Shown here: piece by piece, positions 1 through 64,000 of the stretch
How the letters are laid out: each line of letters starts with the position of its first letter
Numbering within the stretch: position 1 is the stretch's first letter
Assembly (NCBI GenBank): GCA_049522395.1
Contig: JBEKNV010000010.1
Span: 7,918 to 71,917 of the forward strand
Source of the DNA: Methylovirgula sp.
GTDB taxonomy: Bacteria > Pseudomonadota > Alphaproteobacteria > Rhizobiales > Beijerinckiaceae
Direction of reading: 5' to 3'
Length of the DNA stretch: 64,000 nucleotides
The notes under the pieces: generated by a model
Database searches by the model: none
Seen by the model: only the letters and a program-made list of their open reading frames with translations
Told to the model about the DNA's origin: nothing
Translations under genes and position numbers: made by a program

Positions 1-1226
1 AGGCCGTCCTTCGCCGCGAAGGCCTCGTAATCGAAGGGCGTATCAAAGAGGCCCTTCGGGAAATAGGCGCCAAGCGGGCCGCCGCACTGGACCGCACGGA
101 CCGGGCGGCCGGACAGCGTGCCGCCGCCGATGTCCTCGACGAGTTCGCCGAGCGTCACGCCGAAGGCGGTCTCATAGAGGCCGCCGTATTTAACATTGCC
201 GGCGATCTGAATTGGCATCGTGCCGCGAGAGCGGCCCATGCCGTAATCCGCGTAAGCTTTGCCGCCTTCGGACAGGATGAACGGCGCCGCTGCAAAGGAG
301 AGAACGTTGTTGCAGACGGTCGGTTGCTGAAAAAGGCCCTTATGCGCCGGCAGCGGCGGCTTGGCGCGGACGATACCGCGGCGGCCTTCGAGGCTTTCGA
401 GCAGAGCCGTCTCTTCGCCGCAGACATAGGCGCCTGCGCCCATGCGCAGCTCAATGTCGAAGCTGTAGTTCGAACCCTTAATCTTGCGGCCGAGCCAGCC
501 CGCGTCGCGCGCATGTTTCAGCGCCTCGTTGAAGGCGCGCGCACCATGCGGATATTCGGAGCGGCAATAGACGTAGCCCTTGGTCGCGCCGACGGCGACG
601 GCGCAAATGGCCATGCCTTCGATGAGCATGTAGGGGTCGCCTTCGAGCACCATGCGGTCGGCGAAGGTGCCGCTATCGCCCTCATCCGCATTGCAGACAA
701 CATATTTGCGGTCGCCCGCGCAGTCGGCGACCGTCTTCCATTTGATGCCGGTCGGGAAGCCAGCGCCGCCACGGCCGCGCAGGCCCGATTGCGTGACTTC
801 GGTGATGATCGCGGCCGAGCCGATTTCGATGGCGCGTTTCAGGCCTTTCCAGCCGTCATGCGCCTCATAGTCTTCGATCGAGACCGGATCGGTGATGCCG
901 CAGCGGGCGAAGGTGAGGCGAGTCTGTTTGGCGAGATAGGGATGGTCTTCCGGCTTGCCGATGCGGAGCTTATGGGCACCGCCCTTGAGGAAACCGGCGT
1001 CGAAGAGCGAGGGAAGATCGGCCGCGGTGACAGGACCATAGGCGATCCGGCCTTGCGCCGTTTCGACCTCGATCATTGGCTCGAGAAAGAACATACCGCG
1101 CGAGCCGTTGCGGACGATGGTGACGGCTTCGCCCCGGGCGGAGGCAAGCTCCTTGATCTTCTTCACCAGCCGATCGGCGCCAAGGGCGAGGGCGACAACG
1201 TCTCTGGGGACGTAAACCTTCGTCAT
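1..1226 (-). CDS. fdsB: NAD-dependent formate dehydrogenase beta subunit (NuoF-like), 3' end truncated by window edge
   Basis: Minus-strand frame stays open from ATG at 1226 (MTKVYVPRD...) to the left edge. It has a 4-nt ATGA overlap with the fdsG stop. NuoF-type motif SGLRGRGGAGFPTG reads at about 745-790. Confidence 0.85.
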   Translation of the reverse strand, partial: MTKVYVPRDVVALALGADRLVKKIKELASARGEAVTIVRNGSRGMFFLEPMIEVETAQGRIAYGPVTAADLPSLFDAGFLKGGAHKLRIGKPEDHPYLAKQTRLTFARCGITDPVSIEDYEAHDGWKGLKRAIEIGSAAIITEVTQSGLRGRGGAGFPTGIKWKTVADCAGDRKYVVCNADEGDSGTFADRMVLEGDPYMLIEGMAICAVAVGATKGYVYCRSEYPHGARAFNEALKHARDAGWLGRKIKGSNYSFDIELRMGAGAYVCGEETALLESLEGRRGIVRAKPPLPAHKGLFQQPTVCNNVLSFAAAPFILSEGGKAYADYGMGRSRGTMPIQIAGNVKYGGLYETAFGVTLGELVEDIGGGTLSGRPVRAVQCGGPLGAYFPKGLFDTPFDYEAFAAKDG

Positions 1227-1699
1227 GGCCCGCAGACCTCTTCAATGGCGTCGGCGAGGCGTTCTTTGTCGAGGCGGGCAATCGGATGATCGTCGAGGAG
1301 GGCAGAGGGCCCATTGGCACAGAGGCCGAGGCAATAGACGGGCTGAACGGTGATCTCGCCGTCCTTGGTTGTGCCGTGCCAATCGACGCCGAGCTTCGCT
1401 AAAAGTCCGCGGGCGACGCCTTCGCTGCCGAGGCTCTGACAGGCCTCCGCGCGGCAGATTTTCAGCGTGTGCCGGCCACCCGGATGGCGGCGGAAGTCGT
1501 GATAGAAGGTGAGGACGCCATGGACTTCGGCGCGGGTCAGGTTGAGCGCTTCGGCGATCAGCGGCACAGCTTCGTCGCTGACGAAACCGAATTCCTCATT
1601 CATCGCATGCAGGATGGGCAGCAGCGGGCCTTCGAGGCCCAAATGCTCGGCGATAATTAACCGCGCGCGGTCTTCATCAAAGACGGGCGTCTCGGGCAT
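1223..1699 (-). CDS. fdsG: Formate dehydrogenase gamma subunit (NuoE-like 2Fe-2S)
   Basis: 158-aa ORF with NuoE/thioredoxin-like ferredoxin cysteines (CRAEACQSLG, CLGLCANGP). Translationally coupled to fdsB. Confidence 0.85.
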   Translation of the reverse strand: MPETPVFDEDRARLIIAEHLGLEGPLLPILHAMNEEFGFVSDEAVPLIAEALNLTRAEVHGVLTFYHDFRRHPGGRHTLKICRAEACQSLGSEGVARGLLAKLGVDWHGTTKDGEITVQPVYCLGLCANGPSALLDDHPIARLDKERLADAIEEVCGP

Positions 1700-1905
1700 G
1701 TTTCCACCAAAACCTTATTATTTCGCGGCTCGGCATCCATGGCCGAATATTCGGCTTTGCCGATCAATACGCTTCCTGCCCCAGAGATAAGCGCTCACCC
1801 AGCCATGTGACATACCGCCCCAAGCTAGATGCAAAAACTTTAATCTTCCTTCTGACGAGTTCAATAAAGCGCTTCCGTGACGTTATAGCTTTTTTCTATC
1901 AATGA

Positions 1906-2808
1906 TCACGGTTCGATAGAATTTTGCGTTGCACCAAAAGTCTTGGCTTCGCTGAACAGCGCAGCTGCCAGAGGCGCCATCGGCTCGCGGAATGGGACGA
2001 CAAGGCCGATCTGGTGAACGACCTGTGGATCGACGATCGGGATCGATTTGATCGGCTCGATAAGGCCGAGCGTTTCGACGAGTTTCTCCGACATGACGGA
2101 GGCCCAGCGCCCGGTCCGAACATGGGCAAAGAGCGCGATGACCGAATTCGATTCGAGGGTCGGGGCGGCCTCGCTCCCGGAACTTGCCAGAAGATGGTCG
2201 ATGATCCGGCGGTTCTGCATGTCGGGGGTGAGGAGGCAAAGGGGAATGCGGCCGACTTCCGCCCAGGTTACGGTATCGCGATTGGCGAAGGGACTGTCGT
2301 CGAAGGTGACGAGCCGATAGCGCTCGATGTAGAGCGGGAGCGTTCTCACATTCCCGAGAGGTTCATTGTCGAGATAGCTGATGCCGGCGTCGATCTCCAG
2401 ATTGTCGAGTGCCGACAGGATTTCGATCGAGGTCATCGACAAGACGCTGAAGCGCACATTCGGGTGCTTGGCGCGAAACGGCGTCGTTAGCGACGCCACC
2501 ATCGTCAGCGCCGTCGGAATGGCGGCGATCCGCAAATGACCGATGAGGCCGCTCTTCAGCGTGCGGACGTCCTGGCGCATGGCGCGCGCATCGCTGACGA
2601 TCCGCTTCGCCCAATCGAGGACGCGCTCGCCTTCTGCCGTCAGCCCGTGGAAACGCGAGCTGCGGTTGATGAGCAGAACGCCGAGACTGTCTTCCAATTG
2701 CTTGATGGCCGCCGACAAGGTCGGCTGCGTGATCCCGCAGCTCTCCGCGGCGCGGCTGAAGCTCTTTTCGCGCGCAACGGCGATGAAGAATTCTAATTTG
2801 TCGATCAT
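1906..2808 (-). CDS. LysR-family transcriptional regulator
   Basis: 300 aa with N-terminal HTH (SFSRAAESCGITQPTLSAAIKQLE) and a LysR substrate-binding-type C-terminus. Co-directional with and upstream of fdsGB. Confidence 0.9.
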   Translation of the reverse strand: MIDKLEFFIAVAREKSFSRAAESCGITQPTLSAAIKQLEDSLGVLLINRSSRFHGLTAEGERVLDWAKRIVSDARAMRQDVRTLKSGLIGHLRIAAIPTALTMVASLTTPFRAKHPNVRFSVLSMTSIEILSALDNLEIDAGISYLDNEPLGNVRTLPLYIERYRLVTFDDSPFANRDTVTWAEVGRIPLCLLTPDMQNRRIIDHLLASSGSEAAPTLESNSVIALFAHVRTGRWASVMSEKLVETLGLIEPIKSIPIVDPQVVHQIGLVVPFREPMAPLAAALFSEAKTFGATQNSIEP

Positions 2809-2914
2809 GAGTTCTGACGGGCCGGCGTTTTCGCCGGAGGAGGGCGCTCGTTGTTGGCGCTTTGACCAATCAACATAAGATCAGCCGCGCCTTTGCGCTA
2901 GTCTTACAGCGGCT

Positions 2915-3691
2915 TTACTGGAGCGTTGCTCTGATCGGCACATGGTCGGAGGGCTTGTCTTCGCCGCGCAGTTCCTTGTCGATCACAACGTCGGTCAGCC
3001 TGTCGGCCGCCTGCGGCGACAACAGCAGATGATCGATGCGGATGCCCTTGTTCTTTTGCCAGCAGCCCGCCTGATAATCCCAGAAGGTGTAGAGCCCCGC
3101 CGCATCCGTCGTGGCGCGCAGCGCGTCGGTGAAGCCGAGATTGATCAGCGCGCGAAACTTCTCCCGTGTCTCCGGCAAGAAGAGCGCGTCGCCTTCCCAG
3201 CTCGCCGGGTCGAAACAATCGCGCGGCTCTGGGATCACATTGTAGTCGCCGGCGAGAATAAGCGGTTCTTCGAAAGCGAGCAGTCGCTTCGCATGCGCCT
3301 TCAGCCGGTCCATCCAAGCGAGCTTATAGGCATATTTATCCGTACCTGGCGGATTGCCGTTCGGCAGATAAAGACAGCCGACGCGGACAATGCGAGAGCC
3401 ATCCGGAACGATCGCTTCGATATAGCGCGCATGCGCATCCTCCTCGTCGCCCGGAAGGCCGCGCGTGACTTCGAGCGGATGTTTGGAGAGGATCGCGACG
3501 CCGTTGAAACCTTTTTGGCCGTGGACGGCGGCATTGTAGCCGCAGCCTTCGACTTCAGAGAGCGGAAACGCCTCGGCCACGCATTTCAATTCCTGCAGGC
3601 AGAGCACATCGGGGCCGACCTCCCTGAGATAGCGCAGGAGATGCTCAGTTCTCTGACGGACCGAATTGACGTTCCAGGTCGCGATCTGCAC
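2915..3691 (-). CDS. xthA: Exodeoxyribonuclease III
   Basis: 258 aa. Begins MQIATWNVNSVRQR and carries the CLQELK and SDHVPI motifs of the EEP/ExoIII family. Confidence 0.92.
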   Translation of the reverse strand: MQIATWNVNSVRQRTEHLLRYLREVGPDVLCLQELKCVAEAFPLSEVEGCGYNAAVHGQKGFNGVAILSKHPLEVTRGLPGDEEDAHARYIEAIVPDGSRIVRVGCLYLPNGNPPGTDKYAYKLAWMDRLKAHAKRLLAFEEPLILAGDYNVIPEPRDCFDPASWEGDALFLPETREKFRALINLGFTDALRATTDAAGLYTFWDYQAGCWQKNKGIRIDHLLLSPQAADRLTDVVIDKELRGEDKPSDHVPIRATLQ

Positions 3692-3702
3692 GTCACATCA
3701 CC

Positions 3703-5001
3703 TTACTTGATCTTGCATGGATCGGCTTTCGGGTCGTCCTTGACCGCGACGTCGGACGAGACGCAGCCGAAGAAGCCGATGAGACCCGGCTGGCCCGCAT
3801 AGCCGAGATAGTCGAGCCCGAACAAATCCTCAATCGTCTTCAGCATCGAATAATGGTTGAAGGGCGTGTTGGCGATGCTGCCCTCCTTCAGGAAGGGCGA
3901 CAACAGCACGGCGCCAGTGCGATCGCCGCCGAAATTCTTGGTCGCATAGATTGTCGTGCCCGATTGTTCCTGGTGCGGAAACGAACCGATATTGGGGCCC
4001 GGCTGTTCGTTGCAGCAGCTCTCGCCATATTCAGTCAACGTCGTGACTCCGGAGGGCGAGGTTGAACGTTCATCGAAATCAGCCTCGTCGAAATTGATGA
4101 TCAACAGGCCGTCGTTGATATAGGCCGGCGACCGCGTGATGATCGGGACCCATTTTCTCAGGAATATATCGGCGGCCGGCAATCCGCCGGGTCCACCGTC
4201 AGCGCATCGGGCGTCGTGGGCGTCATTGCAGAGATTGGGCGTGATGAAGATGAAATTTGCGGTCGTCGCTAGCGAATTCAGATCCTGCACGAGGTGGTCG
4301 AGATTGACGACATTGGCATCGCAATCTTTTTGATGGTCGATAATGGAGTGAAAATAGACGAAGGGGTTGTGGCGCGCGGCATAGCCGTCGCCGCGCGGAA
4401 TAACGATCGATGGTGCCTCGGCCTTCTGCGTATGATCGTCACGGTCGATCATCGGATGGCCGCAGGTGGCGCTCTCGCGGCGCGGGTCATTGCCCATGTC
4501 TTCCATATAGCCGTGCCAGCTCATGCCATTGTTCTCCAGCTGATTGGCAAGCGTCGGCAAAGTGTTTGGATAAACGCAGCCGTGGCCGATGAGCTGGTCG
4601 TAATCGGTTTTTCCGTTTGGATGCTTCTTGTCGGTCGTGTCAACGACAAAATCGGCAAAGGTGCGGCAGTCATCGCGCGTTTCCTTCGTCGCCGCCTGGC
4701 CGCTGATCATCGCAATGTAATTGTCGAGGCTCGCATGGCCGATCCCGTAATATTGCTTGAGAAGGACGCCTTGCGCCGTCAGATCATGGGCGAGATAGGG
4801 GGCCTCCGAGTTCTCGCCGAAGGTCTCATCGTAACCTTTGTTTTCCAGCGTGATGATGAAGACGTGGTTGATCAGATGACCGCCAACTGTGAGCCGCGGG
4901 GACTTGTCTTCTGAGAATACGCGCTGCGGCAGCGCTGCGATCGCGATAAAACCAAAGACCAAGAATAACAATGAACGAAGAGCGATCCGCCGATGTGTCA
5001 T
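3703..5001 (-). CDS. Secreted phosphoesterase-family protein (acid phosphatase / phospholipase C-like)
   Basis: 432 aa with N-terminal signal/TM segment. FIITLENKGYDETFG motif is typical of the phosphoesterase (AcpA/PlcC) family. Sits 11 nt from xthA. Confidence 0.7.
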   Translation of the reverse strand: MTHRRIALRSLLFLVFGFIAIAALPQRVFSEDKSPRLTVGGHLINHVFIITLENKGYDETFGENSEAPYLAHDLTAQGVLLKQYYGIGHASLDNYIAMISGQAATKETRDDCRTFADFVVDTTDKKHPNGKTDYDQLIGHGCVYPNTLPTLANQLENNGMSWHGYMEDMGNDPRRESATCGHPMIDRDDHTQKAEAPSIVIPRGDGYAARHNPFVYFHSIIDHQKDCDANVVNLDHLVQDLNSLATTANFIFITPNLCNDAHDARCADGGPGGLPAADIFLRKWVPIITRSPAYINDGLLIINFDEADFDERSTSPSGVTTLTEYGESCCNEQPGPNIGSFPHQEQSGTTIYATKNFGGDRTGAVLLSPFLKEGSIANTPFNHYSMLKTIEDLFGLDYLGYAGQPGLIGFFGCVSSDVAVKDDPKADPCKIK

Positions 5002-5122
5002 CGGAACCCCCTATCACGCCGCGCAATCAATGGTCTGAAAAAACAAATCGTTCAACACGCAAGCCGCGAATACGTCGCGCAGAGCGCAGCTTCACGGTCT
5101 TTTATGTCGCCTTAATGTCGGC

Positions 5123-6079
5123 TCATCCCCAACGGCGATGCGACCACATCCATTGCTCAGGATGCTGGCGGATCGTTCGCTCGAAATCGGCCTGTAGTGC
5201 GGCCGTCGCAGCAAGGATATCAGCCTCACGGTCCTCTGTCTGGGGGACTTGGATTTCGACGAGTGTGATCTTAAAGCGCACGCCAGGCTTGCGGACGATC
5301 TGGCCGGCGTAGAGCTTGAGACCCAGCGTGCGCGCGACCATGGCCGGAAAAGGCGTCGAGGGTGTCGGCTGGCCGAAAAACTTTACGCGCGGCCCGCGCA
5401 TGTCCCGCTGATCGGCGAGAATGGCGAGCGTGCCGCCTTCGCGCGCGTGACGGATGAGCTGGCGCGGCGCCGAATGGGTCTTGGGGTAGAGACCGCCGGG
5501 ATAGAGAAAGCTGCGGATTTTCCGCACGCGCGCATCGACGAAGGGATTTTTGATCTTTTGATAGACGCCGGCCGGTTGCGTCTTGCCGCAGGAGACGGCG
5601 AGCACCGCGATCTCCCAATTGCCCTGATGCGGCGCGCAGACGACGCGTGCCGAAGGATCGTCGCGAAAGCCCTCCGGTAGGTCAAAACTCAGGCGGTTGC
5701 TTTCTGCAATCTCCGCCAGCCGAAAGCTCTCTGCAAAAGTACGCCCGAGATTTTCCCACATCGCCGCCGCAAACACAGCGCGACTTTGCGAAGTCATCTC
5801 CGGGTAGGCGAGGGCCAAGTTGGCCAGCGCGCGCCGATGCCTCTCTCTGCCGGTGCGCGGCCCGAGACGCCGCCACAGCCAGCCCGACATGTCGGAGGCC
5901 GCCTCGAGCGGCAGCAGTTTGAGAACGCCTTCGGCGATGCGTAAGGCAAGCGACTCCGCGCGGTAGCGGAGCATCAAGCCGCGCCAAAATCCACGCCAAG
6001 TCGAAGCCGCCCATCGGCTTGCGCGAATCCGTCCCGCCGTCGTCGCATCACGCATTGTCTGCCGCCCAAAATCTCTCAA
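5123..6079 (-). CDS. Lipid A biosynthesis lauroyl/myristoyl acyltransferase-like (LpxL/HtrB family)
   Basis: ORF carries the HQGNWE acyltransferase motif and overall LpxL-like layout. True start may be internal (M at 6055 or 5974). Confidence 0.75.
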   Translation of the reverse strand: MRDFGRQTMRDATTAGRIRASRWAASTWRGFWRGLMLRYRAESLALRIAEGVLKLLPLEAASDMSGWLWRRLGPRTGRERHRRALANLALAYPEMTSQSRAVFAAAMWENLGRTFAESFRLAEIAESNRLSFDLPEGFRDDPSARVVCAPHQGNWEIAVLAVSCGKTQPAGVYQKIKNPFVDARVRKIRSFLYPGGLYPKTHSAPRQLIRHAREGGTLAILADQRDMRGPRVKFFGQPTPSTPFPAMVARTLGLKLYAGQIVRKPGVRFKITLVEIQVPQTEDREADILAATAALQADFERTIRQHPEQWMWSHRRWG

Positions 6080-6203
6080 CGCGCGATGTGCTTACCCCTT
6101 GCGCTCGCGCTAACCATCGGCCGCCAATGGCAACCCGAGTCGATCCGAGGCCCATCATAAGCGAGAATCAGGCTTCCGTTCGACGCCGACAAATCGACCG
6201 GGC

Positions 6204-7460
6204 TTAGACCGAGCGCTTTCGCCCCTGGCTGTGGATGGCGCGCGGCTTCTGCATCAGCGGCGGCAGATGGCCCCGCGGCAGAATCCCTTCTCGCATGATG
6301 GCGCGCCGCAAGGGACCGATCATGTTGACGGCGACAAAGCTCGCGCCGCGGACGAGATCGACGGGGACGAAATCGGCGAGCAACGAGCGGTTGAGAATAT
6401 CGATCCCATGCGTGCGGAGCGAAATGTCGGCGCGCCGCGCATCGGCATAGGAAGCGAGCACGGACGGCGAGCCGATATCCTCGCCTGCAGTCCGCGCCCG
6501 ACTCACGCAATCCACAAGCGCCGCCGTATCGCGCAGGCTGAGGTTCAAGCCTTGCGCGGCGAGCGGCGGGAAGACATGCGCGGCTTCCCCCAAAAGCGCG
6601 ATCCGCCGCGCGGTGAGGCGCGAGACGCGCAGTCCCGTCATTGGAAAACTGCCCAAGGGACTGTCGAGCCGCATGGCGCCGAAAATCGCGCTAACCTGGT
6701 CTTCGAGTTCGGCGGCGAAATCCTCGCCGCTCAACTTATGCCGGCGCGCGGCCTCTTCCGGCCGCATCAGCCAGACGACGCTCGACCTATGCGGCGCACT
6801 GGCGCTTGCCGGCAGAGGGACAAGCGTGCAGGGCCCGCTGCGGGTATGGAATTCGACCGAGAGGCCGTTGTGCGGCATCTCATGCGCGGTCAAGGCGGTC
6901 ATCGCCGTCTGCGGATAAGTCCAGCGGCGTGCGCCGATCTTCGCTTTGGCGCGTACGGTCGAGCGCTGGCCGTCGGCGGCGACGATGAGTTTGGCTCTGA
7001 TCCGATGGCCGGATTGGAAGACCGCCTCGATGGCATCGCCGTCGTCAACGAGATCGACGAGGCGCTCATTGGCGATCGAGAGCGATGGCTTCTCGGCTGC
7101 GATCGTCGCGAGACAGCGAACGAGATCGTCATTCTCGATGTTCTCGCCGAAGGCGGCGAGGCCGATTTCGCGCGCTGCGAATTCGATTGGCGGAATGGGC
7201 ATGCGCGCATGGGTGGCGTCGACCATCCGGATCGTCTCGATCCTGGCGGCGCATTCAGAAAGACGCGGCCAAATCTTCAGCGCATCGTAGAAGCGCAACG
7301 ACGCCTCGAAGAGCGCGACCGTGCGGCCATTGCCGAACTGTTCGAGACTGCCGACCGCCGCAACGGTGAAGCCGGCGTCGGCAAGCGCAATTGCGGCAGA
7401 AAGACCGGCCGCACCGGTTCCGATGACGAGGATATCGGCGTCCGTTGCGGTCGCGTTCAC
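6204..7460 (-). CDS. UbiH/UbiF/VisC/COQ6-family FAD-dependent hydroxylase
   Basis: 418 aa with N-terminal dinucleotide-binding motif ILVIGTGAAGLSAA and a C-terminal GEAAHVFPPLAAQGLNL motif. Confidence 0.85.
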   Translation of the reverse strand: MNATATDADILVIGTGAAGLSAAIALADAGFTVAAVGSLEQFGNGRTVALFEASLRFYDALKIWPRLSECAARIETIRMVDATHARMPIPPIEFAAREIGLAAFGENIENDDLVRCLATIAAEKPSLSIANERLVDLVDDGDAIEAVFQSGHRIRAKLIVAADGQRSTVRAKAKIGARRWTYPQTAMTALTAHEMPHNGLSVEFHTRSGPCTLVPLPASASAPHRSSVVWLMRPEEAARRHKLSGEDFAAELEDQVSAIFGAMRLDSPLGSFPMTGLRVSRLTARRIALLGEAAHVFPPLAAQGLNLSLRDTAALVDCVSRARTAGEDIGSPSVLASYADARRADISLRTHGIDILNRSLLADFVPVDLVRGASFVAVNMIGPLRRAIMREGILPRGHLPPLMQKPRAIHSQGRKRSV

Positions 7461-7473
7461 GTGGGATTTGGTC

Positions 7474-8763
7474 TCAGCGTTTGTTGACTGGCGTATAATC
7501 GCGGCGCGGGGCGCCAGTGTAAAGCTGTCGCGGCCGGCCGATCTTCTGGCCGGGATCCTCGATCATTTCCTTCCACTGCGCAATCCAGCCGGCGGTGCGG
7601 GCGACGGCGAAGAGCACGGTGAACATGGAGGTCGGGAAGCCCATCGCCTTCAAGGTGATGCCCGAATAGAAGTCGATGTTCGGATAGAGCTTCTTTTCGA
7701 TGAAATATTCGTCGCTGAGCGCGATCTTTTCGAGCTCCATCGCGACATCGAGCAGCGGATCGTCGGTGTTGCCGACCGCCTGCAGAACGTCGTGACAGGT
7801 TTTCTGCATGATTTTCGCACGCGGATCATAGTTTTTGTAGACACGATGGCCGAAGCCCATCAGCCGGAACGGATCGTTTTTGTCCTTGGCGCGGGCGATG
7901 AATTTCGGAATGTTATCGACCGTGCCGATCTCTTCGAGCATTTTGAGCGCCGCTTCATTGGCGCCGCCATGGGCCGGGCCCCAGAGGCAGGCGACGCCCG
8001 CCGCGATGCAGGCGAAGGGATTGGCGCCGGACGAACCCGCAAGCCGCACCGTCGAGGTCGAGGCGTTCTGCTCATGGTCGGCATGCAGAATGAAGATCTT
8101 GTCGAGCGCGCTCGCGAGCACGGGATTGACCTTGTACTCCTCGTTCGGCGTGGCAAAGCACATGCGCATGAAGCTCGACGCGTAATCGAGATCGTTCTTC
8201 GGATACACGAAGGGCTGGCCGACGTTGTATTTATAGGCCATTGCCGCCAGCGTCGGAATTTTCGCGATGAGCCGCATCGACGCGATCATCCGCTGCTTCG
8301 GGTCCGAAATATCGGTCGAGTCGTGATAGAACGCGGACAGCGCGCCGACGCTCGCAACCATGACTGCCATTGGATGCGCGTCGCGGCGGAATCCTTGAAA
8401 GAACCTCGCCATCTGTTCGTGGATCAGATTGTGCCGGCGGATGCGGTAATCGAATTCCTTCCGCTGCGGCGCGTTCGGTAGCTCGCCGTAAAGAAGCAGA
8501 TAGCAGGTCTCGAGAAAGTCGCCGTGCTCGGCGAGCTGTTCGATTGGATAGCCGCGATAGAGCAGGAGGCCCTTATCGCCATCGATATAGGTGATCGCGG
8601 ATTCGCAGCTCGCCGTGGAGGTGAAGCCCGGATCATAGGTGAACATGCCCGTCTGGGCGTAGAGCTTGCCGATATCGACGACCGAAGGCCCGATCGTCCC
8701 GTCTTTGACCGGCAACGGGACCGTTTTGTCGCCGACAGAGAGTGAGGCGGTTGTTTCGCTCAT
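7474..8763 (-). CDS. gltA: Citrate synthase
   Basis: 429 aa with [14 protein letters not shown] and [10 protein letters not shown] motifs. Confidence 0.95.
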
Positions 8764-9008
8764 GGGCGCTACCCTTCTTCAGTTACCGCCTCTGGACGTC
8801 GGCGAGGAAAACACTGCGACACGGGAGACTTCGTGGTCGCAAGACGAGCCATCAGCCGCGCCGGGTTAACGTGTGTGCAGTGCGAAATGGTCACTAGCGT
8901 ATAGTTTTGCGCTGTCAAGCCAGCCTCTTGGACGGGCCAAGCCACGCTTGGCGCGTAACGCCGGAAAGACAGCAGCTTGCAAGCCGGAGTGCGGGCGCCA
9001 ATGCCGGG

Positions 9009-10430
9009 TCACTTGATCTGATCTTGCAGCCGACCGAGGCTTTCATCGCGGCCGAGAACCTCCAGCACATCGAAAATGCCGGGCGACGTCGATCGCCCGG
9101 TCAAGGCGGCACGCAAAGGCTGCGCCACTTGTCCGAGTTTCAGCCCATGCTCTTCGGCATAAAGGCGCACCGCCGCTTCGGCGGCGGTGGCCTTCCATAC
9201 GGGCAGTGCCGCGAGCCTGGGCACCAGATGCGCGAGTTGTTCGCGGCCTTTGGCGTCCAAAATCGCCAGGGCTTTGTCATCCAAGGCCAGGGGCCGCTTG
9301 GCGAATAAAAACATAGCGCCGTCAAGTAGTTCGACTAACGTCTTAGCGCGCTCCTTGAGGCCTGGCATGGCGGCCAGCAGTTTGGCGCGCGTGGGGGCAT
9401 CGAGCTTGTCGATGATGCTTCGCCCATTCGGCAGATTGGGCAGGGCCTGGATGAAAGCTTCGAGCAGATCCGCGTCAGGGGTCGCCCGCATGTAATGCCC
9501 ATTCATGTGCTCGAGCTTGGTGAAATCGAAGCGCGCGGCGGAGCGCCCGACATGGGCGAGATCGAAAGCCTCGATCATCTCTTCGGTCGAGAAGAATTCC
9601 TGGTCGCCATGGCTCCAACCGAGCCGAACCAGATAATTCCGCAACGCCGCCGGGAGATAGCCGAGCGCGCGATAGGCATCGACGCCGAGCGCGCCGTGGC
9701 GCTTCGACAGCTTGGCGCCGTCCGCGCCATGGATGAGCGGAATATGCGCCATGACCGGGATCTCCCAATCGAGCGCCGCATAAATCTGCATCTGCCGCGC
9801 CGCATTGGTCAGGTGATCGTCGCCACGGATGATGTGGGTGACGCCCGTGTCGTGATCGTCGACGACGACGGCGAGCATATAGGTGGGCGTGCCGTCCGAG
9901 CGCATGAGCACGAAATCGTCGAGGTTCTCATTCGCCCAGACGACGCGGCCCTGCACCTTGTCGTTCAACACGGTCTCGCCCGTCGCCGGCGCTTTGAGAC
10001 GGATGACCGGCTTGACGCCGGGCGGGGCTTCGCTCGCCGCGCGATCGCGCCAGCGCCCGTCATAGCGCGGCGGGCGGCCCTCGGCGCGCGCCTTTTCCCG
10101 CATCGCGTCGAGTTCCTGCTGGCTTGCGTAGCAGAGATAGGCTTTGCCAGACGCGAGCAGCTGTTCAGCGATCTCGCGATGACGCGCGGTGCGCTGGAAT
10201 TGATAGACCGTATCGCCGTCCCAATCGAGGCCCAGCCAGGAGAGGCCGTCGAGAATGGCGGCGATCGCCGCATCGGTCGAGCGTTCGCGGTCGGTGTCCT
10301 CGATCCGCAGCAGCATTTTTCCGCCCGTATGCCGGGCAAAGAGCCAATTGAACAAGGCCGTGCGCGCGCCGCCGATATGCAAAAAGCCCGTCGGCGAGGG
10401 CGCAAAACGCGTGACGACCGTCTCTGCCAT
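9009..10430 (-). CDS. gltX: Glutamate--tRNA ligase
   Basis: 473 aa with HIGH-type motif ([19 protein letters not shown]) and KMSKS-type motif (KLSKRHG). Confidence 0.95.
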
Positions 10431-10584
10431 TCCGTCCTTCAGTCCTGTGCCGAGAGCTGCGGAGAAGCCCTTCCGCCGCGCCGTGGGTCGTGTAGCATGG
10501 AACCTCCGAAAGGAAAGGGGCGGCGGCGTTAACCGCGTGCGCGCCTCTCGCCTTCAGCGGAGCTCTTTTTTCGGGGCTGGCGCC

Positions 10585-12892
10585 GTGACCGAGGCTGCTG
10601 GTTCAACGCTTGCCGAGCGCCAAGTCTCAACCGCGTCTTCGACAGCGCGGCGAAACGCGTTCTTCGGCGATCCTCGCGCGCTGCTGCGCGAGGCTTTGGC
10701 GCAGGAGATCGCCGAGCGGCGGTTCTTTCTCTGGTTGCCCGTCGCCGCGGGCGCGGGCGTCGTCTGCTCGATCTATGCCGACCACGAGCCCTCGTTGATC
10801 TTCGTGGGCATCGGCCTTCTGGTCTCGGGCGCTATCGCCGTTCTTCTCCGCCATCGGCCTCTGGCCTTCGCAATCAGCCTCGCCATCTTCGCGCTATTCC
10901 TCGGCTTTGCCTCGGCCGGCTGGCGCGCCCAGAGCGTCGCGGCCCCCGTTCTGACCCATGTCAAGATTGCAACCATCGAAGGCTTCATCGAAGAGATGGA
11001 CTTTCGCGAGACCGGCGCGCGTTTCGTGCTGCGCCCAGACAGCATCGACGGACTCGCGGGGAATGAGACGCCCTATCGCGTCCGGCTGACGATCCGCCGC
11101 ACGCCGCCATTCGAGGCCGTCACTTATGTAAAGCTCAAAGCGCGTCTGCTGCCGCCGGCCCATGCCAGCCTTCCCGGCGGCTATGATTTTGCCCGCGACG
11201 CCTGGTTCGCGCGCATCGGCGCCGTTGGCAATGTCTTGGGCCGCGTCGAGGTTTTGACGCCGCCGCGCGACCCGAGTTCTCTCTTCCGCATGGGCGCGGC
11301 GATCGATCGCGCGCGCAATGCGTTGGCGCGCCGTGTCGATACGATCGTCGGCGGCGACGCCGGCGCGATCGCCGCGGCTATGGTGACCGGCAAGCGCGAT
11401 TATCTCTCGGAGGATACCAAGGACATCATTCGCGAAGCCGGCATCTTCCACATCATCACCATTTCGGGCGTGCAGATGACGCTCGTCGCCGGCATTTTTT
11501 TCATCGGCTTTCGAAGGCTCCTGGCGATGAGCCCGACGCTCGCTCTGCACTATCCGATCAAGAAATGGGCGGCAGGCGCGGCGATCCTGGGCGCGATCCT
11601 TTATGACATGCTGACGGGCTCGCGCGTCGGCACGGAGCGCGCGCTGACCATGACCGTCATCATCCTCGCCGCCGTCATGATCGGGCGCGGATCGCTCACC
11701 ATGCGCAATCTCGCCTTCGCCGCGCTCATTGTCATTCTGATCGAACCCGAAGCGACCCGAAGCGATCCTCGGCGCAAGCTTTCAGCTTTCCTTTGCTGCC
11801 GTCGCCGCCCTCGTCGCGGTCTATGAAGCGCGGATGGGCATTCGCTCGCAGATGCGCGAAGCGGAATCGCCGTCGCGCCCGCTTGCTGCACCGCCTGACC
11901 GGCCGCACAGGCTGGCGCGCATCGCGGACCTCTCGACGCGCGGCCCCCTCGCACTGTTGATCGCGACCTTCGGCGCGACGACGGCGACCGCCTGTTTCAT
12001 GGCGCATAATTTCCATGAGCTCAGCCCCTATGTGCTGATCGGCAATCCGCTGACGCTGACGATTATCGAACTCTTCGCCGTGCCGGGCGCGCTCATCGGA
12101 ACCTTTCTCTATCCGCTCGGGCTTGACGCCTTCGTCTGGCATTATGTCGGCGCCGGCATTGCCATCGTCATGTGGGCGGCGCGCCAGATCGGCAGCTGGC
12201 CCGGCGCAACCGTTCATCTTCATGCCTTCGCGCCTTGGGCGATTGTGTTTCTCGCGCTTGCCGTTCTCTCCGCCGTGCTGTGGCGGAGCTGGCTTTTCCG
12301 CGCCAGCGCGATCCCGCTGGCCATCATCGGCCTTTATGGCGCCGCGAGCGGACCCGGCTTCGATGTGGCGATTGCCGCGACGGGCGATGCCGTGGCGCTG
12401 CGCGGCGGCGACGGCACTCTGACAGTGCTCGGCCATCGGCCGAGTCTCTTTGATGCGGAGCAGTGGCTGCGGGCCGATGCCGATGGGCGAAAGCCGCGTA
12501 CGGCGATCGATTCTTCGGCCTGCGACAAGCTCGGCTGCGTTGGCATTCTGCCAGATGGACGCGCTTTGTCGCTTGTGCTCGACAAGGCGGCCTTTGCCGA
12601 GGATTGCCGGCGTGCTGCGATCATCGTGACGCCGCTCTGGGCGCCGCGGGGATGTGCGGCGCCGCTGATCATCGATCGCGACAGGCTCGCGGAGACGGGC
12701 GCGGTGACGCTGAAAGAAGAGGGCGAGCACTGGCAGATGACGACCGCGCATGATGCCGACGAAGATCGGCCGTGGTCGCCGGCGCCGAAGCGGCATTGGC
12801 AAGCGTCAGTGCCAGAAAAAGCGGGCCAGCCGGCAGGCGAGTCCGACTCCAATGCGGAGTCTTCGGATTTGGATGAATCCTCGCCGGAATAG
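10585..12892 (+). pseudogene. comEC: ComEC/Rec2 DNA internalisation channel, frameshifted by a 10-bp tandem duplication
   Basis: Two consecutive ORFs (ending 11826 and starting 11834) are both ComEC-like polytopic membrane sequence. Removing one copy of cccgaagcga restores ...LIEPEAILGASFQLSFAAVAALVAVYEARMGIRSQ..., the conserved ComEC SFQLSF motif. Start is uncertain (GTG 10585 or 10537). Confidence 0.85.
11746..11765 (+). repeat. Perfect 10-bp tandem duplication (cccgaagcga x2) inside comEC
   Basis: Read directly: copies at 11746-11755 and 11756-11765 are identical. The +10 nt causes the frameshift. Confidence 0.95.
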
Positions 12893-12901
12893 GCGACGCG
12901 C

Positions 12902-13675
12902 TTATTTTGCAGCGATTGTTTCGCCAAAGATCGTCTCGAAGGAACGGCGCAGCGCGCCATCGACATCCGCGAGACTGACTCGATGCCCAAGATCGGCGAG
13001 GCTCGTCACGCCCAGATGCGATGCTGAGACGCCACAGGGCACGATGCCGGAGAAATGCGAAAGATCCGGAGCGACATTGATCGCAATGCCGTGAAACGAC
13101 ACCCAGCGCCGGAGCCTTACGCCGATCGCCGCGATCTTGTCTTCGGCGATTTCTCCGTTCATGCCGCACGGCTTGTCGGGACGTGCGACCCAGACGCCGA
13201 CGCGGCCCTCGCGCGTTTCGCCCTTGATGTTGAATTCGGCGAGCGTCGCGATGATCCAGGATTCCAAGGCAGTGACGAAAGCGCGCACATCCTGGCGGCG
13301 GCGCGTCAGATCGAGCATGACATAAGCAACGCGTTGGCCTGGGCCGTGATAGGTGAACTGGCCGCCGCGTCCGGCGCGATGAACGGGGAAGCGCGCCTCG
13401 ATGAGATCGCCATCCTTCGCCGATGTGCCGCCTGTATAAAGCGGCGGATGTTCGAGCAGAAAGACGGCCTCGGCGGATGTTCCAGCGGCAATGGCCTCGA
13501 CCCGCGCTTCCATCGCCGCGACGGTCTCCTCATAAGGCGAAACCGCATCGAAAATCTGCCATGCGACGGGTGGCGACGGCCGCACCGGCAGCATGGAAAG
13601 GCGCGGGCCAGTGCGATGGATCGCGTCAAGTTCCGGATTGTCCACTGATGTCATCGCGTCGCGCTCGAAAGCCAT
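12902..13675 (-). CDS. lipB: Lipoyl(octanoyl) transferase
   Basis: [12 protein letters not shown] motif and LipB-like length. The ORF extends to 13765, but starts at 13675 or 13654 avoid overlap with the divergent gene. Confidence 0.88.
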
Positions 13676-13756
13676 GCTGCCCGGGGTCCCTTGCGTCGCG
13701 CCGCCGTTGCCATGATATTTGGCGCCGAATTGAGAAATTGGACAGGGCGGGGCGAC

Positions 13757-14164
13757 ATGACTCATATCGAGATCAACTGGTGGGCCATTCTCGCCGCGAT
13801 GGCGGCGAATTTCATCATCGGCGGCATCTGGTATTCGCCGATTCTCTTCGCCAAGCCCTGGCTCGAAATGGCGGGCGTCGGCAAGCGAAAATTCGAAGCG
13901 GGGCTGCCGATCGCGCTTCTCGTGGATCTCGTCTCATCCTTTCTCGTCGCTTTCGTTCTGGTCCATGCGATCCGCTATGCGGGCGCGCATGACCTTGCGA
14001 CGGGGATCTTCGTGACCTTCTGGGTCTGGCTCGGATTTGTCGCGACCGTCCTCATCGCCTCGGTCACCTATGAGCATAAACCGTTTCAGTATTTCGCCAT
14101 CAACGCCGGCTTTCGCTTCGTCGCGATGATGACCATGGGCGCGATCCTCACCCTTTGGAAGTGA
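13757..14164 (+). CDS. DUF1761-family membrane protein
   Basis: Start [35 protein letters not shown] is typical of DUF1761. About 135 aa with 4 hydrophobic segments. Confidence 0.6.
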
Positions 14165-14182
14165 AACTTGGGAAGTGAAAAC
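14155..14182 (+). repeat. Imperfect tandem duplication spanning the DUF1761 stop codon
   Basis: ttggaagtgaaac (14155-14167) is followed by ttgggaagtgaaaac (14168-14182). Confidence 0.8.
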
Positions 14183-14269
14183 CGCGAGGCGATCCGCTTG
14201 TCAGACCTTTGCCTTTTTGTTAGACGACACGCCTGCCGATTTGGCCAGTCTTGGCCTTATCGCATCTTC

Positions 14270-14354
14270 GCGGCCATGGCGGAATTGGTAGACGCGCTAG
14301 CTTGAGGTGCTAGTGGGGAGACCCGTGGAGGTTCGAGTCCTCTTGGCCGCACCA
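14270..14354 (+). tRNA. tRNA-Leu (anticodon GAG)
   Basis: Acceptor GCGGCCA/TGGCCGC, anticodon stem CTAGC/GCTAG with loop TTGAGGT, long variable arm, T-loop GGTTCGAGTCC, encoded CCA. Confidence 0.92.
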
Positions 14355-14448
14355 ATGTCATTTTCCTTCGATGAACCGTCGGGGCGGTTCAGCCCTTTCT
14401 GTATTCAGAATCTCTAAGACCAGGAGCGAGGCCCAGCCGAGTGGGGCA

Positions 14449-15228
14449 TCACTTGCCGAAACAGCTTTGAAAAGCCTTGAGGGTCTTGAGGCTGCTGGTT
14501 GGTACCAGCGAGCACGCATCATAGTGCCGCTTGACGCCATAATCGGCCAGGGACATGGCGCCATATTCGGCGAGGATTACGGCGTGATTGTCTTTGAGGA
14601 CAGTGTTCTTCGGATCGAGATGTGTGACGAGAGCGAGGCCGGTCGGCCAAGCGTCGAGAGCGACAATCGTCAGCTCGGGACGGTATTTCGATAAGATGGG
14701 CAGGATTTTCCAAACATCCCCCGTCCACCATCCACGGTATCGTGACTTCCTTTGACACTCCTTCGTATAGTCGCGCTCTGCCATCCATAGATCCAGCGGC
14801 ACGCAATCATGGATGGCAATGACTGAGTTTGGACGGCAATGCGCCTCCACATTGGCAAAATCGCGCAAGAGAAATTCGATCAAATGCAGGCCGTCGAGAA
14901 ATGCAAAGTCGACCGGGGCTCGGAAGAGCTCGGAGAGGTCGTGATCGCGGAAGAAATCATCGCTGGAACATTGGAACATCAGGCAGCATGGTTTGCGCCC
15001 GATGACGTCTGATTTGATCCGAAACTCGGGATCCACGGCGATACTTCTGCAATTCGAAAGTTTCAACGTCTCGCCGGAGAATGTTCCGATCTCGAGGTAG
15101 GTCGCGGGCGCGAGGAGATCGTGAAGCCGCTTGAGGACGATTCGATAGGACTCGCCCGGTGGAACTGGAATGGAATTGGCAGAATTGCGTGCGAGCGCCC
15201 GCCGCGCGAGCCCATAGAGATCAATCAT
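14449..15228 (-). CDS. Class I SAM-dependent methyltransferase (CmcI/Methyltransf_24-like)
   Basis: 259 aa with motif I-like YLEIGTFSGETL and FAFLDGLH. AT-richer than the flanks and adjacent to tRNA-Leu. Confidence 0.6.
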   Translation of the reverse strand: MIDLYGLARRALARNSANSIPVPPGESYRIVLKRLHDLLAPATYLEIGTFSGETLKLSNCRSIAVDPEFRIKSDVIGRKPCCLMFQCSSDDFFRDHDLSELFRAPVDFAFLDGLHLIEFLLRDFANVEAHCRPNSVIAIHDCVPLDLWMAERDYTKECQRKSRYRGWWTGDVWKILPILSKYRPELTIVALDAWPTGLALVTHLDPKNTVLKDNHAVILAEYGAMSLADYGVKRHYDACSLVPTSSLKTLKAFQSCFGK

Positions 15229-15358
15229 TCGCCAGAAATCATTCCTTCTAGAAACAATTGGAATTCTTTTTTTGGGTTTTACGCAGGCATGTCGAAGCTT
15301 GGATAAGGCGGACGTTGTTCGAAAGCAACCATCGTCTCGACGTGTCGCCGCCCTTCGT

Positions 15359-16315
15359 CTAGTTTCCCGGCTCCGGCATTTGCGATGCTGGGCCGAGGTG
15401 GCTCTTAGCCCATGACTTTTGCCTTCCGTCCTTAGCCTTGAGATGCGGAACGATCTTCGCGAGAATTTCCTCCGTCTCGGACCTCCAGCCTTTCGGCGCC
15501 TCGCGCAATTTTGGCGGCGGTCCTGCGCCGGGCACGAGATGCACGATGCGGTAGCCGCGTTGCTTTAAGGCGACGAGCAGCTTCGGCAACATCAAGGCCG
15601 TCGACCGGCGGCTGTCATGCAGCAGAAGAATGCCGCGGCCGTCTTTGTCGAGGCGCGTGAGCACGAGCTGCAATTCTTCATTGGGCGTCATCTCCAGCCA
15701 ATCCGACGCCCAGAGATCGGTGCCGAAAATGCCGATGTTGCGGCTCTTCAGCCACTGATCAAGCAGCGGCGTGTCGGCGAAGCCCGGAAAGCGGAAGAAG
15801 GGCACGCGCGGCGCGGGCTCGCCGCTCACATCATCGACTTTGCCATAGGCCGCCTCATCGTCCGCGGCAAAGCCCCTGTCGATATCGGCGCGCGCCGCCT
15901 GTTCGGTCATCAGCCGCAGCGTCTCTCCGGGATGTGAAAAGCTGTGATGGCCGATCGTGTGGCCGTCAGCTAATTCTTGCCGCACGAGCGCCGGACGCGA
16001 CGTGGCATTGCGGCCGATGAGAAAAAAAGTCGCGTGCACGCATTCTCTGGCAAGCACCTTGAGCACAAGCGGCGTCGTCGCGGCGGGGCCGTCGTCGAAT
16101 GTCAGCACCACTTCATGGTCGGCGAGATCGAGCGTCTGCGGATAGGTCTTGAGCCCGATGGCGAAGCCGTCTTGCGTGCCCAGCACGATTGTCCGCGCTG
16201 TGCCGAGAGACCCAGCGGGGCAGGCGGGTTTTGCCGGAGTCGCGACTGGCGCCGCAACGCTCGGGAATGCAAGCAGCGCTAAGGCGCATAAAGCTAAGAG
16301 GAGAGAACGGCGCAC
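15359..16315 (-). CDS. Secreted polysaccharide deacetylase (NodB homology domain)
   Basis: 318 aa with signal peptide (LLALCALALLAFPSVAA), plus VVLTFDDGP and HHSFSHP motifs. Confidence 0.85.
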   Translation of the reverse strand: MRRSLLLALCALALLAFPSVAAPVATPAKPACPAGSLGTARTIVLGTQDGFAIGLKTYPQTLDLADHEVVLTFDDGPAATTPLVLKVLARECVHATFFLIGRNATSRPALVRQELADGHTIGHHSFSHPGETLRLMTEQAARADIDRGFAADDEAAYGKVDDVSGEPAPRVPFFRFPGFADTPLLDQWLKSRNIGIFGTDLWASDWLEMTPNEELQLVLTRLDKDGRGILLLHDSRRSTALMLPKLLVALKQRGYRIVHLVPGAGPPPKLREAPKGWRSETEEILAKIVPHLKAKDGRQKSWAKSHLGPASQMPEPGN

Positions 16316-16320
16316 CGGCC

Positions 16321-17625
16321 TTACTGCGGATTCTCGAGGCTCAGCGTTTCCGAGCCTTCGTCGTAAGCGAAGAGTTCGCCGTAGCGGCCCCAGTTGATGA
16401 CGGTCTTGAGCGTCGTCTCGGCATAATCGTCGGACATATAGTCTTCGAGTTCTTCAAGGAAGCGGGCCGAGCGCGCCCAATGCGTCGGGCGGTCGTCGAG
16501 CACCATTTTGATGCGCGTCGCGAGCGGCACATAGGCGAGAAGATGATCGGCGAAGAGTTTTTTGCGGACATCGACGTCGGCTTCCGCAAAGCGCAGGCCC
16601 GCCGGCGTGAGCTTGATGTCGCCTTCTTCGATTTCGGCGAAGCGCATGAGCTGCAAGGTTTCGGCGACGGGGAAGAGATCGTCGATCGCCATTTGCAGGT
16701 CTTCGCCAAGCGCCGGCAAGTCGGCCCGGCCGCTAAAGGGCGGCCCGGCGATGGTCTCGATCATGCCCGCGAGCGTGTTGGTCGAAATATCTGGCAGCGC
16801 CATGCCGAGACCCATGCCGGGAAAGGCGCCATGCGCGACGGGCGCGGGGCGCCGCGTCATCAAGGCATAGATCTTATCGACCATCTGCCGGAATTCCGGA
16901 TCGAGCCGATTGCGCGGATGCTGGAAATTCACCTGGATTTCCGCGGCGACGCGGCCGGGATTGGAGGAGAGCACGATGATGCGGTTGCACATCAGCACCG
17001 CTTCTTCGATGTTGTGCGTCACCATCAGGATCGACTTGATCGGCATGCGACCTTCGACCCAGAGGTCGAGCAGATCGGTACGCAAAGTTTCCGCGGTCAG
17101 CACATCGAGCGCGGAAAAAGGTTCGTCCATCAAGAGAAGATTGGGTTGGACGACAAGCGCGCGGGCAAATCCGACGCGCTGGCGCATGCCGCCGGAGAGT
17201 TCCTTCGGATAGGCGGATTCGAATCCGTCGAGGCCGATGAGATCGATTGCTTTGAGCGCACGGGGGCGGGCATCGGCTTCGGAGATTTTCTTCGCGCGTA
17301 GCCCGAGTTCCACATTGGCGAGCACAGTGAGCCAGGGAAAGAGAGCTGCGCTCTGAAAGACCATGGCGATGCCTTCGGCCGGCCCCGCGATCGGCGCGCC
17401 ATGAAAGGTCACCGTGCCTTCGGCCGGTTCGATCAACCCCGAAATAATCCGCAACAGCGAAGACTTGCCGCAGCCTGAGCGGCCGAGGAGGCCGACGATC
17501 TCGCCCTCGTACAAAGTCATCGACACATGATCGAGCACGAGCGCGCCTTCTTCGCCGGAGCCCGTGCGATAGCGCTGGCACACGTCTTTGACTTCCAGAA
17601 GCGGTTTCGCGGCCCGGTCGAGCAT
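16321..17625 (-). CDS. ABC transporter ATP-binding protein (nitrate/sulfonate/bicarbonate type) with long C-terminal extension
   Basis: Start MLDRAAKPLLEVKDV at 17625. Walker A GRSGCGKSS, signature LSGGMRQR, Walker B LLLMDEPFSALD, then about 180 extra C-terminal residues. Confidence 0.88.
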   Translation of the reverse strand: MLDRAAKPLLEVKDVCQRYRTGSGEEGALVLDHVSMTLYEGEIVGLLGRSGCGKSSLLRIISGLIEPAEGTVTFHGAPIAGPAEGIAMVFQSAALFPWLTVLANVELGLRAKKISEADARPRALKAIDLIGLDGFESAYPKELSGGMRQRVGFARALVVQPNLLLMDEPFSALDVLTAETLRTDLLDLWVEGRMPIKSILMVTHNIEEAVLMCNRIIVLSSNPGRVAAEIQVNFQHPRNRLDPEFRQMVDKIYALMTRRPAPVAHGAFPGMGLGMALPDISTNTLAGMIETIAGPPFSGRADLPALGEDLQMAIDDLFPVAETLQLMRFAEIEEGDIKLTPAGLRFAEADVDVRKKLFADHLLAYVPLATRIKMVLDDRPTHWARSARFLEELEDYMSDDYAETTLKTVINWGRYGELFAYDEGSETLSLENPQ

Positions 17626-17639
17626 GGAGATGATCCTAA

Positions 17640-19379
17640 TTAATCCAGTCTGTAGCGGCGTTCGGCGAGCCGCGCCAGCGGCCGCCACAAAAGCCGATTG
17701 AAGAAGATGACGAAGACCGACATGACGGCGACTCCCAGCACAATGCGCGGGTAATCGCCAGCGGCGGTTGCCTGCGCAATATAGGCTCCGATGCCATGCG
17801 CCGACACCGTGTCCTTTCCCCATTTGACATATTCGGCGACGATGGCGGCGTTCCACGATCCGCCTGAGGCCGTCAAGGCGCCGGTCACATAGGCCGGAAA
17901 GACGCCGGGGAGAGCGACCTTCGTCCACCATTGGAATCCGCCGACGCGAAAACTTCCGGCCACTTCTTTCAGCTCATTGGGGAAGGCCGTGGCGCCGCCG
18001 ATGACATTGAAGAGAATGTACCACTGCGTGCCGAAGACGATGAGAAAGCTCAGCCAAATGTCGGGATTGAGCGCGAAATGCAGAATGCCGACGACAGCGA
18101 TTGGAAAGACGACATTCGCCGGAAAGGCGGCGAGAAACTGGGCGAGCGGCTGAATCTTTTCGGCAAGCCGCGGACGCAGCCCGATCAGAACGCCGATCGG
18201 CACCCAAATCGCCGAAGCGAGCGCCATCAGCGCGATGACGCGCAGCATGGTGAAGAAGGTGAATTCGACGGCCTGGCCGAAATCGGCGAGCGTGAGGCTC
18301 ACCCTGACATAGCGATAGATGAGCCAGAGGCCCCAGGCGCCGAGCGCGCCCGCCGCTGCCGTCCAGAGAAAGTCGAGGGCGCGATCCTTCAGCGATCTCT
18401 CGCCGGGGACAGCGTGTCCAAGATGGAACGGCAGGTCAAGCCGCCACAGCGCAAAACGGTCGAAGAGACGCGCGGGAATGGAGGACAGCGCGCGCAGCCA
18501 GCGCGTCCTTCGAAAGAGCTGCAAAAGCCAGGAACGTTGCGGTTCTTCGCCGACCGACAGCTCGACGCGAAAGCGGCTCGCAAAAGTCGCGAGCGGCCGA
18601 AACAGGAGCTGGTCGTAGATGATGATGACGACGAGCATCGTCACGATCGCGGCGAAGACGGCATCGATGCGGCGTGCGTCGATCGCGACCGCAAGATAAG
18701 AACCGATGCCCGGCAGTTTGACGGTGGTGTTGCCGACCGTGATCGCCTCGGCGGCGACGACGAAAAACCAGCCGCCTGACATGGACATCATCATGTTCCA
18801 GATCAGCGCCGGGACGGCGAAGGGCGTCTCGAGCTGCCAGAATTTTTGCCAGGCCGAGAGCTGAAAACTCTGTGCCACTTCGTCGAGCTCATGCGGCACG
18901 ATCTTGAGCGACTGGTAGAAGGAAAAGGCCATGTTCCAGGCCTGGCTCGTGAAGATCGCGAAGATCGCCGCGCATTCGGCGCCGAGGGTCGATCCCGGAA
19001 ACAGCGCTAGAAAGAAAGTCACCGTAAAGGACAGAAAGCCGAGGATCGGCACCGATTGCAGCACATCGAGAATGGGAATGAGAATGCGCTCGGCGCGCGC
19101 GCTCTTCGCCGCCAATGTCGCGTAAGTAAAGGTGAAGAGCAGAGACGCCGCCATCGCCGCCAGCATGCGGATCGTCGTTCGCAGCGCATAGGAAGGCAGC
19201 AGAGAATAATCGAGCGAAACGACGGTCGACTGCGGCGCCGTGATCGGCAGCGTCATCGCATGCGAGGTCCGCGCAACGGCGATGAAGCCGGCGAAAATCA
19301 CAGCCAGCGCGATGACGTCGTAATAGTTCGGCAGATTTCGCCGGCCGAGCGCCGCGAGCGCGATGACTCTTGATTGCAT
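17640..19379 (-). CDS. ABC transporter permease (fused double permease domain)
   Basis: 579-aa polytopic protein directly upstream of the ATPase. Two BPD-transporter-like halves. Confidence 0.8.
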   Translation of the reverse strand: MQSRVIALAALGRRNLPNYYDVIALAVIFAGFIAVARTSHAMTLPITAPQSTVVSLDYSLLPSYALRTTIRMLAAMAASLLFTFTYATLAAKSARAERILIPILDVLQSVPILGFLSFTVTFFLALFPGSTLGAECAAIFAIFTSQAWNMAFSFYQSLKIVPHELDEVAQSFQLSAWQKFWQLETPFAVPALIWNMMMSMSGGWFFVVAAEAITVGNTTVKLPGIGSYLAVAIDARRIDAVFAAIVTMLVVIIIYDQLLFRPLATFASRFRVELSVGEEPQRSWLLQLFRRTRWLRALSSIPARLFDRFALWRLDLPFHLGHAVPGERSLKDRALDFLWTAAAGALGAWGLWLIYRYVRVSLTLADFGQAVEFTFFTMLRVIALMALASAIWVPIGVLIGLRPRLAEKIQPLAQFLAAFPANVVFPIAVVGILHFALNPDIWLSFLIVFGTQWYILFNVIGGATAFPNELKEVAGSFRVGGFQWWTKVALPGVFPAYVTGALTASGGSWNAAIVAEYVKWGKDTVSAHGIGAYIAQATAAGDYPRIVLGVAVMSVFVIFFNRLLWRPLARLAERRYRLD

Positions 19380-19391
19380 TGGGAAGTTTTG

Positions 19392-19411
19392 GGTGAGACG
19401 GTGGTCTCACC
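19392..19411. promoter_or_regulatory. Perfect 8-bp inverted repeat (ggtgagac-N4-gtctcacc) in the ABC permease leader
   Basis: Read directly. Lies 13-32 nt upstream of the permease ATG (19379, minus strand). No obvious SD sequence in between. Confidence 0.3.
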
Positions 19412-19656
19412 TCTTGTCATCAATCTCGGTGACATTCAAGTGACGCGGCCTCATGCGCGCGGCTCACCGATGTCGACGCACGTCGCCGCGTCATTGCCGA
19501 AGCGTCGTTGCCGAATCAATTGGTCGTTCGGGCCGGGCGCTTTCTCCTCATCGCTAACCCGGAGCGGCCGGAAAGACGCCTTGTGCCCCGCTTTAGAATA
19601 GCGCTGGACCAGTCCTTGCATTTTACCTATTGTGAAAAGTTAGTCGGCAGAATGCC

Positions 19657-20907
19657 GTGCCGAACGGATTGAGCGTGGGGCGCGAGGCAAAAATGAATAA
19701 GCGCGCCGGCGCTGGCACTGAATTTGGGATGCGACGGCTGGGTCAAGGGTTGGACATCGACGCGGTCGCGCTTGACGTCGCGACTGAGGGCGCCGGCTCT
19801 CATACCGGATCGCCCGATGCCCTCGCGACCGCCCCCAGGGGCGATGCATCACGCCGCCGGCTTGGCCCGGGCGCCTGGCGCAGCCCCCATCCGGGCCCGA
19901 CCTACGCCGCGCTTGACCTCGGCACCAACAATTGCCGGCTTTTGATCGCTCGGCCCGCACAGCGGGACAGCGGTCCCTTCGGCTTCCGCATCGTCGATTC
20001 CTTTTCCCGCATCGTGCGCTTGGGCGAAGGTCTGTCGCAGACGGGCCGCCTCAACGAGGCGGCGATCGAGCGCACGCTCGAAGCCTTGGCGATCTGCCGC
20101 GACAAAATGGAAGGCCGCTCCGTCACGCGCGCGCGGCTGATTGCGACGGAAGCCTGCCGTGCCGCAGCAAACGGCGCAGAATTTGTCACCAAAGTGCGCG
20201 AGACACTCGGCCTCGAACTCGAAATTGTCGATCGCGAAACGGAAGCCCATCTTGCAGCCGCCGGCTGCGCATCATTGGCGGACGCTTCAGCCGAAAGCGT
20301 CGTGCTGTTCGACATTGGCGGCGGCTCATCGGAAGTCATCTGGCTCGATCGCAGCGATCCGATCAAACGCACCGGGTTTGCGGCCGGCTTGCGCAAGCGC
20401 ATTCGCTTCTGGATCTCGCTGAAAATGGGCGTCGTGACGCTCGCCGAAAAATTCGGCGGCATCGAAGTCACCGAAGAGGTGTTCGAGGCCATGGTGCAGG
20501 CCGTCACCCGCGAGTTGGACGATTTTATCGCGCGCGCCTCGAACCTCGGCCGTTGCGCGCATTTCCATCTGCTTGGCACGTCGGGAACGGTGACGACGAT
20601 CGCCGGAATCTTCCTCAATCTGCCGCGCTACGACCGGCGCCGCGTCGATGGGCTCTGGATGTCGGATGGCGAGGTGAACGAAACGGTCGAGCGGCTGCGC
20701 AAGATGAGCTACCGCGAGCGCGTGGCGAATGGTTGCATCGGCCCCGAGCGCGCCGATCTCGTGCTCGCCGGCTGCGCCATCCTCGAGGCGATCCGCCGCG
20801 CCTTTCCGGCCGAGCGGGTGCGCATTGCCGATCGCGGATTGCGCGAAGGCATCTTGCTGCAATTGATGCAGGCCGATCGCATGAAGGGCCGGAACGGCTG
20901 GCGATGA
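19657..20907 (+). CDS. Ppx/GppA-family phosphatase
   Basis: ALDLGTNNCRLLIA and FDIGGGSSE (ASKHA-fold phosphate motifs). Start uncertain and may be internal. Confidence 0.85.
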   Translation: MPNGLSVGREAKMNKRAGAGTEFGMRRLGQGLDIDAVALDVATEGAGSHTGSPDALATAPRGDASRRRLGPGAWRSPHPGPTYAALDLGTNNCRLLIARPAQRDSGPFGFRIVDSFSRIVRLGEGLSQTGRLNEAAIERTLEALAICRDKMEGRSVTRARLIATEACRAAANGAEFVTKVRETLGLELEIVDRETEAHLAAAGCASLADASAESVVLFDIGGGSSEVIWLDRSDPIKRTGFAAGLRKRIRFWISLKMGVVTLAEKFGGIEVTEEVFEAMVQAVTRELDDFIARASNLGRCAHFHLLGTSGTVTTIAGIFLNLPRYDRRRVDGLWMSDGEVNETVERLRKMSYRERVANGCIGPERADLVLAGCAILEAIRRAFPAERVRIADRGLREGILLQLMQADRMKGRNGWR

Positions 20908-21653
20908 CAGGGGGTGATTCTGGGCGCGGAGGCGGCCGCTCTTTGAAATCGCGCGTCAAGACGGCGCGCAGCCGCTCGCTTTCTTCGACACTGTGGCTCC
21001 AACGTCAGCTCAACGATCCTTATGTCACGCGCGCCAAACGCGAAGGCTATCGCTCGCGCGCCGCGTTCAAGCTCCTCGAAATCGATGCGCGCGCGCATAT
21101 TCTCAAAGCCGGACAAAAGATCGTCGATCTCGGCGCCGCGCCCGGCGGCTGGTCGCAAGTGGCCGCGCAAAAGATCGGCGCCGGCAAGACCGCCTCCGCG
21201 CAGACGCGCGGAAAGATTTTTGCCATCGATCTCTTGCCTGTGGAGCCGATTCCTGGCGTCGAATTTAAACAGATGGATTTTCTGGAGCCCGATGCGCCAC
21301 GGCTGCTTCGCGAATGGCTCAATGGGCCGGCCGATGTCGTCTTGTCCGATATGGCCGCGAATGCGACGGGGCATAAGAAGACCGATCAGATCCGCATCAT
21401 GGGGCTTGTCGAACTCGCCGCCGAATTCGCCTGCGAAATTCTGGCGCCCGGCGGGACTTTCCTCGCCAAGGTCCTACAAGGCGGAACGGAGGGCACGTTG
21501 CTCGCGCGGCTGAAGCGCGATTTCGCACAAGTGCGCCACATCAAGCCGCCGGCGAGCCGCGCCGAATCCTCCGAGCTTTATGTTTTGGCGACGGGGTTTC
21601 GGGGGCATACGGAATTGCCCGCCGACTTTGGCGATCCCTTCATCGTCGCTTGA
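20904..21653 (+). CDS. rlmE: 23S rRNA (uridine2552-2'-O)-methyltransferase
   Basis: Start MTGGDSG at 20904 overlaps the ppx stop (ATGA). Carries SRAAFKLLEID and DLGAAPGGWSQV motifs. Confidence 0.92.
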   Translation: MTGGDSGRGGGRSLKSRVKTARSRSLSSTLWLQRQLNDPYVTRAKREGYRSRAAFKLLEIDARAHILKAGQKIVDLGAAPGGWSQVAAQKIGAGKTASAQTRGKIFAIDLLPVEPIPGVEFKQMDFLEPDAPRLLREWLNGPADVVLSDMAANATGHKKTDQIRIMGLVELAAEFACEILAPGGTFLAKVLQGGTEGTLLARLKRDFAQVRHIKPPASRAESSELYVLATGFRGHTELPADFGDPFIVA

Positions 21654-21666
21654 GCGTCTGAAAAGA

Positions 21667-23127
21667 CTATCGCGCGCCGACGGAAATCGAGGGTGTCAGC
21701 GGCGGTGACGCCGGCGGTGTCGCCAAAATCGTATTGAATTGCGTCAGCAGCATGAGCGCCCGTTGCGAGACGGTATCATTGCTCAAGATGTAATACCATT
21801 TTCCCCGGTGCTCGATTGAGACGTAAACATCTGGAGGCGGCGGCGCATCCGTCTCTGCAACGAGCATGTATCGTCTCTCGTGGGCCAGCGAGAGCTCGTC
21901 GCGATAATCCTTGTCCGAATAAATCGATTTCTCCGGAAACAAGGTCGTCGAATAGTTGTTCGAATAGGGGCTTTGGTCGTCCTTCAACCAACCAACCATG
22001 TAGAAATTTTCTTTGCAGTCGTCGTCATTGCTATTGTACTTGGCTATCGCATTCTGAATTTGTTGCGGGTCCTGAACGAATTCGATGATGGGCCGCGGTT
22101 GGTCCGGCAAAATTGCGGCTTCCTGCATGATGCTGATAGCTGAGCGCGTCACGAGGAGCGGCGGCCTGCCTCTGCCGCTACTCGCACTCAGGACAATCCC
22201 TTCACGGGGATCTTGGCCGTAGATGTTCTCTAAACGATTCCAGAGCGCTCGAACGATCGCCTTCGCGTGCTCTTCCTCTGCGCGATTTGAAGACCCAGCC
22301 GCGTATGTTCCCGCGGGAACATAGCCGTTTGATCTTTCGCATTTGAGGTAGCTTGCGTCGATAAATCCGCTGCCGTTCTTTGCGCGGACTCCATCGGTTC
22401 GATAGAAGGTCAGGGCATCCTTCTTCTTCTCCGTCGCTGCGTTATTGACGACGACGCTGATGACCTTCGTATTATCGGAGAGGCGCATCTTATTCCCTTT
22501 GCCGCTCGCGTCATCCATTGAGGATGTCGCGGCAAAGACGACGGCTCCGTAGTGATCGAGATCCACGATGGCGTCGATGGCGGCATATTTTTGCGCAAAG
22601 CCCGGTGTCATGCCGACCGTCCCCAAGGTCAAAACGGCCGCCAGCGGCCATTGCGCGTTGAGCAATTTGGCAAAATCTTCCGGGCTCAGCGGGGTCTGGA
22701 TTTGAGCGACCAGAGGTTGGCCGAGCAAGGGTTGATAGCGAACGGTCGGCGATTCCACATATTGCGCGCCGCCGGTCACGAAGCCGAGTGTTCCTGTAAT
22801 TGTTCCCGCTGACCCCGATTTATAATTGGGACTCGCGCCTATGGCCGAAGGGCCGCCGGCGACCGTCGCTCCGGCCGTCGTTGCCGCATCGACTTCCGTG
22901 ACGTCCATGAACAACGGCGATTCGTTATTGTGGACGCGGACAAGGTTCAACAAGGTTTGCTGAACATAAGTGTCGTGAATGACTTCGTTGTAGCGCATCC
23001 GTCCTTGGTCGATGGACGTTGGACCGACGACGGAACAGGCAGCCAGGCCCACAGCGCCGAGAGAAACGGTCAGGCGAAGGGTGCGGACGCTAACAAACTG
23101 CCGTTTGCACTTTTGATACGCTCTCAT
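21667..23127 (-). CDS. Hypothetical lipoprotein (unknown family)
   Basis: Likely start MRAYQKCKRQF at 23127, followed by lipobox LGAVGLAAC. AT-richer than the flanks. I recognise no motif. Confidence 0.55.
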   Translation of the reverse strand: MRAYQKCKRQFVSVRTLRLTVSLGAVGLAACSVVGPTSIDQGRMRYNEVIHDTYVQQTLLNLVRVHNNESPLFMDVTEVDAATTAGATVAGGPSAIGASPNYKSGSAGTITGTLGFVTGGAQYVESPTVRYQPLLGQPLVAQIQTPLSPEDFAKLLNAQWPLAAVLTLGTVGMTPGFAQKYAAIDAIVDLDHYGAVVFAATSSMDDASGKGNKMRLSDNTKVISVVVNNAATEKKKDALTFYRTDGVRAKNGSGFIDASYLKCERSNGYVPAGTYAAGSSNRAEEEHAKAIVRALWNRLENIYGQDPREGIVLSASSGRGRPPLLVTRSAISIMQEAAILPDQPRPIIEFVQDPQQIQNAIAKYNSNDDDCKENFYMVGWLKDDQSPYSNNYSTTLFPEKSIYSDKDYRDELSLAHERRYMLVAETDAPPPPDVYVSIEHRGKWYYILSNDTVSQRALMLLTQFNTILATPPASPPLTPSISVGAR

Positions 23128-23368
23128 CGGGACACGCAAGCAACGACAATGAAAATTTGTCATCCTTCCCACGTTGGGAAAGGCGAGAGTCACGTCGCAT
23201 TGACAGCGCGCGATGTGCGTCGCTGTCATTAGGCGTTTCAAATCGAGACCAGGGAATATCAATGGCCCCCTTGCGGCAACCGGATTCGAGGATTGCAAGC
23301 CGTAGCGCGACAATTCCGCTCTGCATGTTGCTTTTTCGCAACGGCAGCGACTGTTCGGCAGTGCACTC

Positions 23369-23831
23369 TCACATCGCCGAATAGGTGGCGCCGTCTTGCG
23401 GTATTTTCAGAGCGTCAGGCGGCAGCGTGACATAGGCCTGCGATGCGCAGGGTTGGTCGAGAATGCGCTTCATGCCTTTCATGACGACAAGGCCCGAGGT
23501 CGCCGACGCGCCGACTTGCTCGTTCTCATCGCTGCTGTAGACGATGTAGCTGAAATCATCTTTCGTGAAACGCAGCTGATATTCCCAGCCGGCGTAGCGC
23601 TGGGCCATTTGGAAAATATTTCTAGCGGAGGCACTGCCGGCGATGGAGAGTTCGTCCTTATGGGCGATTCCGAAGCGGTAGGTGATCTCTTTGCCGGCGA
23701 GCGTGACGGAAACACGCTTCGCGCCGATCTTAGCCGATCTTACATGTGAACAGAGTGGTTGCCGGCGTATCGGCGCGCGCCGTGCCGAGAGAAATCAGCG
23801 TTATCAGGCCAAACAAAGCTGCACGTTTCAT
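23369..23831 (-). pseudogene. Small secreted protein (about 150 aa, unknown family) frameshifted by a 10-bp tandem duplication
   Basis: ATG at 23831 gives MKRAALFGLITLISLGTARADTPATTLFTCKIG, then TAA at 23730-23732. Deleting one copy of the repeat joins it in frame to ...AKRVSVTLAGKEITYRFGIAHKDELSIAGSASARNIFQMAQRYAG... (ORF 23369-23608). Confidence 0.8.
23723..23742 (+). repeat. Perfect 10-bp tandem duplication (gccgatctta x2)
   Basis: Read directly: copies at 23723-23732 and 23733-23742 are identical. Confidence 0.95.
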
Positions 23832-23869
23832 TGGTCCCTCGATCGCGCGTCCGGAAACCGCGGCAGCCA

Positions 23870-25270
23870 TTAAGCCTTCACTGGCGCGCGCCGCTTGCCG
23901 ACGAGCGTCGTGCCGGCATCATGCGGCAGCCGCAGATAAGACAGAACCGAGCTCGCCGAAATCAGCGCGATGACGAGAAAGCCCCAGTGGAAATCCGCCG
24001 TCTTCAGCACGCTGTCGCCGCGGAATTCGCGTGCGAGCTCGATGACGATGGCGCCGATGGCAATGCCAAAACTGAGCGAGAGCTGCTGCGCGACGGCGGC
24101 AAAACTCGTCGCTTGGCTCATTGCCTGATCCTCGATGTCCGCATAGGCGATGGTATTGAGGCTTGTGAATTCGAGCGAGCGGATGAAGCCGCCGACGAGC
24201 AGCACAGACATCATTACTAGAACGGGCGTCGAGATGGTGAAGAGGCCATAGCTCGCAAAGAAGGCCGAACTCAACAAAGCATCAAAGATCAGCACGCGGC
24301 GGAATCCGAAATAGCGCAGGATCGGCGGCGCCGTCGCCTTCATCAGCATCGCGCCCGCCGAAGAGACGAAGGTGATCGTGCCCGACTGAAACGCATTCAT
24401 GCCGAAACCGAGCTGCAGCATCAGCGGCAGCAGCAAGGGCAGGGCGCCGACGCCGATGCGAAACACCGAGCCGCCGGTGAGGCTCGCGCGGAATGTCGGA
24501 ATCTTGAGCAGGCGCAGTTCGAGAATGGGGAACTTGGCGCGCCGTGCGTGCAGCACATAGACGATGAGAAGCAGGACGCCGGCGGTGATCAGAGCGATAA
24601 CGATCGGCGTGCCGACCAGGCCGCGGCCGATGACGGTGACGCCGAAGACGAGGCTTGCGAGGGCCGTTCCGAGAATGAGAAAGCCCGGAAGATCGAGCGG
24701 CCTCGGCGCTTCGCCCCGCACATTCTTGATGAAGAGGCTGACGAGAACAAAGCCGACGATGCCGATCGGCACATTGACGAAGAAAATCCAGCGCCAGTGG
24801 AAATAGGTGGTGATGAAGCCGCCGATGGGCGGCCCGGCAATCGGGCCGAGCAGGGACGGGATCATCAGATAGGCGAGCGCGCGGACGACTTCGGAGCGTT
24901 CGACTGAGCGCAGCAGTACGAGCCGTCCAACCGGCACCATCATCGCGCCGCCCATGCCTTGCACCATGCGCGCGGCGACGAATTCCGGCAGGCTGCTGGA
25001 GAATCCGCACAGGATCGAGCCGAAGGTGAAGACGAGAATGGCGATGCGAAAGACGGTGCGCGCGCCGAAACGGTCGGCGGCCCAACCGCTCGCCGGGATG
25101 AAGATTGCGAGCGACAGGAGATAAGAAGTCAGCGCCAGCTTCAGCGTGATGGGGTCTTGATGCAGATCGGCGCCGATCGCCGGCAGCGATGTCGCAATCA
25201 CCGTCCCGTCGAGCGTCTCCATGAAAACGGCGCAAGCGACGATCAGCGCGGTCAGGCCATAGCGCGGCAA
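23870..25270 (-). CDS. MFS transporter, DHA2 (EmrB/QacA-like, 14-TMS) type
   Basis: 466-aa polytopic protein with MFS motif A-like GWAADRFGARTVF. Confidence 0.85.
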   Translation of the reverse strand: MPRYGLTALIVACAVFMETLDGTVIATSLPAIGADLHQDPITLKLALTSYLLSLAIFIPASGWAADRFGARTVFRIAILVFTFGSILCGFSSSLPEFVAARMVQGMGGAMMVPVGRLVLLRSVERSEVVRALAYLMIPSLLGPIAGPPIGGFITTYFHWRWIFFVNVPIGIVGFVLVSLFIKNVRGEAPRPLDLPGFLILGTALASLVFGVTVIGRGLVGTPIVIALITAGVLLLIVYVLHARRAKFPILELRLLKIPTFRASLTGGSVFRIGVGALPLLLPLMLQLGFGMNAFQSGTITFVSSAGAMLMKATAPPILRYFGFRRVLIFDALLSSAFFASYGLFTISTPVLVMMSVLLVGGFIRSLEFTSLNTIAYADIEDQAMSQATSFAAVAQQLSLSFGIAIGAIVIELAREFRGDSVLKTADFHWGFLVIALISASSVLSYLRLPHDAGTTLVGKRRAPVKA

Positions 25271-25292
25271 AGTTCGGTCCTGTTCAACGGGT

Positions 25293-25319
25293 GCATTCGG
25301 GGGGAGATTGGCCGAATGC
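25293..25319. promoter_or_regulatory. Inverted repeat gcattcgg-N11-ccgaatgc upstream of the MFS gene
   Basis: Perfect 8-bp arms read directly, 23-49 nt upstream of the MFS start (25270, minus strand). Confidence 0.3.
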
Positions 25320-25558
25320 CGGCGGGATTGAGAATGACGACGGGGCGCGCAGGCGCTCTAGCACATGGGCCGGCATCATCGCACGAACCGGCGAGGCCGA
25401 GCACGGCGATCCCATGGCCTGGACTGGAAAATAGGCGCGATCTCAACTATTTGAAGGGCAGCGGAGAGAACTCTGCGGCAGCGCGTTGCCTCAGGCATGG
25501 CAGTTGTGCCGCCGCTGCCCCGTTCCTTCCTTTGCACCGTGGTATCGCCGTGCTATGA

Positions 25559-27148
<1,590 letters not shown>

Positions 27149-27168
27149 GCCAGTCGCAACGGAGGTCA

Positions 27169-28404
27169 TTGGTGGGACGCGGTCTGGTCAATATCGGCAT
27201 TGGCCTCTTCGCCATTCTTTTCGGGATTGGCCTCTCGATCTGGTCCTATGAATCCGCTCAGCAGGGCAGCGGCCATTATCTCATCACCGGGGGCATTGTT
27301 CTCGTCGGCATCTGGCGCCTGCTCGTCGGCGTCTTTCAGCTCGTACGCGGCGCGGCGTCGAAAGATGGCCGCCGCGCGATCGGCGGATTGCTTTGGCCGT
27401 CGAGCCTGGCCGGCCTGACGATCCGCGTCGGCGTCATTTTTCTCACGCTTGTCGCGATCTGGATTTTTGCGCCCGAGTCCTGGAAGAGCTTTTCGCCGCC
27501 GCCTCTGCGCACGCTCGAAGGGACGGACGACATTCGTGCCGTCGCTTTTTCGCCCGACGGCAAATGGCTTGCAGCGGCGATGGGCTATGGCGGCTGGCGG
27601 ATCTGGAATGTCACGACATGGGATCAGGCTTCCGCCCCCGACTTCGAGCCATATCTCGATGTCGAAGCGTTGGCTTTTGCGCCTGACGGTCATGCGATTG
27701 CGGCGGCGACCAGCAATGGGCTTCGGGTCTGGACCAGCGCCGATTGGGGGACGGGAAAGCCGATTCTCTCCGCGCAATCCAAATTGGGCGCTTATGGCGT
27801 CGCCTTTTCGCCCGATGGCAAGAGCATTGCAACGGGATCGGTCGCGGCAGGGCTTCTCGTCTTCGATGCGCAGACGGCGCAGCCCAAATGGCCGCCGGCG
27901 GGTAAGGACAGCGTTCCGGGCGTCGCTTTTTCGCATGATGGCCGCATGATCGCCTATGGCGCGAGCGACGGTAGCATCAAGCTGGTCGATGCGGGCACGG
28001 ACACATCAGTCTTGATCCTGCAACGTCAGAACGAATGGCAGCCGGCCACGACATTGACCTTCTTTCCCGATGGGCGTCTCGCGACCGGCAGCTACCAGCG
28101 TGCGGGCATTGAGATTTGGGACAGTGGCTCGGGGACGTTGCTCAAGACTCTGAAGGCAACAAACTCGCTCGTCTGGGGCGAAGGAACGATCTGGTCGATC
28201 GCCGTTTCTCCCGATGAGAAATGGGTTGCTGCGGGCGACAGCGATGGCTCCGTGCGCCTTTGGACGCAAGACAATATTCAACCGGCGAAATCCTTCTTCG
28301 GCCATGCCAAGGATGTTTTGTCCGTCGCCTTTTCGCCCGATGGCAAGACAATCGCCTCGGGCGGCGCCGATCATAAAATCCAACTCTGGGCAACGCCGCA
28401 ATGA
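27169..28404 (+). CDS. Membrane-anchored WD40 repeat (beta-propeller) protein
   Basis: N-terminal hydrophobic segments, then repeated AFSPDGK...W units (AFSPDGKWLAA, AFAPDGHAIAA, AFSPDGKSIATG, AFSHDGRMIAYG, AVSPDEKWVAAG, AFSPDGKTIASG). Start is TTG 27169 or GTG 27172, after GGAGG. Confidence 0.85.
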   Translation: MVGRGLVNIGIGLFAILFGIGLSIWSYESAQQGSGHYLITGGIVLVGIWRLLVGVFQLVRGAASKDGRRAIGGLLWPSSLAGLTIRVGVIFLTLVAIWIFAPESWKSFSPPPLRTLEGTDDIRAVAFSPDGKWLAAAMGYGGWRIWNVTTWDQASAPDFEPYLDVEALAFAPDGHAIAAATSNGLRVWTSADWGTGKPILSAQSKLGAYGVAFSPDGKSIATGSVAAGLLVFDAQTAQPKWPPAGKDSVPGVAFSHDGRMIAYGASDGSIKLVDAGTDTSVLILQRQNEWQPATTLTFFPDGRLATGSYQRAGIEIWDSGSGTLLKTLKATNSLVWGEGTIWSIAVSPDEKWVAAGDSDGSVRLWTQDNIQPAKSFFGHAKDVLSVAFSPDGKTIASGGADHKIQLWATPQ

Positions 28405-28435
28405 CAAATCCACAATGACAGATCCACAATGACTC
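28394..28435 (+). repeat. 14-bp period x3 repeat creating a chain of ATGA stop/start overlaps and two 5-codon mini-ORFs
   Basis: Units are cgccgcaatgacaa / atccacaatgacag / atccacaatgactc. The WD40 stop TGA (28402-28404) overlaps ATG 28401 (MTNPQ*). Its TGA (28416-28418) overlaps ATG 28415 (MTDPQ*). Its TGA (28430-28432) overlaps the rsmB-like ATG 28429. Confidence 0.9.
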
Positions 28436-29724
28436 CTGGCGCGCGCATTGCCGCAGCGATCGAGATTCTTGGCGATATCGAATCCCGTCATCGTCCGGCT
28501 TCGGACGCCTTGAAAGATTGGGGCCTCGCGCATCGCTTCGCCGGCTCGAATGACAGGGCGGCGCTCGCGTCGCTCGTCTATGACGCGCTTCGCTGCCGCG
28601 CGTCGGCGGCCTTCATCATGCGGGATGAAACTCCTCGCGGCCTGATGCTCGGCGCATTGCGGCTCGCGCGTAGCGAAACGGAAGAGGCGATCGCGGCGCT
28701 CTGCACCGGCGAGGCCCATGCGCCCGTACCGCTGTCTCCGCGAGAAAAAGATCGTCTGACGAGCGCTTCGCTCGATGGGGCGCCGGCCTATGTCCGCGGC
28801 AATTTCCCGGAATGGCTCGCGCCGTCGCTTGCCGCCGTCTTTGGCGATGATGTTGTCGCCGAAGGTGAGGCGCTGGCCTCGCGCGCGCCGCTCGATCTCC
28901 GCGTCAACACGCTGAAGGCGACGCGTGAAAAAGTGCTCACCGCACTCGCTCATCTCAACGCCGAGCCGACGCCGCTGTCGCCGGTCGGGCTGCGCCTGCC
29001 GCTTCTGCCCGAAGGACGCAATCCCTCGCTGGCGGGCGAACCCGCCTATGTGAAAGGTCTTGTCGAAATTCAGGATGAGGGTTCGCAGATCGCCGCGCTC
29101 CTTTGCGCCGCCAAAACAGGCGAGCAGGTGCTAGATCTCTGCGCCGGCGGCGGCGGCAAGAGCCTGGCACTCGCCGCGCAGATGGAGAATCGCGGCCAGA
29201 TTTACGCGACGGATCGGGATGCCGCGCGCCTCAAAGGCATCTATCCGCGGCTCGATCGCGCCGACACGCGCAATATCCAGCTCCGGTCGCCCAGGCGCGG
29301 CTCAGACGTGTTGAGCGATCTCACGAGCCGCTGCGATCTGGTCTTAATCGATGCGCCCTGTACCGGGACCGGCGTCTGGCGCCGAAACCCCGATGCTAAA
29401 TGGCGGATTCGTCCTGGCGCGCTCGATCAGCGCATGAAGGAACAGGATCAAATACTAGATAAGTCAGCCGAATTCGTAAAGGCCGGCGGCCGGCTGATCT
29501 ATGTGACCTGCTCGCTGCTTAGGGAAGAGAACGAGGACCGGCTCACCCATTTTCTGGAAAGCCATGCGGATTTCGCCCCGATCGAACCCGGCGAACTCGC
29601 CGAGGCCGCGGGCCTGCCAGACCTCGCGCGCTTCGCCTCGAAACTCGGCCCAGGCCTGCGGCTGACACCCTTGAGCGCCGGCACGGACGGTTTCTTTATT
29701 TCGGGCATGCGGCGGAAAGGCTAG
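28429..29724 (+). CDS. RsmB/NOP-family SAM-dependent rRNA (cytosine-C5) methyltransferase
   Basis: 431 aa with DLCAGGGGKS (SAM motif) and DAPCTGTGVWRRNPD plus YVTCSL catalytic cysteine motifs. Confidence 0.88.
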   Translation: MTPGARIAAAIEILGDIESRHRPASDALKDWGLAHRFAGSNDRAALASLVYDALRCRASAAFIMRDETPRGLMLGALRLARSETEEAIAALCTGEAHAPVPLSPREKDRLTSASLDGAPAYVRGNFPEWLAPSLAAVFGDDVVAEGEALASRAPLDLRVNTLKATREKVLTALAHLNAEPTPLSPVGLRLPLLPEGRNPSLAGEPAYVKGLVEIQDEGSQIAALLCAAKTGEQVLDLCAGGGGKSLALAAQMENRGQIYATDRDAARLKGIYPRLDRADTRNIQLRSPRRGSDVLSDLTSRCDLVLIDAPCTGTGVWRRNPDAKWRIRPGALDQRMKEQDQILDKSAEFVKAGGRLIYVTCSLLREENEDRLTHFLESHADFAPIEPGELAEAAGLPDLARFASKLGPGLRLTPLSAGTDGFFISGMRRKG

Positions 29725-29939
29725 GCGCCGAGATTCCGCACCCAGAATTGCTTGGGGAAATCCATGCAGCGGCCAAGAACGCTCGGCCATTCGACCCGCA
29801 AGTGGAGTTTCGGCGGCTCAGGCCACCAATTCTTGCCTTGGCCCGGCGCGTCGGCCTCGGGCCCTTCGGAAAACAAGGCCGGAACATCGGCAACGCGCAG
29901 CCGCCGCAGAGCACGGGGAGATCGGTGAAAATCGCTCAT
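29721..29939 (-). CDS. Possible small hypothetical protein (72 aa)
   Basis: Only an ORF with fairly GC-rich third positions in the 400-bp rsmB-guaA gap (MSDFHRSPRALRRL...WWPEPPKLHLRVEWP...). No recognised motif. Confidence 0.25.
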   Translation of the reverse strand: MSDFHRSPRALRRLRVADVPALFSEGPEADAPGQGKNWWPEPPKLHLRVEWPSVLGRCMDFPKQFWVRNLGA

Positions 29940-30121
29940 AACAGTGACATCGGCCTCGATTGTCGTTGCCGAAGGTATAAACGACAGTCGTTGCGGTGGG
30001 CTCAATCGGATTGCTCAAAACAAGCGGAACCATTTCAAGGAAATCTTTGCCATTGCGGCGGGGCGTTGGATCCCCGATCTCATCCTCAATCGCCACACTG
30101 ACCGCGCTTTCAGGACCGACG

Positions 30122-31720
30122 ATGACCAAACCCGATCTGCACCAGGACATTCTCGAGACGCATGACAAGGTGCTGATTGTCGATTTCGGCTCGCAGGTGA
30201 CGCAGCTCATCGCGCGGCGCGTGCGCGAAGCCGGCGTCTATTGCGAGATCGTGCCGTTTCAGAAGGCCGAAGAGGCCTTTCGCGCCATGGCGCCGAAAGC
30301 CGTGATCCTCTCCGGCGGCCCATGTTCCGTGCTTGATGACGGTTCGCCGCGCGCGCCAAAATCGATCTTCGATGCGGGCGTGCCGATCCTCGGCATCTGC
30401 TATGGCGAGCAGGTGATGGCCGAACAATTGGGCGGCAAAGTCATTGCCGGGAGAAATCGCGAATTCGGCCGCGCCGAAGTCGAGATCGTCAGCAACAGTC
30501 CGCTCTTTGATGGCGTCTGGCAGAAAGGCCAACGCTATCCGGTCTGGATGAGCCATGGCGATGCGGTCTCGGAGTTGCCGAAAGGCTTTGCGCGCCTCGC
30601 GACGTCCGAGCATGCGCCGATCGCCGCGATCGGCGACGAGAGCCGGCATTATTATGCCGTGCAATTCCATCTCGAGGTCGTGCACACACCAGACGGCGCG
30701 AAACTCCTTTCGAACTTCGTCCACAGAGTCGCTGGCCTCAAAAGCGACTGGACCATGCGCGCGTTTCGCGCGGAAGCGATTGCCTCGATCCGCGCGCAGG
30801 TCGGCAAGGGCAGAGTGCTCTGCGGGCTTTCAGGCGGCGTTGATAGCGCCGTCGCGGCTGTCTTGATCCATGAAGCGATCGGCGATCAGCTCGTCTGCGT
30901 CTTCGTCGATCACGGCATGCTGCGTGAAAGCGAGGCGGAACAAGTCGTGTCGCTGTTTCGCGGCCATTACAATATTCCGCTCGTTCATGTCGAAGCGGGC
31001 GAGATTTTCTTATCCGCACTCAAAGGCGTCAGCGAGCCGGAGGAAAAGCGCAAAATTATCGGAAGACTCTTTGTCGAGACCTTCGACAAGGAAGCGGAAA
31101 AGATCGCGCGCGACGGGCGCGGCGCGCCGCAATTTTTGGCGCAAGGCACGCTCTACCCGGACGTCATCGAAAGCGTCTCCTTTCACGGCGGCCCGTCGGT
31201 GACAATCAAATCGCATCATAATGTCGGCGGCCTGCCCGAGCGCATGAAGATGCAGCTCGTCGAACCTTTGCGCGAACTCTTCAAGGATGAAGTGCGTGCG
31301 CTCGGGCGCGAACTGGGATTGCTGGAGGCTTTTGTCGGCCGTCATCCTTTTCCGGGCCCGGGCCTTGCCATCCGCTGCCCCGGCGGCGTCACGAAAGAGA
31401 AGCTCGCGATCCTGCGCAAGGCCGATGCCGTCTATCTCGACGAGATCAGCAAGGCGGGGCTCTACGACAAGATCTGGCAGGCCTTCGCCGTGTTGCTTCC
31501 GGTGCAGACCGTCGGCGTGATGGGCGACGGGCGCACCTATGATTTCGTCGTCGCGCTGCGCGCGGTCACCTCCATCGACGGCATGACCGCAGATTTCTAT
31601 CCCTTCGATATGAGTTTTCTCGGCCGCGCCGCGACGCGCATCATCAACGAGGTGAAGGGCATCAACCGCGTCGTCTATGATGTGACATCAAAGCCGCCTG
31701 GAACGATTGAGTGGGAATGA
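30122..31720 (+). CDS. guaA: GMP synthase (glutamine-hydrolysing)
   Basis: Start [25 protein letters not shown], GATase GICYGEQ, ATP-PPase P-loop [10 protein letters not shown]-terminal PPGTIEWE. Confidence 0.95.
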
Positions 31721-31938
31721 GGGTGCTTGACGCCGCCGAGACGACGGCCCCGCGCGATGTCTCGGTCCCCACCCAACGCTCGCCGCTTACTCCGGCCCGC
31801 GGCCGCCAAGATCAGACCCGCGATCCGCTGTGGGTACGACAGCTTCGATTCGATGCGAATGGGTGATGCTAACCCAAGTGGAGTGGATGAGCGAACAAGC
31901 GCATAGTGCGCCAACACCCAAACACAAGAGTTACAAAT

Positions 31939-32571
31939 ATGAAGCCCTGGCGTTTGACTGCCCTTTCGGTGGCTTTTTCGAGCGTGGCCCTGACGGCCAG
32001 CTACACTACAGCGTCAGCTCAATTCCCGGAGCCTGACCACGAGTGCGTCGCCGACTGTGATTCAGAGGGCAACATCCCCGCTGGCGCATTGGGCGTAGCT
32101 GCCTGCATGTATACGTCAAATCCAACTGCGGCTTGTCTGAGTCAGGAGGAAAGTAAGCACATCAAAATGCTCGGAGGGGAGCTCGTTAATGGTTTTCTGG
32201 AGCAAGTCGGTTTGTCCATATTTATGCTGTACCTTCCAGAGGTCTACTACCCTGCTCAGACAGCAAAGTTTCTGTATGATGTAGAGAATGGCGCCATAGG
32301 CGTGGTGCAAGCTAAAATTGAATATGACCAGGGAAGAGTGCAGACACTTCAATGGCCAACCGAAGAGGACAAGCGTCGAGCCCTTGTCATCATACAGAAT
32401 GATGAAAAGACCATCGAGAAGTGGAACAGGGAAGCGAGAGAAGAGGCAAGGACCGGTATCAATTGGTCACGTCTTTCACCTTCCAACGGCTCAAGAGGCT
32501 ACCGCTTCAACCCCGGACGATCATACGAACAACTAAGAACTATCCAGAGCTTTGGGTGGCTCAAGAGATAA
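31939..32571 (+). CDS. Hypothetical secreted protein
   Basis: Starts MKPWRLTALSVAFSSVALTASYTTASA (signal peptide). AT-rich ORF with no recognised motif. Confidence 0.5.
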   Translation: MKPWRLTALSVAFSSVALTASYTTASAQFPEPDHECVADCDSEGNIPAGALGVAACMYTSNPTAACLSQEESKHIKMLGGELVNGFLEQVGLSIFMLYLPEVYYPAQTAKFLYDVENGAIGVVQAKIEYDQGRVQTLQWPTEEDKRRALVIIQNDEKTIEKWNREAREEARTGINWSRLSPSNGSRGYRFNPGRSYEQLRTIQSFGWLKR

Positions 32572-32587
32572 TCTCGACGGAAGATTG

Positions 32588-32683
32588 ATAGACAAGGTCG
32601 ACAAAGGCGGCCATTTCGCCGCCTGGGAACAGCCGAAGATTTTTACCGACGAGATTCGCGCGGCGTTCAAATCGCTGCGCTGA
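32588..32683 (+). pseudogene. 3' remnant of an alpha/beta-hydrolase (epoxide-hydrolase-like) gene
   Basis: Frame reads ...DKVDKGGHFAAWEQPKIFTDEIRAAFKSLR*, the characteristic C-terminal GGHF..E.P block carrying the catalytic His. No upstream body is present. Confidence 0.6.
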
Positions 32684-32773
32684 TCGAGGGCGTGCCCGAC
32701 GTTTAGATGCATGGGCCCGAGGCCGGCCATTTCGCGATGGGTGAGGTGGCGGATGCGGAGGCGAGTGCGCCAT

Positions 32774-34270
32774 CTAACTGAGTGATTTAGCCAAATTGCT
32801 CAAATCATTTTTGACCGCGGTGAGTATGTTTATTTGGACAAGACAAAAAGCAGACGGATCAACTGCGTCAGGAGACGGCGAACCCGAGTAGAGTTGGAAT
32901 ACCGCGGCCAAGTCTTTGCGCTTTTTGCTAACCTTGCTTGCTTCGCCATGGTCCACGTCATGCTGGAGCATCGTGCGCAAGGCGTTGATGTGTTCAAATG
33001 AAATAGGCAAACGATCGACCAAACGCTGGCCGACGCTTTCCCTGAATACAAAATAGAGCTCCTCAATAAACTTTTTATAGTCATCTAACGACTGAACAGG
33101 CGCCCCGAGTGCCATTAAGGCACTGGTGGTCTTGTTAGTCGGCTTGAATAGATCGCAACCGTGCTGACCAGCGTATCTGTCGTTTATCGATGTGATGAGC
33201 TGCCTGACTTTCTTCGCTAACGAGTCCCGTTCCAATTCTATGCCCTCAATAATGTTCGCCGAACTACCGACGACCGAAAAAAATGAGGGATGCTTGCGAA
33301 ATAGCTGTCGCAGTATGATTGACTGACGCGTTCGAGCACCACTCTTCACATTTGCATTAATGGTCGATTGAAAAGTCATAAAGTCTTGGTCGGTTGCGTC
33401 TTGGCCTAGCTCCACCTGCTTGCGCAGCTCTGCAAGAAAGGATTCGATGAACTCCCTCACAACCGGCTGCTTATCTAGTTTTACGCCGGCCTGTTGGAGA
33501 TGACAGACGAAGGAAATTACGGATTGAACGACGGTGCGGTTTCTGAATGGTGAGTATTTCTCTGGAAAGACCTCGCTTAGGTATTTGAGCGTGTTGTTGA
33601 TCCTTTTCGCTGCCGCGGACTGCGCTGAGAACGTACCATTTGATTTGAAAACTCGCTTTATGTCCTCAAAACGCAAACTTGCATCTAATCCTTCGATTTC
33701 TATGGTGGCGACTTTCGCCAAAATGTCGAAATGTGCATATCTCTTGTCAGAGATCACGATCGTCTTTGAGAAGAAATCGTTACTCGCAGCCCTAACGCAG
33801 TAATCGCGAAGCTTGCTATGGACCGAATTGAGTTTTTCGCTGCTCGTTAAGGGCAATCCTTCTTGCAGTCGTTGAAAAAACTCCTTTATGTCTTCGTCGG
33901 ACGCATTCGTTATCTCGTCATATTCGATTTCGTAATCGTCAAAGGCGTCCGATAGCTCCTCGGAAAGGGCTTCGTAATCTGCCGCACCAAATTTGGCCGT
34001 TTGTTCTGCATTCAACTTCAATTCTCCGCCCATGAACTCCCAGATGGCGAGAAGTCTTTGCTGTCCGTCCACCACCTCAAATTCATCCGGATTGTCATGC
34101 GTTCTCAAAAAATAGAATTTCGGTAACTTCCATCCGCGAAGAATGGTGTCAATTAAGCGGCGCTTTTTTTCAATGGGCCAAACTTCTTGACGCTACCAAT
34201 CTGGAATTTCGTAGCGATCTCTGCGTTTGTAGATCTTGTCCAGCGCGCGCCGTTCGGATTGCATTTCCAT
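32774..34270 (-). pseudogene. DUF262 (ParB-like nuclease superfamily, GmrSD N-terminal-type) protein with in-frame amber codon
   Basis: ATG at 34270 gives MEMQSERRALDKIYKRRDRYEIPDW, then TAG (34193-34195). The same frame continues RQEVWPIEKKRRLIDTILRGWKLPKFYFLRT...VVDGQQRLLAIWEF. The stop replaces the Q of the DUF262 QR motif, and the DGQQR motif is present. Confidence 0.8.
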
Positions 34271-34425
34271 GATCGCCCTCGACTAAAGGTAGTCGTGTCA
34301 AATTAAATGCCACTACTAAATGCCTGAAATCACTTCTGTGGTTGGTTTACGCGCATGGGTTAAACACCACAATCCCATGCGGGCAGCGGCCTTTTGCACT
34401 CGCGAACGCATCGGACCACCGCCCC

Positions 34426-34797
34426 ATGCAGCGCAAACGCCATCTCGCACTCATCCTCGTTGGCTTCTTTGCCGTCATCGCAGGGCTTGGCGAGATCATT
34501 GTCGGCTTCAGAGGAAACACTCTCGGCATTCTTGCCCATCCCCTCGCGCCGTCGATGGCGACTGCGATCGTCGGCGCGTTTTACAGCCTCGGCGGATTGT
34601 TTATCCTGACATTGCGGAAGTGGGGCGCGGCGATCGGCGTCTTCTTCATCGGCGCCGAAGTGCTCGGCCGCATTTATCTTGTCGCGACAGGCCTTGCGCC
34701 ATCATTGGGTCCCGACGCGGTGAAGATCGCGATCGGCGGGGCCATCGCGCTCGCGCTGATCGCCTATGTTCTCTCGCAGTGGCGCGCTCTGCGCTGA
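34426..34797 (+). CDS. Hypothetical small membrane protein
   Basis: MQRKRHLALILVGFFAVIAGLGEIIVG... with four hydrophobic segments and no recognised family. Confidence 0.5.
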   Translation: MQRKRHLALILVGFFAVIAGLGEIIVGFRGNTLGILAHPLAPSMATAIVGAFYSLGGLFILTLRKWGAAIGVFFIGAEVLGRIYLVATGLAPSLGPDAVKIAIGGAIALALIAYVLSQWRALR

Positions 34798-34809
34798 AAA
34801 AGGGGCCGT

Positions 34810-35604
34810 TCACTCCCCATCGATCTGCTTCCCGATAATCGCAATCGCCTCTTCATAGACGGTCGCCGCATTCCAGGCCTGGATCGCCGCGAAATTGGGT
34901 TCGCCCGGCTGGTAGCCGGCACCCGCCTGCCAGCCATGCGCCTTCAAAAAATTCGCCGTCGAGGCAAGCGCGCCTGACGCGGTCTCGAGATTGCCGACGC
35001 CATAGTCGAGCATCGTCTTCGGCAGGAATTGCGTCTGGCCGATTTCGCCTTGCATGGCGCCGCGCGTCTCGGCCGTGAGGCGCCCTTGATCGACGAGTTT
35101 CAGCGCCGCATAGAGCTGATCGGTGAAGAAGTCCGGGCGGCGGCAATCATAGGCGAGCGTCGCAATTGCCGACAGCGCCTGCTGATTGCCATGCTGGCTG
35201 CCGAAGCCGGTCTCCATGCCCCAGATGGCGATCAGCGGTCCGGGCGGGACGCCATATTGGCTCTCGATCGAGGCAAAGAGGGCGGCATTTGCGAGCTTCA
35301 GCTTGCGGCCGCGCGCGGCAATCGCGGGGCCGCCGCGTTTCGCCATGAAGGCCGACAGCGACAGATGAAAGCTCTTCATGCCGCGGTCGGCCCAGATGGT
35401 CGCCGTGTTGTAATGCGTCGCCTGGAGGGCGGAGACGCCGGCCTCGCCGATGCCTTTCGCGCGGGCTTCATCGGCGAAGGCGCTCTTCCAGGCGTCGAAG
35501 CCGGCCTCCGACGTGCCGCAGGGCGCGGCCTCGGCGGCGCGCGCCAGCAAGACGAGAGCGGCGAGAGCCGTTATTAACGCTGTTATGGGCCTGTTGCGAC
35601 GCAC
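34810..35604 (-). CDS. Lytic murein transglycosylase (MltB/SLT_2-like)
   Basis: GTG 35604 follows GGAGAG. Signal peptide ITALITALAALVLLARAAEA. Motifs IWGMETGFG and GEIGQTQFLP. Confidence 0.85.
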   Translation of the reverse strand: MRRNRPITALITALAALVLLARAAEAAPCGTSEAGFDAWKSAFADEARAKGIGEAGVSALQATHYNTATIWADRGMKSFHLSLSAFMAKRGGPAIAARGRKLKLANAALFASIESQYGVPPGPLIAIWGMETGFGSQHGNQQALSAIATLAYDCRRPDFFTDQLYAALKLVDQGRLTAETRGAMQGEIGQTQFLPKTMLDYGVGNLETASGALASTANFLKAHGWQAGAGYQPGEPNFAAIQAWNAATVYEEAIAIIGKQIDGE

Positions 35605-35746
35605 TGCGAACTCTCCTGGTTTGCCTCCACGCGAGTCTAAGCATGGATTGCGCTGCCGTCGAGAGTGAGCCGCACGCCGGTATGATTTCTTTAAGTTTTT
35701 GGTTTTTGATGCCGCCGGTCTTCGGAAACAAATAGGGGAGGGAGCC

Positions 35747-36484
35747 ATGTGCGATCTTTGCGGCCTCAAGGACACAGCTTTCTCGGGCCTCCATCGCCGT
35801 CATTTTCTCACGGCTGGCGCGGCGAGCCTCGCGGCGCTGGCCCTTGCCAATGTGCCCGCGCCTCTGCGCGCGGCGGAGGGTGCGCCGACCTCGCTCTCGC
35901 CGGATGACGCGCTGACCGCTTTGAAGGCGGGCAATGATCGCTTCGTCAATCAGCCGCAACTTTGCGTCGTCGATCTCGCCGAGCAGCGCAGCGCAGTCAC
36001 CTCGCATCAGGCGCCTTGGGCGACGATCATCAGCTGCGCGGACAGCCGTGTCCCGCCGGAATTGATTTTTGGCGGGCGCGGCGTCGGCGAATTGTTCGTG
36101 GCGCGCAACGCCGGCAATCTTGTCGATACCGCGACGCTCGGCACAGTCGAATATGGCGCGGCCGTGCTCGGCTCGCCGGTCATCATGGTGCTCGCGCACA
36201 CGTCTTGCGGCGCGGTCAAGGCCGCCTGCGATGTCGTCAAGAAAAACGCGACCTATCCCGGCTCGATCGGTCCGATGATCGATCCGATTATTCCCGCGGC
36301 CTTGGCAGTGAAGGATCTTCCCGGCGACTTCGTCAACAATGCCGCCAAGGAAAGCGCGAAGCGCACGGCGGCCAAACTTGCCAAAGCAAGTTCGCTCATT
36401 AGCGGGCTGGTCGATGGCGGCAAACTGAAAATCGTCGCCGCGATTTACGATCTGCAAACGGGCGTGGTCAGCATGATTGCGTGA
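35747..36484 (+). CDS. Beta-class carbonic anhydrase with Tat-type signal
   Basis: GGAGG RBS, then MCDLCG...HRRHFLTAGAASLAALA (twin-arginine-like). Zinc ligand motifs CADSRV and HTSCGAV. Confidence 0.88.
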   Translation: MCDLCGLKDTAFSGLHRRHFLTAGAASLAALALANVPAPLRAAEGAPTSLSPDDALTALKAGNDRFVNQPQLCVVDLAEQRSAVTSHQAPWATIISCADSRVPPELIFGGRGVGELFVARNAGNLVDTATLGTVEYGAAVLGSPVIMVLAHTSCGAVKAACDVVKKNATYPGSIGPMIDPIIPAALAVKDLPGDFVNNAAKESAKRTAAKLAKASSLISGLVDGGKLKIVAAIYDLQTGVVSMIA

Positions 36485-36517
36485 GGCGCGCACGGCCCGC
36501 GCAATCGTGGACTTGGC

Positions 36518-36549
36518 AAAAAGGGCCGCTTTCTGCGGCCCTTTTCTTT
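36518..36549 (+). terminator. Rho-independent terminator downstream of carbonic anhydrase
   Basis: Stem aagggccgc (36521-36529) pairs with gcggccctt (36535-36543). 5-nt loop and T-rich tail ttttcttt, with an A-tract upstream (possibly bidirectional). Confidence 0.75.
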
Positions 36550-36639
36550 GCGCCTCTGCTTGATCTGAATCAGCACGCCACGGCGTGGCTCTGACGAGAT
36601 AGGTCCGGCCAGTCTTCGCTGAGAGGACCATTTTCTTTA

Positions 36640-38145
36640 ATGACTTCGATGAAGCAATTTGTCTTTGCGCTCGTGCTGCCGCTCATTTTTCTCTTCGCCT
36701 GCGGCGCAAGAGCCGAGCCCTTTGTCCAGTGCAAGAGCGGCCTCACTTGCCCGGCTGGGATGGCCTGTCTCGCGAACGGTCTCTGCGCTCGGGTCGAGGC
36801 CGCCGGGTGTTTTCCAGGGGAGCAGCCCTCTTATGCGTCCGGATTGTGCCTGCCCGAGGGCTTCGTGGATTGCGGAGCCAGAGGATGGTGCCGCCCAGGG
36901 CAACGTTGTGGGCGCGGCTACACATGCGTCGACGGGTCGCCGAACAAGGGGCCCTTATGCGGCGGCGAAGGGCGCTGTCCGACGGGCGCGATATGTGATC
37001 CGGATCCCTACAATCCGACCCATTGTCTCGATCCCGAAAGGCAGAAGCACTGTGGCCACAACATTTGCAGCATTCACGCGATCTGCGGCGAATCGGACGA
37101 GTGCTTGCGCATTGTCGGAGACGAGGTTGCGCAGACTAAAGCGCCAGAAGCAAAAGAGGAAGGTCTCGCCGAAAACCCTGAGGAAGCCCTTGCCCGCAAG
37201 ATCTGGTTTTCCCGCCCCGGACAGCCTTCGAAGACGCCGGACGACAAGACCCAAAAATCCTATCCGATCGGCGCCGTCGGTGCCCTGAGCGGCGAGGCCT
37301 ATTGGGTCTGGCCAGATGGCAAGAAAACGCCAGTTCGCGCCGGCGAGCCGGCGATCTTCGGCAACAGAATCGTCACCGGTCCCGACGGGCGCGTGCAGCT
37401 TCTGCTGCTCGACAACACGGTCTTCACCGCCGGACCGAACTCGGACATGAAGATCGATGAGTTTGTGTACGATCCCTCAGGTACGCAGAACACGTTAGTA
37501 GCGCGAATAGAAAAGGGTATCTTCCGGTGGGTTGATGGAGAACTAGACCGCATCGCTCGACGCGAAAGAGACTATGAGATTAAGCACGGGGTCCCAGAAG
37601 ATCTTCTTACTCCTTTGCCAGGTTCGAAAGTCGACTTGCCGGTCGGTACAATAGGATTTCGCGGCACCGAAGTGGAATGCAAAGTCGACCCCGACGGATC
37701 CGGCTATCTGAAAGTTCTCTCGGGCGAAGTGACATTCACGAACACGCGCGGCGAAAAGACCGATTTAAAAGAAGGGCAGACTTTCACCTTCGAACCTTCG
37801 AAGCCGCAGCAGCAAGTCGTCCCCGAAACGACATCGGCTGAGGATGTCGTGAGACAATTCTATGCGGCCTTGCATAACGGGCAAGGCGACGTCGCTTCGC
37901 AATTGGTCGTGCCCGAAAAGCGCGCGACCGGACCGTTTTCCGCCGATCAGCTCAGCCAATTCTACGGCCATCTGAATGAGCCGATCGCTCTAGTCGATCT
38001 CGCAGCGCGTGGTCAGGACGAATTCCTTGTGCGCTATCATTACGCTTCGTCGAAGCTGCAATGCGACGGGCGCGCCATCGTCGACACAATTTCCCGTGAC
38101 GGGCAAAACTATATTCAAAGCATCAAAGCCTTGAACGGATGTTAG
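36640..38145 (+). CDS. Secreted Cys-rich protein with FecR-like central domain
   Basis: Signal peptide, then about 150 aa with many Cys (CKSGLTCPAGMACLANGLC...). FecR-like block follows (GEAYWVWPDGKKTPVRAGEPAIFGNRIVTGPDGRVQLLLLDNTVF). Composition shifts AT-richer after about 37440. Confidence 0.55.
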   Translation: MTSMKQFVFALVLPLIFLFACGARAEPFVQCKSGLTCPAGMACLANGLCARVEAAGCFPGEQPSYASGLCLPEGFVDCGARGWCRPGQRCGRGYTCVDGSPNKGPLCGGEGRCPTGAICDPDPYNPTHCLDPERQKHCGHNICSIHAICGESDECLRIVGDEVAQTKAPEAKEEGLAENPEEALARKIWFSRPGQPSKTPDDKTQKSYPIGAVGALSGEAYWVWPDGKKTPVRAGEPAIFGNRIVTGPDGRVQLLLLDNTVFTAGPNSDMKIDEFVYDPSGTQNTLVARIEKGIFRWVDGELDRIARRERDYEIKHGVPEDLLTPLPGSKVDLPVGTIGFRGTEVECKVDPDGSGYLKVLSGEVTFTNTRGEKTDLKEGQTFTFEPSKPQQQVVPETTSAEDVVRQFYAALHNGQGDVASQLVVPEKRATGPFSADQLSQFYGHLNEPIALVDLAARGQDEFLVRYHYASSKLQCDGRAIVDTISRDGQNYIQSIKALNGC

Positions 38146-38302
38146 AGCCGCAAAGGTGGTACTGACGGAAAAAGTCAAGAGCAGCGATGTGTTTGCCAAG
38201 CCGCCAGAGATCTATAGACTCGAAATCCTTGTCGATAAGCTCCCGCGCTGAGTGCGGGACGCGGGCCACCATCGATCACCGAAAAGAGTCTGTCGCCGCC
38301 GA

Positions 38303-38734
38303 ATGCCGCTTCATCTCATCAAGCTCGCGGTGGGCGTCGAGACCCTGTCCGATCTTGCCGCGCGTCAGCAGCAGCGTCTTGCCGAGAGAGCAAAACGCAA
38401 AGAGACGCCTGAACTTCTCCACATCACGCGGCACAGGCCGAAGCGCAGCGTAGAACTTCTGAACGGCGGCTCGATCTATTGGGTCGTCAAGGGCTTCATC
38501 ACCGCGCGCCAGAGGCTGATCGATTTTCGCGCCGTGACACGCGACGGCGTCCCGCAATGCGCGCTTGTCCTTGACCCTAAACTCGTGCCGGTCGCGCTGC
38601 GCCCGCAACGCGCCTTTCAAGGCTGGCGTTACCTCGAGGCTAAGAGTGCGCCGCAGGATCGCACCAAACGCGGCGCTGGTGCCGAGCTGCCTGAGGAACT
38701 GAAACGCGAGCTCGCCTCGCTTGGTCTGCTGTAG
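38303..38734 (+). CDS. DUF1489-family protein
   Basis: MPLHLIKLAVGVETLSDLAARQ...GGSIYWVVKG matches my recollection of DUF1489. Confidence 0.6.
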   Translation: MPLHLIKLAVGVETLSDLAARQQQRLAERAKRKETPELLHITRHRPKRSVELLNGGSIYWVVKGFITARQRLIDFRAVTRDGVPQCALVLDPKLVPVALRPQRAFQGWRYLEAKSAPQDRTKRGAGAELPEELKRELASLGLL

Positions 38735-38753
38735 GCCTCAGAGCGTCGCGGAT

Positions 38754-39770
38754 CTATTCCGCTGGCGCCTGCTGAACGGGCGGTTTTGGCCGGGCGCTTT
38801 TTGCGAAGTTTTGGACGACGCCGGCCGCTTCCACCACTGGCGTGACAAGCAGCGCACTGACGCGATGTGGGTCCTCGGTCTGTTGCGCGACGCCGAAGGT
38901 GAGGCGCTGCGTCTCTTTCTCTGGAATGGCGAGCGTGCCGAACATCCAGTCGAAGATCGCGAGAAAGCTTCCGAGATTACGGTTGTAATGACGCGGATCG
39001 ATCGAATGATGGATCTGATGATGCGCGGGGCTGAGCAGCAGGCGACCCGGCAGGCCGCGCAGCGGAATCCAGAATTGTGAATGCTGCAATTGCGCAAGCA
39101 GAAAGAGAAAGGCGACGCTGATCACATTGGTGTTGTCAATCAGATAAAGATTGACCGGCTTTCCCGCCCAATAGGTGAAGAGCCCATGCGCGAGGCCGAT
39201 GGTCAGCGCCAGAATATCGACGAAGATCAGCGTATCGACAGGATGAACGCGAAACACGGTGAGCGGCGTCAGCACTTCCGCCGAATGATGCGTCTTATGA
39301 AACGCCCACAAGAACGGAATGCGGTGTTTTAGATAATGATCGACGTAATAGCCGAATTCATAGCCGATGAAGGCGGCAAGCGTCAGACCGCCGCGCAAAA
39401 CCCAGTCCGGCGCATGCGACGGCGGTGGCGCGCCCAGACTGACACGGAGAGCGTGCACGAAAAAATCGGAGACGGTCGAACCCGACCATAAGCCCCAGCC
39501 GATCAGCGTGCCGATCGCGAATGTGTTGACGCCAAAATAGAAGAGATCGGCATAGGTCGAGCGATTGAAGAGAATTTTCCGCGACCACATGGCGCGCAGG
39601 ATCGCGCGTGGGCGAAGCGAACCGCGGCGGCGCATTTGGCGATAGGCAAGGAATGCAAAGCCGATCGCGAGCGCGCAGGCGAGCTGCGGCAGCCCAAAGA
39701 TCGAGCCCGGCGAAACGAGCGAAATGCCAGCCTGTTGCACTTTGCCGATCTGGAAATCGAGGAAGGTCAT
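38754..39770 (-). CDS. Sterol desaturase / fatty-acid hydroxylase-family membrane protein
   Basis: Histidine boxes HYLKH, HKTHHS and HHQIHHS. The ORF extends to 39878, and MTFLDFQ at 39770 is the likely start. Confidence 0.8.
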   Translation of the reverse strand: MTFLDFQIGKVQQAGISLVSPGSIFGLPQLACALAIGFAFLAYRQMRRRGSLRPRAILRAMWSRKILFNRSTYADLFYFGVNTFAIGTLIGWGLWSGSTVSDFFVHALRVSLGAPPPSHAPDWVLRGGLTLAAFIGYEFGYYVDHYLKHRIPFLWAFHKTHHSAEVLTPLTVFRVHPVDTLIFVDILALTIGLAHGLFTYWAGKPVNLYLIDNTNVISVAFLFLLAQLQHSQFWIPLRGLPGRLLLSPAHHQIHHSIDPRHYNRNLGSFLAIFDWMFGTLAIPEKETQRLTFGVAQQTEDPHRVSALLVTPVVEAAGVVQNFAKSARPKPPVQQAPAE

Positions 39771-40013
39771 GGCGGCCCTGGGTTGAAGCCCAAAGACTAT
39801 GTCGCCTGTGGTGAACGGGCCGTTACGCCGATCCACCAATGGGTTGGGCGCGCCGCTTTCACAGGTGGAATCATGCAAGAAGGTAGGCCGGCGTACCGGC
39901 GAGGGCGCGGTTTTGCGGCCTTGGTCGCATTGGCGGGGCGGGAGCGGCTGCTATAATGGCCCCTCGCGCTCGCGCCCAACGTCCATCTTTCCGTAACTTA
40001 CGCGTGGAATTCG

Positions 40014-40361
40014 ATGTTTGCCGTCTACGGAATCAAGAATTGCAACACGGTGAAGAAGGCGCGCGAATGGCTCGACAAGCACCATGTGGCCTATGAATTT
40101 CACGACTATAAGCTCGAAGGCGTCGATCCCAAGCGCTTGCACGTTTGGTGCGACGAGTTTGGCTGGGAGGCGCTGATCAACCGCTCGGGGACTACCTTTC
40201 GTGCGCTGCCGGATGCCGACAAGAACAATCTCGGCGCCGCCAAGGCGATCAAGCTCATGCTGGCGCAGCCCTCGATGATCAAGCGGCCGATCGTCGATCT
40301 AGGACCGCGCCGGCTCATCGGCTTCAAGCCGGAGCTTTATCGCGAGGCTTTTCGGCCATGA
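40014..40361 (+). CDS. ArsC/Spx-family reductase (YffB-like)
   Basis: 115 aa, MFAVYGIKNCNTVKKAREWL... with the conserved N-terminal Cys. Confidence 0.85.
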   Translation: MFAVYGIKNCNTVKKAREWLDKHHVAYEFHDYKLEGVDPKRLHVWCDEFGWEALINRSGTTFRALPDADKNNLGAAKAIKLMLAQPSMIKRPIVDLGPRRLIGFKPELYREAFRP

Positions 40362-40621
40362 ACCGCACTTTGCGCCACGCACGACGTCCCCTGCGACTTT
40401 ACCCCACTGTCACGGGGCCGAGACTCCTTCCTTTCGGCGGAATGCTCGGCCTCGCCGTCGGCGCAGCGAGTCTGGCCGCCGTATCGATTGGCGTCTTGGC
40501 GATCGGCCGGCTCGCGATCGGCCATATGGCGATCGGCCGGCTGCGGATGAAAAGTCTTGAGGTGGGCGAGCTGACGGTGCGCCGGCTGCGCATCCTCGAA
40601 CAGGAGCAGCCGAAAGCCTGA
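40358..40621 (+). CDS. Small hypothetical membrane protein with AIGxL repeats
   Basis: ATG overlaps the arsC-family stop (ATGA). One hydrophobic segment, then AIGRLAIGHMAIGRL encoded by 3 x 15-bp tandem units. Confidence 0.4.
   Translation: MNRTLRHARRPLRLYPTVTGPRLLPFGGMLGLAVGAASLAAVSIGVLAIGRLAIGHMAIGRLRMKSLEVGELTVRRLRILEQEQPKA
40499..40543 (+). repeat. In-frame 15-bp x3 tandem repeat
   Basis: Units are gcgatcggccggctc / gcgatcggccatatg / gcgatcggccggctg. Confidence 0.85.
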
Positions 40622-40637
40622 GATGGCGCGGCCTGGT

Positions 40638-41477
40638 CTAGGGCGCGAGATCTTCCATCACGGACTGCAGCGGCTCGCTGCCGACATAGGATGGGCCGGT
40701 GAAGGGATGATCGATCGAGACGATCACGAAGAGCGCCATGAACACGAGGAACGACAATATGCCGGTCATCATCACTTGAGCCGGCAGGTTTTTCGTACCG
40801 AAAAAGAAGGTGAAGATCACAGTCAGCACGGCGCCGCAGGACAAGACCAGCCATAGGACTCCCGGGACAACGCCGGTTGCCAAATGCAGCCTGATCCGGC
40901 GGGCCTGCGTGAGAGTGTCGAGCTGTTTGAACATCTCGATGAGCACGGCCGGCTGGCTCGATCCTTTCTGGGCAACCCGCAGAGCGGCGGTGTAGAGCGC
41001 GTCGAGCGATTGCGTCGTCTCATCGCTTTCCTTTTCCTTCGCCATTGCCGGCCAGTCGCGTTGGATCGCAAGCTTGAGATAGGTGTTAAGCGCGGCCCGC
41101 GTCGCGACAATGTCGGGGTCGTGGGTTTGCGTCAGGCGATAGAGCGTTGCCGCGGCGCCGGCTTCCTGCACCACGGCGATCTCTGCTTCATTGAACTTTT
41201 CCCAAACCACGATCACGGCGAAGGCGACGAGAACGGAATAGATCACGCCGACCGTCGCGAATTTGAATCCGGCGATTTCATTGTTGCTCGCGAGACTTTC
41301 GAAAGCGACGAAGTGGCGAACCACGATCAGGGCGCCCATCGCGATGATCGCAGGCATAACCACCAGCAAAAGCAGCGCGGCCCAAATCGGAAGTCCAGAG
41401 AGAAAGAGCAACACGCTGAGATCCTTTGCCGCGAGATGAGTTTCACGAGCAATAGGCCGCGGAAATCCAGTGATCAA
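40638..41477 (-). CDS. DUF4239-like (bestrophin-like) membrane protein
   Basis: 279 aa with 2+2 TM segments flanking a soluble core. NNEIAGFKFATVGVIYSVLVAFAVIVVWEKF resembles DUF4239 as I recall it. Confidence 0.5.
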   Translation of the reverse strand: MITGFPRPIARETHLAAKDLSVLLFLSGLPIWAALLLLVVMPAIIAMGALIVVRHFVAFESLASNNEIAGFKFATVGVIYSVLVAFAVIVVWEKFNEAEIAVVQEAGAAATLYRLTQTHDPDIVATRAALNTYLKLAIQRDWPAMAKEKESDETTQSLDALYTAALRVAQKGSSQPAVLIEMFKQLDTLTQARRIRLHLATGVVPGVLWLVLSCGAVLTVIFTFFFGTKNLPAQVMMTGILSFLVFMALFVIVSIDHPFTGPSYVGSEPLQSVMEDLAP

Positions 41478-41638
41478 GCGGGCTGCAGGATGATCCTTTG
41501 GGCTAGAGAGCCCGCACGGGGGCGTCCCGGACGGTTAAAAAGAGGCAAGAAACAAAGGGGTGCCAAAACCGCCGGAGCCGTCTAAAGGAAAGGCGGCCGC
41601 GCGCCTGAGCGAGTGAGCGAGGGTTCAGGCCAGAAGAT

Positions 41639-41663
41639 CCGACAAGAAGAGCCGACAGAAGAG
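41639..41663 (+). repeat. Imperfect tandem duplication just upstream of the TPR gene start
   Basis: ccgacaagaagag (41639-41651) is followed by ccgacagaagag (41652-41663). Confidence 0.8.
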
Positions 41664-41668
41664 CGAAA

Positions 41669-42328
41669 ATGAGCGAATTCTTTCGCGAAGTTGACGAGGA
41701 TTTCCGCCGAGATCAGATCTTCAAGGTCTGGAAGCGCTACCAGAATTGGGTCATCGGCGCCGCGCTGTTGGTCGTCCTGGGGACGGCGGGCTGGCGCGCC
41801 AATGAATATTTCCGCATGAAGGCCGATGAGACGGCCGGCGCCAAATTTGAAGCGGCCCTGCAGCTCTTGCACGACGGCAAGACGGCCGATGCGGCGGGGG
41901 CGTTCGAAGCGATCGGGCGCGATGCCCCGAAGGGCTATGCGGCGCTTTCGCGGCTTGTCGCCGCCGATGCCACGGCCGCCCGCGATCCCAAGGCGGGCAT
42001 CAAGGCCTATGATGCGCTGATCGCCGATCCCAGCTTCGATTCGAACCTCAAGGAAGTCGCTCAATTGCGGGAGGCCTATCTGCGGCTCGATACCGATACG
42101 CCGAAGGAATTCGAGCAGCGCTATTCCGGTCTCGCGACCGAGAATGGTCCTTATCACGACTCGTTGCGCGAGCTTTTGGCCATTGCTGCGTTGAAAGACG
42201 GAGACAATGCGGCGGCCGGGCATTGGCTCGACCAGATTATCACCGATCCGACGTCACCCGAGCCTTTGCGCCGCCGCGCCGATGCCTTTCTTGCTCTCGT
42301 TCAGGCCGGGAAACTTCCGGGCAAATAA
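41669..42328 (+). CDS. YfgM-like membrane-anchored TPR protein
   Basis: 219 aa with an N-terminal TM after MSEFFREVDEDFRRDQ and a helical TPR-like body. Immediately precedes der (TAA then ATG). Confidence 0.65.
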   Translation: MSEFFREVDEDFRRDQIFKVWKRYQNWVIGAALLVVLGTAGWRANEYFRMKADETAGAKFEAALQLLHDGKTADAAGAFEAIGRDAPKGYAALSRLVAADATAARDPKAGIKAYDALIADPSFDSNLKEVAQLREAYLRLDTDTPKEFEQRYSGLATENGPYHDSLRELLAIAALKDGDNAAAGHWLDQIITDPTSPEPLRRRADAFLALVQAGKLPGK

Positions 42329-43726
42329 ATGGTCACGGTCGCCATCATCGGCAGGCCCAATGTCGGCAAGTCGACCTTGTTCAACCGTCTGGTCGGCAAG
42401 AAGCTTGCGCTGGTCGACGATCGTCCCGGCGTGACGCGCGACCGCCGCGAGGGCGAGGCACACCTCGCCGACATTGCCTTCACGATTATCGATACGGCTG
42501 GTCTCGAAGAAGGCGCCGCGCAGTCGCTCGCGGGCCGCATGCGTGCGCAGACGGAAGCCGCGATCGACAGCGCCGACGTCATTCTCTTTATGATCGATGC
42601 GCGCGCCGGTATCACGCCCGACGATCGCGCCTTCGCCAATCTTCTGCGCCGCGCCGACAAGCCGCTGATCCTAGTTGCGAACAAGGCGGAAGGTAGGATG
42701 GGATCGGCAGGTGCACTTGAAGCTTTCGATCTCGGCCTCGGCGAACCTATTGCGATTTCAGCCGAACATGGCGAAGGACTTCTCGATCTGCGCGACGCCC
42801 TTGTCGCGGCGCTTCCCACATTGGCGGAACATGAGGGCGAAGAGGAAGAGGACGAGGCCAAGACATTCGCCGATGACGAAGACGGCACGGAACTCGACAT
42901 CACCAAGCCGCTGCGCATCGCCGTCATCGGCCGTCCCAATGCCGGCAAATCGACGTTGCTCAATCGCATTCTCGGCGAAGACCGTTTGCTGACGGGGCCG
43001 GAGGCCGGCATCACGCGCGATGCCATCGGCGTCGATTTCACCTGGCGCGAACGGCAGTTGAAACTTTTCGACACCGCGGGCCTGCGCAAACGCGCGCGCG
43101 TCGAAGATAAGCTTGAAAAACTCGCCGGCGCCGATGCGTTACGCGCCGCCAAATTCGCCGAGGTGGTGGTCTTGCTCGTCGATGCGACAACACCCTTTGA
43201 AAAGCAAGATTTGACGCTCGCCGATCTCGCCGCGCGCGAGGGTAGGGCGATCGTCATCGCGCTCAACAAATGGGACCTTATCGAAGAGCGCGGCAAACGC
43301 CTGCGGGAGTTGCGCGAAGAGGCGAACCGGCTCTTGGCGCAGGTGAAAGGCGTGCCCGTGGTGCCGGTTTCGGGCGCGACAGGCGAGGGGATCCCCGCTT
43401 TGATGGACGCGATCTTCCGCGTGCATGAGACCTGGAACAAGCGCATTTCGACATCACGCTTGAATCGCTGGCTTGAAGCGGCGGTCGAATCGACGCCGCC
43501 GCCAGCTGTCGCGGGCCGGCGCATTAAAATCCGATACATGACTCAACTTCGCGCCCGTCCGCCCTATTTCGTCATCTTCGGCAATCAGCTCGACCATCTG
43601 CCCGAAAGCTACAGGCGCTTTCTCATGAATGGGATTCGCGAGACCTTCGATCTGCCGGGTGTGCCGATCCGGCTCTCGGTGAAGACGAGCGACAATCCCT
43701 ATGCGGGAAAAAAGCGGCGCGGCTGA
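42329..43726 (+). CDS. der: Ribosome biogenesis GTPase Der (EngA)
   Basis: Two G domains ([16 protein letters not shown]; [20 protein letters not shown]) and a KH-like C-terminus. Confidence 0.95.
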
Positions 43727-43762
43727 GACCGTTGGACCGCGCTTTGCGACGCTCAACTTGGC

Positions 43763-44188
43763 TCAATTCTGGCTCGGCTTGTCTTTGACGGATGGCCGCT
43801 TGGATGTCGTGGTAAAATCAGACGAAAAGTCGCGGTCAAAGCTAGGCGTATAAGTGCTGTCATAAGCGGAGACTGCTTTTATCTGTTTATGAAGAATTTG
43901 CTCTTCTTCTTCCTTCGTGAATTTTACCGGAGAGTAACTGCTGACGACTCTGAATGCCCAATCTCGTATTTTGGCGGCATTTTCGTCTTTAGGATCAGCA
44001 CGAAGTATGCCGATGCCAAGCTGAATATATTTGAGTTTCTGTTCTTCGGAGTGACTTTGCCAGTTTATAAACGTGGCGAAAAATCCGCCAACGACCGTTA
44101 TGACGGCGGCGACGATTATCGAGTCGCTGAAAATCGATCGCTTTAATTTTTGCTCAGCGGGCCGGGCGCCGTCGTCGGGGGCATTCAT
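43763..44188 (-). CDS. Hypothetical membrane-anchored protein
   Basis: 141-aa AT-rich ORF with a single TM (IIVAAVITVVGGFFATFI). No recognised motif. Confidence 0.45.
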   Translation of the reverse strand: MNAPDDGARPAEQKLKRSIFSDSIIVAAVITVVGGFFATFINWQSHSEEQKLKYIQLGIGILRADPKDENAAKIRDWAFRVVSSYSPVKFTKEEEEQILHKQIKAVSAYDSTYTPSFDRDFSSDFTTTSKRPSVKDKPSQN

Positions 44189-44284
44189 GGGGGTCTCGCG
44201 CCTTTAGCCTCGTCAGGCGCCATCTTATTTCGAATGAGCTGGCGAAGACGAGCGAAATCCGCAAACTCCGAGTAAATCGCTGCA

Positions 44285-45226
44285 TCACTTTCCCAACCTA
44301 TTCTGATAGACGCAGAGATGCGTATAGGCGGCAGCAAGAAGCGGCGTCTCGACTCCAAGCGCCTTCCCGCGCGCAAGAAGGTCGCCGACGATTTGATCGG
44401 CTTCGATCGGGCTGCCTTTCTGTAGATCGCGATACATCGATGAGGTGAGCGGCGAGCTCTCGGCCGTCAGCGAGGCGGAAATCTCGACCAGAAAATTCGG
44501 ATCAGGCGTGATGTTCGCGGCCTTCACGATCAGGGTGATTTCATCGAGAAGCCTGCGCACGAAATCCTTGCCGCCGGACGCTTTGGCAACTTCGCCGACG
44601 GTGACGCGCATGAGGCAGGTGATGACGCCGAGGCTCGCGAGAAAGAGCCACTTCTGCCACATCTCGAGAATGATGTTGGTCGAGGCGTGAGCATCGAATT
44701 CGGCGCCCTGCATGAATTGGTCGAGCGCCTCGATCCGCGCCGACAGTCTGCCGTCGGTTTCGCCGTAAGCCAGCTCGTGGAATTTGGCGAGCTGGACAAT
44801 CTGGCCTTGTGCATCGACGGTCGCGGCGATCTTGCAGACGCCACCGATGACCGCGCGCGCACCGAAGCGCTCTGCCAGGACATCGAGATGCTTCATGCCG
44901 TTAAGGACCGGTAGGATGATCGTCTTGGGCCCCACGGCCGCGGCGAAGTCGGAACGCGCCGCGGTGAGGGCGAAGGCTTTGACTGTCACCAGAATGACGT
45001 CAAAGGGGCCGGCGATGGCGTCGGCGGTCATGAGCTTCGGCTTAAGGTGAAGATCGCCACGCGGACTTATGATAGTCAGTCCATGGTCTCGAATCTGCGC
45101 GGCACGTGCGGCCCGGACGAGAAATGTCACGTCCCGGCCTGCGTGGGCGAGCCTGCCGCCGAAATAGCCGCCGGTCGCCCCCGCTCCGACCACCAAAAGA
45201 CGCATGGAATTTCTCCTGTTAACCAA
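44285..45226 (-). CDS. panE: 2-dehydropantoate 2-reductase (ApbA/PanE family)
   Basis: 313 aa with N-terminal Rossmann motif LLVVGAGATGGYFGGRLA and ApbA-like C-terminal domain. Confidence 0.8.
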   Translation of the reverse strand: MVNRRNSMRLLVVGAGATGGYFGGRLAHAGRDVTFLVRAARAAQIRDHGLTIISPRGDLHLKPKLMTADAIAGPFDVILVTVKAFALTAARSDFAAAVGPKTIILPVLNGMKHLDVLAERFGARAVIGGVCKIAATVDAQGQIVQLAKFHELAYGETDGRLSARIEALDQFMQGAEFDAHASTNIILEMWQKWLFLASLGVITCLMRVTVGEVAKASGGKDFVRRLLDEITLIVKAANITPDPNFLVEISASLTAESSPLTSSMYRDLQKGSPIEADQIVGDLLARGKALGVETPLLAAAYTHLCVYQNRLGK

Positions 45227-45426
45227 CGGACGATTCGATAACGGGCGGCATGCGCGGAAAGACTCATTGATGCAGTGGATTGAAACCCATATCGCGGGAA
45301 TGTGACCGCTTGCCTCCGGGGCGGTTCCAGGCCAAGCAGGCCATCACCCCGGGCGGGGCTTGCGCGGCTTGCGGGCCGGGGGCTGCTGGCCTATGAGTTT
45401 GCTTCTGACAGCATTGAGCTTCGACC

Positions 45427-45747
45427 ATGGTGGATGACATTTGCGAGGTCCGCCCGAAAGGGCGTCTCGATAGCGCAAGCGGCCCTGCATTCGAGAAGGA
45501 TCTGCTCGGGCGGATCGAGAGCGGACGGTTGCGCATGCTGCTCAATTTCGGCGAATTGCAATACATCAGCAGCGCCGGGTTGCGGATCGTCCTCCTTGCC
45601 GCGAAGAAGATGAAATCGGCAGGGGGCAAAATGGCGCTCTGTTCGCTTAATCCACAGATTGCCGAAGTGTTCGAGATCAGCGGCTTCAGCAATATTCTTG
45701 ACATCCATCCTTCGCGGGACGCAGCGCTGCTGGTTCTTGCCGACTGA
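45427..45747 (+). CDS. STAS-domain protein (anti-sigma-factor antagonist-like)
   Basis: 106 aa. Motif LQYISSAGLRIVLLAAKK retains the phosphorylatable-Ser position, and AEVFEISGF is also present. Confidence 0.85.
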   Translation: MVDDICEVRPKGRLDSASGPAFEKDLLGRIESGRLRMLLNFGELQYISSAGLRIVLLAAKKMKSAGGKMALCSLNPQIAEVFEISGFSNILDIHPSRDAALLVLAD

Positions 45748-45815
45748 CGTCCGGCGACGCTTGCGCCGACCCACGGTGACACGGAAGCGTCATCTCGGCT
45801 CAATAGCATTGGCCT

Positions 45816-47483
45816 ATGATAAATCTTGATGTCTTGGCGTCGATCCTGGCCGGACTCGGCCTATTTTTCATTGGCATCAAAGGGATCGCGGCAAATCTTG
45901 TTCAATTGGCCGGGCGAAGTCTGAGGCTGTGGGTTGCGCGATCCACCGGCAGCTATCCGATGAGCGCGCTCATCGGCGTCGTCTCGGGAGCGCTGACCCA
46001 AAGTACCAATGCCGTCACCGTGATCTTAATGAGCTTGGTGACAGCCGATCTCATTACGCTCGGCGAGGCGACGCCGATCCTCGTTTGGGCCAATGTCGGC
46101 ACCTCGGCTCTGGTGCTGCTCATCGCCATCGATATTCATCTGTTCGTCCTGGCGATCACGGCGGCAGCGGGCCTCTGTTATTATTTCAATCTCGATCGCT
46201 CGCCGCGCTGGCGTTCCTTGGTCGGAGCCCTGTTTGCTATCAGCCTGCTGTTTCTTGGCCTCGAGCTGATGCGCAGCGGCACGCATGAGCTGCGCGAAAT
46301 CGCCTGGGTTAGCGACGCTTTGCATCTTGCCGCGCGATGGTACGCCTCCGCCTTTGTCATCGGCGTCGTGCTCGCCATTATCGCGCAATCGTCGGCCACC
46401 GTGACGGTGATGGTGATCGCCATGGTGTCGGCCGGGCTGCTCACCTTGGGTCAGTCGACGATGATCGTCTATGGCGCCAGCGTCGGCTCTGGCGTGGGCA
46501 CGTTTCTGATCGCTTCCGGCGTCGGCGGGACCTCGCGACAGCTGCCGATCCTGCAGGCGATCGTTAAAATGCTGGGCATCGTCGTGCTCCTGCCTTTTTT
46601 TATCGTCGAGCACACGTTCCATGTGCCCCTGATCAACCATGCCATTCACGCGCTGACCAGCAATCCAAGCCGGCAGGTCGCCTATGTCTATCTCACCTGC
46701 CAGATCGCAGCCGTCATTGCGCAGCTTATTTTTTCGAAGCTGATCCCGCCTCTGTTGCAGCGCTTGGCGCCGCCCTCGCAAGAGGAGGCGGTTTCCAAGC
46801 CGCGCTATCTTTATCATCAGGCGCTCAGCGAGCCGGAATCCGCTCTTCCTCTCGTCGATCGCGAGCAGGCGCGGGTCTTCAATTTTCTGCCGCTCTATCT
46901 CGGTGTCTCTGACCACCTCGATGAGAGCGAAGTCGTTCCTAAAGAGGGCACGGTACTCGGCGCCGCAACCGCGCTCGATACCGCCATCGGGCGTTTTCTC
47001 AGCGACCTCGCCGATACCTCGCCGAGCCGCGAGCTGCTCGACAAGATTGCCAACCGTCAGGCGCGCAACAGTCTGCTTCAGTCGGTTCACGAATCGCTTG
47101 CCGAACTCGCCGCCGCCATCGCCGTTCCCTTTGAGACGCCGGCGATGCGGTCGCTCAGTGGGAATCTGTCAGAGGGGCTCGCGGGGTTGCTCATGGTGGC
47201 GGCCGATGCGGTGCGCTCCGGCGATCCGGACGAGCTCGCGCTGCTGCGCAAGCTGACGGCCGACCGCGATAGCCTCGTCGACCAATTGCGCAAGCGGGTT
47301 ATCGCCGCCGACAAAGCCCTGTCGGCGCGCGATCAGCACCGGCTCTATACCCTCACCAGCCTGTTCGAGCGGATTGTCTGGATGCTTCGGCGCTACGGCA
47401 GTCTGCTCGCCGTCGACATTGAGAGCGTACAGGCCGCCGAACCGGCTTCTTCGCTGAAAGAAAGCGCCGCCACCCTGTCCTAA
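45816..47483 (+). CDS. Na/Pi-cotransporter-family membrane protein with PhoU-like C-terminal region
   Basis: 555 aa. Duplicated Na_Pi_cotrans-type segments ([25 protein letters not shown]; [23 protein letters not shown]), then a helical soluble C-terminus. Confidence 0.75.
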
Positions 47484-47572
47484 AAGGTGGGATCGGCGTA
47501 GGGTTGGCGCAAAGGCTGCAGGCCCGCTCCGATGGGGACGACGGTTTCGCGCAGCGCGGCGGCTCAAGGGAG

Positions 47573-49141
47573 ATGGGGGAAATGCTGCTTAACCACTGGA
47601 AATTAGGCCCAAAAATCTATCTGGTCGTTGTCCTCCTTGCATTGGTGACGGCAGCCATCGGCGCGCTCGGCGTCGACGCGATCCAAACCTACAATCAGAA
47701 CGTCAATGCCATCAGCCGTGCGTCACGCAACGCCGTGATGGGCGAGAAGATCATGGGCCTGATCGATGCGGTCGGCATGGATTCGCACAGCGTGACCACA
47801 TCCGCCACCAATGCCGACGCCGAAAAATTCGCGCCGCAGATCGTGCAGAATTTGCAGCGGATCGGGGACCTTCGGCAACAATGGGTCGGGCTCGCAGAGC
47901 CCGAAGATAAGACGACGATGGACCGCATCAGCGCGGAGATCGACGAATTCATCCAATCCGGAACCGAATTGGTGCGCCTGGCGCGTGAAGGCACCATTGC
48001 AGATGCCCGGGCCTATCGCGACAGCGATGTCAACCGTGCTAGCCGGGAGCGTCTGCGCGACGATGTCGCCGCCCTTGCAGACTCGAACAGTGCGCGCATC
48101 GATCGGTTGAGCGGCGAAGTCGCGGCTTACTACAACACCCATGTCTGGCTTTTGGGGCTCGTCACGCTCTTTGTCGTGTTCGGCGGTATCTTTCTCGCGA
48201 TTCTCTTTGTTCGCCGGCTTCTGACCCAGCCGTTGGGCCAAGTTAACAACGCGATGAAAAAGCTGGCAGCTGGCGACACCACGGCGCCTGTGCCCGCGGA
48301 TCGCGGCGATGAGATCGGCGATATGGCGAAAGCCATGCGCTCCTTTCAACGCCAGGCGGTCGCGGCCGATAAGCTCACGGTTCAAGTGACGGAAGACGTG
48401 GGCCGCATCGCGCTCGCGGCGAGCCAGGCGAGCAGCGCAGTGAGCCAGGTCTCCGATGGTTCGAACGTCCAATTGAGTTCGTTGAAGAAGACCGCGGGCG
48501 CCGTCAACCAGAGTACGCTTGCCATTTCCGATGTCGCGAAGAACACACATCTCGCCAGCGAACAGGCCGGCGCTGCCGCGGTCCTCGTCACGGACGGCAT
48601 GAACCGGATGACGGACATGGTCGCGATCGTCAACGCAATCGCGGAGAGCAGCAACAAGGTCCGTTACATCGCAGACGCGATTTCGCGGATTGCGAGTCAG
48701 ACGAACATGCTGTCGCTCAATGCGGCAATCGAAGCCGCACGCGCCGGCGAGCATGGCAAAGGCTTCGCGGTCGTCGCCGAAGAAGTGCGCAAGCTCGCGG
48801 AGAATTCCGCTTCGCTTGCGCAGGAAATTGCCGATCTCGTCAGCAATTCGACATCGCAAGCCGGGCAGGGCGTCGCGATGGCGGATGAGGTGAGCGACAA
48901 GATGCGCCGCATTTCCGATACGGTTCGTCAAAGCGACAAGCTGATGGGGTCCATTGCGACCGCCATGGCGGAGCAACAAGCCGCGATTTCGGAAATCAAT
49001 GCGAGCCTGAATGAGCTGACGCGCATCGGCCAGTCCAATGCGACGGCGGCGGAGGAAATCACCGCCACCATGCTCGATCTCAGCAAGCTCGCCGAACATT
49101 CGCGTGGCGAACTCAACAAATTCGCCGAAATCTGGACCTGA
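47573..49141 (+). CDS. Methyl-accepting chemotaxis protein (two TM segments, helical periplasmic domain, HAMP)
   Basis: TM1, an about 165-aa helical periplasmic region, TM2, HAMP ([16 protein letters not shown]...EIGDMAKAM). Signalling tip is [31 protein letters not shown]. Confidence 0.92.
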
Positions 49142-49159
49142 CCAGGCCCGAACCCACCC

Positions 49160-50137
49160 ATGGCGCACCCGATCGACACGACCCTCGCGCTTCTGCATGA
49201 CGTGATGACAGCACATCGGCAGGCGCTGACGCGCGGGCCGCAGACCAATGCGCCGGCCGCGATTTTTCTGCCGCGCGGCAAGCGGGCCGATCTCGTGTTG
49301 CGACTGTTGGCGGGCGTCGAAAAACGGGTGGGGATCGAGGTGGCGCAGGCCCCCGCCGAAAAACTGCTGCGCGGCCTTTCCGCGGTCGACACCGGCGAGA
49401 TCGAAAGCTGGGTTTCGGAACTCGAGATCCTGCCGACGACGCATCCGCAATGGCTGGCGCTCATCGAAAGCCTCACGGTTCACGAAACCTATGTGATGCG
49501 CGATCCGGCGCAGCTCGAACATTTCGCGGCGCAATTGCCGAGCCTGATCGCTGAGGCGGAGACATCGCATCGCCTGAATTTCTGGTCCGTCGGTTGCGCG
49601 ACGGGCGAGGAAGCCTATTCGATCGCCGCTCTCGTCTTTGACGCCATGCTGGCGGCGGGCCGCGCTGCGGCGACAGAGACCGCTATGACCCTCGTGCCGC
49701 CTTGGCGGATCGAGGTTCTGGGATCGGATGTCTCTCGCTCCGTCCTCGATCAGGCGCGCGCCGGCCTTTACGAGACCGGACCCTTGTCGTCATTCCGCGC
49801 CGAGTCGGCGCTTGTGCTCCGTCATTTTCCGATGACGCGCGACAAGGGCAAGGCACGCGCGGCGGCGCCGCATCTCAAAGCGGTCACCGCCTTCTCACCG
49901 TTCAACTTGGTCGACAGCAGCCTGCCGGACCAAAAATTCGACGCCGTCTTCTGCCGCAATGTCCTGATCTATTTCAGCGGCCGCGCCCGCCGGATCGCGC
50001 TCGACAAGCTCATGCATGCCGTTCGCCCGGGCGGCTATCTGGTTCTGGGCCCGACGGATACACTGAGCGACACGGCGCTCTTCGACGCCGTGTGGGGACA
50101 GGATGCCGTCATCTATCGTCGGAGGCAGAATGGCTGA
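49160..50137 (+). CDS. cheR: Chemotaxis protein methyltransferase CheR
   Basis: 325 aa with FWSVGCATGEEAYS SAM motif and FCRNVLIYF. Confidence 0.9.
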   Translation: MAHPIDTTLALLHDVMTAHRQALTRGPQTNAPAAIFLPRGKRADLVLRLLAGVEKRVGIEVAQAPAEKLLRGLSAVDTGEIESWVSELEILPTTHPQWLALIESLTVHETYVMRDPAQLEHFAAQLPSLIAEAETSHRLNFWSVGCATGEEAYSIAALVFDAMLAAGRAAATETAMTLVPPWRIEVLGSDVSRSVLDQARAGLYETGPLSSFRAESALVLRHFPMTRDKGKARAAAPHLKAVTAFSPFNLVDSSLPDQKFDAVFCRNVLIYFSGRARRIALDKLMHAVRPGGYLVLGPTDTLSDTALFDAVWGQDAVIYRRRQNG

Positions 50138-51458
50138 GGCCCTACGCTCCGATCCCGCTGGCCGCTCCACGGCCCTGCTGTTTCAACTTGACAAGAAATG
50201 TTGGGCACTGGATGCGGCTTTTGTCGCGCGCGTTCTGCCCAATCAGCCGGCCCGGCCGGCGGGTTTTCTTCCCTTGCAGTTTTCCGGTGTCGTCGCCTAT
50301 GCGGGCGAAGTGTTGCCGCTCCTCGATCTACGCACACGGCTCAATTTGCCCGAGAGCGAAAGTCCCGCTGGCGAATTGCTCGTCCTTACTTTCGGCGCGC
50401 AAAGCTATGCGCTGCGTGTGGAGCGTGTCATTCAGATCGTCGTGCGCAATGAAGGGCAAGACCTCATCTGGCGCGGACAAACCGTCACCTTCATCGATGT
50501 TGCGGCAGTGCTATTGGACGCGCTTGAAGAGACCGCATCGGCCCCTCCTCAAGCACCGACGCGAAATCGGGCGATAGAGCCGATTCATCCGACCGAGATG
50601 GCGGAACTGCCGGGACTGGATGAAATCCGCGCCGCGACGGCGGCGAGCCTCGTGGTCGAGACGGCCTCCGGCCGTGAACGCCTGCCGCGTTACAGTGTCG
50701 TCGAGCTATGTGAGGATTTGCCGAGGGTCGCAGTTCCCGATCCGCGACTGCTCTTTCAGGGAGCCGCGTTTTATCGCGATCAGCTTCTGCCGATCGTCTC
50801 GCTTGACCGTTTGTTGGGACGAACGGGCCAGGAGCCGTCGGCGGACAAGGTTTTCGTCATCGTCGATGTCGCAGGTCGGCTGTGCGCGATTTCAGTCAAA
50901 AGCGTTGTCGGCATGTCGAATGAGCCGGTGTCCAACATCGATCTGCGCGCGCTCCTGCTTGAACATCTCCCCGAAGGGGCGGAGCGGCTTGCGATGCAAC
51001 AGCAGCGTCCCGCTGAGACACCGGCGGAAGAGGGCACGCGCTTTCTTGTCACCGAGGCGGCGGGGCGGCCGTGCGGGTTCAGCCTCGACTCCGTCATTCA
51101 TATCCATGCCGCAAGCGCGGTGATCCGCGCGCCGAGAACGCAGGGCGCGGCCCCGATCGGCGTTGCGGCGATCGCGGGACGCGTCATGCCTGTCCTCGAT
51201 CTTCCCGACAGCCTGGGGCTCGGACAGGGAGCCACGCGCCAGCAATTCATCGAATTTGCGTCGCCTGACGAGGGCAATTTCGCCGTCGCCGTGGACCGCG
51301 TTGTCGGCATCTCTTCGATCGCGCCGAGCGCGCTGCTGCCGGCGCCGCGCGGCAGCAACATCAGCGCAGTCGTCTCGCAAGGGGACGCGTCGCTTCTCTG
51401 GATCATCGATGCTGTGTTGCTCGCGCAGAGCCTGCAGGGGGGTGCCCATGTCGGCTGA
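50130..51458 (+). CDS. cheW: Scaffold protein with three tandem CheW-like domains
   Basis: Start ATGGCTGA overlaps the cheR stop, after GGAGG. Three repeats follow the CheW pattern (FxL...ALxxxxVxxV ... G..LPxxDL ... VDxV). Confidence 0.8.
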   Translation: MAEALRSDPAGRSTALLFQLDKKCWALDAAFVARVLPNQPARPAGFLPLQFSGVVAYAGEVLPLLDLRTRLNLPESESPAGELLVLTFGAQSYALRVERVIQIVVRNEGQDLIWRGQTVTFIDVAAVLLDALEETASAPPQAPTRNRAIEPIHPTEMAELPGLDEIRAATAASLVVETASGRERLPRYSVVELCEDLPRVAVPDPRLLFQGAAFYRDQLLPIVSLDRLLGRTGQEPSADKVFVIVDVAGRLCAISVKSVVGMSNEPVSNIDLRALLLEHLPEGAERLAMQQQRPAETPAEEGTRFLVTEAAGRPCGFSLDSVIHIHAASAVIRAPRTQGAAPIGVAAIAGRVMPVLDLPDSLGLGQGATRQQFIEFASPDEGNFAVAVDRVVGISSIAPSALLPAPRGSNISAVVSQGDASLLWIIDAVLLAQSLQGGAHVG

Positions 51459-52545
51459 TGCGAAGCACACCGATCTCGACATGCCGGTCGCGCCAATCCG
51501 CGTGCTCGTCGTCGACGATCAGAGTTTTATGCGCATCGCGCTTCGACAAATGTTGGAGGCGGAAGGCGACATCCGCGTGGTGGGCGAAGCGCGCAACGGG
51601 ATCGAAGCCGTGGCTATGGCACGCGAGCTGAAGCCCGACGCGATTACCCTCGATGTCGAAATGCCGGAAATGGATGGGCTTCATGCTTGCGAAGAAATCA
51701 TGCGCGATCCCTCGCCACGTCCGGCGATCATCATGGTGAGCGCCCATACGCAAGTGGGAGCCGAGGCGGCCGTGCAGGCGCTGCGTCTCGGCGCGGTCGA
51801 TTTCGTCTCGAAGTCATCGGCCTTCGCCAAGACCGATCTTGCCCATATCGACACCGAGCTTCGCCCGAAATTGCGCGCCTGGGCCAAGCGGCGCACGGTG
51901 GCCTCGCCGAGCGGCGGCTCGGGAAAGGCAGCGAAGCCATCGCGCCATTGGCGATCCGATCTCATTGTGATCGGCGCATCCACAGGCGGACCGCAGGCCT
52001 TGACGAAATTGCTCACCACGATGGGAAAGATCCACACGCCCATCGTCATTGCGCAGCATATGCCGGAATTTTTCACCGCGAGCCTCGCGCAGATGCTGGC
52101 GCAGGATACGAAGACCGATGTGCGGGAAGGCGAACATCGCGGCGTTCTCGGCCCCTCGAGCGTCACGCTCGTTCCCGGCGCACGCGATGGAATCATCGGC
52201 TTGCATCATTCCGGCGGTTATGAGCTGCGCCTGGTCAAGATCGACGCTCATGTTCATCCTTCCGCCGATGCCCTGTTCGAATCCGCGGCGTTGCTCAGCC
52301 GGACGCCCGTCGGTGTGATCCTGACCGGCATGGGCGAAGACGGCGCCAAGGGCGCTGCGGCCTTGCGGCGAAAAGATGTGCCGGTTCTCGTGCAAAGCCC
52401 GGAGAGCTGCATCGTCGCCGGCATGCCGCAGGCGGCCTGCGCTGCGGCGCCCGGATGCGAGGCGCTCAGCATTGAAGAAATTGCGTACCGTCTCAGTGTG
52501 TGGGGCGCGGAGGATTTGAACGCCGCGGGAGCGGCAAGCCCATGA
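51448..52545 (+). CDS. cheB: Protein-glutamate methylesterase CheB
   Basis: Receiver domain (VLVVDDQSFMR...TLDVEMPEMDG) plus esterase domain (GASTGGPQAL). Overlaps the cheW stop by 11 nt. Confidence 0.92.
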   Translation: MSADAKHTDLDMPVAPIRVLVVDDQSFMRIALRQMLEAEGDIRVVGEARNGIEAVAMARELKPDAITLDVEMPEMDGLHACEEIMRDPSPRPAIIMVSAHTQVGAEAAVQALRLGAVDFVSKSSAFAKTDLAHIDTELRPKLRAWAKRRTVASPSGGSGKAAKPSRHWRSDLIVIGASTGGPQALTKLLTTMGKIHTPIVIAQHMPEFFTASLAQMLAQDTKTDVREGEHRGVLGPSSVTLVPGARDGIIGLHHSGGYELRLVKIDAHVHPSADALFESAALLSRTPVGVILTGMGEDGAKGAAALRRKDVPVLVQSPESCIVAGMPQAACAAAPGCEALSIEEIAYRLSVWGAEDLNAAGAASP

Positions 52546-52581
52546 GCGCGCGTTTTCCATCACTCCCTCGATCAGCGGAGC

Positions 52582-55377
52582 ATGTTTTGCCGCATGGCTT
52601 CTGAACTTGACGCCTTATGGAATGAATTCGCGGCGGAGACCGAGGAACAGCTCGATGCTCTGGAGCGGCTTTTGTCGGAGCGGCCGGCTGAAGGCTGGAG
52701 CCGCGATTCGATTTCCGCTCTGTTTCGCTATTTCCATTCGCTGAAGGGCACATTTCTGGCGATGGGCTTCGCCAATGTCGAAGCCGTGGCGCATCGCTGC
52801 GAAGATGTGTTGAGCCTCGTCCGCGAAGGCAAATCGCCCCTCGATCCTCCGCTTGTGCAGACGATTCTGCGCGCCGTCGATCGGCTCAAGGGCATGCGCG
52901 AAGACGTGATCGATACCCATAAAGACGCCAACCCCGCGAAGGACATTCTCGCCGATCTCGAAGCGCACGGGGCGCATCGCTCGGACGAACCCAAAGCGGC
53001 GCCGGCGCCGACCCACGCCGCCCTGCCGCTCGCCGAAGATCCGGAAATGCTGACGATCTACGCCGAGCTTCTGGAACAGCGTCTGCCCGAGCTTTGCGGC
53101 GCGCTGACGAGCGATCCGCAGGCGCGGGCGGCGGCCAAGGATACGGCCGATACGCTCGCCTATGGCGCCGAGATGATGGGCTTTGAGGCGCTCGCAGGCA
53201 CGTTGCAGGGCTTTGCCGAGCTGTCGGGAACGGCCGCGACCGAGGAGGAACGCGACGCGATCATCGCGCGGCTCGGCGAATTGCGCGACCAGATCAAGAT
53301 CATTGAGGAGGTGACGGGCGGGAGCGCCGGCGCGGCGGCGCTCACAAAGGCAATCGCGACGTCGCTTGCCCACGATTATACGGAGAGCATCAACCGTCTT
53401 GCCGCCGCTTTGGCGAACCCTCAGGAGCCGGCGTCTATCGTCGCGGCCGCTCAGACGGCGCGGTCGCTTGCGTCCTGCCTCGGCTTCGACGAAAGCACGC
53501 GCTTGCTGCTGCTGATCGAGGAGAGATTCCGGGGCTCAGAGTCACTCGACCCCTCGCAGGCTGCGCAATTCGCGGCGCTCGCGGTCGAAGCGCTGGAGAT
53601 GCTGGGATCGGCCGCGCGCTCGGAGCAGGATGTTTCAGCTCAAGCGAGTGCCGGTCTTGCCGCCCGCTTCGTGCAAAGTTTTCGGGCACCGGCTGTTGCC
53701 GATATCGCGCTCGCGACGATCGAACAACGGCTGCGGCCGGAAATGCTCGCCACTTTGTCGAGTGAGCAAAGGAGCAAGCTCGAGCAAGCGCTCTCCGAGG
53801 GCCGGCGGCCCTATGAAGTCCTTCTCGAACTCGAAGGCCATCGCGAGACGGCCGCCGACATCATCGCGTGGCTTTCGACGTCGGTCGAGACGATTACCAG
53901 CCGAACGGTTACGCGCGAGGGCGTCAATTGCTTCGAGTTTCTGATCCTCTCGGACCATGCCGTCGAATGGGTTACGGGCCAGCTCGCGGCGCTCGATCCG
54001 GAGCGCCTCTGCTTGCGCGGCATCACCGATCTCAACAGAGGCGTCGAGACGGCGGCGAGCGAGCCCACCGGCGGCCAATCCGTGCGCGCGCCGCTCATCC
54101 GCGTCCGCAGCGAGACGATCGACGAGCTCATGGCCGAAATCGGCGACATGCGCAGCCATCTCGCGCGCCTCGCCGATATTTTGCAGCAGGGCCGCATCGC
54201 CAAGGCTGTTGAGGCCGGAAGGCGCATTGGGACGCACGCCATCGCGCGCGATCCGCAGTTGCAAGAACAGCTCGACGCGATGGAGGAAGATCTACGCGAG
54301 CTGCGCGATCTGGAACAAGCGTTGGAAGGGACGCATCGCCGCGTTTGGACGGCGGGATTGCAGCTGCGTGTCGTTCCCGTCGATGGGCTTTTCGGGCGCC
54401 TGTCGCGCGCGGCGCGCGATGTGGCCGAGAAACTCGACAAAGACATCGATGTCGTGATCGAGGGCCGCGAGGTGAGGATCGACAAGAGCATGGTCGACGG
54501 GTTGATTGATCCGCTGATGCATATGGTCCGCAACGCCGTGGACCATGGCCTTGAATCGCGCGAGCGGCGGATCACGCAGGGCAAATCCGCGCGCGGCCGG
54601 CTCAGCATTTCCGCATATGAGCGCGGCAATCATATTGACATTGTGATTGCCGACGACGGCCGCGGCCTCGACCGCACGAGGATTCTCGCCAAGGCCATCG
54701 ACCTCGGCATTCTTGCGCCGGAACAGGCGGACCAGATCGCCGACAGCGAAGTGACGGCGCTCATCTTTCACCCCGGGTTCTCGACCGCCGATGCGGTCAC
54801 GGAAATTTCCGGACGCGGCGTCGGCCTCGATGTCGTGGCCGCGACCCTGCATCGGCTCGGCGGCACGATCGACGTGCAAAGCACCTTTGGCTCAGGGACG
54901 ACCTTCAGCCTGAAGTTGCCGCTGTCCGCCTCGCTGTTGCGCGTGCTTCTCGTCGAAGTGGAGGGGCAAACCTTTGCTCTGCCGGAGCGCCAAGTCGTCA
55001 ATGTCCTTGAGATCGGCCGGCAGATGGTTGAGACGGCGGGCGACGGGCGGGTCGTGCTTCACCGAGGCGCCGCGGTTCCGGTTCATGCGCTCGCCGCCGC
55101 GCTCGGCTTCCCGACGACGCCGAACGATTCCGATCTTGTGCGCCTGGTGATCGTTTCGACCGGAACCGAAACGATAGGTTTGCAGGTTGATCGCATTCTG
55201 CGCTTTCAGGATCTCTTCTTGAAAGAGCTGCATCCGATCCTGGCGGCATCGCCCCTCATCGGCGGCGCCTCGGTCCTGGGCGACGGACGGCCAGTTCTGG
55301 TTATCGAAGCGCGCGGCTTTGCGACGCTCGGCTTTCCCGACGCGAGCGACAAGCCCAAGGCGGAGGCAGACTCATGA
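52582..55377 (+). CDS. cheA: Chemotaxis histidine kinase CheA with extended N-terminal region
   Basis: Hpt motif FRYFHSLKGT, dimerisation region, HATPase boxes (HMVRNAVDHG, DDGRGLD, GRGVGLDVV, GSGTTFSLKLP) and a C-terminal CheW-like domain. Alternative start at 52594. Confidence 0.92.
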   Translation: MFCRMASELDALWNEFAAETEEQLDALERLLSERPAEGWSRDSISALFRYFHSLKGTFLAMGFANVEAVAHRCEDVLSLVREGKSPLDPPLVQTILRAVDRLKGMREDVIDTHKDANPAKDILADLEAHGAHRSDEPKAAPAPTHAALPLAEDPEMLTIYAELLEQRLPELCGALTSDPQARAAAKDTADTLAYGAEMMGFEALAGTLQGFAELSGTAATEEERDAIIARLGELRDQIKIIEEVTGGSAGAAALTKAIATSLAHDYTESINRLAAALANPQEPASIVAAAQTARSLASCLGFDESTRLLLLIEERFRGSESLDPSQAAQFAALAVEALEMLGSAARSEQDVSAQASAGLAARFVQSFRAPAVADIALATIEQRLRPEMLATLSSEQRSKLEQALSEGRRPYEVLLELEGHRETAADIIAWLSTSVETITSRTVTREGVNCFEFLILSDHAVEWVTGQLAALDPERLCLRGITDLNRGVETAASEPTGGQSVRAPLIRVRSETIDELMAEIGDMRSHLARLADILQQGRIAKAVEAGRRIGTHAIARDPQLQEQLDAMEEDLRELRDLEQALEGTHRRVWTAGLQLRVVPVDGLFGRLSRAARDVAEKLDKDIDVVIEGREVRIDKSMVDGLIDPLMHMVRNAVDHGLESRERRITQGKSARGRLSISAYERGNHIDIVIADDGRGLDRTRILAKAIDLGILAPEQADQIADSEVTALIFHPGFSTADAVTEISGRGVGLDVVAATLHRLGGTIDVQSTFGSGTTFSLKLPLSASLLRVLLVEVEGQTFALPERQVVNVLEIGRQMVETAGDGRVVLHRGAAVPVHALAAALGFPTTPNDSDLVRLVIVSTGTETIGLQVDRILRFQDLFLKELHPILAASPLIGGASVLGDGRPVLVIEARGFATLGFPDASDKPKAEADS

Positions 55378-55742
55378 TGGCGAGCGAGCGCTATCTGTTC
55401 TGTTATGCGGGGGACACTGCCTTTCTGGTGCGCGCCCATTTCCTGCGGCACATCTGGACGCGATCCACGCCGACCCCCGATGAATTCCAAAGGGTCGAAG
55501 CGGTCGACCTTCGCCGACGTCAGGGCCAAGCGGCCCGTGACGAAGGCGTTGCGCTCGGGTTGGACTTGCCCGGCGGGGCAGACGTCTTGCTCGTCGATCG
55601 CATCGGCGGTTTCTCTGACGTGAGCGAAGACGAGTTTCTCGCCCTGCCTTCCGTCTTCGAATTTGCTCGTCAGACGTTCGACGCGGCTTGCCGGCGCGCT
55701 ATCGGAGGCGTTTATCCCCTGAGATTGCGGTTGGGAGCCTGA
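55374..55742 (+). CDS. Minimal CheW-like protein
   Basis: ATGA overlap with the cheA stop. 122 aa following the CheW pattern (RYLFCYAGDTAFLVRAHFLRHI...VEAVDLRRR...VLLVDRIGGFSDVSEDEF). Confidence 0.55.
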   Translation: MMASERYLFCYAGDTAFLVRAHFLRHIWTRSTPTPDEFQRVEAVDLRRRQGQAARDEGVALGLDLPGGADVLLVDRIGGFSDVSEDEFLALPSVFEFARQTFDAACRRAIGGVYPLRLRLGA

Positions 55743-55745
55743 CGC

Positions 55746-56732
55746 TTACGCGCGCTCGGGACCGTTGTAGCGGATCACCAGCAGCGTCACATCATCCGCC
55801 ATGGGCGCGAGCGCCATGTAAGCATCGACCTGCGAGATGATGTGACCGAAAAGTTCGGTCGGATGGGCGCTTGCTTGCTTCTTGAACAAAGCGATAAGCC
55901 GTTCCTCGCCGAAGAGATTGCCGCCGGCATCCGTCGCCTCGGTGACGCCATCGCTGAAACAGACGAGCAGCTCTCCTGGTGCCAGCTGACAGCGCTGCGT
56001 TGGGTAAATGAAGTCTTCCATTATGCCGAGCGCCATGCCGCCGAGGCCGGTCAGCGTATCGATCGCCCCCGAATTGCGCAGAATATAAGGCGGGTTGTGG
56101 CCGGCGTTGCCGTAGTGGAGTTCGCCCGTGTTGGTGTTGAGGATGCCGTAAAAGGCGGTGGTGAACATCAAGGTCGGGTTGTCCATGCAGAGCATGGCAT
56201 TGACGGTGCGCAGACAGCCGCCGGGATCATCGAGTTTTTGTGATGCGGCGCGCAGCAGGGTGCGTGTCAGCGTGATGAAGATCGCGGCCGGCAGGCCTTT
56301 GCCGGCGGCGTCGGCGACGACAAAGCCGAGCCGATCCGGGGCGAGGAGAAAAAAGTCATAGAGGTCGCCGCCGACCTCCTTCGCCGTCACCATGCCGGCG
56401 TGAAGATCGAAATCGCGGCGATCGGGAAAGGGCGGAAAATCCTGCGGCAGACCGGCGAGCTGCAGGTCGGTGGCGAAATCCCATTCCGCCTGTTCGGCAG
56501 CGGCGCGGTCGCGAGTGCGCAATATATCAAGCACGAGTTCAAGCTGGAAGCTGCGTTCCTTGAGATTGATTTCGTGGTCGCCGGCGCGCCGATGCAGCCG
56601 CTCCGTGAGCAAGGCAAGCCCCACCACCGGGTCGGCATTTGATTCAAATTCACGCAACGCCGCGGAGCGTTCGCTCTCGGGCAACAGCTTGATCAGCCCG
56701 TGGCCGATGGGGCGTAGACGCTCGTCGCTCAT
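55746..56732 (-). CDS. PP2C-family (SpoIIE/RsbU-like) serine phosphatase
   Basis: Start MSDERLRPIG at 56732. Motifs GGDLYDFF, VVADAAGKG, FSDGVTEA and DDVTLLV. Confidence 0.88.
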   Translation of the reverse strand: MSDERLRPIGHGLIKLLPESERSAALREFESNADPVVGLALLTERLHRRAGDHEINLKERSFQLELVLDILRTRDRAAAEQAEWDFATDLQLAGLPQDFPPFPDRRDFDLHAGMVTAKEVGGDLYDFFLLAPDRLGFVVADAAGKGLPAAIFITLTRTLLRAASQKLDDPGGCLRTVNAMLCMDNPTLMFTTAFYGILNTNTGELHYGNAGHNPPYILRNSGAIDTLTGLGGMALGIMEDFIYPTQRCQLAPGELLVCFSDGVTEATDAGGNLFGEERLIALFKKQASAHPTELFGHIISQVDAYMALAPMADDVTLLVIRYNGPERA

Positions 56733-56764
56733 GCCGTCAGACCCTTGATTGCCACCCGACACGA

Positions 56765-57223
56765 TCAATGTCCCTCGCTGCGGCTCTGAGCGCGCTTTGC
56801 CATGGCGGCGACGTCGAGCGGCGGAAGGCCGATGGCGGCGCGCACGACCTTCAGAATCTCGTGACCGCATTTGGCTTTCAAATCGAGACTGATCGCGCCG
56901 GACGGCTTGGCGATCACATCGAAGGCGCCGAGGCGGCGCGCCTCTAGCGCGGCGGGCGAACCGAGTTGCGCGACGGAGGACAAGATCACGACTTTCGTTT
57001 TACTCGTGAGCTTGAGACGTTTCAGGACATTCAACCCGTCAAGGCGGGGCATTTCGATATCGAGCAGAACGACCTCGGGCTTCAGCTCTTTTTCCTTTTC
57101 GAGAGCGACCTGTCCGTCTTCGGCTTCGCCTGCGATTTCCAGATCCTCGTCCACCACCAAAATCTGTTTGACGATATTCCGCATGAAGCCGGAATCGTCG
57201 ACGATGAGAACCCGATGTACCAT
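56765..57223 (-). CDS. Stand-alone response-regulator receiver, CheB-N-terminal type
   Basis: 152 aa. VLIVDDSGFMRNIVKQIL...PEVVLLDIEMPRLDG...AFDVIAKP resembles the CheB receiver plus linker. No methylesterase domain. Confidence 0.85.
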   Translation of the reverse strand: MVHRVLIVDDSGFMRNIVKQILVVDEDLEIAGEAEDGQVALEKEKELKPEVVLLDIEMPRLDGLNVLKRLKLTSKTKVVILSSVAQLGSPAALEARRLGAFDVIAKPSGAISLDLKAKCGHEILKVVRAAIGLPPLDVAAMAKRAQSRSEGH

Positions 57224-57234
57224 TGGCTCTGTTC

Positions 57235-57666
57235 CTAACTGGCCGGTGCGGCCGGCACCTTCTTAATCATCCTGAGATGATTGCGCCCGTCCACGCGGGA
57301 ATATTCCACCTTATCCATCACCGTGCGAATGAAATGGATGCCGAGGCCGCCGATGTCGCGGTCCTCGACCGATTTCGCGGTGTCAGGCGCCGGCCGCGCA
57401 AGCGGATTGAAGGCGACGCCGTCATCGATGATCTCGGCCGCCAGCGCATCCCCGTCAAGCTCGATCCGGGCGGTGATCCTGTGCCGTTCACCATCTGAAA
57501 ACCCATAGGAGATGATGTTCGTCAAGAATTCATCGAAGGCAAGGGTCAAGTGAAAGATCGCTGAGGCTGGCAGATGATGTTTTTCGCCGAACGCCTCGAT
57601 GCGCGCGGTCAGCCCGGCGATCTCGGCCACGTCGTTGTCGATTTCGGCTAGGAGTTGATCGCCCAC
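57235..57666 (-). CDS. RsbW/SpoIIAB-like anti-sigma-factor serine kinase (HATPase_c_2)
   Basis: 143 aa with N-box FDEFLTNIISYG, IDDGVAFNP and DIGGLGIHFIR. Confidence 0.85.
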   Translation of the reverse strand: MGDQLLAEIDNDVAEIAGLTARIEAFGEKHHLPASAIFHLTLAFDEFLTNIISYGFSDGERHRITARIELDGDALAAEIIDDGVAFNPLARPAPDTAKSVEDRDIGGLGIHFIRTVMDKVEYSRVDGRNHLRMIKKVPAAPAS

Positions 57667-57848
57667 AAGTCGCGCCTTACCGCAGCCTGCGGCCTTGCAC
57701 CGGAACTCTCCGCCGCCTCGGGACCGAACGGCTCGCCGCCAGAATTGCCGAATCCTTGTGCCCTGTCCACTTGGTCAAATCCAGTGGCCTAAGCTTAGTT
57801 CGGCAAGCCTTCTGTGGCGCATCGGAAGACGGAAAGGATAACTTCTTT

Positions 57849-57878
57849 TTGGCCAACGCCTTCTCCAAATGTTATAAA
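57849..57878 (+). promoter_or_regulatory. Candidate sigma70-type promoter for the STAS/RsbW-like pair
   Basis: TTGGCC (57849-57854), N18, TATAAA (57873-57878), about 70 nt upstream of ATG 57949. Pattern match only. Confidence 0.3.
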
Positions 57879-57948
57879 AACGTCACAGGGATGGGAGTAC
57901 TGGATTGCGGCGGACTGCACAGGACACGCCGGGTCTTAGGGGGATTCC

Positions 57949-58284
57949 ATGGACATGATGGTCGACGAACTCGACGGCGGCGTCACCACTGTCGCGCTGC
58001 GGGGACGGTTCGATACGCAAGGCGCCGAATCCGTCGATTTGCGCTTCAGCGTGATCGCCGGGTCCAAATCCGCCGTGCTGGTCGATCTGTCCGATGTCGA
58101 TTTCCTGGCTTCCCTTGGCATCCGCGTCCTGCTCAGCAGCGCCAAAGCCATTCAGCGCAAAGGCGGCAAACTGGTCATCGTTGCGCCGGAAGGCAATGTG
58201 CTGATGGTGCTGAAAACCGCCGGCATGGAAAATCTGATCCCTATCTTTCCAGAGCGCGACGCCGCTATGGCCGTGTTCGGCTGA
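57949..58284 (+). CDS. STAS-domain anti-sigma-factor antagonist
   Basis: 111 aa. VDLSDVDFLASLGIRVLLSSAK retains the conserved Ser, and NVLMVLKTAGM is also present. Confidence 0.88.
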   Translation: MDMMVDELDGGVTTVALRGRFDTQGAESVDLRFSVIAGSKSAVLVDLSDVDFLASLGIRVLLSSAKAIQRKGGKLVIVAPEGNVLMVLKTAGMENLIPIFPERDAAMAVFG

Positions 58285-58298
58285 GCGCGGGCCGGCCG

Positions 58299-58763
58299 AT
58301 GGCGGCGCAAGGCACATCGCCTCATCCGCGCCGTCTCGAACTCTTCTGCGATTTTGCCGAACTCGAGCGGCTCCATGACTTCGTTCAGAAGATCGGCGAG
58401 GCCGAGAGTCTCGACACCGATCAAATCTTCGCGCTCGATCTCTGCCTCGAAGAAGCCGTCACCAACATCATCATGCACGCCGGATTGAAGGATCGCGCCG
58501 GCACGCTCATTTCCGTGACGCTTCTTTCGGGCGCGCCGGAACTGGCCTTCTGTCTCGAAGACGAGGGCCGGCCCTTCGATCCGACCAAGGTCGCTGAGCG
58601 GCCCGCGCCACACTCACTGGAAGAGGCGCCGATTGGCGGCGTCGGGCTGCCGCTCATGCGCAAGCTGACGACCGCCATGCGCTATGAGCGCGACGGCAAT
58701 CGCAATCGCCTCTTCCTTCAATTCGGGCCGGGCGGGGCGGTCCCCGATCCCACTAATGTTTGA
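58299..58763 (+). CDS. Second RsbW/SpoIIAB-like anti-sigma-factor serine kinase
   Basis: 154 aa with N-box LEEAVTNIIMHAG, LEDEGRPFDP and PIGGVGLPLMRKL. Confidence 0.85.
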   Translation: MAAQGTSPHPRRLELFCDFAELERLHDFVQKIGEAESLDTDQIFALDLCLEEAVTNIIMHAGLKDRAGTLISVTLLSGAPELAFCLEDEGRPFDPTKVAERPAPHSLEEAPIGGVGLPLMRKLTTAMRYERDGNRNRLFLQFGPGGAVPDPTNV

Positions 58764-60522
58764 AGTGCAGAGTGAGCACGGTCGCGCCGTGTTCTTGGGT
58801 GCTGCGGGCGCGATCGGCTTGCCGGCGGACGAGAAAGCCTGACAGACGGCGCGGTCCTTCGGCGGTCTCAAGCAAATCTTCCTGCGATGGCGGCCATTCG
58901 GGCAGGTCTAGCGCAATCCCGTCGTAAGAGAGCTTCGCGTCGATATCGAATTCGTCAAAGCTGACGGCGAGCGCAATCGGCCCTTTGACCTGGCAGAATT
59001 CCACAATCGCCTCGACAGCCTGCTGGACGACGAATTCAAGCCGCGAGACGACATCGCGCCGCGCGCCCCAAGTGCCGGCGGCGCGCTCGATGAAATTCAC
59101 GATCTCGCCCGGCTGCACATTCGTCGAATCGACGCTCATGACCACACTGCGCCTGATGCCGAGGCGAAAGACGAGATTGAGCGAAAGAGCGACGAGAGTC
59201 GCGAGCACGAGCGGCGAGGTGACGAGGGGCCTCGCCCATTGCGGCACGTCGGTGAAGGCGGAGGGGAAGACCGAGACCATGAAAAACGCCATCATGCCGG
59301 CGCCGATTACCAAAGTGCGGCGCGGATCCAACACGCGGGTCGAGATGATCTGAATGCCGCTGATCATGATGAAGACGGCGGTGAAGACGAGCGCGGCTGC
59401 CATCACCGGCGGCGGCATAATGGTGAGAAAGCCGACGAGCGTCGGTTGAAAGGCGCAAAGCGCGAGAATGGGTGCAATGACAAAGGCGATGCGGCGGCTC
59501 GCGACGCCCGTCGCGGCGACAAGGCCGACATTGGCGGTCGAGATCGTCAGACCGTAGGTGCCGAAGAGGCCGGCGACTATATTGGCGATGCCGTCGCCGA
59601 AAATGCCGCCGCTGATCGAATGCGGATCGGGCCGCACCCAATCCGCGTCATTGAGGCGCTGATAGGTCGTGACCACCGCCGTCGAACTCATCGCCGCCGC
59701 GAGCGCGGTCACGGCAAAGGGGATCACCATGGAGCCATCGAAGGTCCAATGGACATTGGTGAAGGAGGGCAGGGCGAGGAGCGGTTGCGCCAAAACCTTA
59801 TGAACGTCAGCCGGCGTGATGTAGCCCGTCGGACCTGAGAGCGCGTAGCCGACCAGCATGCCGACGAGGATGCAGAAAAGACGCAGCCGGCCTTTGTTCC
59901 AAATGTTGAGCGCAATCATCGTCCCGATGCTGAGGCCGGCGACGAGCGCACCGCGTCCCGAGATTGCCTTGCCGCCGGCTTCGTCCAGCATGATGTGCAA
60001 GGCCGCGAGGCCGATGATGACGCCGATCAGAAACACGACCATGCCGGCGGTTTCCGGCGGAATGAAAACGCGCAGACGCGACCAGACACGCGACAGAAGC
60101 ACTTCGACAAAACCGGCGAAGAGCGTCATGCCCCAGACGAGCGGCAGGCCGCCGATTTTCACCGCGAGCAGCGAGGGGCCGAGAAAGACGCCGGTGAAGA
60201 TCGCCGGCGCGAGAAAGCGGCTGCCGACAGGGCCACGCGGAATGGCTTGCAGAAGAACAGCGACCGCCATCACCAGCATCGCGCGCCGCAGGATGCTGCC
60301 GATGTCTTCCGGCGATGTGCCGGCCGCGCGCGCGATGATCAGAGGATAAATCATGAAGATCGCGACGACGCCGACATGCTGAATGGCGCTGACGATGGTA
60401 ATCGCGGTCGGCGGGATCTCATCGCTGCCGTAGACGAGGGCCGCCGGCTTGCGGCGCGGACGGTGGCTCTGCCCGGGCTCGCTCGGCGCAAAGAGACTTT
60501 TCGCGAATGAAAGTTTGCCCAT
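58753..60522 (-). CDS. NCS2/NAT-family (xanthine/uracil-type) permease fused to a C-terminal degenerate RsbW-like domain
   Basis: Start MGKLSFAKS at 60522. QHVGVV (TM1 QH motif) and NAT-signature-like TANVGLVAATGVASRR. The last about 130 aa align by eye, block for block, with the two RsbW-like proteins but lack the N-box Asn and the G2 box. Confidence 0.75.
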   Translation of the reverse strand: MGKLSFAKSLFAPSEPGQSHRPRRKPAALVYGSDEIPPTAITIVSAIQHVGVVAIFMIYPLIIARAAGTSPEDIGSILRRAMLVMAVAVLLQAIPRGPVGSRFLAPAIFTGVFLGPSLLAVKIGGLPLVWGMTLFAGFVEVLLSRVWSRLRVFIPPETAGMVVFLIGVIIGLAALHIMLDEAGGKAISGRGALVAGLSIGTMIALNIWNKGRLRLFCILVGMLVGYALSGPTGYITPADVHKVLAQPLLALPSFTNVHWTFDGSMVIPFAVTALAAAMSSTAVVTTYQRLNDADWVRPDPHSISGGIFGDGIANIVAGLFGTYGLTISTANVGLVAATGVASRRIAFVIAPILALCAFQPTLVGFLTIMPPPVMAAALVFTAVFIMISGIQIISTRVLDPRRTLVIGAGMMAFFMVSVFPSAFTDVPQWARPLVTSPLVLATLVALSLNLVFRLGIRRSVVMSVDSTNVQPGEIVNFIERAAGTWGARRDVVSRLEFVVQQAVEAIVEFCQVKGPIALAVSFDEFDIDAKLSYDGIALDLPEWPPSQEDLLETAEGPRRLSGFLVRRQADRARSTQEHGATVLTLHFKH

Positions 60523-60897
60523 GCTGCGTTCCGCCCCGTTTTGCTTTTGTGCGATGTTAGGGCAGAGGCGCACTCGTCCGCAATGGATGGGCAGTGAAAT
60601 AGAGGTCAAAGACGCGCGATTTGCCGAGTCATGGGCGAGGGCCACGACGAAAGACGCAGGCTGAAGAGGCTTTCAAGCGATCGTGCAGCGCGCGCGTTCC
60701 CATCGTGGCCGAGCTTGGCACAATGATTGAGGCGGCGATGATAACGACGCAAAGAGGCACTTTCCTCGCCGCATTGAGCGAAGAAGGTGCGTGCCAATTC
60801 GCGCCTTGTTTTGCGCGAAAGCCCGCTCTGGACAAGCTGCGGCGCACTCCATTATAACCGCGCCTCTGCCGGCCATGCGCCGGCTGCGCCTTGGCGC

Positions 60898-60973
60898 GCC
60901 CAGGTAGCTCAGTTGGTAGAGCATGCGACTGAAAATCGCAGTGTCGGTGGTTCGATTCCGCCCCTGGGCACCA
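60898..60973 (+). tRNA. tRNA-Phe (anticodon GAA)
   Basis: Acceptor GCCCAGG/CCTGGGC, D-arm GCTCAGTTGGTAGAGC, anticodon loop CTGAAAA, T-loop GGTTCGATTCC, encoded CCA. Confidence 0.95.
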
Positions 60974-61216
60974 GCGAAATCAAAGACGTAGAATAGTCAC
61001 CGCCTGCGGACAACCCGACATGCTTGGGGGTGCTCGACGCACCAGGTGTGCGGGACGGTCTGTTGGGCTTCCGAGTGATGCCGAGGCTCTCCTGAAGCAC
61101 CACGGTATGGGTGTGCTCCTGACCCGGAATGCATACCGCCTGCGCCCCCGCTAATTTCCTTATCATTTGACGCCCTCCCTAGAAGACGATTTCAAAATCG
61201 AATTCGGTGCAAAGCC

Positions 61217-62173
61217 CTAGAACCAACCCCGCACCTTGAACCAAACGAGCGGCACAATCGCGCTGAGCGCAATCACAGCAAGACCGTAAGGGTAGCCGAA
61301 ACTCCAACCGAGTTCGGGCATGTATTTGAAGTTCATGCCATAGATGCCCGCCATCAGCGTCGGAGGAATTCCGACGATCGAAACAATGGTGAGAGTCTTG
61401 AAGATTTCGTTCTGAGCGATGCCGATCAACCCGACCATCGCATCGAGCAGAAATTGCACCTTCTCAGACAGATGAACCTCGTAGTCGTCCAAGGATACCA
61501 CGTCCTGCCGCAAACTTTTCATGCGCGGTTCTAACTCGCCGCGGTCCCAATCTCGCGTCAGTTCGCCGGCGAAATCGACGGCGCGTCCCACGCCCAACAA
61601 AGTGTCTCGCGCTTCTGACGCCCGGTCACCCAATCTCCCGATGTGGCGCAATTTAGATCGGATGATGCGAGTGGAGCGGACCGCCTTTGGGCCCTCGCCT
61701 TCTGGGACGTCAAAGGTCGCCACGGAAATCGTGCGCAGTTCCGCCGCGACCTGTTCAAGATTATCGGCAAGACCATCGACGATCTCTTCGCAAAGCTCGA
61801 CGAACACCTCACGGCTAGAGGTCGGCATTGCACCGGCTTCTTTGAATCTCTGCGTGACTTCATCAAAGGCGTGCAACGTCGCGAAACGAACGGTCAAAAG
61901 CCGATCGCGCGACAAGACAAACCCGACGGGCGCCACCACGGGCTCACCGTCGCTTCCGCGTGTCGTCATCGGGATGCTCATGGAAAGCACACCATCGCGC
62001 GCGCGCAGGCGGCTTGAGCTTTCGATCTCACTGAGATGCTCGCGGGTCGGAACCCCCACACCGATGAGCAGCTCGACCTCAGCCCGCTCCGTTGGGCTCG
62101 GGTTGCAAAGGTCTACCCAGATTGGCCGCGTCCGCGCGCCTAGCGCATCATCGCCCGGAAAGACGTTCAACAT
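61217..62173 (-). CDS. corA: Magnesium/cobalt transporter CorA
   Basis: 318 aa with C-terminal [10 protein letters not shown] motif and two TM segments. Confidence 0.92.
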
Positions 62174-62403
62174 CGAAGGCCGTGGGGTGTGATGAAACTG
62201 TCGTTATTCTTGGCATACGAAGGTCCCCCTTGGCCAGCGATCCCGCCATCCTGGGTGACTTGGCGCCCCTGGGCATTGATGTCGTTTGCTGCTTTCGACC
62301 CCTAAAAGACGCCTGCCTTGCCGATCAGGAACGGCACGGCTATAAGCCCCGCACACCAGCCGCCCGTTTCCCTTTTCGCGACGATTTGAGGACATTCGAC
62401 CGT

Positions 62404-62826
62404 ATGGCGATCGAACGCACGTTTTCCATTCTCAAGCCCGATGTGACGCGGCGCAATCTGACCGGCGCCGTCAATGCCACGATCGAAAAGGCGGGCCTCA
62501 GGATCATCGCGCAGAAGCGCATTCGCATGACGCCGCAACAGGCGGAGACTTTTTACGCGGTGCATAAAGCGCGGCCTTTTTTCGGCGAGCTCGTCGAGAC
62601 CATGACCTCGGGTCCCGTTGTCGTGCAGGTTCTGGAGGGCGAAGACGCGATCAAGAAATATCGCGATGTGCTCGGCGCCACCGATCCTGCCAAGGCCGCA
62701 GCCGGCACGATTCGCAAAGACTTCGCGCTCTCCGTGGGCGAGAATTCGGCGCATGGTTCGGACGCGCCTGAGACGGCGGCGATCGAAATCGCCCAGTTCT
62801 TTTCCGGCAATGAGATCGTCGGTTAG
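62404..62826 (+). CDS. ndk: Nucleoside-diphosphate kinase
   Basis: [13 protein letters not shown]..., active-site NSAHGSD, 140 aa. Confidence 0.95.
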
Positions 62827-62916
62827 CGCGTCAACCGGCCTGTGATCGCCAATGCGTATGGCCCTAATTGGGCCGGAGTTCCGTGTTGGAGAGACCCCTT
62901 ATCCGCCGGACGTTCA

Positions 62917-63753
62917 ATGCCGAATTCAAGAGCACTTCTTCCCCATTTGGCCCGACTGACAGCAGAGATCGCCGCGATGGCTGCAGTTGGCCTTGCGATG
63001 GCGCTCTGCGCCGCCACTCCCGCCGCCGCCGATAAGCTCAAACATCCGGTCGCCGTTTTCTCCGGGCTCGACAAGATCACGGGGCGCATCATCACTTTTG
63101 AGGTGGGCACCAATGAGACCGTGCAATTCGGCTCATTGCAGATCACCGAACGGGTTTGTTATTCGCGGCCGCCGACCGAGACACCGCAGACGGACACATT
63201 CGTCGAAATCGACAATATCGACGCCAACAATGCTTATAAGCGCGTCTTCACCGGCTGGATGTTCGCCGGCAGCCCGAGCCTGCATGCGCTCGATCATCCG
63301 GTCTATGACGTTTGGCTTCTGCGCTGCAAAGGCGATGGTCAGCTGATTCCTTCGCCGCCGGAAGACCAGCAGACCGAAGCGCCGTTGCAGCCGCAACAAC
63401 CGCAGCAACAGCAGGCGGTCCAGCCGCAGACGCAGGACATGACCAAGACGGTGCAGCCGCAGACAAAACCGATCGCGCCCACGAACGATCAAAAAGCGCC
63501 TTCGGGCGGCGGCCCGATCGACGTGGCGCCGCCGCCGGGCTTCGCCCAGCCCGATCAAAATCCACAGCAGCCCGACGATCAAGATCAGCAGCAGCCCGCC
63601 GATCAGAATCAGCAGCCCAACGATCAGAACCAGAAGGGGACTGACCAGAACCAGCCGCAGCCAAACGGCCAGAACAATGGTGGGTTCTTTACCTCGCCAT
63701 CGCCGCCACCGCCGCCGCCGGGAAATGGCAATGGCAACGGGAACGGCTTTTAA
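62917..63753 (+). CDS. DUF2155-domain protein with Q/P/N/D-rich low-complexity tail
   Basis: Signal-like N-terminus, DUF2155-type core (AVFSGLDKITGRIITFEV...QFGSLQITERVCYSRPPTETPQT). About 130-aa tail ends PPPPPGNGNGNGNGF. Confidence 0.65.
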   Translation: MPNSRALLPHLARLTAEIAAMAAVGLAMALCAATPAAADKLKHPVAVFSGLDKITGRIITFEVGTNETVQFGSLQITERVCYSRPPTETPQTDTFVEIDNIDANNAYKRVFTGWMFAGSPSLHALDHPVYDVWLLRCKGDGQLIPSPPEDQQTEAPLQPQQPQQQQAVQPQTQDMTKTVQPQTKPIAPTNDQKAPSGGGPIDVAPPPGFAQPDQNPQQPDDQDQQQPADQNQQPNDQNQKGTDQNQPQPNGQNNGGFFTSPSPPPPPPGNGNGNGNGF

Positions 63754-63768
63754 GCGCCAGACCGTCGC

Positions 63769-64000
63769 TCAGTCGTGCGGCGCCGAGAGAACGGCCAGCG
63801 CCTCTTGTCCCGAGACGGGCTTGTCTTTCAGCCAGGCCCAAAAATCGGCCTTTTGCGCGACCGCATCGGCCAGCATGTCGCGATAGCTCTCTTTCGACAC
63901 TTCGATGGCGCCGAGACTTTCGAGATGCGGCGTCACGAACTGCGTGTCGAGCAGGCGAAAGCCGCCGGCCGTGAGCCGCGCCGCAAGATGGATCAGCGCG
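63769..64000 (-). CDS. aat: Leucyl/phenylalanyl-tRNA--protein transferase, C-terminal part (5' end outside window)
   Basis: Minus frame reads ...LIHLAARLTAGGFRLLDTQFVTPHLESLGAIEVSKESYRDML...*, with stop at 63769-63771. Confidence 0.75.
   Translation of the reverse strand, partial: ALIHLAARLTAGGFRLLDTQFVTPHLESLGAIEVSKESYRDMLADAVAQKADFWAWLKDKPVSGQEALAVLSAPHD

Follow-up and report, generated by a model that had tools for sequence, protein, structure and literature searches.

A Che operon linked to a split partner-switching module, with transporters as its probable targets, in Methylovirgula

Within the clade that carries it, a rare Che-like pathway lacking CheY is invariably linked to a split partner-switching module. 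Two STAS proteins and one or two kinases of the RsbW type belong to this module, together with a PP2C phosphatase and a single-domain receiver of the CheB type. Our reference copy lies in a signalling and transport island of approximately 15 kb in a Methylovirgula metagenome-assembled genome, within a 64-kb window (the whole stretch of DNA that was analysed). Because transporters recur as companions of this module and the permease of the island carries what appears to be a dead copy of the kinase, transport, and not a sigma factor, is the probable target of the switch. To the complete reading, namely that a Che array drives a partner switch dedicated to transporters, we give roughly even chances.

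Pfam searches bore out almost entirely the gene-by-gene layout proposed in an initial annotation of this DNA. The plus strand encodes, in order, STAS1, a single-domain protein of the anti-sigma-antagonist type (45427..45747, 106 aa; Pfam STAS E 3e-17, NCBIfam ant_ant_sig E 3e-21), a Na/Pi-cotransporter-family membrane protein (NaPi; 45816..47483; two Na_Pi_cotrans repeats, E 4e-39), a transmembrane chemoreceptor (MCP; 47504..49141; MCPsignal 3e-37, HAMP 1e-12, 4HB_MCP_1 5e-6) whose true start may be the ATG at 47573, a CheR methyltransferase (49160..50137; CheR 4e-39), a triple-CheW scaffold (50130..51458; CheW in three stretches, 9e-38), a CheB with receiver and methylesterase domains (51448..52545; CheB_methylest 6e-45, Response_reg 4e-26), a CheA-type kinase (52582..55377) and a conserved small ORF of 122 aa directly 3' of cheA (55374..55742). 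In the CheA-type kinase, Pfam identifies two Hpt domains, HATPase_c and CheW, and neither a receiver nor a dimerisation domain. The overlapping junctions described previously are confirmed by the start and stop codons: the triple-CheW ATG at 50130 overlaps the CheR TGA (ending at 50137) by 8 nt, the CheB ATG at 51448 overlaps the triple-CheW TGA (ending at 51458) by 11 nt, and an ATGA at 55374-55377 translationally couples the small ORF to cheA. This ORF, earlier called a mini-CheW, has no Pfam or NCBIfam match and aligns to the third CheW domain with an hhalign probability of 29% (E 6e-4); it may encode a truncated CheW-like protein. Its conservation as an ORF is clearer, with homologues 3' of cheA in Methylovirgula and Methyloferula loci (L005-L007, L085 and L086) and a 130-aa ORF in the same position in a Stellaceae locus (L088); no equivalent was found in the Aliidongia clusters.

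Converging on the che operon from the minus strand are genes for RsbW1, an RsbW/SpoIIAB-type Ser kinase (57235..57666; Pfam HATPase_c_2 5e-26), a stand-alone CheB-type receiver of 152 aa (56765..57223; Response_reg 9e-23) and a PP2C/SpoIIE-family Ser phosphatase (55746..56732; SpoIIE 4e-52; likely start ATG 56732). They are followed by STAS2 (57949..58284, plus strand, 111 aa; STAS 1e-16), a second RsbW-type Ser kinase, RsbW2 (58299..58763, plus strand; HATPase_c_2 6e-21), and an NCS2 permease of 589 aa (58753-60522, minus strand; Xan_ur_permease 5e-34). As the initial annotation had stated, Pfam applied to every sizeable ORF of the 64 kb finds no sigma factor, flagellar, pilus or cyclic-di-GMP domain. 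Only the ORF at 43763-44188 comes near any of these classes, matching FliL below the threshold (E 0.007).

The assignment of the stand-alone receiver to the CheB type is upheld by its best NCBIfam match, the CheB N-terminus (E 6e-36), and by 39% identity to the receiver domain of the CheB encoded in the same cluster. It possesses the DD, D55, S/T and K residues, its orthologues (80-88%) occur in all clusters that combine Che and partner-switch genes, and it is presumed to be the CheY-equivalent output of the array. The PP2C protein begins with a helical linker region of approximately 130 aa, and its best NCBIfam match, RssB_Pseudo, covers positions 107-392 of 394, with the N-terminus aligning to the RssB linker. 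It is thus homologous to the linker and PP2C part of fused REC-PP2C regulators, relatives of which are found in L154 (391 aa), L124 (419 aa) and L172 (406 aa); whereas receiver and phosphatase form one polypeptide in those relatives, they are separate genes here. Alignments show intact N, G1 and G2 boxes in RsbW1, intact kinase motifs in RsbW2 and a retained phosphorylatable Ser in STAS2. STAS1 also keeps its phosphorylatable Ser, which we take to be the counterpart of SpoIIAA S58.

The permease consists of an NCS2/SLC23-type body (aa 1-454; 59161..60522, minus strand; Pfam Xan_ur_permease), for which the NCBIfam pbuX, ncs2 and uraA models all match far under their cut-offs, and a C-terminal domain of 135 residues (58756..59160, minus strand) in which Pfam finds nothing. 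At NCBI, a protein from a Methylovirgula sp. MAG matches the permease with 100% identity. The proposal that this tail is RsbW-like holds for its fold: hhalign aligns it to an RsbW profile with 97.3% probability (E 2e-11, 129 columns) and gives no match to STAS, an AF2 model has a pLDDT of 94.8, and the 18 best Foldseek matches of that model in the PDB (TM 0.55-0.71) comprise nothing but SpoIIAB, RsbW and anti-sigma-F (UsfX-type) chains. It does not hold for an active kinase, since alignment shows that the N-box Asn and the G2 box have been lost. As judged from alignment and model, the tail is a degenerate RsbW-fold pseudokinase domain, predicted to be catalytically degenerate. A profile of the tail recovers 718 clusters at 50% identity, and full-length permeases with the tail measure 543-616 aa and carry the domain at the C-terminal end.

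NaPi also possesses a cytoplasmic C-terminus (aa ~318-555), which resembles neither STAS nor RsbW. Modelled by AF2 with a pLDDT of 89, it is predicted to form a six-helix, PhoU-like domain, and its ten best Foldseek matches in the PDB are all PhoU or PhoU-like (TM 0.44-0.59, best E 9e-3). The NaPi subfamily is small, with 321 matches at E<=1e-3 among 8000 candidates scored. PhoU-fold domains are classical signalling adaptors from the Pst transporter to PhoR, and this fold match is in line with a transceptor model in which information flows in reverse. Here, the transporters would be the sensors, substrate flux (phosphate or a nucleobase-like solute) would determine whether their PhoU-like tail and pseudokinase bind STAS or RsbW or let it go, and the switch would report nutrient status to the chemoreceptor array or to gene expression. 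This model draws on the same gene associations as control of transport by the switch, STAS1 and NaPi head the che operon, and a published comparative study has put forward a chemoreceptor as a possible target of a STAS protein (PMC9239204). We nonetheless consider this reading unlikely, given that in minimal PP2C-RsbW-STAS-NCS2 operons such as that of L162 the permease is the only downstream target encoded, and that inputs upstream of PP2C (receivers, a Cache domain, CheA) already exist, making a second sensory entry less necessary.

Relatives of the CheA are few: a word-prefiltered search of a 5.8-billion-protein collection returned approximately 45 full-length proteins with at least 39% identity, the named sources being Methylovirgula, Methyloferula, Aliidongia and Stellaceae. 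The neighbourhood comparison, which drew on L005, L006, L007, L085 (Methyloferula stellata), L086 (Methylovirgula ligni) and L087/L171 (Aliidongia), establishes the Che operon and the unbundled RsbW/REC/PP2C genes as a conserved unit. In these loci NaPi, STAS1, MCP, CheR, CheW, CheB and CheA stand opposite PP2C-REC-RsbW1, and the block, with NaPi and STAS1 at one end, the che genes in the middle and PP2C-REC-RsbW at the other end, is kept in all eight other clusters (Methylovirgula, Methyloferula and Aliidongia), each headed by a STAS1 orthologue (67-76%). A further Methylovirgula fragment (L091) contains RsbW2/STAS2/RsbW1 from a cluster of this kind. Synteny of the block in eight other clusters puts the arrangement far beyond chance. 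The earlier suggestion that two transporters bracket the system stands on the NaPi side (8/8 clusters) but not on the NCS2 side, where the permease is adjacent in 0/8, judged on the flank available beyond the partner-switch genes, which for L171 is a few hundred bases. NCS2 lies beside RsbW2/STAS2 in metagenome fragment L096 and 4.5 kb from RsbW2/STAS2/RsbW1 in L091; in one close relative it occupies a separate chromosomal site, away from any partner-switch gene.

That che, switch and transporter genes are neighbours by chance or shared ancestry, with no functional wiring, could draw on this variable NCS2 adjacency and on the narrowness of the Che-containing clade, in which synteny could partly reflect common descent. 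Against this, members of two orders, Hyphomicrobiales and Rhodospirillales, retain the block, and in the related Stellaceae locus L088 (CheA 42% identical), which has a 60% receiver homologue inside the che operon, a PAS-cyclase replaces the partner-switch genes, NaPi and STAS together. NaPi and STAS therefore travel with the switch and not with the che genes. Independent recurrence of transporter-switch adjacency in several phyla further reduces an absence of wiring to a very improbable explanation.

This recurrence lends strong independent support to the initial annotation's view of transporters as switch partners. Outside the clade, operons that have no che genes repeatedly combine these transporter families with PP2C, RsbW and STAS; they come from Alpha- and Gammaproteobacteria, Desulfobacterota, Aminicenantes and Firmicutes, and from Nitrospirota for a divergent permease, whose tail in Nitrospirales loci matches RsbW with 90% probability. 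Tight PP2C-RsbW-STAS-NCS2(x1-4) operons occur in L151, L154, L160, L162 (gaps of 3-17 nt) and L166; NCS2 adjoins PP2C/RsbW/STAS in L016 (Aminicenantes), L031 (Pelotomaculum) and L047 (delta); and on a Thiodictyon plasmid (L175) STAS and SpoIIE lie 3-5 kb from NCS2. STAS1 homologues (68-72%) flank NCS2 in the Che-less loci L004, L107 and L169, the last of which holds NaPi, RsbW, a STAS2-like gene, NCS2 and a STAS1-like gene within 5 kb. All four NaPi contexts in a small sample hold a switch (L169, L170, L171 and L172), as do two further ones (L041 and L124). Among metagenome loci with both flanks readable, STAS, RsbW or PP2C lies within 1.5 kb of NCS2 in 9 of 29, and for 55%-70% of the NCS2-tail genes whose flanks could be read, the neighbourhood lacks partner-switch genes.

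The many solitary NCS2-tail genes are in line with a classical switch serving a distant client, in which RsbW1 or RsbW2 would sequester a regulator, such as a sigma factor, whose gene lies outside this region, much as in the case of CrsR with RpoS, while the transporters would be co-expressed or regulon members and the permease tail a relic. Neither kinase has lost any kinase or anti-sigma motif, the view of the genome is limited to 64 kb, and sigma or anti-sigma factors are the targets in the nearest systems that have been studied (PMC9855816, PMC6482189). However, conservation of the tail across phyla, with invariant positions, does not fit a decaying relic, the minimal operons recur without another client candidate, and an alphaproteobacterial RsbV/W/Y-type system has been studied for which no cognate sigma factor was found (PMC3999984). 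We regard a distant client as a minority possibility.

If the switch is instead dedicated to transport, the chemoreceptor would control CheA, and CheA~P would phosphorylate the stand-alone receiver and also CheB, for adaptation. The receiver would switch PP2C via its N-terminal linker, as in the fused REC-PP2C relatives, and PP2C, together with the RsbW kinases, would determine whether STAS1 and STAS2 are phosphorylated. Unphosphorylated STAS would partition between the true kinases and the permease pseudokinase domain, and its docking would change the activity or oligomeric state of the permease; STAS binding to non-kinase partners has precedent in HsbA, which binds FlgM and HsbD (PMC6482189). 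The switch would also act on NaPi, where the PhoU-like tail or an RsbW kinase may mediate the contact. Given this mechanism and the Che-less loci, the Che array would therefore be one of several interchangeable inputs to the transporter switch, others being a hybrid histidine kinase with a receiver and a Cache-PP2C protein. In Shewanella, the array that works with CrsR/CrsA is Che1, an F7 array, and not Che3 as first annotated (PMC9855816). No earlier description of the transporter link was found in the literature; Che and partner-switch systems are already known, and the transporter link is, on the literature found, the new part.

The chemosensory island of the Methylovirgula window begins on the plus strand with a single-domain STAS protein (STAS1, 45427-45747), which is followed by a Na_Pi_cotrans protein (NaPi, 45816-47483), a 4HB-HAMP chemoreceptor (MCP, 47504-49141), CheR (49160-50137), a protein with three CheW domains (50130-51458), CheB (51448-52545), a CheA with two Hpt domains and without a receiver (52582-55377) and a 122-aa ORF (55374-55742). 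The minus strand then encodes a SpoIIE-type PP2C phosphatase (55746-56732; Pfam SpoIIE, 4e-52), a receiver-only protein (56765-57223) and the RsbW-type serine kinase RsbW1 (57235-57666). STAS2 (57949-58284) and a second RsbW-type kinase, RsbW2 (58299-58763), return to the plus strand, and an NCS2 permease of the Xan_ur_permease family (58753-60522, minus strand) is convergent on RsbW2. All of these genes had been proposed in the initial annotation, and all but the 122-aa ORF, which has no Pfam or NCBIfam match, are backed by Pfam domains; the start/stop overlaps quoted there are exact. CheA and the permease are each 100% identical to an NCBI protein from a Methylovirgula sp. MAG, a genus of the Beijerinckiaceae (Hyphomicrobiales). 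A tRNA-Phe gene lies just past the permease, at 60898-60973.

The signalling proteins encoded by the operon are those of a Che-type pathway: Pfam identifies a CheA with Hpt, HATPase_c and CheW-like domains, a CheW protein and an MCP, together with both adaptation enzymes, CheR and CheB. NCBIfam CheA models align with the C-terminal half of the window CheA; H-kinase_dim gave no Pfam match in this protein at E<=0.01 and is also missing from the precomputed Pfam annotation of its homologues, although a divergent dimerisation domain may be present. A search of a 5.8-billion-protein collection, in which only word-prefiltered candidates were scored, indicates that this CheA belongs to a very small family of about 45 full-length relatives with at least 39% identity, the next-nearest relatives, ChpA-like and CheA-REC proteins, aligning with no more than roughly one third of its sequence. 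The 122-aa ORF had been described as a mini-CheW, a more tentative assignment: it lacks an HMM match, and hhalign aligned it with the third CheW domain at a probability of 29% (E 6e-4), an internal segment being absent. The ORF is nevertheless kept downstream of cheA in the clusters of Methyloferula and Methylovirgula, and in a cluster from Stellaceae (L088) an ORF of 130 aa takes the same position.

In the partner switch, STAS1 and STAS2 both retain the phosphorylatable serine that aligns with S58 of SpoIIAA and S56 of RsbV, and the catalytic N, G1 and G2 boxes of RsbW1 and RsbW2 are all intact by Pfam HATPase_c_2 and alignment. As first described, receiver, phosphatase and kinase are separate genes, encoded by three ORFs with stops between them rather than by a fusion of the CrsR/HsbR type (REC-PP2C-kinase), and the kinases and STAS proteins are duplicated; the split between receiver, PP2C and kinase is kept in eight other clusters, including those of L005-L007, L085-L087 and L171. 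The stand-alone receiver is indeed of the CheB type, with the CheB N-terminus as its best NCBIfam match (6e-36) and 39% identity to the receiver of the cluster's own CheB. Sequence comparison shows that the N-terminal linker of the PP2C corresponds to the stretch between receiver and PP2C in RssB and in fused relatives; Pfam returned no match at E<=10 for either this N-terminus or the 122-aa ORF.

A distant sigma factor or another client of RsbW1 and RsbW2, encoded outside the 64 kb of the window, is conceivable. Within the window, a Pfam scan of all sizeable ORFs upheld the initial impression that sigma, flagellar, pilus and cyclic-di-GMP genes are absent: the 45 kb beyond the island contain housekeeping genes only, and none of their ORFs has a sigma-70/ECF, flagellar, pilus, GGDEF, EAL or HD-GYP domain. 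Pfam likewise lists no sigma factor for the related Che loci or for three NaPi contexts without che genes (L169, L170 and L172), and the ORFs of comparison locus L162 encode PP2C, RsbW, STAS and NCS2 and nothing else. The sole flagellum-related hint in the window is a 141-aa ORF between der and panE (43763-44188, minus strand), whose FliL match (E 0.007; 17 bits against a cut-off of 24.6) is probably not significant.

Elsewhere in the window, the stretch at 31900-34110 has a GC content of 0.50 compared to about 0.61 and contains, on the minus strand, a GmrSD/DUF262-like gene of 444 aa (32774-34108), together with an ORF of 221 aa for which Pfam gave no match at E<=1e-5; the stretch probably represents a small defence island gained by horizontal transfer. 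In the region 10255-12802, a ComEC-like gene with DUF4131 and Competence domains seems to stop early, at 11826, beside a spurious-looking, arginine-rich antisense ORF (11732-12802), which could reflect a frameshift or an assembly error.

To determine whether the linkage between the Che operon and the partner switch is conserved, as the initial annotation had asked, we scanned GTDB species genomes for the PP2C and then used all cluster proteins in tblastn searches. Together with the genomic contexts of CheA relatives, these searches showed that the two gene sets are syntenic in related genomes. Full synteny was found in three alphaproteobacterial MAGs (L005-L007); Methyloferula stellata (L085) possesses the whole set, STAS2-RsbW2 included, Methylovirgula ligni (L086) everything up to RsbW1, and two Aliidongia MAGs from the Rhodospirillales (L087 and L171) NaPi, STAS1, the che genes, PP2C-REC-RsbW and STAS2, with RsbW2 additionally present in L087. 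Gene calls had suggested that NaPi is missing from Aliidongia, but tblastn locates it at 3544-5106 of L087 and in L171, and NaPi is found in all eight other Che-switch clusters. At the right-hand side, M. ligni encodes a phage-type integrase and AlpA (L086, 17328-19442) about 2 kb past RsbW1; in the window, the tRNA-Phe gene stands just past the permease. The edge of the island thus varies, which may point to mobility of its right-hand part. The 16-kb region matched PLSDB plasmids by megablast only in a tRNA and an MCP fragment, indicating that it is not a known plasmid island, and NaPi itself had no plasmid match by tblastn at E<=1e-30.

The island had also been described as bracketed by two transporters, and here the two sides part ways, with the NaPi side kept in other Che clusters and the NCS2 side not. 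No NCS2 match was found in the available flank past the partner-switch genes of L005-L007, L085-L087 and L171, and in a close relative the permease is sited elsewhere, without nearby switch genes; these observations rule out NCS2 adjacency as a conserved part of the Che island. Within the Che clade, adjacency of the permease to switch genes is confined to the window and to L096, a metagenome fragment of 2.4 kb; in a second fragment (L091) the permease lies 4.5 kb away.

The most informative relative is a contig from Stellaceae, in which the Che pathway has a different partner. This contig (L088; ENA ERZ26871208 contig_131739, 4451-14578) encodes the same rare Che type, with a CheA that is 42% identical, and keeps the order MCP-CheR-3xCheW-CheB-CheA followed by the small ORF. 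It harbors a 60% homologue of the stand-alone receiver within the che operon, and after the small ORF a PAS-guanylate/adenylate-cyclase gene replaces PP2C, RsbW, STAS and NaPi, an apparent swap of the output module to cyclic-nucleotide signalling judging from gene content. The position of this receiver inside a che operon whose switch has been replaced by a cyclase suggests that the receiver is the output of the Che pathway and that the output module is exchangeable; the joint absence of PP2C, RsbW, STAS and NaPi further suggests that NaPi and STAS accompany the partner switch rather than the che genes.

We next consider the NCS2 permease, whose Xan_ur_permease core spans aa 83-453 of the long ORF (Pfam, 5e-34). 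Its NCBIfam scores are all far under the cut-offs for equivalence to PbuX, UraA or RutG (pbuX, 198 versus 414 bits). The last ~135 residues match no Pfam family even at E<=10, but a profile built from 121 homologous tails could be aligned from end to end with one built from 41 RsbW-type kinases (hhalign probability 97.3%, E 2e-11) and gave no alignment with STAS. An AlphaFold2 model of the tail has a mean pLDDT of 94.8, and its 18 best PDB matches by Foldseek are all SpoIIAB, RsbW or anti-sigma-F (UsfX-type) proteins, with TM scores of 0.55-0.71. The RsbW-like C-terminus noted at the outset is thus borne out as a fold; its catalytic motifs, however, are gone, with VEAI in place of the VTNI that holds the N-box asparagine and RRLS in place of the G2 motif GGLG. 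Loss of both the N-box asparagine and the glycine-rich G2 is family-wide among the permease tails, from which we infer that the tail is an RsbW-fold pseudokinase and not a functional RsbW kinase. The family comprises 718 clusters at 50% identity, with full-length members of 543-616 aa that carry the domain at the C-terminus. In a Xanthobacteraceae MAG (L001, 7768-13453), two tandem permeases of this family immediately follow purL, close to purS/purQ, and lack partner-switch neighbors, a setting that hints at a purine-related substrate.

Permeases of this family are nonetheless associated with partner switches well outside the Che clade. Five loci (L151, L154, L160, L162 and L166) contain tight, co-directional operons of the form PP2C-RsbW-STAS-NCS2, with one to four permease genes; among the JGI metagenome contigs L154, L160 and L166, three or four tandem permeases sit behind one RsbW-STAS pair in one operon, which suggests that a single switch serves several permeases. 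NCS2 genes have PP2C, RsbW and STAS neighbors in Aminicenantes (L016), Pelotomaculum (L031) and a deltaproteobacterium (L047), RsbW and STAS flank NCS2 on an alphaproteobacterial contig (L004), and STAS and SpoIIE lie 3-5 kb from NCS2 on a Thiodictyon plasmid. Three Nitrospirales loci (L072, L077 and L083, at about 6400-10800) place RsbW, STAS and REC-PP2C next to a divergent NCS2-like permease (24-25% identity), whose tail matches the RsbW profile (hhalign 90%) and not the alphaproteobacterial tail profile; the fusion may have arisen independently or be very ancient. For a metagenome scan we used tail alignment A2, since alignment A1, which includes the Nitrospirales tails, was too diverse. 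A STAS, RsbW or PP2C gene was found within 1.5 kb of the NCS2-tail gene in 9 of 29 metagenome loci (31%), counting those in which 800 nt or more could be read on each side. As a rough estimate, a genome holds one or two dozen STAS, RsbW and PP2C genes among thousands, which puts the chance expectation at about 1-2%.

A parallel association holds for NaPi, whose subfamily returned 321 matches at E<=1e-3. All four of its sampled contexts carry a switch. One of them is the Aliidongia Che cluster L171; the remainder lack che genes and comprise L169, with NaPi, RsbW, a STAS2-like gene, NCS2 and a STAS1-like gene inside 5 kb, L170 (Ectothiorhodospiraceae), with the order RsbW-STAS-x-x-NaPi-dCache~PP2C, and L172 (Stellaceae), with REC~PP2C, RsbW, a hybrid kinase, REC, STAS and NaPi. 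L041 and L124 are two further NaPi-switch loci, the latter running NaPi-REC~PP2C-RsbW-STAS, then a large ORF with receiver-like segments, then a separate REC, convergent on NCS2. Comparison of these gene neighborhoods thus shows a PP2C/RsbW/STAS module recurrently linked to two transporter subfamilies, one of which carries a dead RsbW domain. The input to the module differs between loci: PP2C is fused to a receiver, in some cases accompanied by a histidine kinase, or to a Cache sensor, and in the Methylovirgula/Methyloferula/Aliidongia clade a full Che pathway with a separate receiver takes this place.

NaPi itself contains two Na_Pi_cotrans repeats (Pfam; NCBIfam Na_Pi_symport, 96 bits against a 50-bit cut-off) and a tail of its own (aa ~318-555). 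An RsbW- or STAS-like identity for this tail was rejected by hhalign (<1% for both). No PhoU match was detected by Pfam even at E<=10, and its sequence profile found nothing significant in the PDB; the ten best structural matches of its AlphaFold2 model (pLDDT 89) are all PhoU or PhoU-like, with TM scores of 0.44-0.59 and E values of 9e-3 to 0.1.

In the mechanism that we propose, phosphorylated CheA would phosphorylate the stand-alone receiver, which would control the PP2C via its N-terminal linker, while PP2C and kinases would set the phosphorylation state of the STAS proteins. Unphosphorylated STAS would then be shared between the true kinases and the permease pseudokinase domain, altering transport. 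With somewhat less than even confidence, we suggest that free, phosphorylatable STAS docks on the dead RsbW-fold domain of the NCS2 permease and acts on the NaPi transporter with its possibly PhoU-like tail, that transport is thereby gated post-translationally by serine phosphorylation, and that in Methylovirgula, Methyloferula and Aliidongia this gate is driven by a complete chemoreceptor array with methylation-based adaptation. A serious rival reverses the flow, with the transporters acting as sensors that titrate STAS, and the same data fit it. The case for control of the transporters is strengthened by the fact that one of them has a pseudokinase version of the switch's kinase as part of its own polypeptide. 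This hypothesis lends itself to direct tests, since the Che-switch-NaPi cluster is present in two cultured strains, Methyloferula stellata (GCA_000385335.1) and Methylovirgula ligni. A link between array and transport through STAS, as envisaged in the initial annotation, gains from the conserved Che-switch wiring and the independently recurring transporter association, and loses the NCS2 bracket.

The closest studied system is CrsR/CrsA of Shewanella oneidensis, followed by HptB-HsbR-HsbA of Pseudomonas; the former had been assigned to Che3, which is the chemotaxis system, but its correct locus is che1 (F7) (PMC9855816). Both resemble the window in that genes for a receiver, a PP2C, an RsbW-type kinase and a STAS protein are linked to those of a chemosensory pathway or phosphorelay that provides the input; in both, as proposed for the window, phosphorylation of the STAS protein decides its choice of partner (PMC9855816, PMC6482189), as when HsbA binds HsbR, FlgM or the cyclase HsbD (PMC6482189). 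CrsR and HsbR combine receiver, PP2C and kinase in one polypeptide, whereas the window has three genes and duplicated kinases and STAS proteins; the clients of those systems are RpoS, FlgM and HsbD, whereas the window lacks a local sigma or anti-sigma factor and transporters are the constant companions of its switch. The window CheA also forms a separate, very small family. Among Alphaproteobacteria, the RsbV/RsbW/RsbY-type switch RbaV/RbaW/RbaY of Rhodobacter capsulatus similarly has no cognate sigma factor found experimentally, its STAS protein being the proposed effective regulator (PMC3999984), but it has no chemosensory input or reported transporter association and its output is gene-transfer-agent expression. 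The same three families, a SpoIIE-type PP2C, a HATPase_c_2 kinase and a STAS protein with a conserved serine, make up RsbU/RsbV/RsbW and SpoIIE/SpoIIAA/SpoIIAB of Bacillus, and the predicted control of a PP2C by a receiver recalls RsbY in the RsbK-RsbY pair of B. cereus; unlike these switches, that of the window has no sigma gene in its operon or 64 kb and an extra dead RsbW-fold domain fused to a permease. Wsp, an alternative-cellular-function Che pathway, likewise has a full MCP/CheW/CheR/CheB/CheA set and, encoded next to it, an output other than the flagellum, but its output is a receiver-GGDEF protein, whereas that of the window is predicted to be a single-domain receiver acting on a serine phosphatase. 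STAS genes have been seen within Che gene orders in Campylobacterota (PMC9239204).

SLC26/SulP transporters, which share the 7+7 inverted-repeat fold with SLC23/NCS2, are regulated by a fused C-terminal STAS domain, and SLC23 is reported to have no regulatory domain of this sort (PMC6497670). While SLC26 carries the STAS domain itself, the window NCS2 carries the complementary RsbW-like fold and its STAS proteins are free and phosphorylatable, so that their association with the permease would be reversible. Searches of openly available full texts returned no account of an RsbW-like domain on NCS2 permeases, or of an association of NCS2 or NaPi transporters with genes for STAS, RsbW or PP2C. 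Regulation of sigma factors is the textbook role of partner switches, and a few are known to control something else, for instance FlgM, a diguanylate cyclase or type III secretion. Che pathways with non-motility outputs and partner switches are known kinds, and the transporter-docked pseudokinase is the most original element here. A switch with transporters as conserved partners would extend partner-switch logic to the post-translational control of solute uptake, supply SLC23/NCS2 transporters with the regulatory domain currently described as missing, and assign a function to a Che-like pathway without a CheY, flagellar, pilus or c-di-GMP output. If true, the proposed docking would constitute a new output class for bacterial partner switching. 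Acting in trans and reversibly, it would mirror the arrangement of SLC26 with its fused STAS domain, and in the Che clade a chemoreceptor array would tune nutrient uptake rather than motility or transcription.

Follow-up and report, generated by a model that had tools for sequence, protein, structure and literature searches.

The permease gene of the window (the whole 64,000-nucleotide stretch of Methylovirgula sp. DNA analysed here) encodes a protein of two parts: a 14-helix carrier of the SLC23/NCS2 fold and, behind it, a cytoplasmic domain of the RsbW/SpoIIAB type. The residues with which such kinases bind ATP and magnesium are absent from this tail in every family member that we examined, as the first-pass annotation had supposed when it called the domain catalytically dead, and the linkage of the permease to genes of partner-switching modules is conserved. 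We propose that the tail is a tethered, non-catalytic docking site for STAS and makes the carrier the output of a partner switch, a reading to which we give a probability of about 0.5. The gene and its parts are listed below, with counts out of 90 referring to members of the tail family.

58753..60522, minus strand: permease gene, 589 aa plus stop (open reading frame, translation, independent gene calls)
59158..60408, minus strand: 14-helix transporter core, about residues 39-455 (PF00860 and full-length AlphaFold model)
58756..59151, minus strand: C-terminal cytoplasmic domain, residues 458-589 (132 aa), RsbW/SpoIIAB-like GHKL fold, probable pseudokinase (AlphaFold, Foldseek, hhalign, HMM)
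59056..59070, minus strand: WGARR, W485-R489, in the helix 1-helix 2 loop (W 90/90, G 81/90, A 89/90, R 80/90)
59008..59022, minus strand: N-box remnant Q501-A-V-E-A505 (hhalign register; E/Q at the kinase Glu position, Ala at the Mg/ATP Asn position)
58939..58956, minus strand: D523-E-F-x-x-D528, invariant beta-hairpin turn (D79, E80, F81 and D84 in domain numbering, each 90/90)
58918..58926, minus strand: G1-box remnant Y533-D-G535, with Tyr at the position of the adenine-binding Asp
58831..58845, minus strand: G2-box remnant L560-S-G-F-L564 (G-G-L-G-I in the kinases)
58756..58767, minus strand: C-terminal H-F-x-H, H586 and H589 (H 85/90 and H 84/90)

The gene runs from an ATG at 60522 to the end of the reading frame at 58753, and its product is identical over 589 aa to the public protein P0221, named "solute carrier family 23 protein [Methylovirgula sp.]". 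The Pfam model Xan_ur_permease (PF00860) matches with 118.2 bits against a gathering cut-off of 27, at residues 83-453 of the 630-aa ORF; this model and the NCBIfam NCS2 models span only about residues 40-455 of the 589-aa permease. The full-length AlphaFold model (pLDDT 75) has the 7+7 helix fold of the UraA type. Its best PDB matches were SVCT1, UraA and UapA (E 1e-11 to 6e-9; TM-score against the target 0.64-0.78), and after these SLC23/NCS2 proteins came SLC26 and SLC4.

Can this carrier be called a nucleobase permease? The name was proposed at first pass, and it holds for the SLC23/NCS2 fold and for PF00860, but its substrate part appears doubtful because both canonical substrate/proton glutamates are missing. 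The TM8 Glu that serves substrate and proton (E241 in UraA, E272 in XanQ, E356 in UapA) is Ala in the window and Ser or Ala in 75 of 78 members; the equivalent of UraA E290 (TM10 Glu/Gln) is Ala here and Ser, Ala or Pro across the family. The NAT signature region in TM10 reads A-N-V-G-L-V-A-A-T-G against [Q/E/P]-N-x-G-x4-T-[R/K/G]. Its N, G, T and G are kept in 66-77 of the 78 members, and the first position is S, A, P or T, not Q or E. The scores are below the NCBIfam NCS2 cut-offs (TIGR00801, 142 against 291.8; TIGR03173 pbuX, 198 against 414; NF037981, 30.4 against 40). To look for a riboswitch, purine or other, ahead of the permease gene, 57000..61500 was scanned with Rfam; the only matches were to tRNA-Phe and, below threshold, to an sRNA.

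The extra domain had been placed at 58753-59150, which agrees with residues 458-589. Neither Pfam nor NCBIfam gave anything relevant on the tail by itself at E<=1. PF13581 (HATPase_c_2), which the first-pass annotation had named as a check, had no match at this level, and neither had PF02518. On none of the best 120 homologues did the annotation go beyond PF00860, and none of them has PF13581. BLASTP of the tail against both neighbouring RsbW-like kinases had no signal (E 31 and 0.93), and a profile-to-PDB sequence search returned only a spurious match, a Z-isoprenyl diphosphate synthase (E 0.34). The homology of tail and RsbW is seen at the profile-profile or structure level only.

At that level the signal is strong. 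Iterated HMM searches drifted, the C-terminal-domain profile taking in RsbW kinases and the RsbW profile taking in histidine-kinase CA domains, and therefore non-iterated "pure" sets were used for the homology test. In hhalign, 90 tail-family members aligned with 22 linked kinases over 132 columns (Prob 96.2 %, E 2.5e-9, score 57); 20 column-shuffled controls scored 8.5-21 with Prob <=5.4 %. The tail profile gave 1.1 % against PP2C and 0.3 % against STAS, a domain for which the permease has no Pfam match either. An HMM built from the C-terminal domains only, run on 8,387 ORFs, recovered genuine RsbW ORFs with E 2.5e-5 and 7e-4. The AlphaFold model of the tail (pLDDT 90.5) has the topology beta-alpha-alpha-beta-beta-lid-alpha-beta-beta with an ordered lid region, and keeps the N-terminal strand and helix 1, which are the RsbW dimerisation elements. 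The top 17 Foldseek matches were all SpoIIAB, RsbW or UsfX (E 4e-6 to 1e-4, TM 0.53-0.79), the leading structures being SpoIIAB 1th8, 1tid, 1til and 1l0o, RsbW 6m36 and 6m37, UsfX 8jzt and 8ih8, and Rv1364c 3ke6; histidine-kinase CA domains ranked behind them.

The GHKL/RsbW-like fold suspected at first pass has thus been found by both profile and structure searches, and we hold it to be nearly certain. An unrelated alpha/beta domain merely similar to RsbW would fit the silence of pairwise BLAST, Pfam, NCBIfam and the profile-to-PDB search, but such a chance resemblance has a negligible probability when three independent lines concur (profile-profile alignment with shuffled controls, HMM-to-sequence search, predicted structure with Foldseek) and the linkage to cognate partner genes is non-random. 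The three blocks previously aligned with the neighbouring kinases were all reproduced by the profile-profile alignment, which is gap-free save one 3-residue gap. The N-box helix had been set one residue out of register: the RsbW Asn corresponds to Ala505, not Glu504, and the RsbW Glu to Gln501.

How much of the kinase is left in this domain? The N-box Asn, reported as absent from the window permease, is absent from the whole set: its position is occupied by Ala (46), Ser (26), Thr (8), Leu (4), Val (4) or Met (2), and by Asn in 0/90 tails, while the linked kinases have both Asn and Glu in 22/22. The Asp position of G1 holds Tyr in 89 tails and His in one, with the Gly kept in 90/90; the aligned columns of the linked kinases have D in 22/22 and G in 21/22. 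The G2 box is degraded, as had been noted for the window, to (R/K)-L-(A/S)-G, of which the last Gly alone is kept (62/90), against GGxG in 22/22 kinases. The residue after this Gly is F or Y in 89/90 tails and aligns with RsbW Tyr118.

Judged by its motifs, the tail is very probably a pseudokinase, and with the Mg-ATP-binding residues lost it should be unable to phosphorylate anything. The idea of an active, divergent Ser kinase that phosphorylates STAS could appeal to the GHKL fold, the E/Q at the kinase Glu position and the ordered lid region, but it is scarcely credible and was rejected on this motif loss, intact kinases being encoded alongside the permease.

The tail also has motifs of its own. 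Conservation within the family is highest at WGARR, which is invariant in alignments A1 and A2 and for which RsbW kinases have no equivalent. By secondary-structure reasoning, WGARR, DEFxxD and HFxH would lie at the end of the domain opposite to the surface with which RsbW binds RsbV, and this position of the most conserved motifs points to some additional function.

The neighbourhood of the permease in the window contains the following genes.

58299..58763, plus strand: RsbW-like Ser kinase 1, 154 aa, convergent with the permease (Pfam HATPase_c_2, E 5.6e-21)
57949..58284, plus strand: single-domain STAS protein, 111 aa, phospho-acceptor Ser kept (FLASLGIR; Pfam STAS, E 1.3e-16)
57235..57666, minus strand: RsbW-like Ser kinase 2, 143 aa (Pfam HATPase_c_2, E 4.5e-26)
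56765..57223, minus strand: single-domain response regulator, CheY-like, 152 aa (Pfam Response_reg, E 9e-23; gene call)
55746..56768, minus strand: PP2C/SpoIIE-type phosphatase, 340 aa (Pfam SpoIIE, E 4e-52; gene call)
47504..55742, plus strand: chemosensory-type cluster of MCP, CheR, CheW-like, CheB, CheA and a 122-aa ORF (Pfam)
45816..47483, plus strand: Na/Pi-cotransporter-family gene, 555 aa, downstream of the second STAS gene (Pfam)
45427..45747, plus strand: second STAS gene (Pfam)

Kinase 1 has intact motifs (N-box EEAVTN, G1 DEG, G2 GGVGL), and kinase 2 aligns with B. subtilis RsbW (6m36) through N-box, G1 and G2. Both STAS proteins counted at first pass are present. The gene order of the chemosensory cluster, whose 122-aa ORF has no Pfam match, recurs in independent contigs, and the cluster is likely to be the signal input to the phosphatase arm. 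In the relative L002, the pair of STAS and Na/Pi-cotransporter genes directly abuts the STAS-RsbW-permease unit. A tail-like domain on the Na/Pi cotransporter beside the second STAS was considered and rejected, the domain HMM having no match there. The 11-nt overlap of the permease end with the convergent kinase gene, also pointed out earlier, is real and present in independent gene calls. It is not conserved, the closest relative (L001) having a 10-nt gap, and therefore carries no weight; as a functional feature it was rejected.

The survey of the fusion in databases that had been suggested at first pass revealed about 1,400 clusters of tail-bearing proteins at 50 % identity. Counted as raw frequencies among tail-bearing permease loci, STAS, RsbW or PP2C genes lie within 6 kb of the permease in 33 of 80 species-level genomes and in 22 of the 45 with full flanks; L047, L050 and L055 are doubtful positives, since the RsbW profile matched histidine-kinase CA domains there. 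The distance is <1 kb in 21 loci, where the genes frequently share one strand and stand 0-90 nt apart. Linked loci are spread over more than 12 phylum-level lineages, in many bacterial phyla and in archaea including Methanothrix, and the arrangement was confirmed with Pfam in Methanothrix, a betaproteobacterium and Dehalococcoidales. When the two genes closest to the permease on either side were tallied, SpoIIE (18), STAS (16) and HATPase_c_2 (14) came out as the commonest, and none of the 25 commonest families there was one of sigma factors. Every one of the 37 linked STAS proteins retains the acceptor Ser. A functional link between the permease tail and the partner-switching genes is, in our opinion, highly probable.

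Partner switching by a STAS antagonist, an RsbW-type kinase and a PP2C phosphatase is textbook sigma-factor control. What could such a module do at a carrier? We suggest that the tail would act as a membrane-tethered, non-catalytic docking partner of the adjacently encoded phosphorylatable STAS protein or proteins. Unphosphorylated STAS would dock on the tail in the manner of SpoIIAA and RsbV on their kinases, and transport activity would change, in one direction or the other; STAS would then sit under the carrier in trans, where SLC26/SulP carriers hold one in cis. The two soluble, intact RsbW-like kinases would phosphorylate free STAS, and in this way STAS would be stripped from the carrier. 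The PP2C phosphatase would regenerate STAS, probably under the control of the adjacent CheY protein and the chemosensory cluster.

Direct docking of a phosphorylatable STAS on the tail is predicted with slightly better than even confidence. The conserved gene linkage speaks for it indirectly. Five RsbW residues hydrogen-bond RsbV, and, in a residue mapping that passes through a chain of alignments at about 14 % identity, two of the five have conserved equivalents in the tail: Glu49, which contacts the acceptor Ser56 of RsbV, is E/Q, and Tyr118 is F/Y. Against the proposal stand two changed equivalents (Arg23 to Phe, Asp42 to Arg), the location of the tail's own motifs away from the RsbV-binding surface, and the loci that have no partner-switching neighbour. 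UraA, UapA and SVCT1 are homodimers with cytoplasmic C-termini, and this architecture fits a dimeric RsbW-like tail. That the carrier is the output of the switch rather than its sensor is a more tentative prediction.

The same fold, pseudokinase and linkage evidence would also suit a transceptor, in which the tail becomes accessible or is concealed according to the transport cycle or the presence of bound substrate, and then captures STAS, sets it free or vies with the soluble kinases for it. The carrier would thus tell the partner switch of substrate availability, and the output of the switch would lie elsewhere. With its pair of intact kinases and pair of STAS proteins, the module in the window exceeds what the gating of a single carrier would require, and the second STAS adjoins another transporter. 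Nevertheless, we consider this unlikely: the linked phosphatases already bear input domains of their own (HAMP, 5TMR-LYT, REC, FHA, Cache), which makes the permease the sole recurrent non-switch component, and neither a sigma factor nor another recurrent effector is nearby. Archaea have no sigma factors, and minimal four-gene operons such as that of Methanothrix L058 contain no other candidate output.

It is less probable still that the tail works alone, its old nucleotide pocket or the new WGARR/DEFxxD/HFxH patch binding a small ligand or metal or packing on the carrier. Stability, dimerisation or gating would then be governed by the tail itself, and the partner-switch neighbourhood would be of secondary importance. 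The strongest conservation indeed falls on motifs absent from RsbW kinases. In 47 of the 80 loci, moreover, no gene of partner switching occurs within 6 kb; purL and genes for a xanthine-dehydrogenase-like enzyme and for GGDEF or histidine-kinase proteins are among the neighbours there, so the tail has to be able to function, or to fold, where no STAS is encoded next to it. In SLC26 carriers, according to the review PMC8256260, the cis-STAS is required for stability and function. An autonomous domain, however, leaves unexplained why STAS, kinase and phosphatase genes recur in same-strand operons with the permease in more than 12 phylum-level lineages.

Heterodimers of the tail with a soluble RsbW-like kinase, formed through the retained strand-and-helix interface, would recruit or regulate the kinase at the membrane with no direct binding of STAS. 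In seven loci (L001, L002, L036, L044, L058, L063, L066) RsbW is encoded directly beside the permease, 44-90 nt away and nearer than STAS. We find this scaffold rather improbable: NCS2 carriers are homodimers, which favours homodimers of the tail; STAS is the immediate neighbour, at 0-75 nt, in other loci (L010, L021, L027, L028, L036, L057); and 10 linked loci have STAS and/or PP2C but no RsbW within 6 kb.

A docking tail on a partner-switch output would be an undescribed mode of switching transporters on or off by protein phosphorylation. At the level of titles and abstracts, the literature yielded no published NCS2-RsbW fusion and no transporter as partner-switch target, in line with the first-pass remark that no description of an anti-sigma-kinase fold on an NCS2 carrier was known to its author. 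It is possible, though we say so with reserve, that a widespread and unrecognised class of partner switching exists in bacteria and archaea, with an elevator-type carrier as output, gated by a phosphorylation-controlled STAS docked in trans on a tethered pseudokinase.

To our knowledge, many partner-switching modules, all archaeal ones included, have no known target, and the connection that STAS domains on SLC26/SulP carriers make between transport and this type of signalling has stood without an explanation since 2000. If the proposal is true, the dead RsbW-type domain on the sister carrier family would be the other half of the pair and the mirror image of the SLC26 cis-STAS, pointing to an old, two-sided relationship of the STAS/RsbW pair with 7+7-helix transporters. 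Orphan modules would have a concrete, testable target, among them the sigma-less archaeal STAS-kinase-phosphatase modules, and a general route for placing a transporter under phosphorylation control would be suggested. The analysis also brings to light a large protein family under a wrong name, that of "xanthine permease XanP" for proteins without the nucleobase-binding glutamates; its C-terminal domain merits a family model of its own.

It remains to compare the permease with known systems. With UraA, XanQ, UapA and SVCT1 it has in common PF00860, the 14-helix fold and the N-x-G-x4-T-G..S-R part of the NAT signature. It differs from them by Ala/Ser in place of the TM8 Glu and the TM10 Glu/Gln, by 132 additional C-terminal residues and by its sub-threshold NCBIfam scores. 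The RsbW/SpoIIAB kinases (HATPase_c_2, GHKL) are of like size to the tail (about 130-145 aa), share its strand-helix-helix-hairpin-lid-helix-hairpin topology and are its best structural and profile matches, and both types of gene adjoin STAS and PP2C. These kinases are soluble, whereas the tail is part of a membrane carrier. Missing from it are the Asn of the N-box, the Asp of G1 and the glycines of G2; WGARR, DEFxxD and HFxH are invariant motifs of its own, Pfam does not detect it, and no sigma factor gene lies nearby.

The anti-sigma-F factor UsfX of M. tuberculosis and the multidomain Rv1364c, both of RsbW fold, are among the top structural matches of the tail (8jzt, 8ih8, 3ke6). Unlike the tail, they are soluble, act on a sigma factor and have no transporter attached. 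UsfX reportedly controls its partner without phosphorylating its antagonists, which gives a precedent for non-catalytic use of the RsbW fold, and Rv1364c shows that this fold can be fused to other modules. Outputs other than sigma factors are described for SypE/SypA in Vibrio fischeri, HsbA in Pseudomonas and a STAS-glycosyltransferase module in Anabaena. As far as their published summaries go, these systems follow the same logic, an RsbW-type kinase and a PP2C phosphatase together determining whether STAS is phosphorylated, but have no transporter-tethered pseudokinase, and none was found to involve an NCS2 carrier.

SLC26/SulP-STAS transporters share with the permease the 7+7 inverted-repeat carrier fold and a domain of partner-switch type at the cytoplasmic C-terminus. 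The carrier described here belongs instead to the SLC23/NCS2 branch; its fused domain is the kinase-type partner, and the phosphorylatable STAS comes in trans from a neighbouring gene.

The permease gene lies on the minus strand and ends at 58753. Counted from the first GTG the open reading frame has 630 codons; the actual start is the ATG at 60522, which gives a protein of 589 aa, and an identical 589-aa record, named 'solute carrier family 23 protein', is found in Methylovirgula sp. metagenome bins. Independent gene calls on three contigs agree with the window in the permease boundaries and neighbours, and contain the 11-nt overlap between the permease stop and the convergent RsbW-like gene (58299..58763) reported in the first-pass annotation. 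On the opposite, plus strand there is a tRNA-Phe (GAA) gene (60898..60973), ~375 nt upstream of where the permease starts. Matches to Pfam Xan_ur_permease (118 bits) and to the NCBIfam NCS2 models are confined to the membrane part. The tail, ~132 residues encoded at 58756..59151, matched nothing in the Pfam and NCBIfam scan even at E<=1; it is the same stretch that had been flagged earlier as RsbW-like.

What, then, is the tail? BLASTP against the two neighbouring RsbW-like proteins showed no direct similarity (E 31 and 0.93), and a profile-to-PDB sequence search with the tail found nothing. Despite this absence of pairwise similarity, the tail is a conserved domain. A first search with it gave 73 homologues. 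With a profile extended over the last membrane helices the number rose to 1,395 representative clusters (50 % identity), of which 838 have E<=1e-10, and the typical length is 565-575 aa. Tailed permeases were located in 80 species-level genome loci (designated by L numbers); these supplied 90 tails for comparison with 22 linked RsbW-like kinases. In hhalign the two profiles matched end to end over 132 columns (Prob 96.2 %, E 2.5e-9), while the controls reached 0.3 % for STAS, 1.1 % for PP2C and at most 5.4 % for 20 column-shuffled kinase profiles; a likeness to RsbW by chance is very unlikely. The tail-only HMM also matched genuine RsbW ORFs over nearly its full length (L036:6515-6934, E 2.5e-5; L046, 7e-4). 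AlphaFold models the tail with high confidence (pLDDT 90.5, pTM 0.84) as a strand and two helices, then a hairpin, the lid, a further helix and a second hairpin, and the best 17 PDB matches of the model were exclusively SpoIIAB, RsbW or UsfX (E 4e-6 to 1e-4), followed by Rv1364c, with histidine-kinase CA domains far behind. Profile-profile, HMM and structural matches thus all point to the RsbW/SpoIIAB fold that had been proposed from the sequence. The three aligned blocks behind that proposal were all reproduced, with the N-box register corrected by one residue.

The catalytic residues tell a different story in tails and in linked kinases. In the hhalign register the N-box Glu, N-box Asn, G1 Asp and G2 GGxG are each present in 22/22 kinases and the G1 Gly in 21/22. 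None of the 90 tails has Asn at the N-box position, which holds A/S/T/L/V/M; the adenine-binding Asp is replaced by Tyr in 89, and just the last G2 glycine is left, in 62. The N-box Glu position carries E in 51 tails and Q in 38. The absent Asn and degraded G2, first noticed in the window protein, therefore hold across the family. Judged from these residues, the tail is a pseudokinase, an RsbW-fold domain predicted to be unable to bind ATP canonically, and an active kinase is very unlikely. Other tail residues are invariant (W485, D523-E-F525, D528, G535, P545) or nearly so (A487, E504, Y533, H586, H589), and RsbW kinases have no equivalent of three conserved motifs.

Conserved tail motifs without RsbW-kinase counterpart
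59056..59070, minus strand: WGARR motif
58939..58956, minus strand: DEFxxD motif
58756..58767, minus strand: C-terminal HFxH motif

From the order of secondary-structure elements, these motifs should cluster at the domain end remote from the former ATP lid. The combination of acidic, basic and His residues in them suggests a candidate metal, ligand or carrier-contact site.

The full-length model (pLDDT 75) best matches SVCT1, UraA and UapA (E 1e-11 to 6e-9), then SLC26 and SLC4 carriers, so the carrier core has the SLC23/NCS2 fold, which forms dimers and has its C-terminus in the cytoplasm. The earlier term 'nucleobase-type' is doubtful: characterised nucleobase carriers bind substrate and proton with two acidic residues, both of which are altered in tailed permeases, and the permease scores below the NCBIfam NCS2 cut-offs. 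At the position of UraA E241 the window permease has Ala and the 78 full-length family members have Ser/Ala; at that of E290 it has Ala, and the family Ser/Ala/Pro/Thr. In most of the 78 proteins TM8 has Lys and Asp a few residues after the missing E241 equivalent. The remaining TM10 signature (N-x-G-x4-T-G..S-R) is retained, and the family motif SSSNVG..TG..SR is similar to the SVCT version (SSSPNIG). An Rfam scan found no riboswitch upstream of the permease. On these residues, 'xanthine permease XanP' is probably a misnomer in the databases for this family. Purine-related genes precede the tailed permease in several Alphaproteobacteria without partner-switch neighbours and in L023.

Genes preceding the tailed permease in these loci
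ends at ~4635-4718 in L015, L017, L018, L019 and L020: purL (FGAM synthase), directly upstream; Pfam-checked in L015 and L019, deduced from like size and position in L017, L018 and L020
L023:900-3209: molybdopterin xanthine-dehydrogenase-like gene

These neighbours are a hint that the tailed permease of this clade has a role connected with purines, and its substrate may be purine-related.

In the window the permease stands beside partner-switch genes.

Gene neighbourhood of the permease
45427..45747, plus strand: STAS2, single-domain STAS gene (Pfam)
45816..47483, plus strand: Na/Pi-cotransporter family gene, 555 aa (Pfam)
47504..55742, plus strand: MCP, CheR, CheW-like, CheB, CheA and a 122-aa ORF without Pfam match
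55746..56768, minus strand: PP2C phosphatase
56765..57223, minus strand: CheY-like REC
57235..57666, minus strand: RsbW2
57949..58284, plus strand: STAS
58299..58763, plus strand: RsbW1, with the convergent permease next

In the stretch 47504..57223 the chemosensory-type cluster is complete, its CheW-like member is a triple-CheW protein, and the CheY-like gene beside it shares 4 nt with the PP2C gene. The arrangement resembles a Che pathway of non-motility output feeding the partner switch. No sigma-factor gene was found within 10 kb on the outer side of the locus. STAS2 lies directly upstream of the Na/Pi gene (45427..47483, plus strand), and in a relative (L002:7396-9077) this pair directly abuts the STAS-RsbW-permease unit without an intervening chemosensory cluster, so the two transporter and STAS units travel together. 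The tail HMM found no RsbW-like tail on the Na/Pi protein.

Across the family, STAS, RsbW-like or PP2C genes lie <=6 kb from the tailed permease in 33/80 loci, three of them (L047, L050, L055) doubtful, with histidine-kinase-type matches only; among full-flank loci the count is 22/45. Linkage within 1 kb occurs in 21 loci, where the genes mostly share a strand and stand 0-90 nt apart. Enrichment was judged informally, by setting 28/80 loci against the few STAS genes that a genome generally has. Positive bacterial loci belong to Alpha-, Beta- and Deltaproteobacteria, Nitrospirae, Dehalococcoidales, Acidobacteriota, Ignavibacteria, Bacteroidales, Cloacimonadota, Verrucomicrobiota, Binatia, Aminicenantes and Firmicutes, and archaeal ones to Methanothrix and another Methanobacteriota genome. 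Pfam confirmed STAS, 5TMR-LYT/SpoIIE, HATPase_c_2 and permease in Methanothrix; HATPase_c_2, STAS and permease, with FHA/SpoIIE opposite, in a betaproteobacterium; and STAS, permease and HATPase_c_2 in Dehalococcoidales. Among the two nearest genes per side of positive loci SpoIIE (18), STAS (16) and HATPase_c_2 (14) are commonest, followed by the input domains HAMP, REC, 5TMR-LYT, Cache and PAS; the 25 most frequent families include none of sigma factors. The phospho-acceptor Ser is kept in 37/37 linked STAS proteins. Phosphorylatable STAS proteins, intact kinases and sensor phosphatases thus recur as operon partners of the tailed permease, which is also present in organisms without sigma factors.

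Some loci have further peculiarities. Two or three tailed paralogues stand in tandem in seven loci (L017, L021, L024, L028, L054, L068, L075), three in a row downstream of RsbW-STAS in L028; heterodimeric carriers or tails are a possibility. In a Dehalococcoidales genome, downstream of the tailed permease, a normal RsbW gene is directly followed by the gene of a 511-aa protein that joins HATPase_c_2 and a GNAT acetyltransferase domain (L036:6865-8397, plus strand). In Smithella-type Deltaproteobacteria (L059, L061, L065, L077, L080) a very large gene (~1,400 aa) precedes the permease; it is BcrAD_BadFG/DUF2229 CoA-enzyme-activase-like in L059 and assumed alike in the others from size and position.

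How could such a tail work? In the RsbV-RsbW structure (PMC7340262), the RsbW residues Arg23, Asp42, Lys44/Ser48, Glu49 and Tyr118 form hydrogen bonds to RsbV, with Glu49 in contact with the acceptor Ser56. In chained alignments the tail has E/Q at Glu49, N/Q at Ser48 and F/Y at Tyr118, and Arg at Asp42 and Phe at Arg23; because of this mixed conservation the surface that corresponds to the RsbV-binding one of RsbW appears conserved in part and remodelled in part. The structural and comparative evidence is solid, and from it we infer the following mechanism. Unphosphorylated STAS would dock on the tail as RsbV does on RsbW, and since the tail cannot phosphorylate it, the two would stay together until free STAS is captured by the soluble kinases in the form of STAS-P. 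PP2C, in the window plausibly controlled by CheY and the chemosensory cluster, would regenerate STAS. Independently of STAS, the invariant non-kinase patch could instead be a binding site for a ligand, a metal or the carrier itself, which would also account for the 47 loci without partner-switch neighbours. The carrier could also be the sensor and not the output (a transceptor), or the tail could associate with a soluble kinase at the interface that RsbW uses to dimerise.

The first-pass annotation knew of no described NCS2 carrier fused to an anti-sigma-kinase fold. In agreement with this, full-text literature searches and a term search within one review found no published account of a tailed permease, and in 120/120 nearest homologues PF00860 is the sole annotated domain, under names such as 'xanthine permease XanP'. 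The carrier is, by its residues, a divergent SLC23/NCS2 member without the canonical glutamates. The tail is descended from proteins of the RsbW/SpoIIAB type and would work like them; as it lacks their defining catalytic motifs and escapes their Pfam model, the most fitting description is a new pseudokinase subfamily of the RsbW fold. Partner switches with non-sigma outputs, e.g. SypE/SypA and the Anabaena STAS module, are known, none with a transporter-tethered pseudokinase in the parts of the literature covered. The closest conceptual relative is SLC26/SulP-STAS: SLC26 carriers have their STAS domain in cis, whereas docking on the tail would let the tailed carrier acquire one in trans, reversibly.
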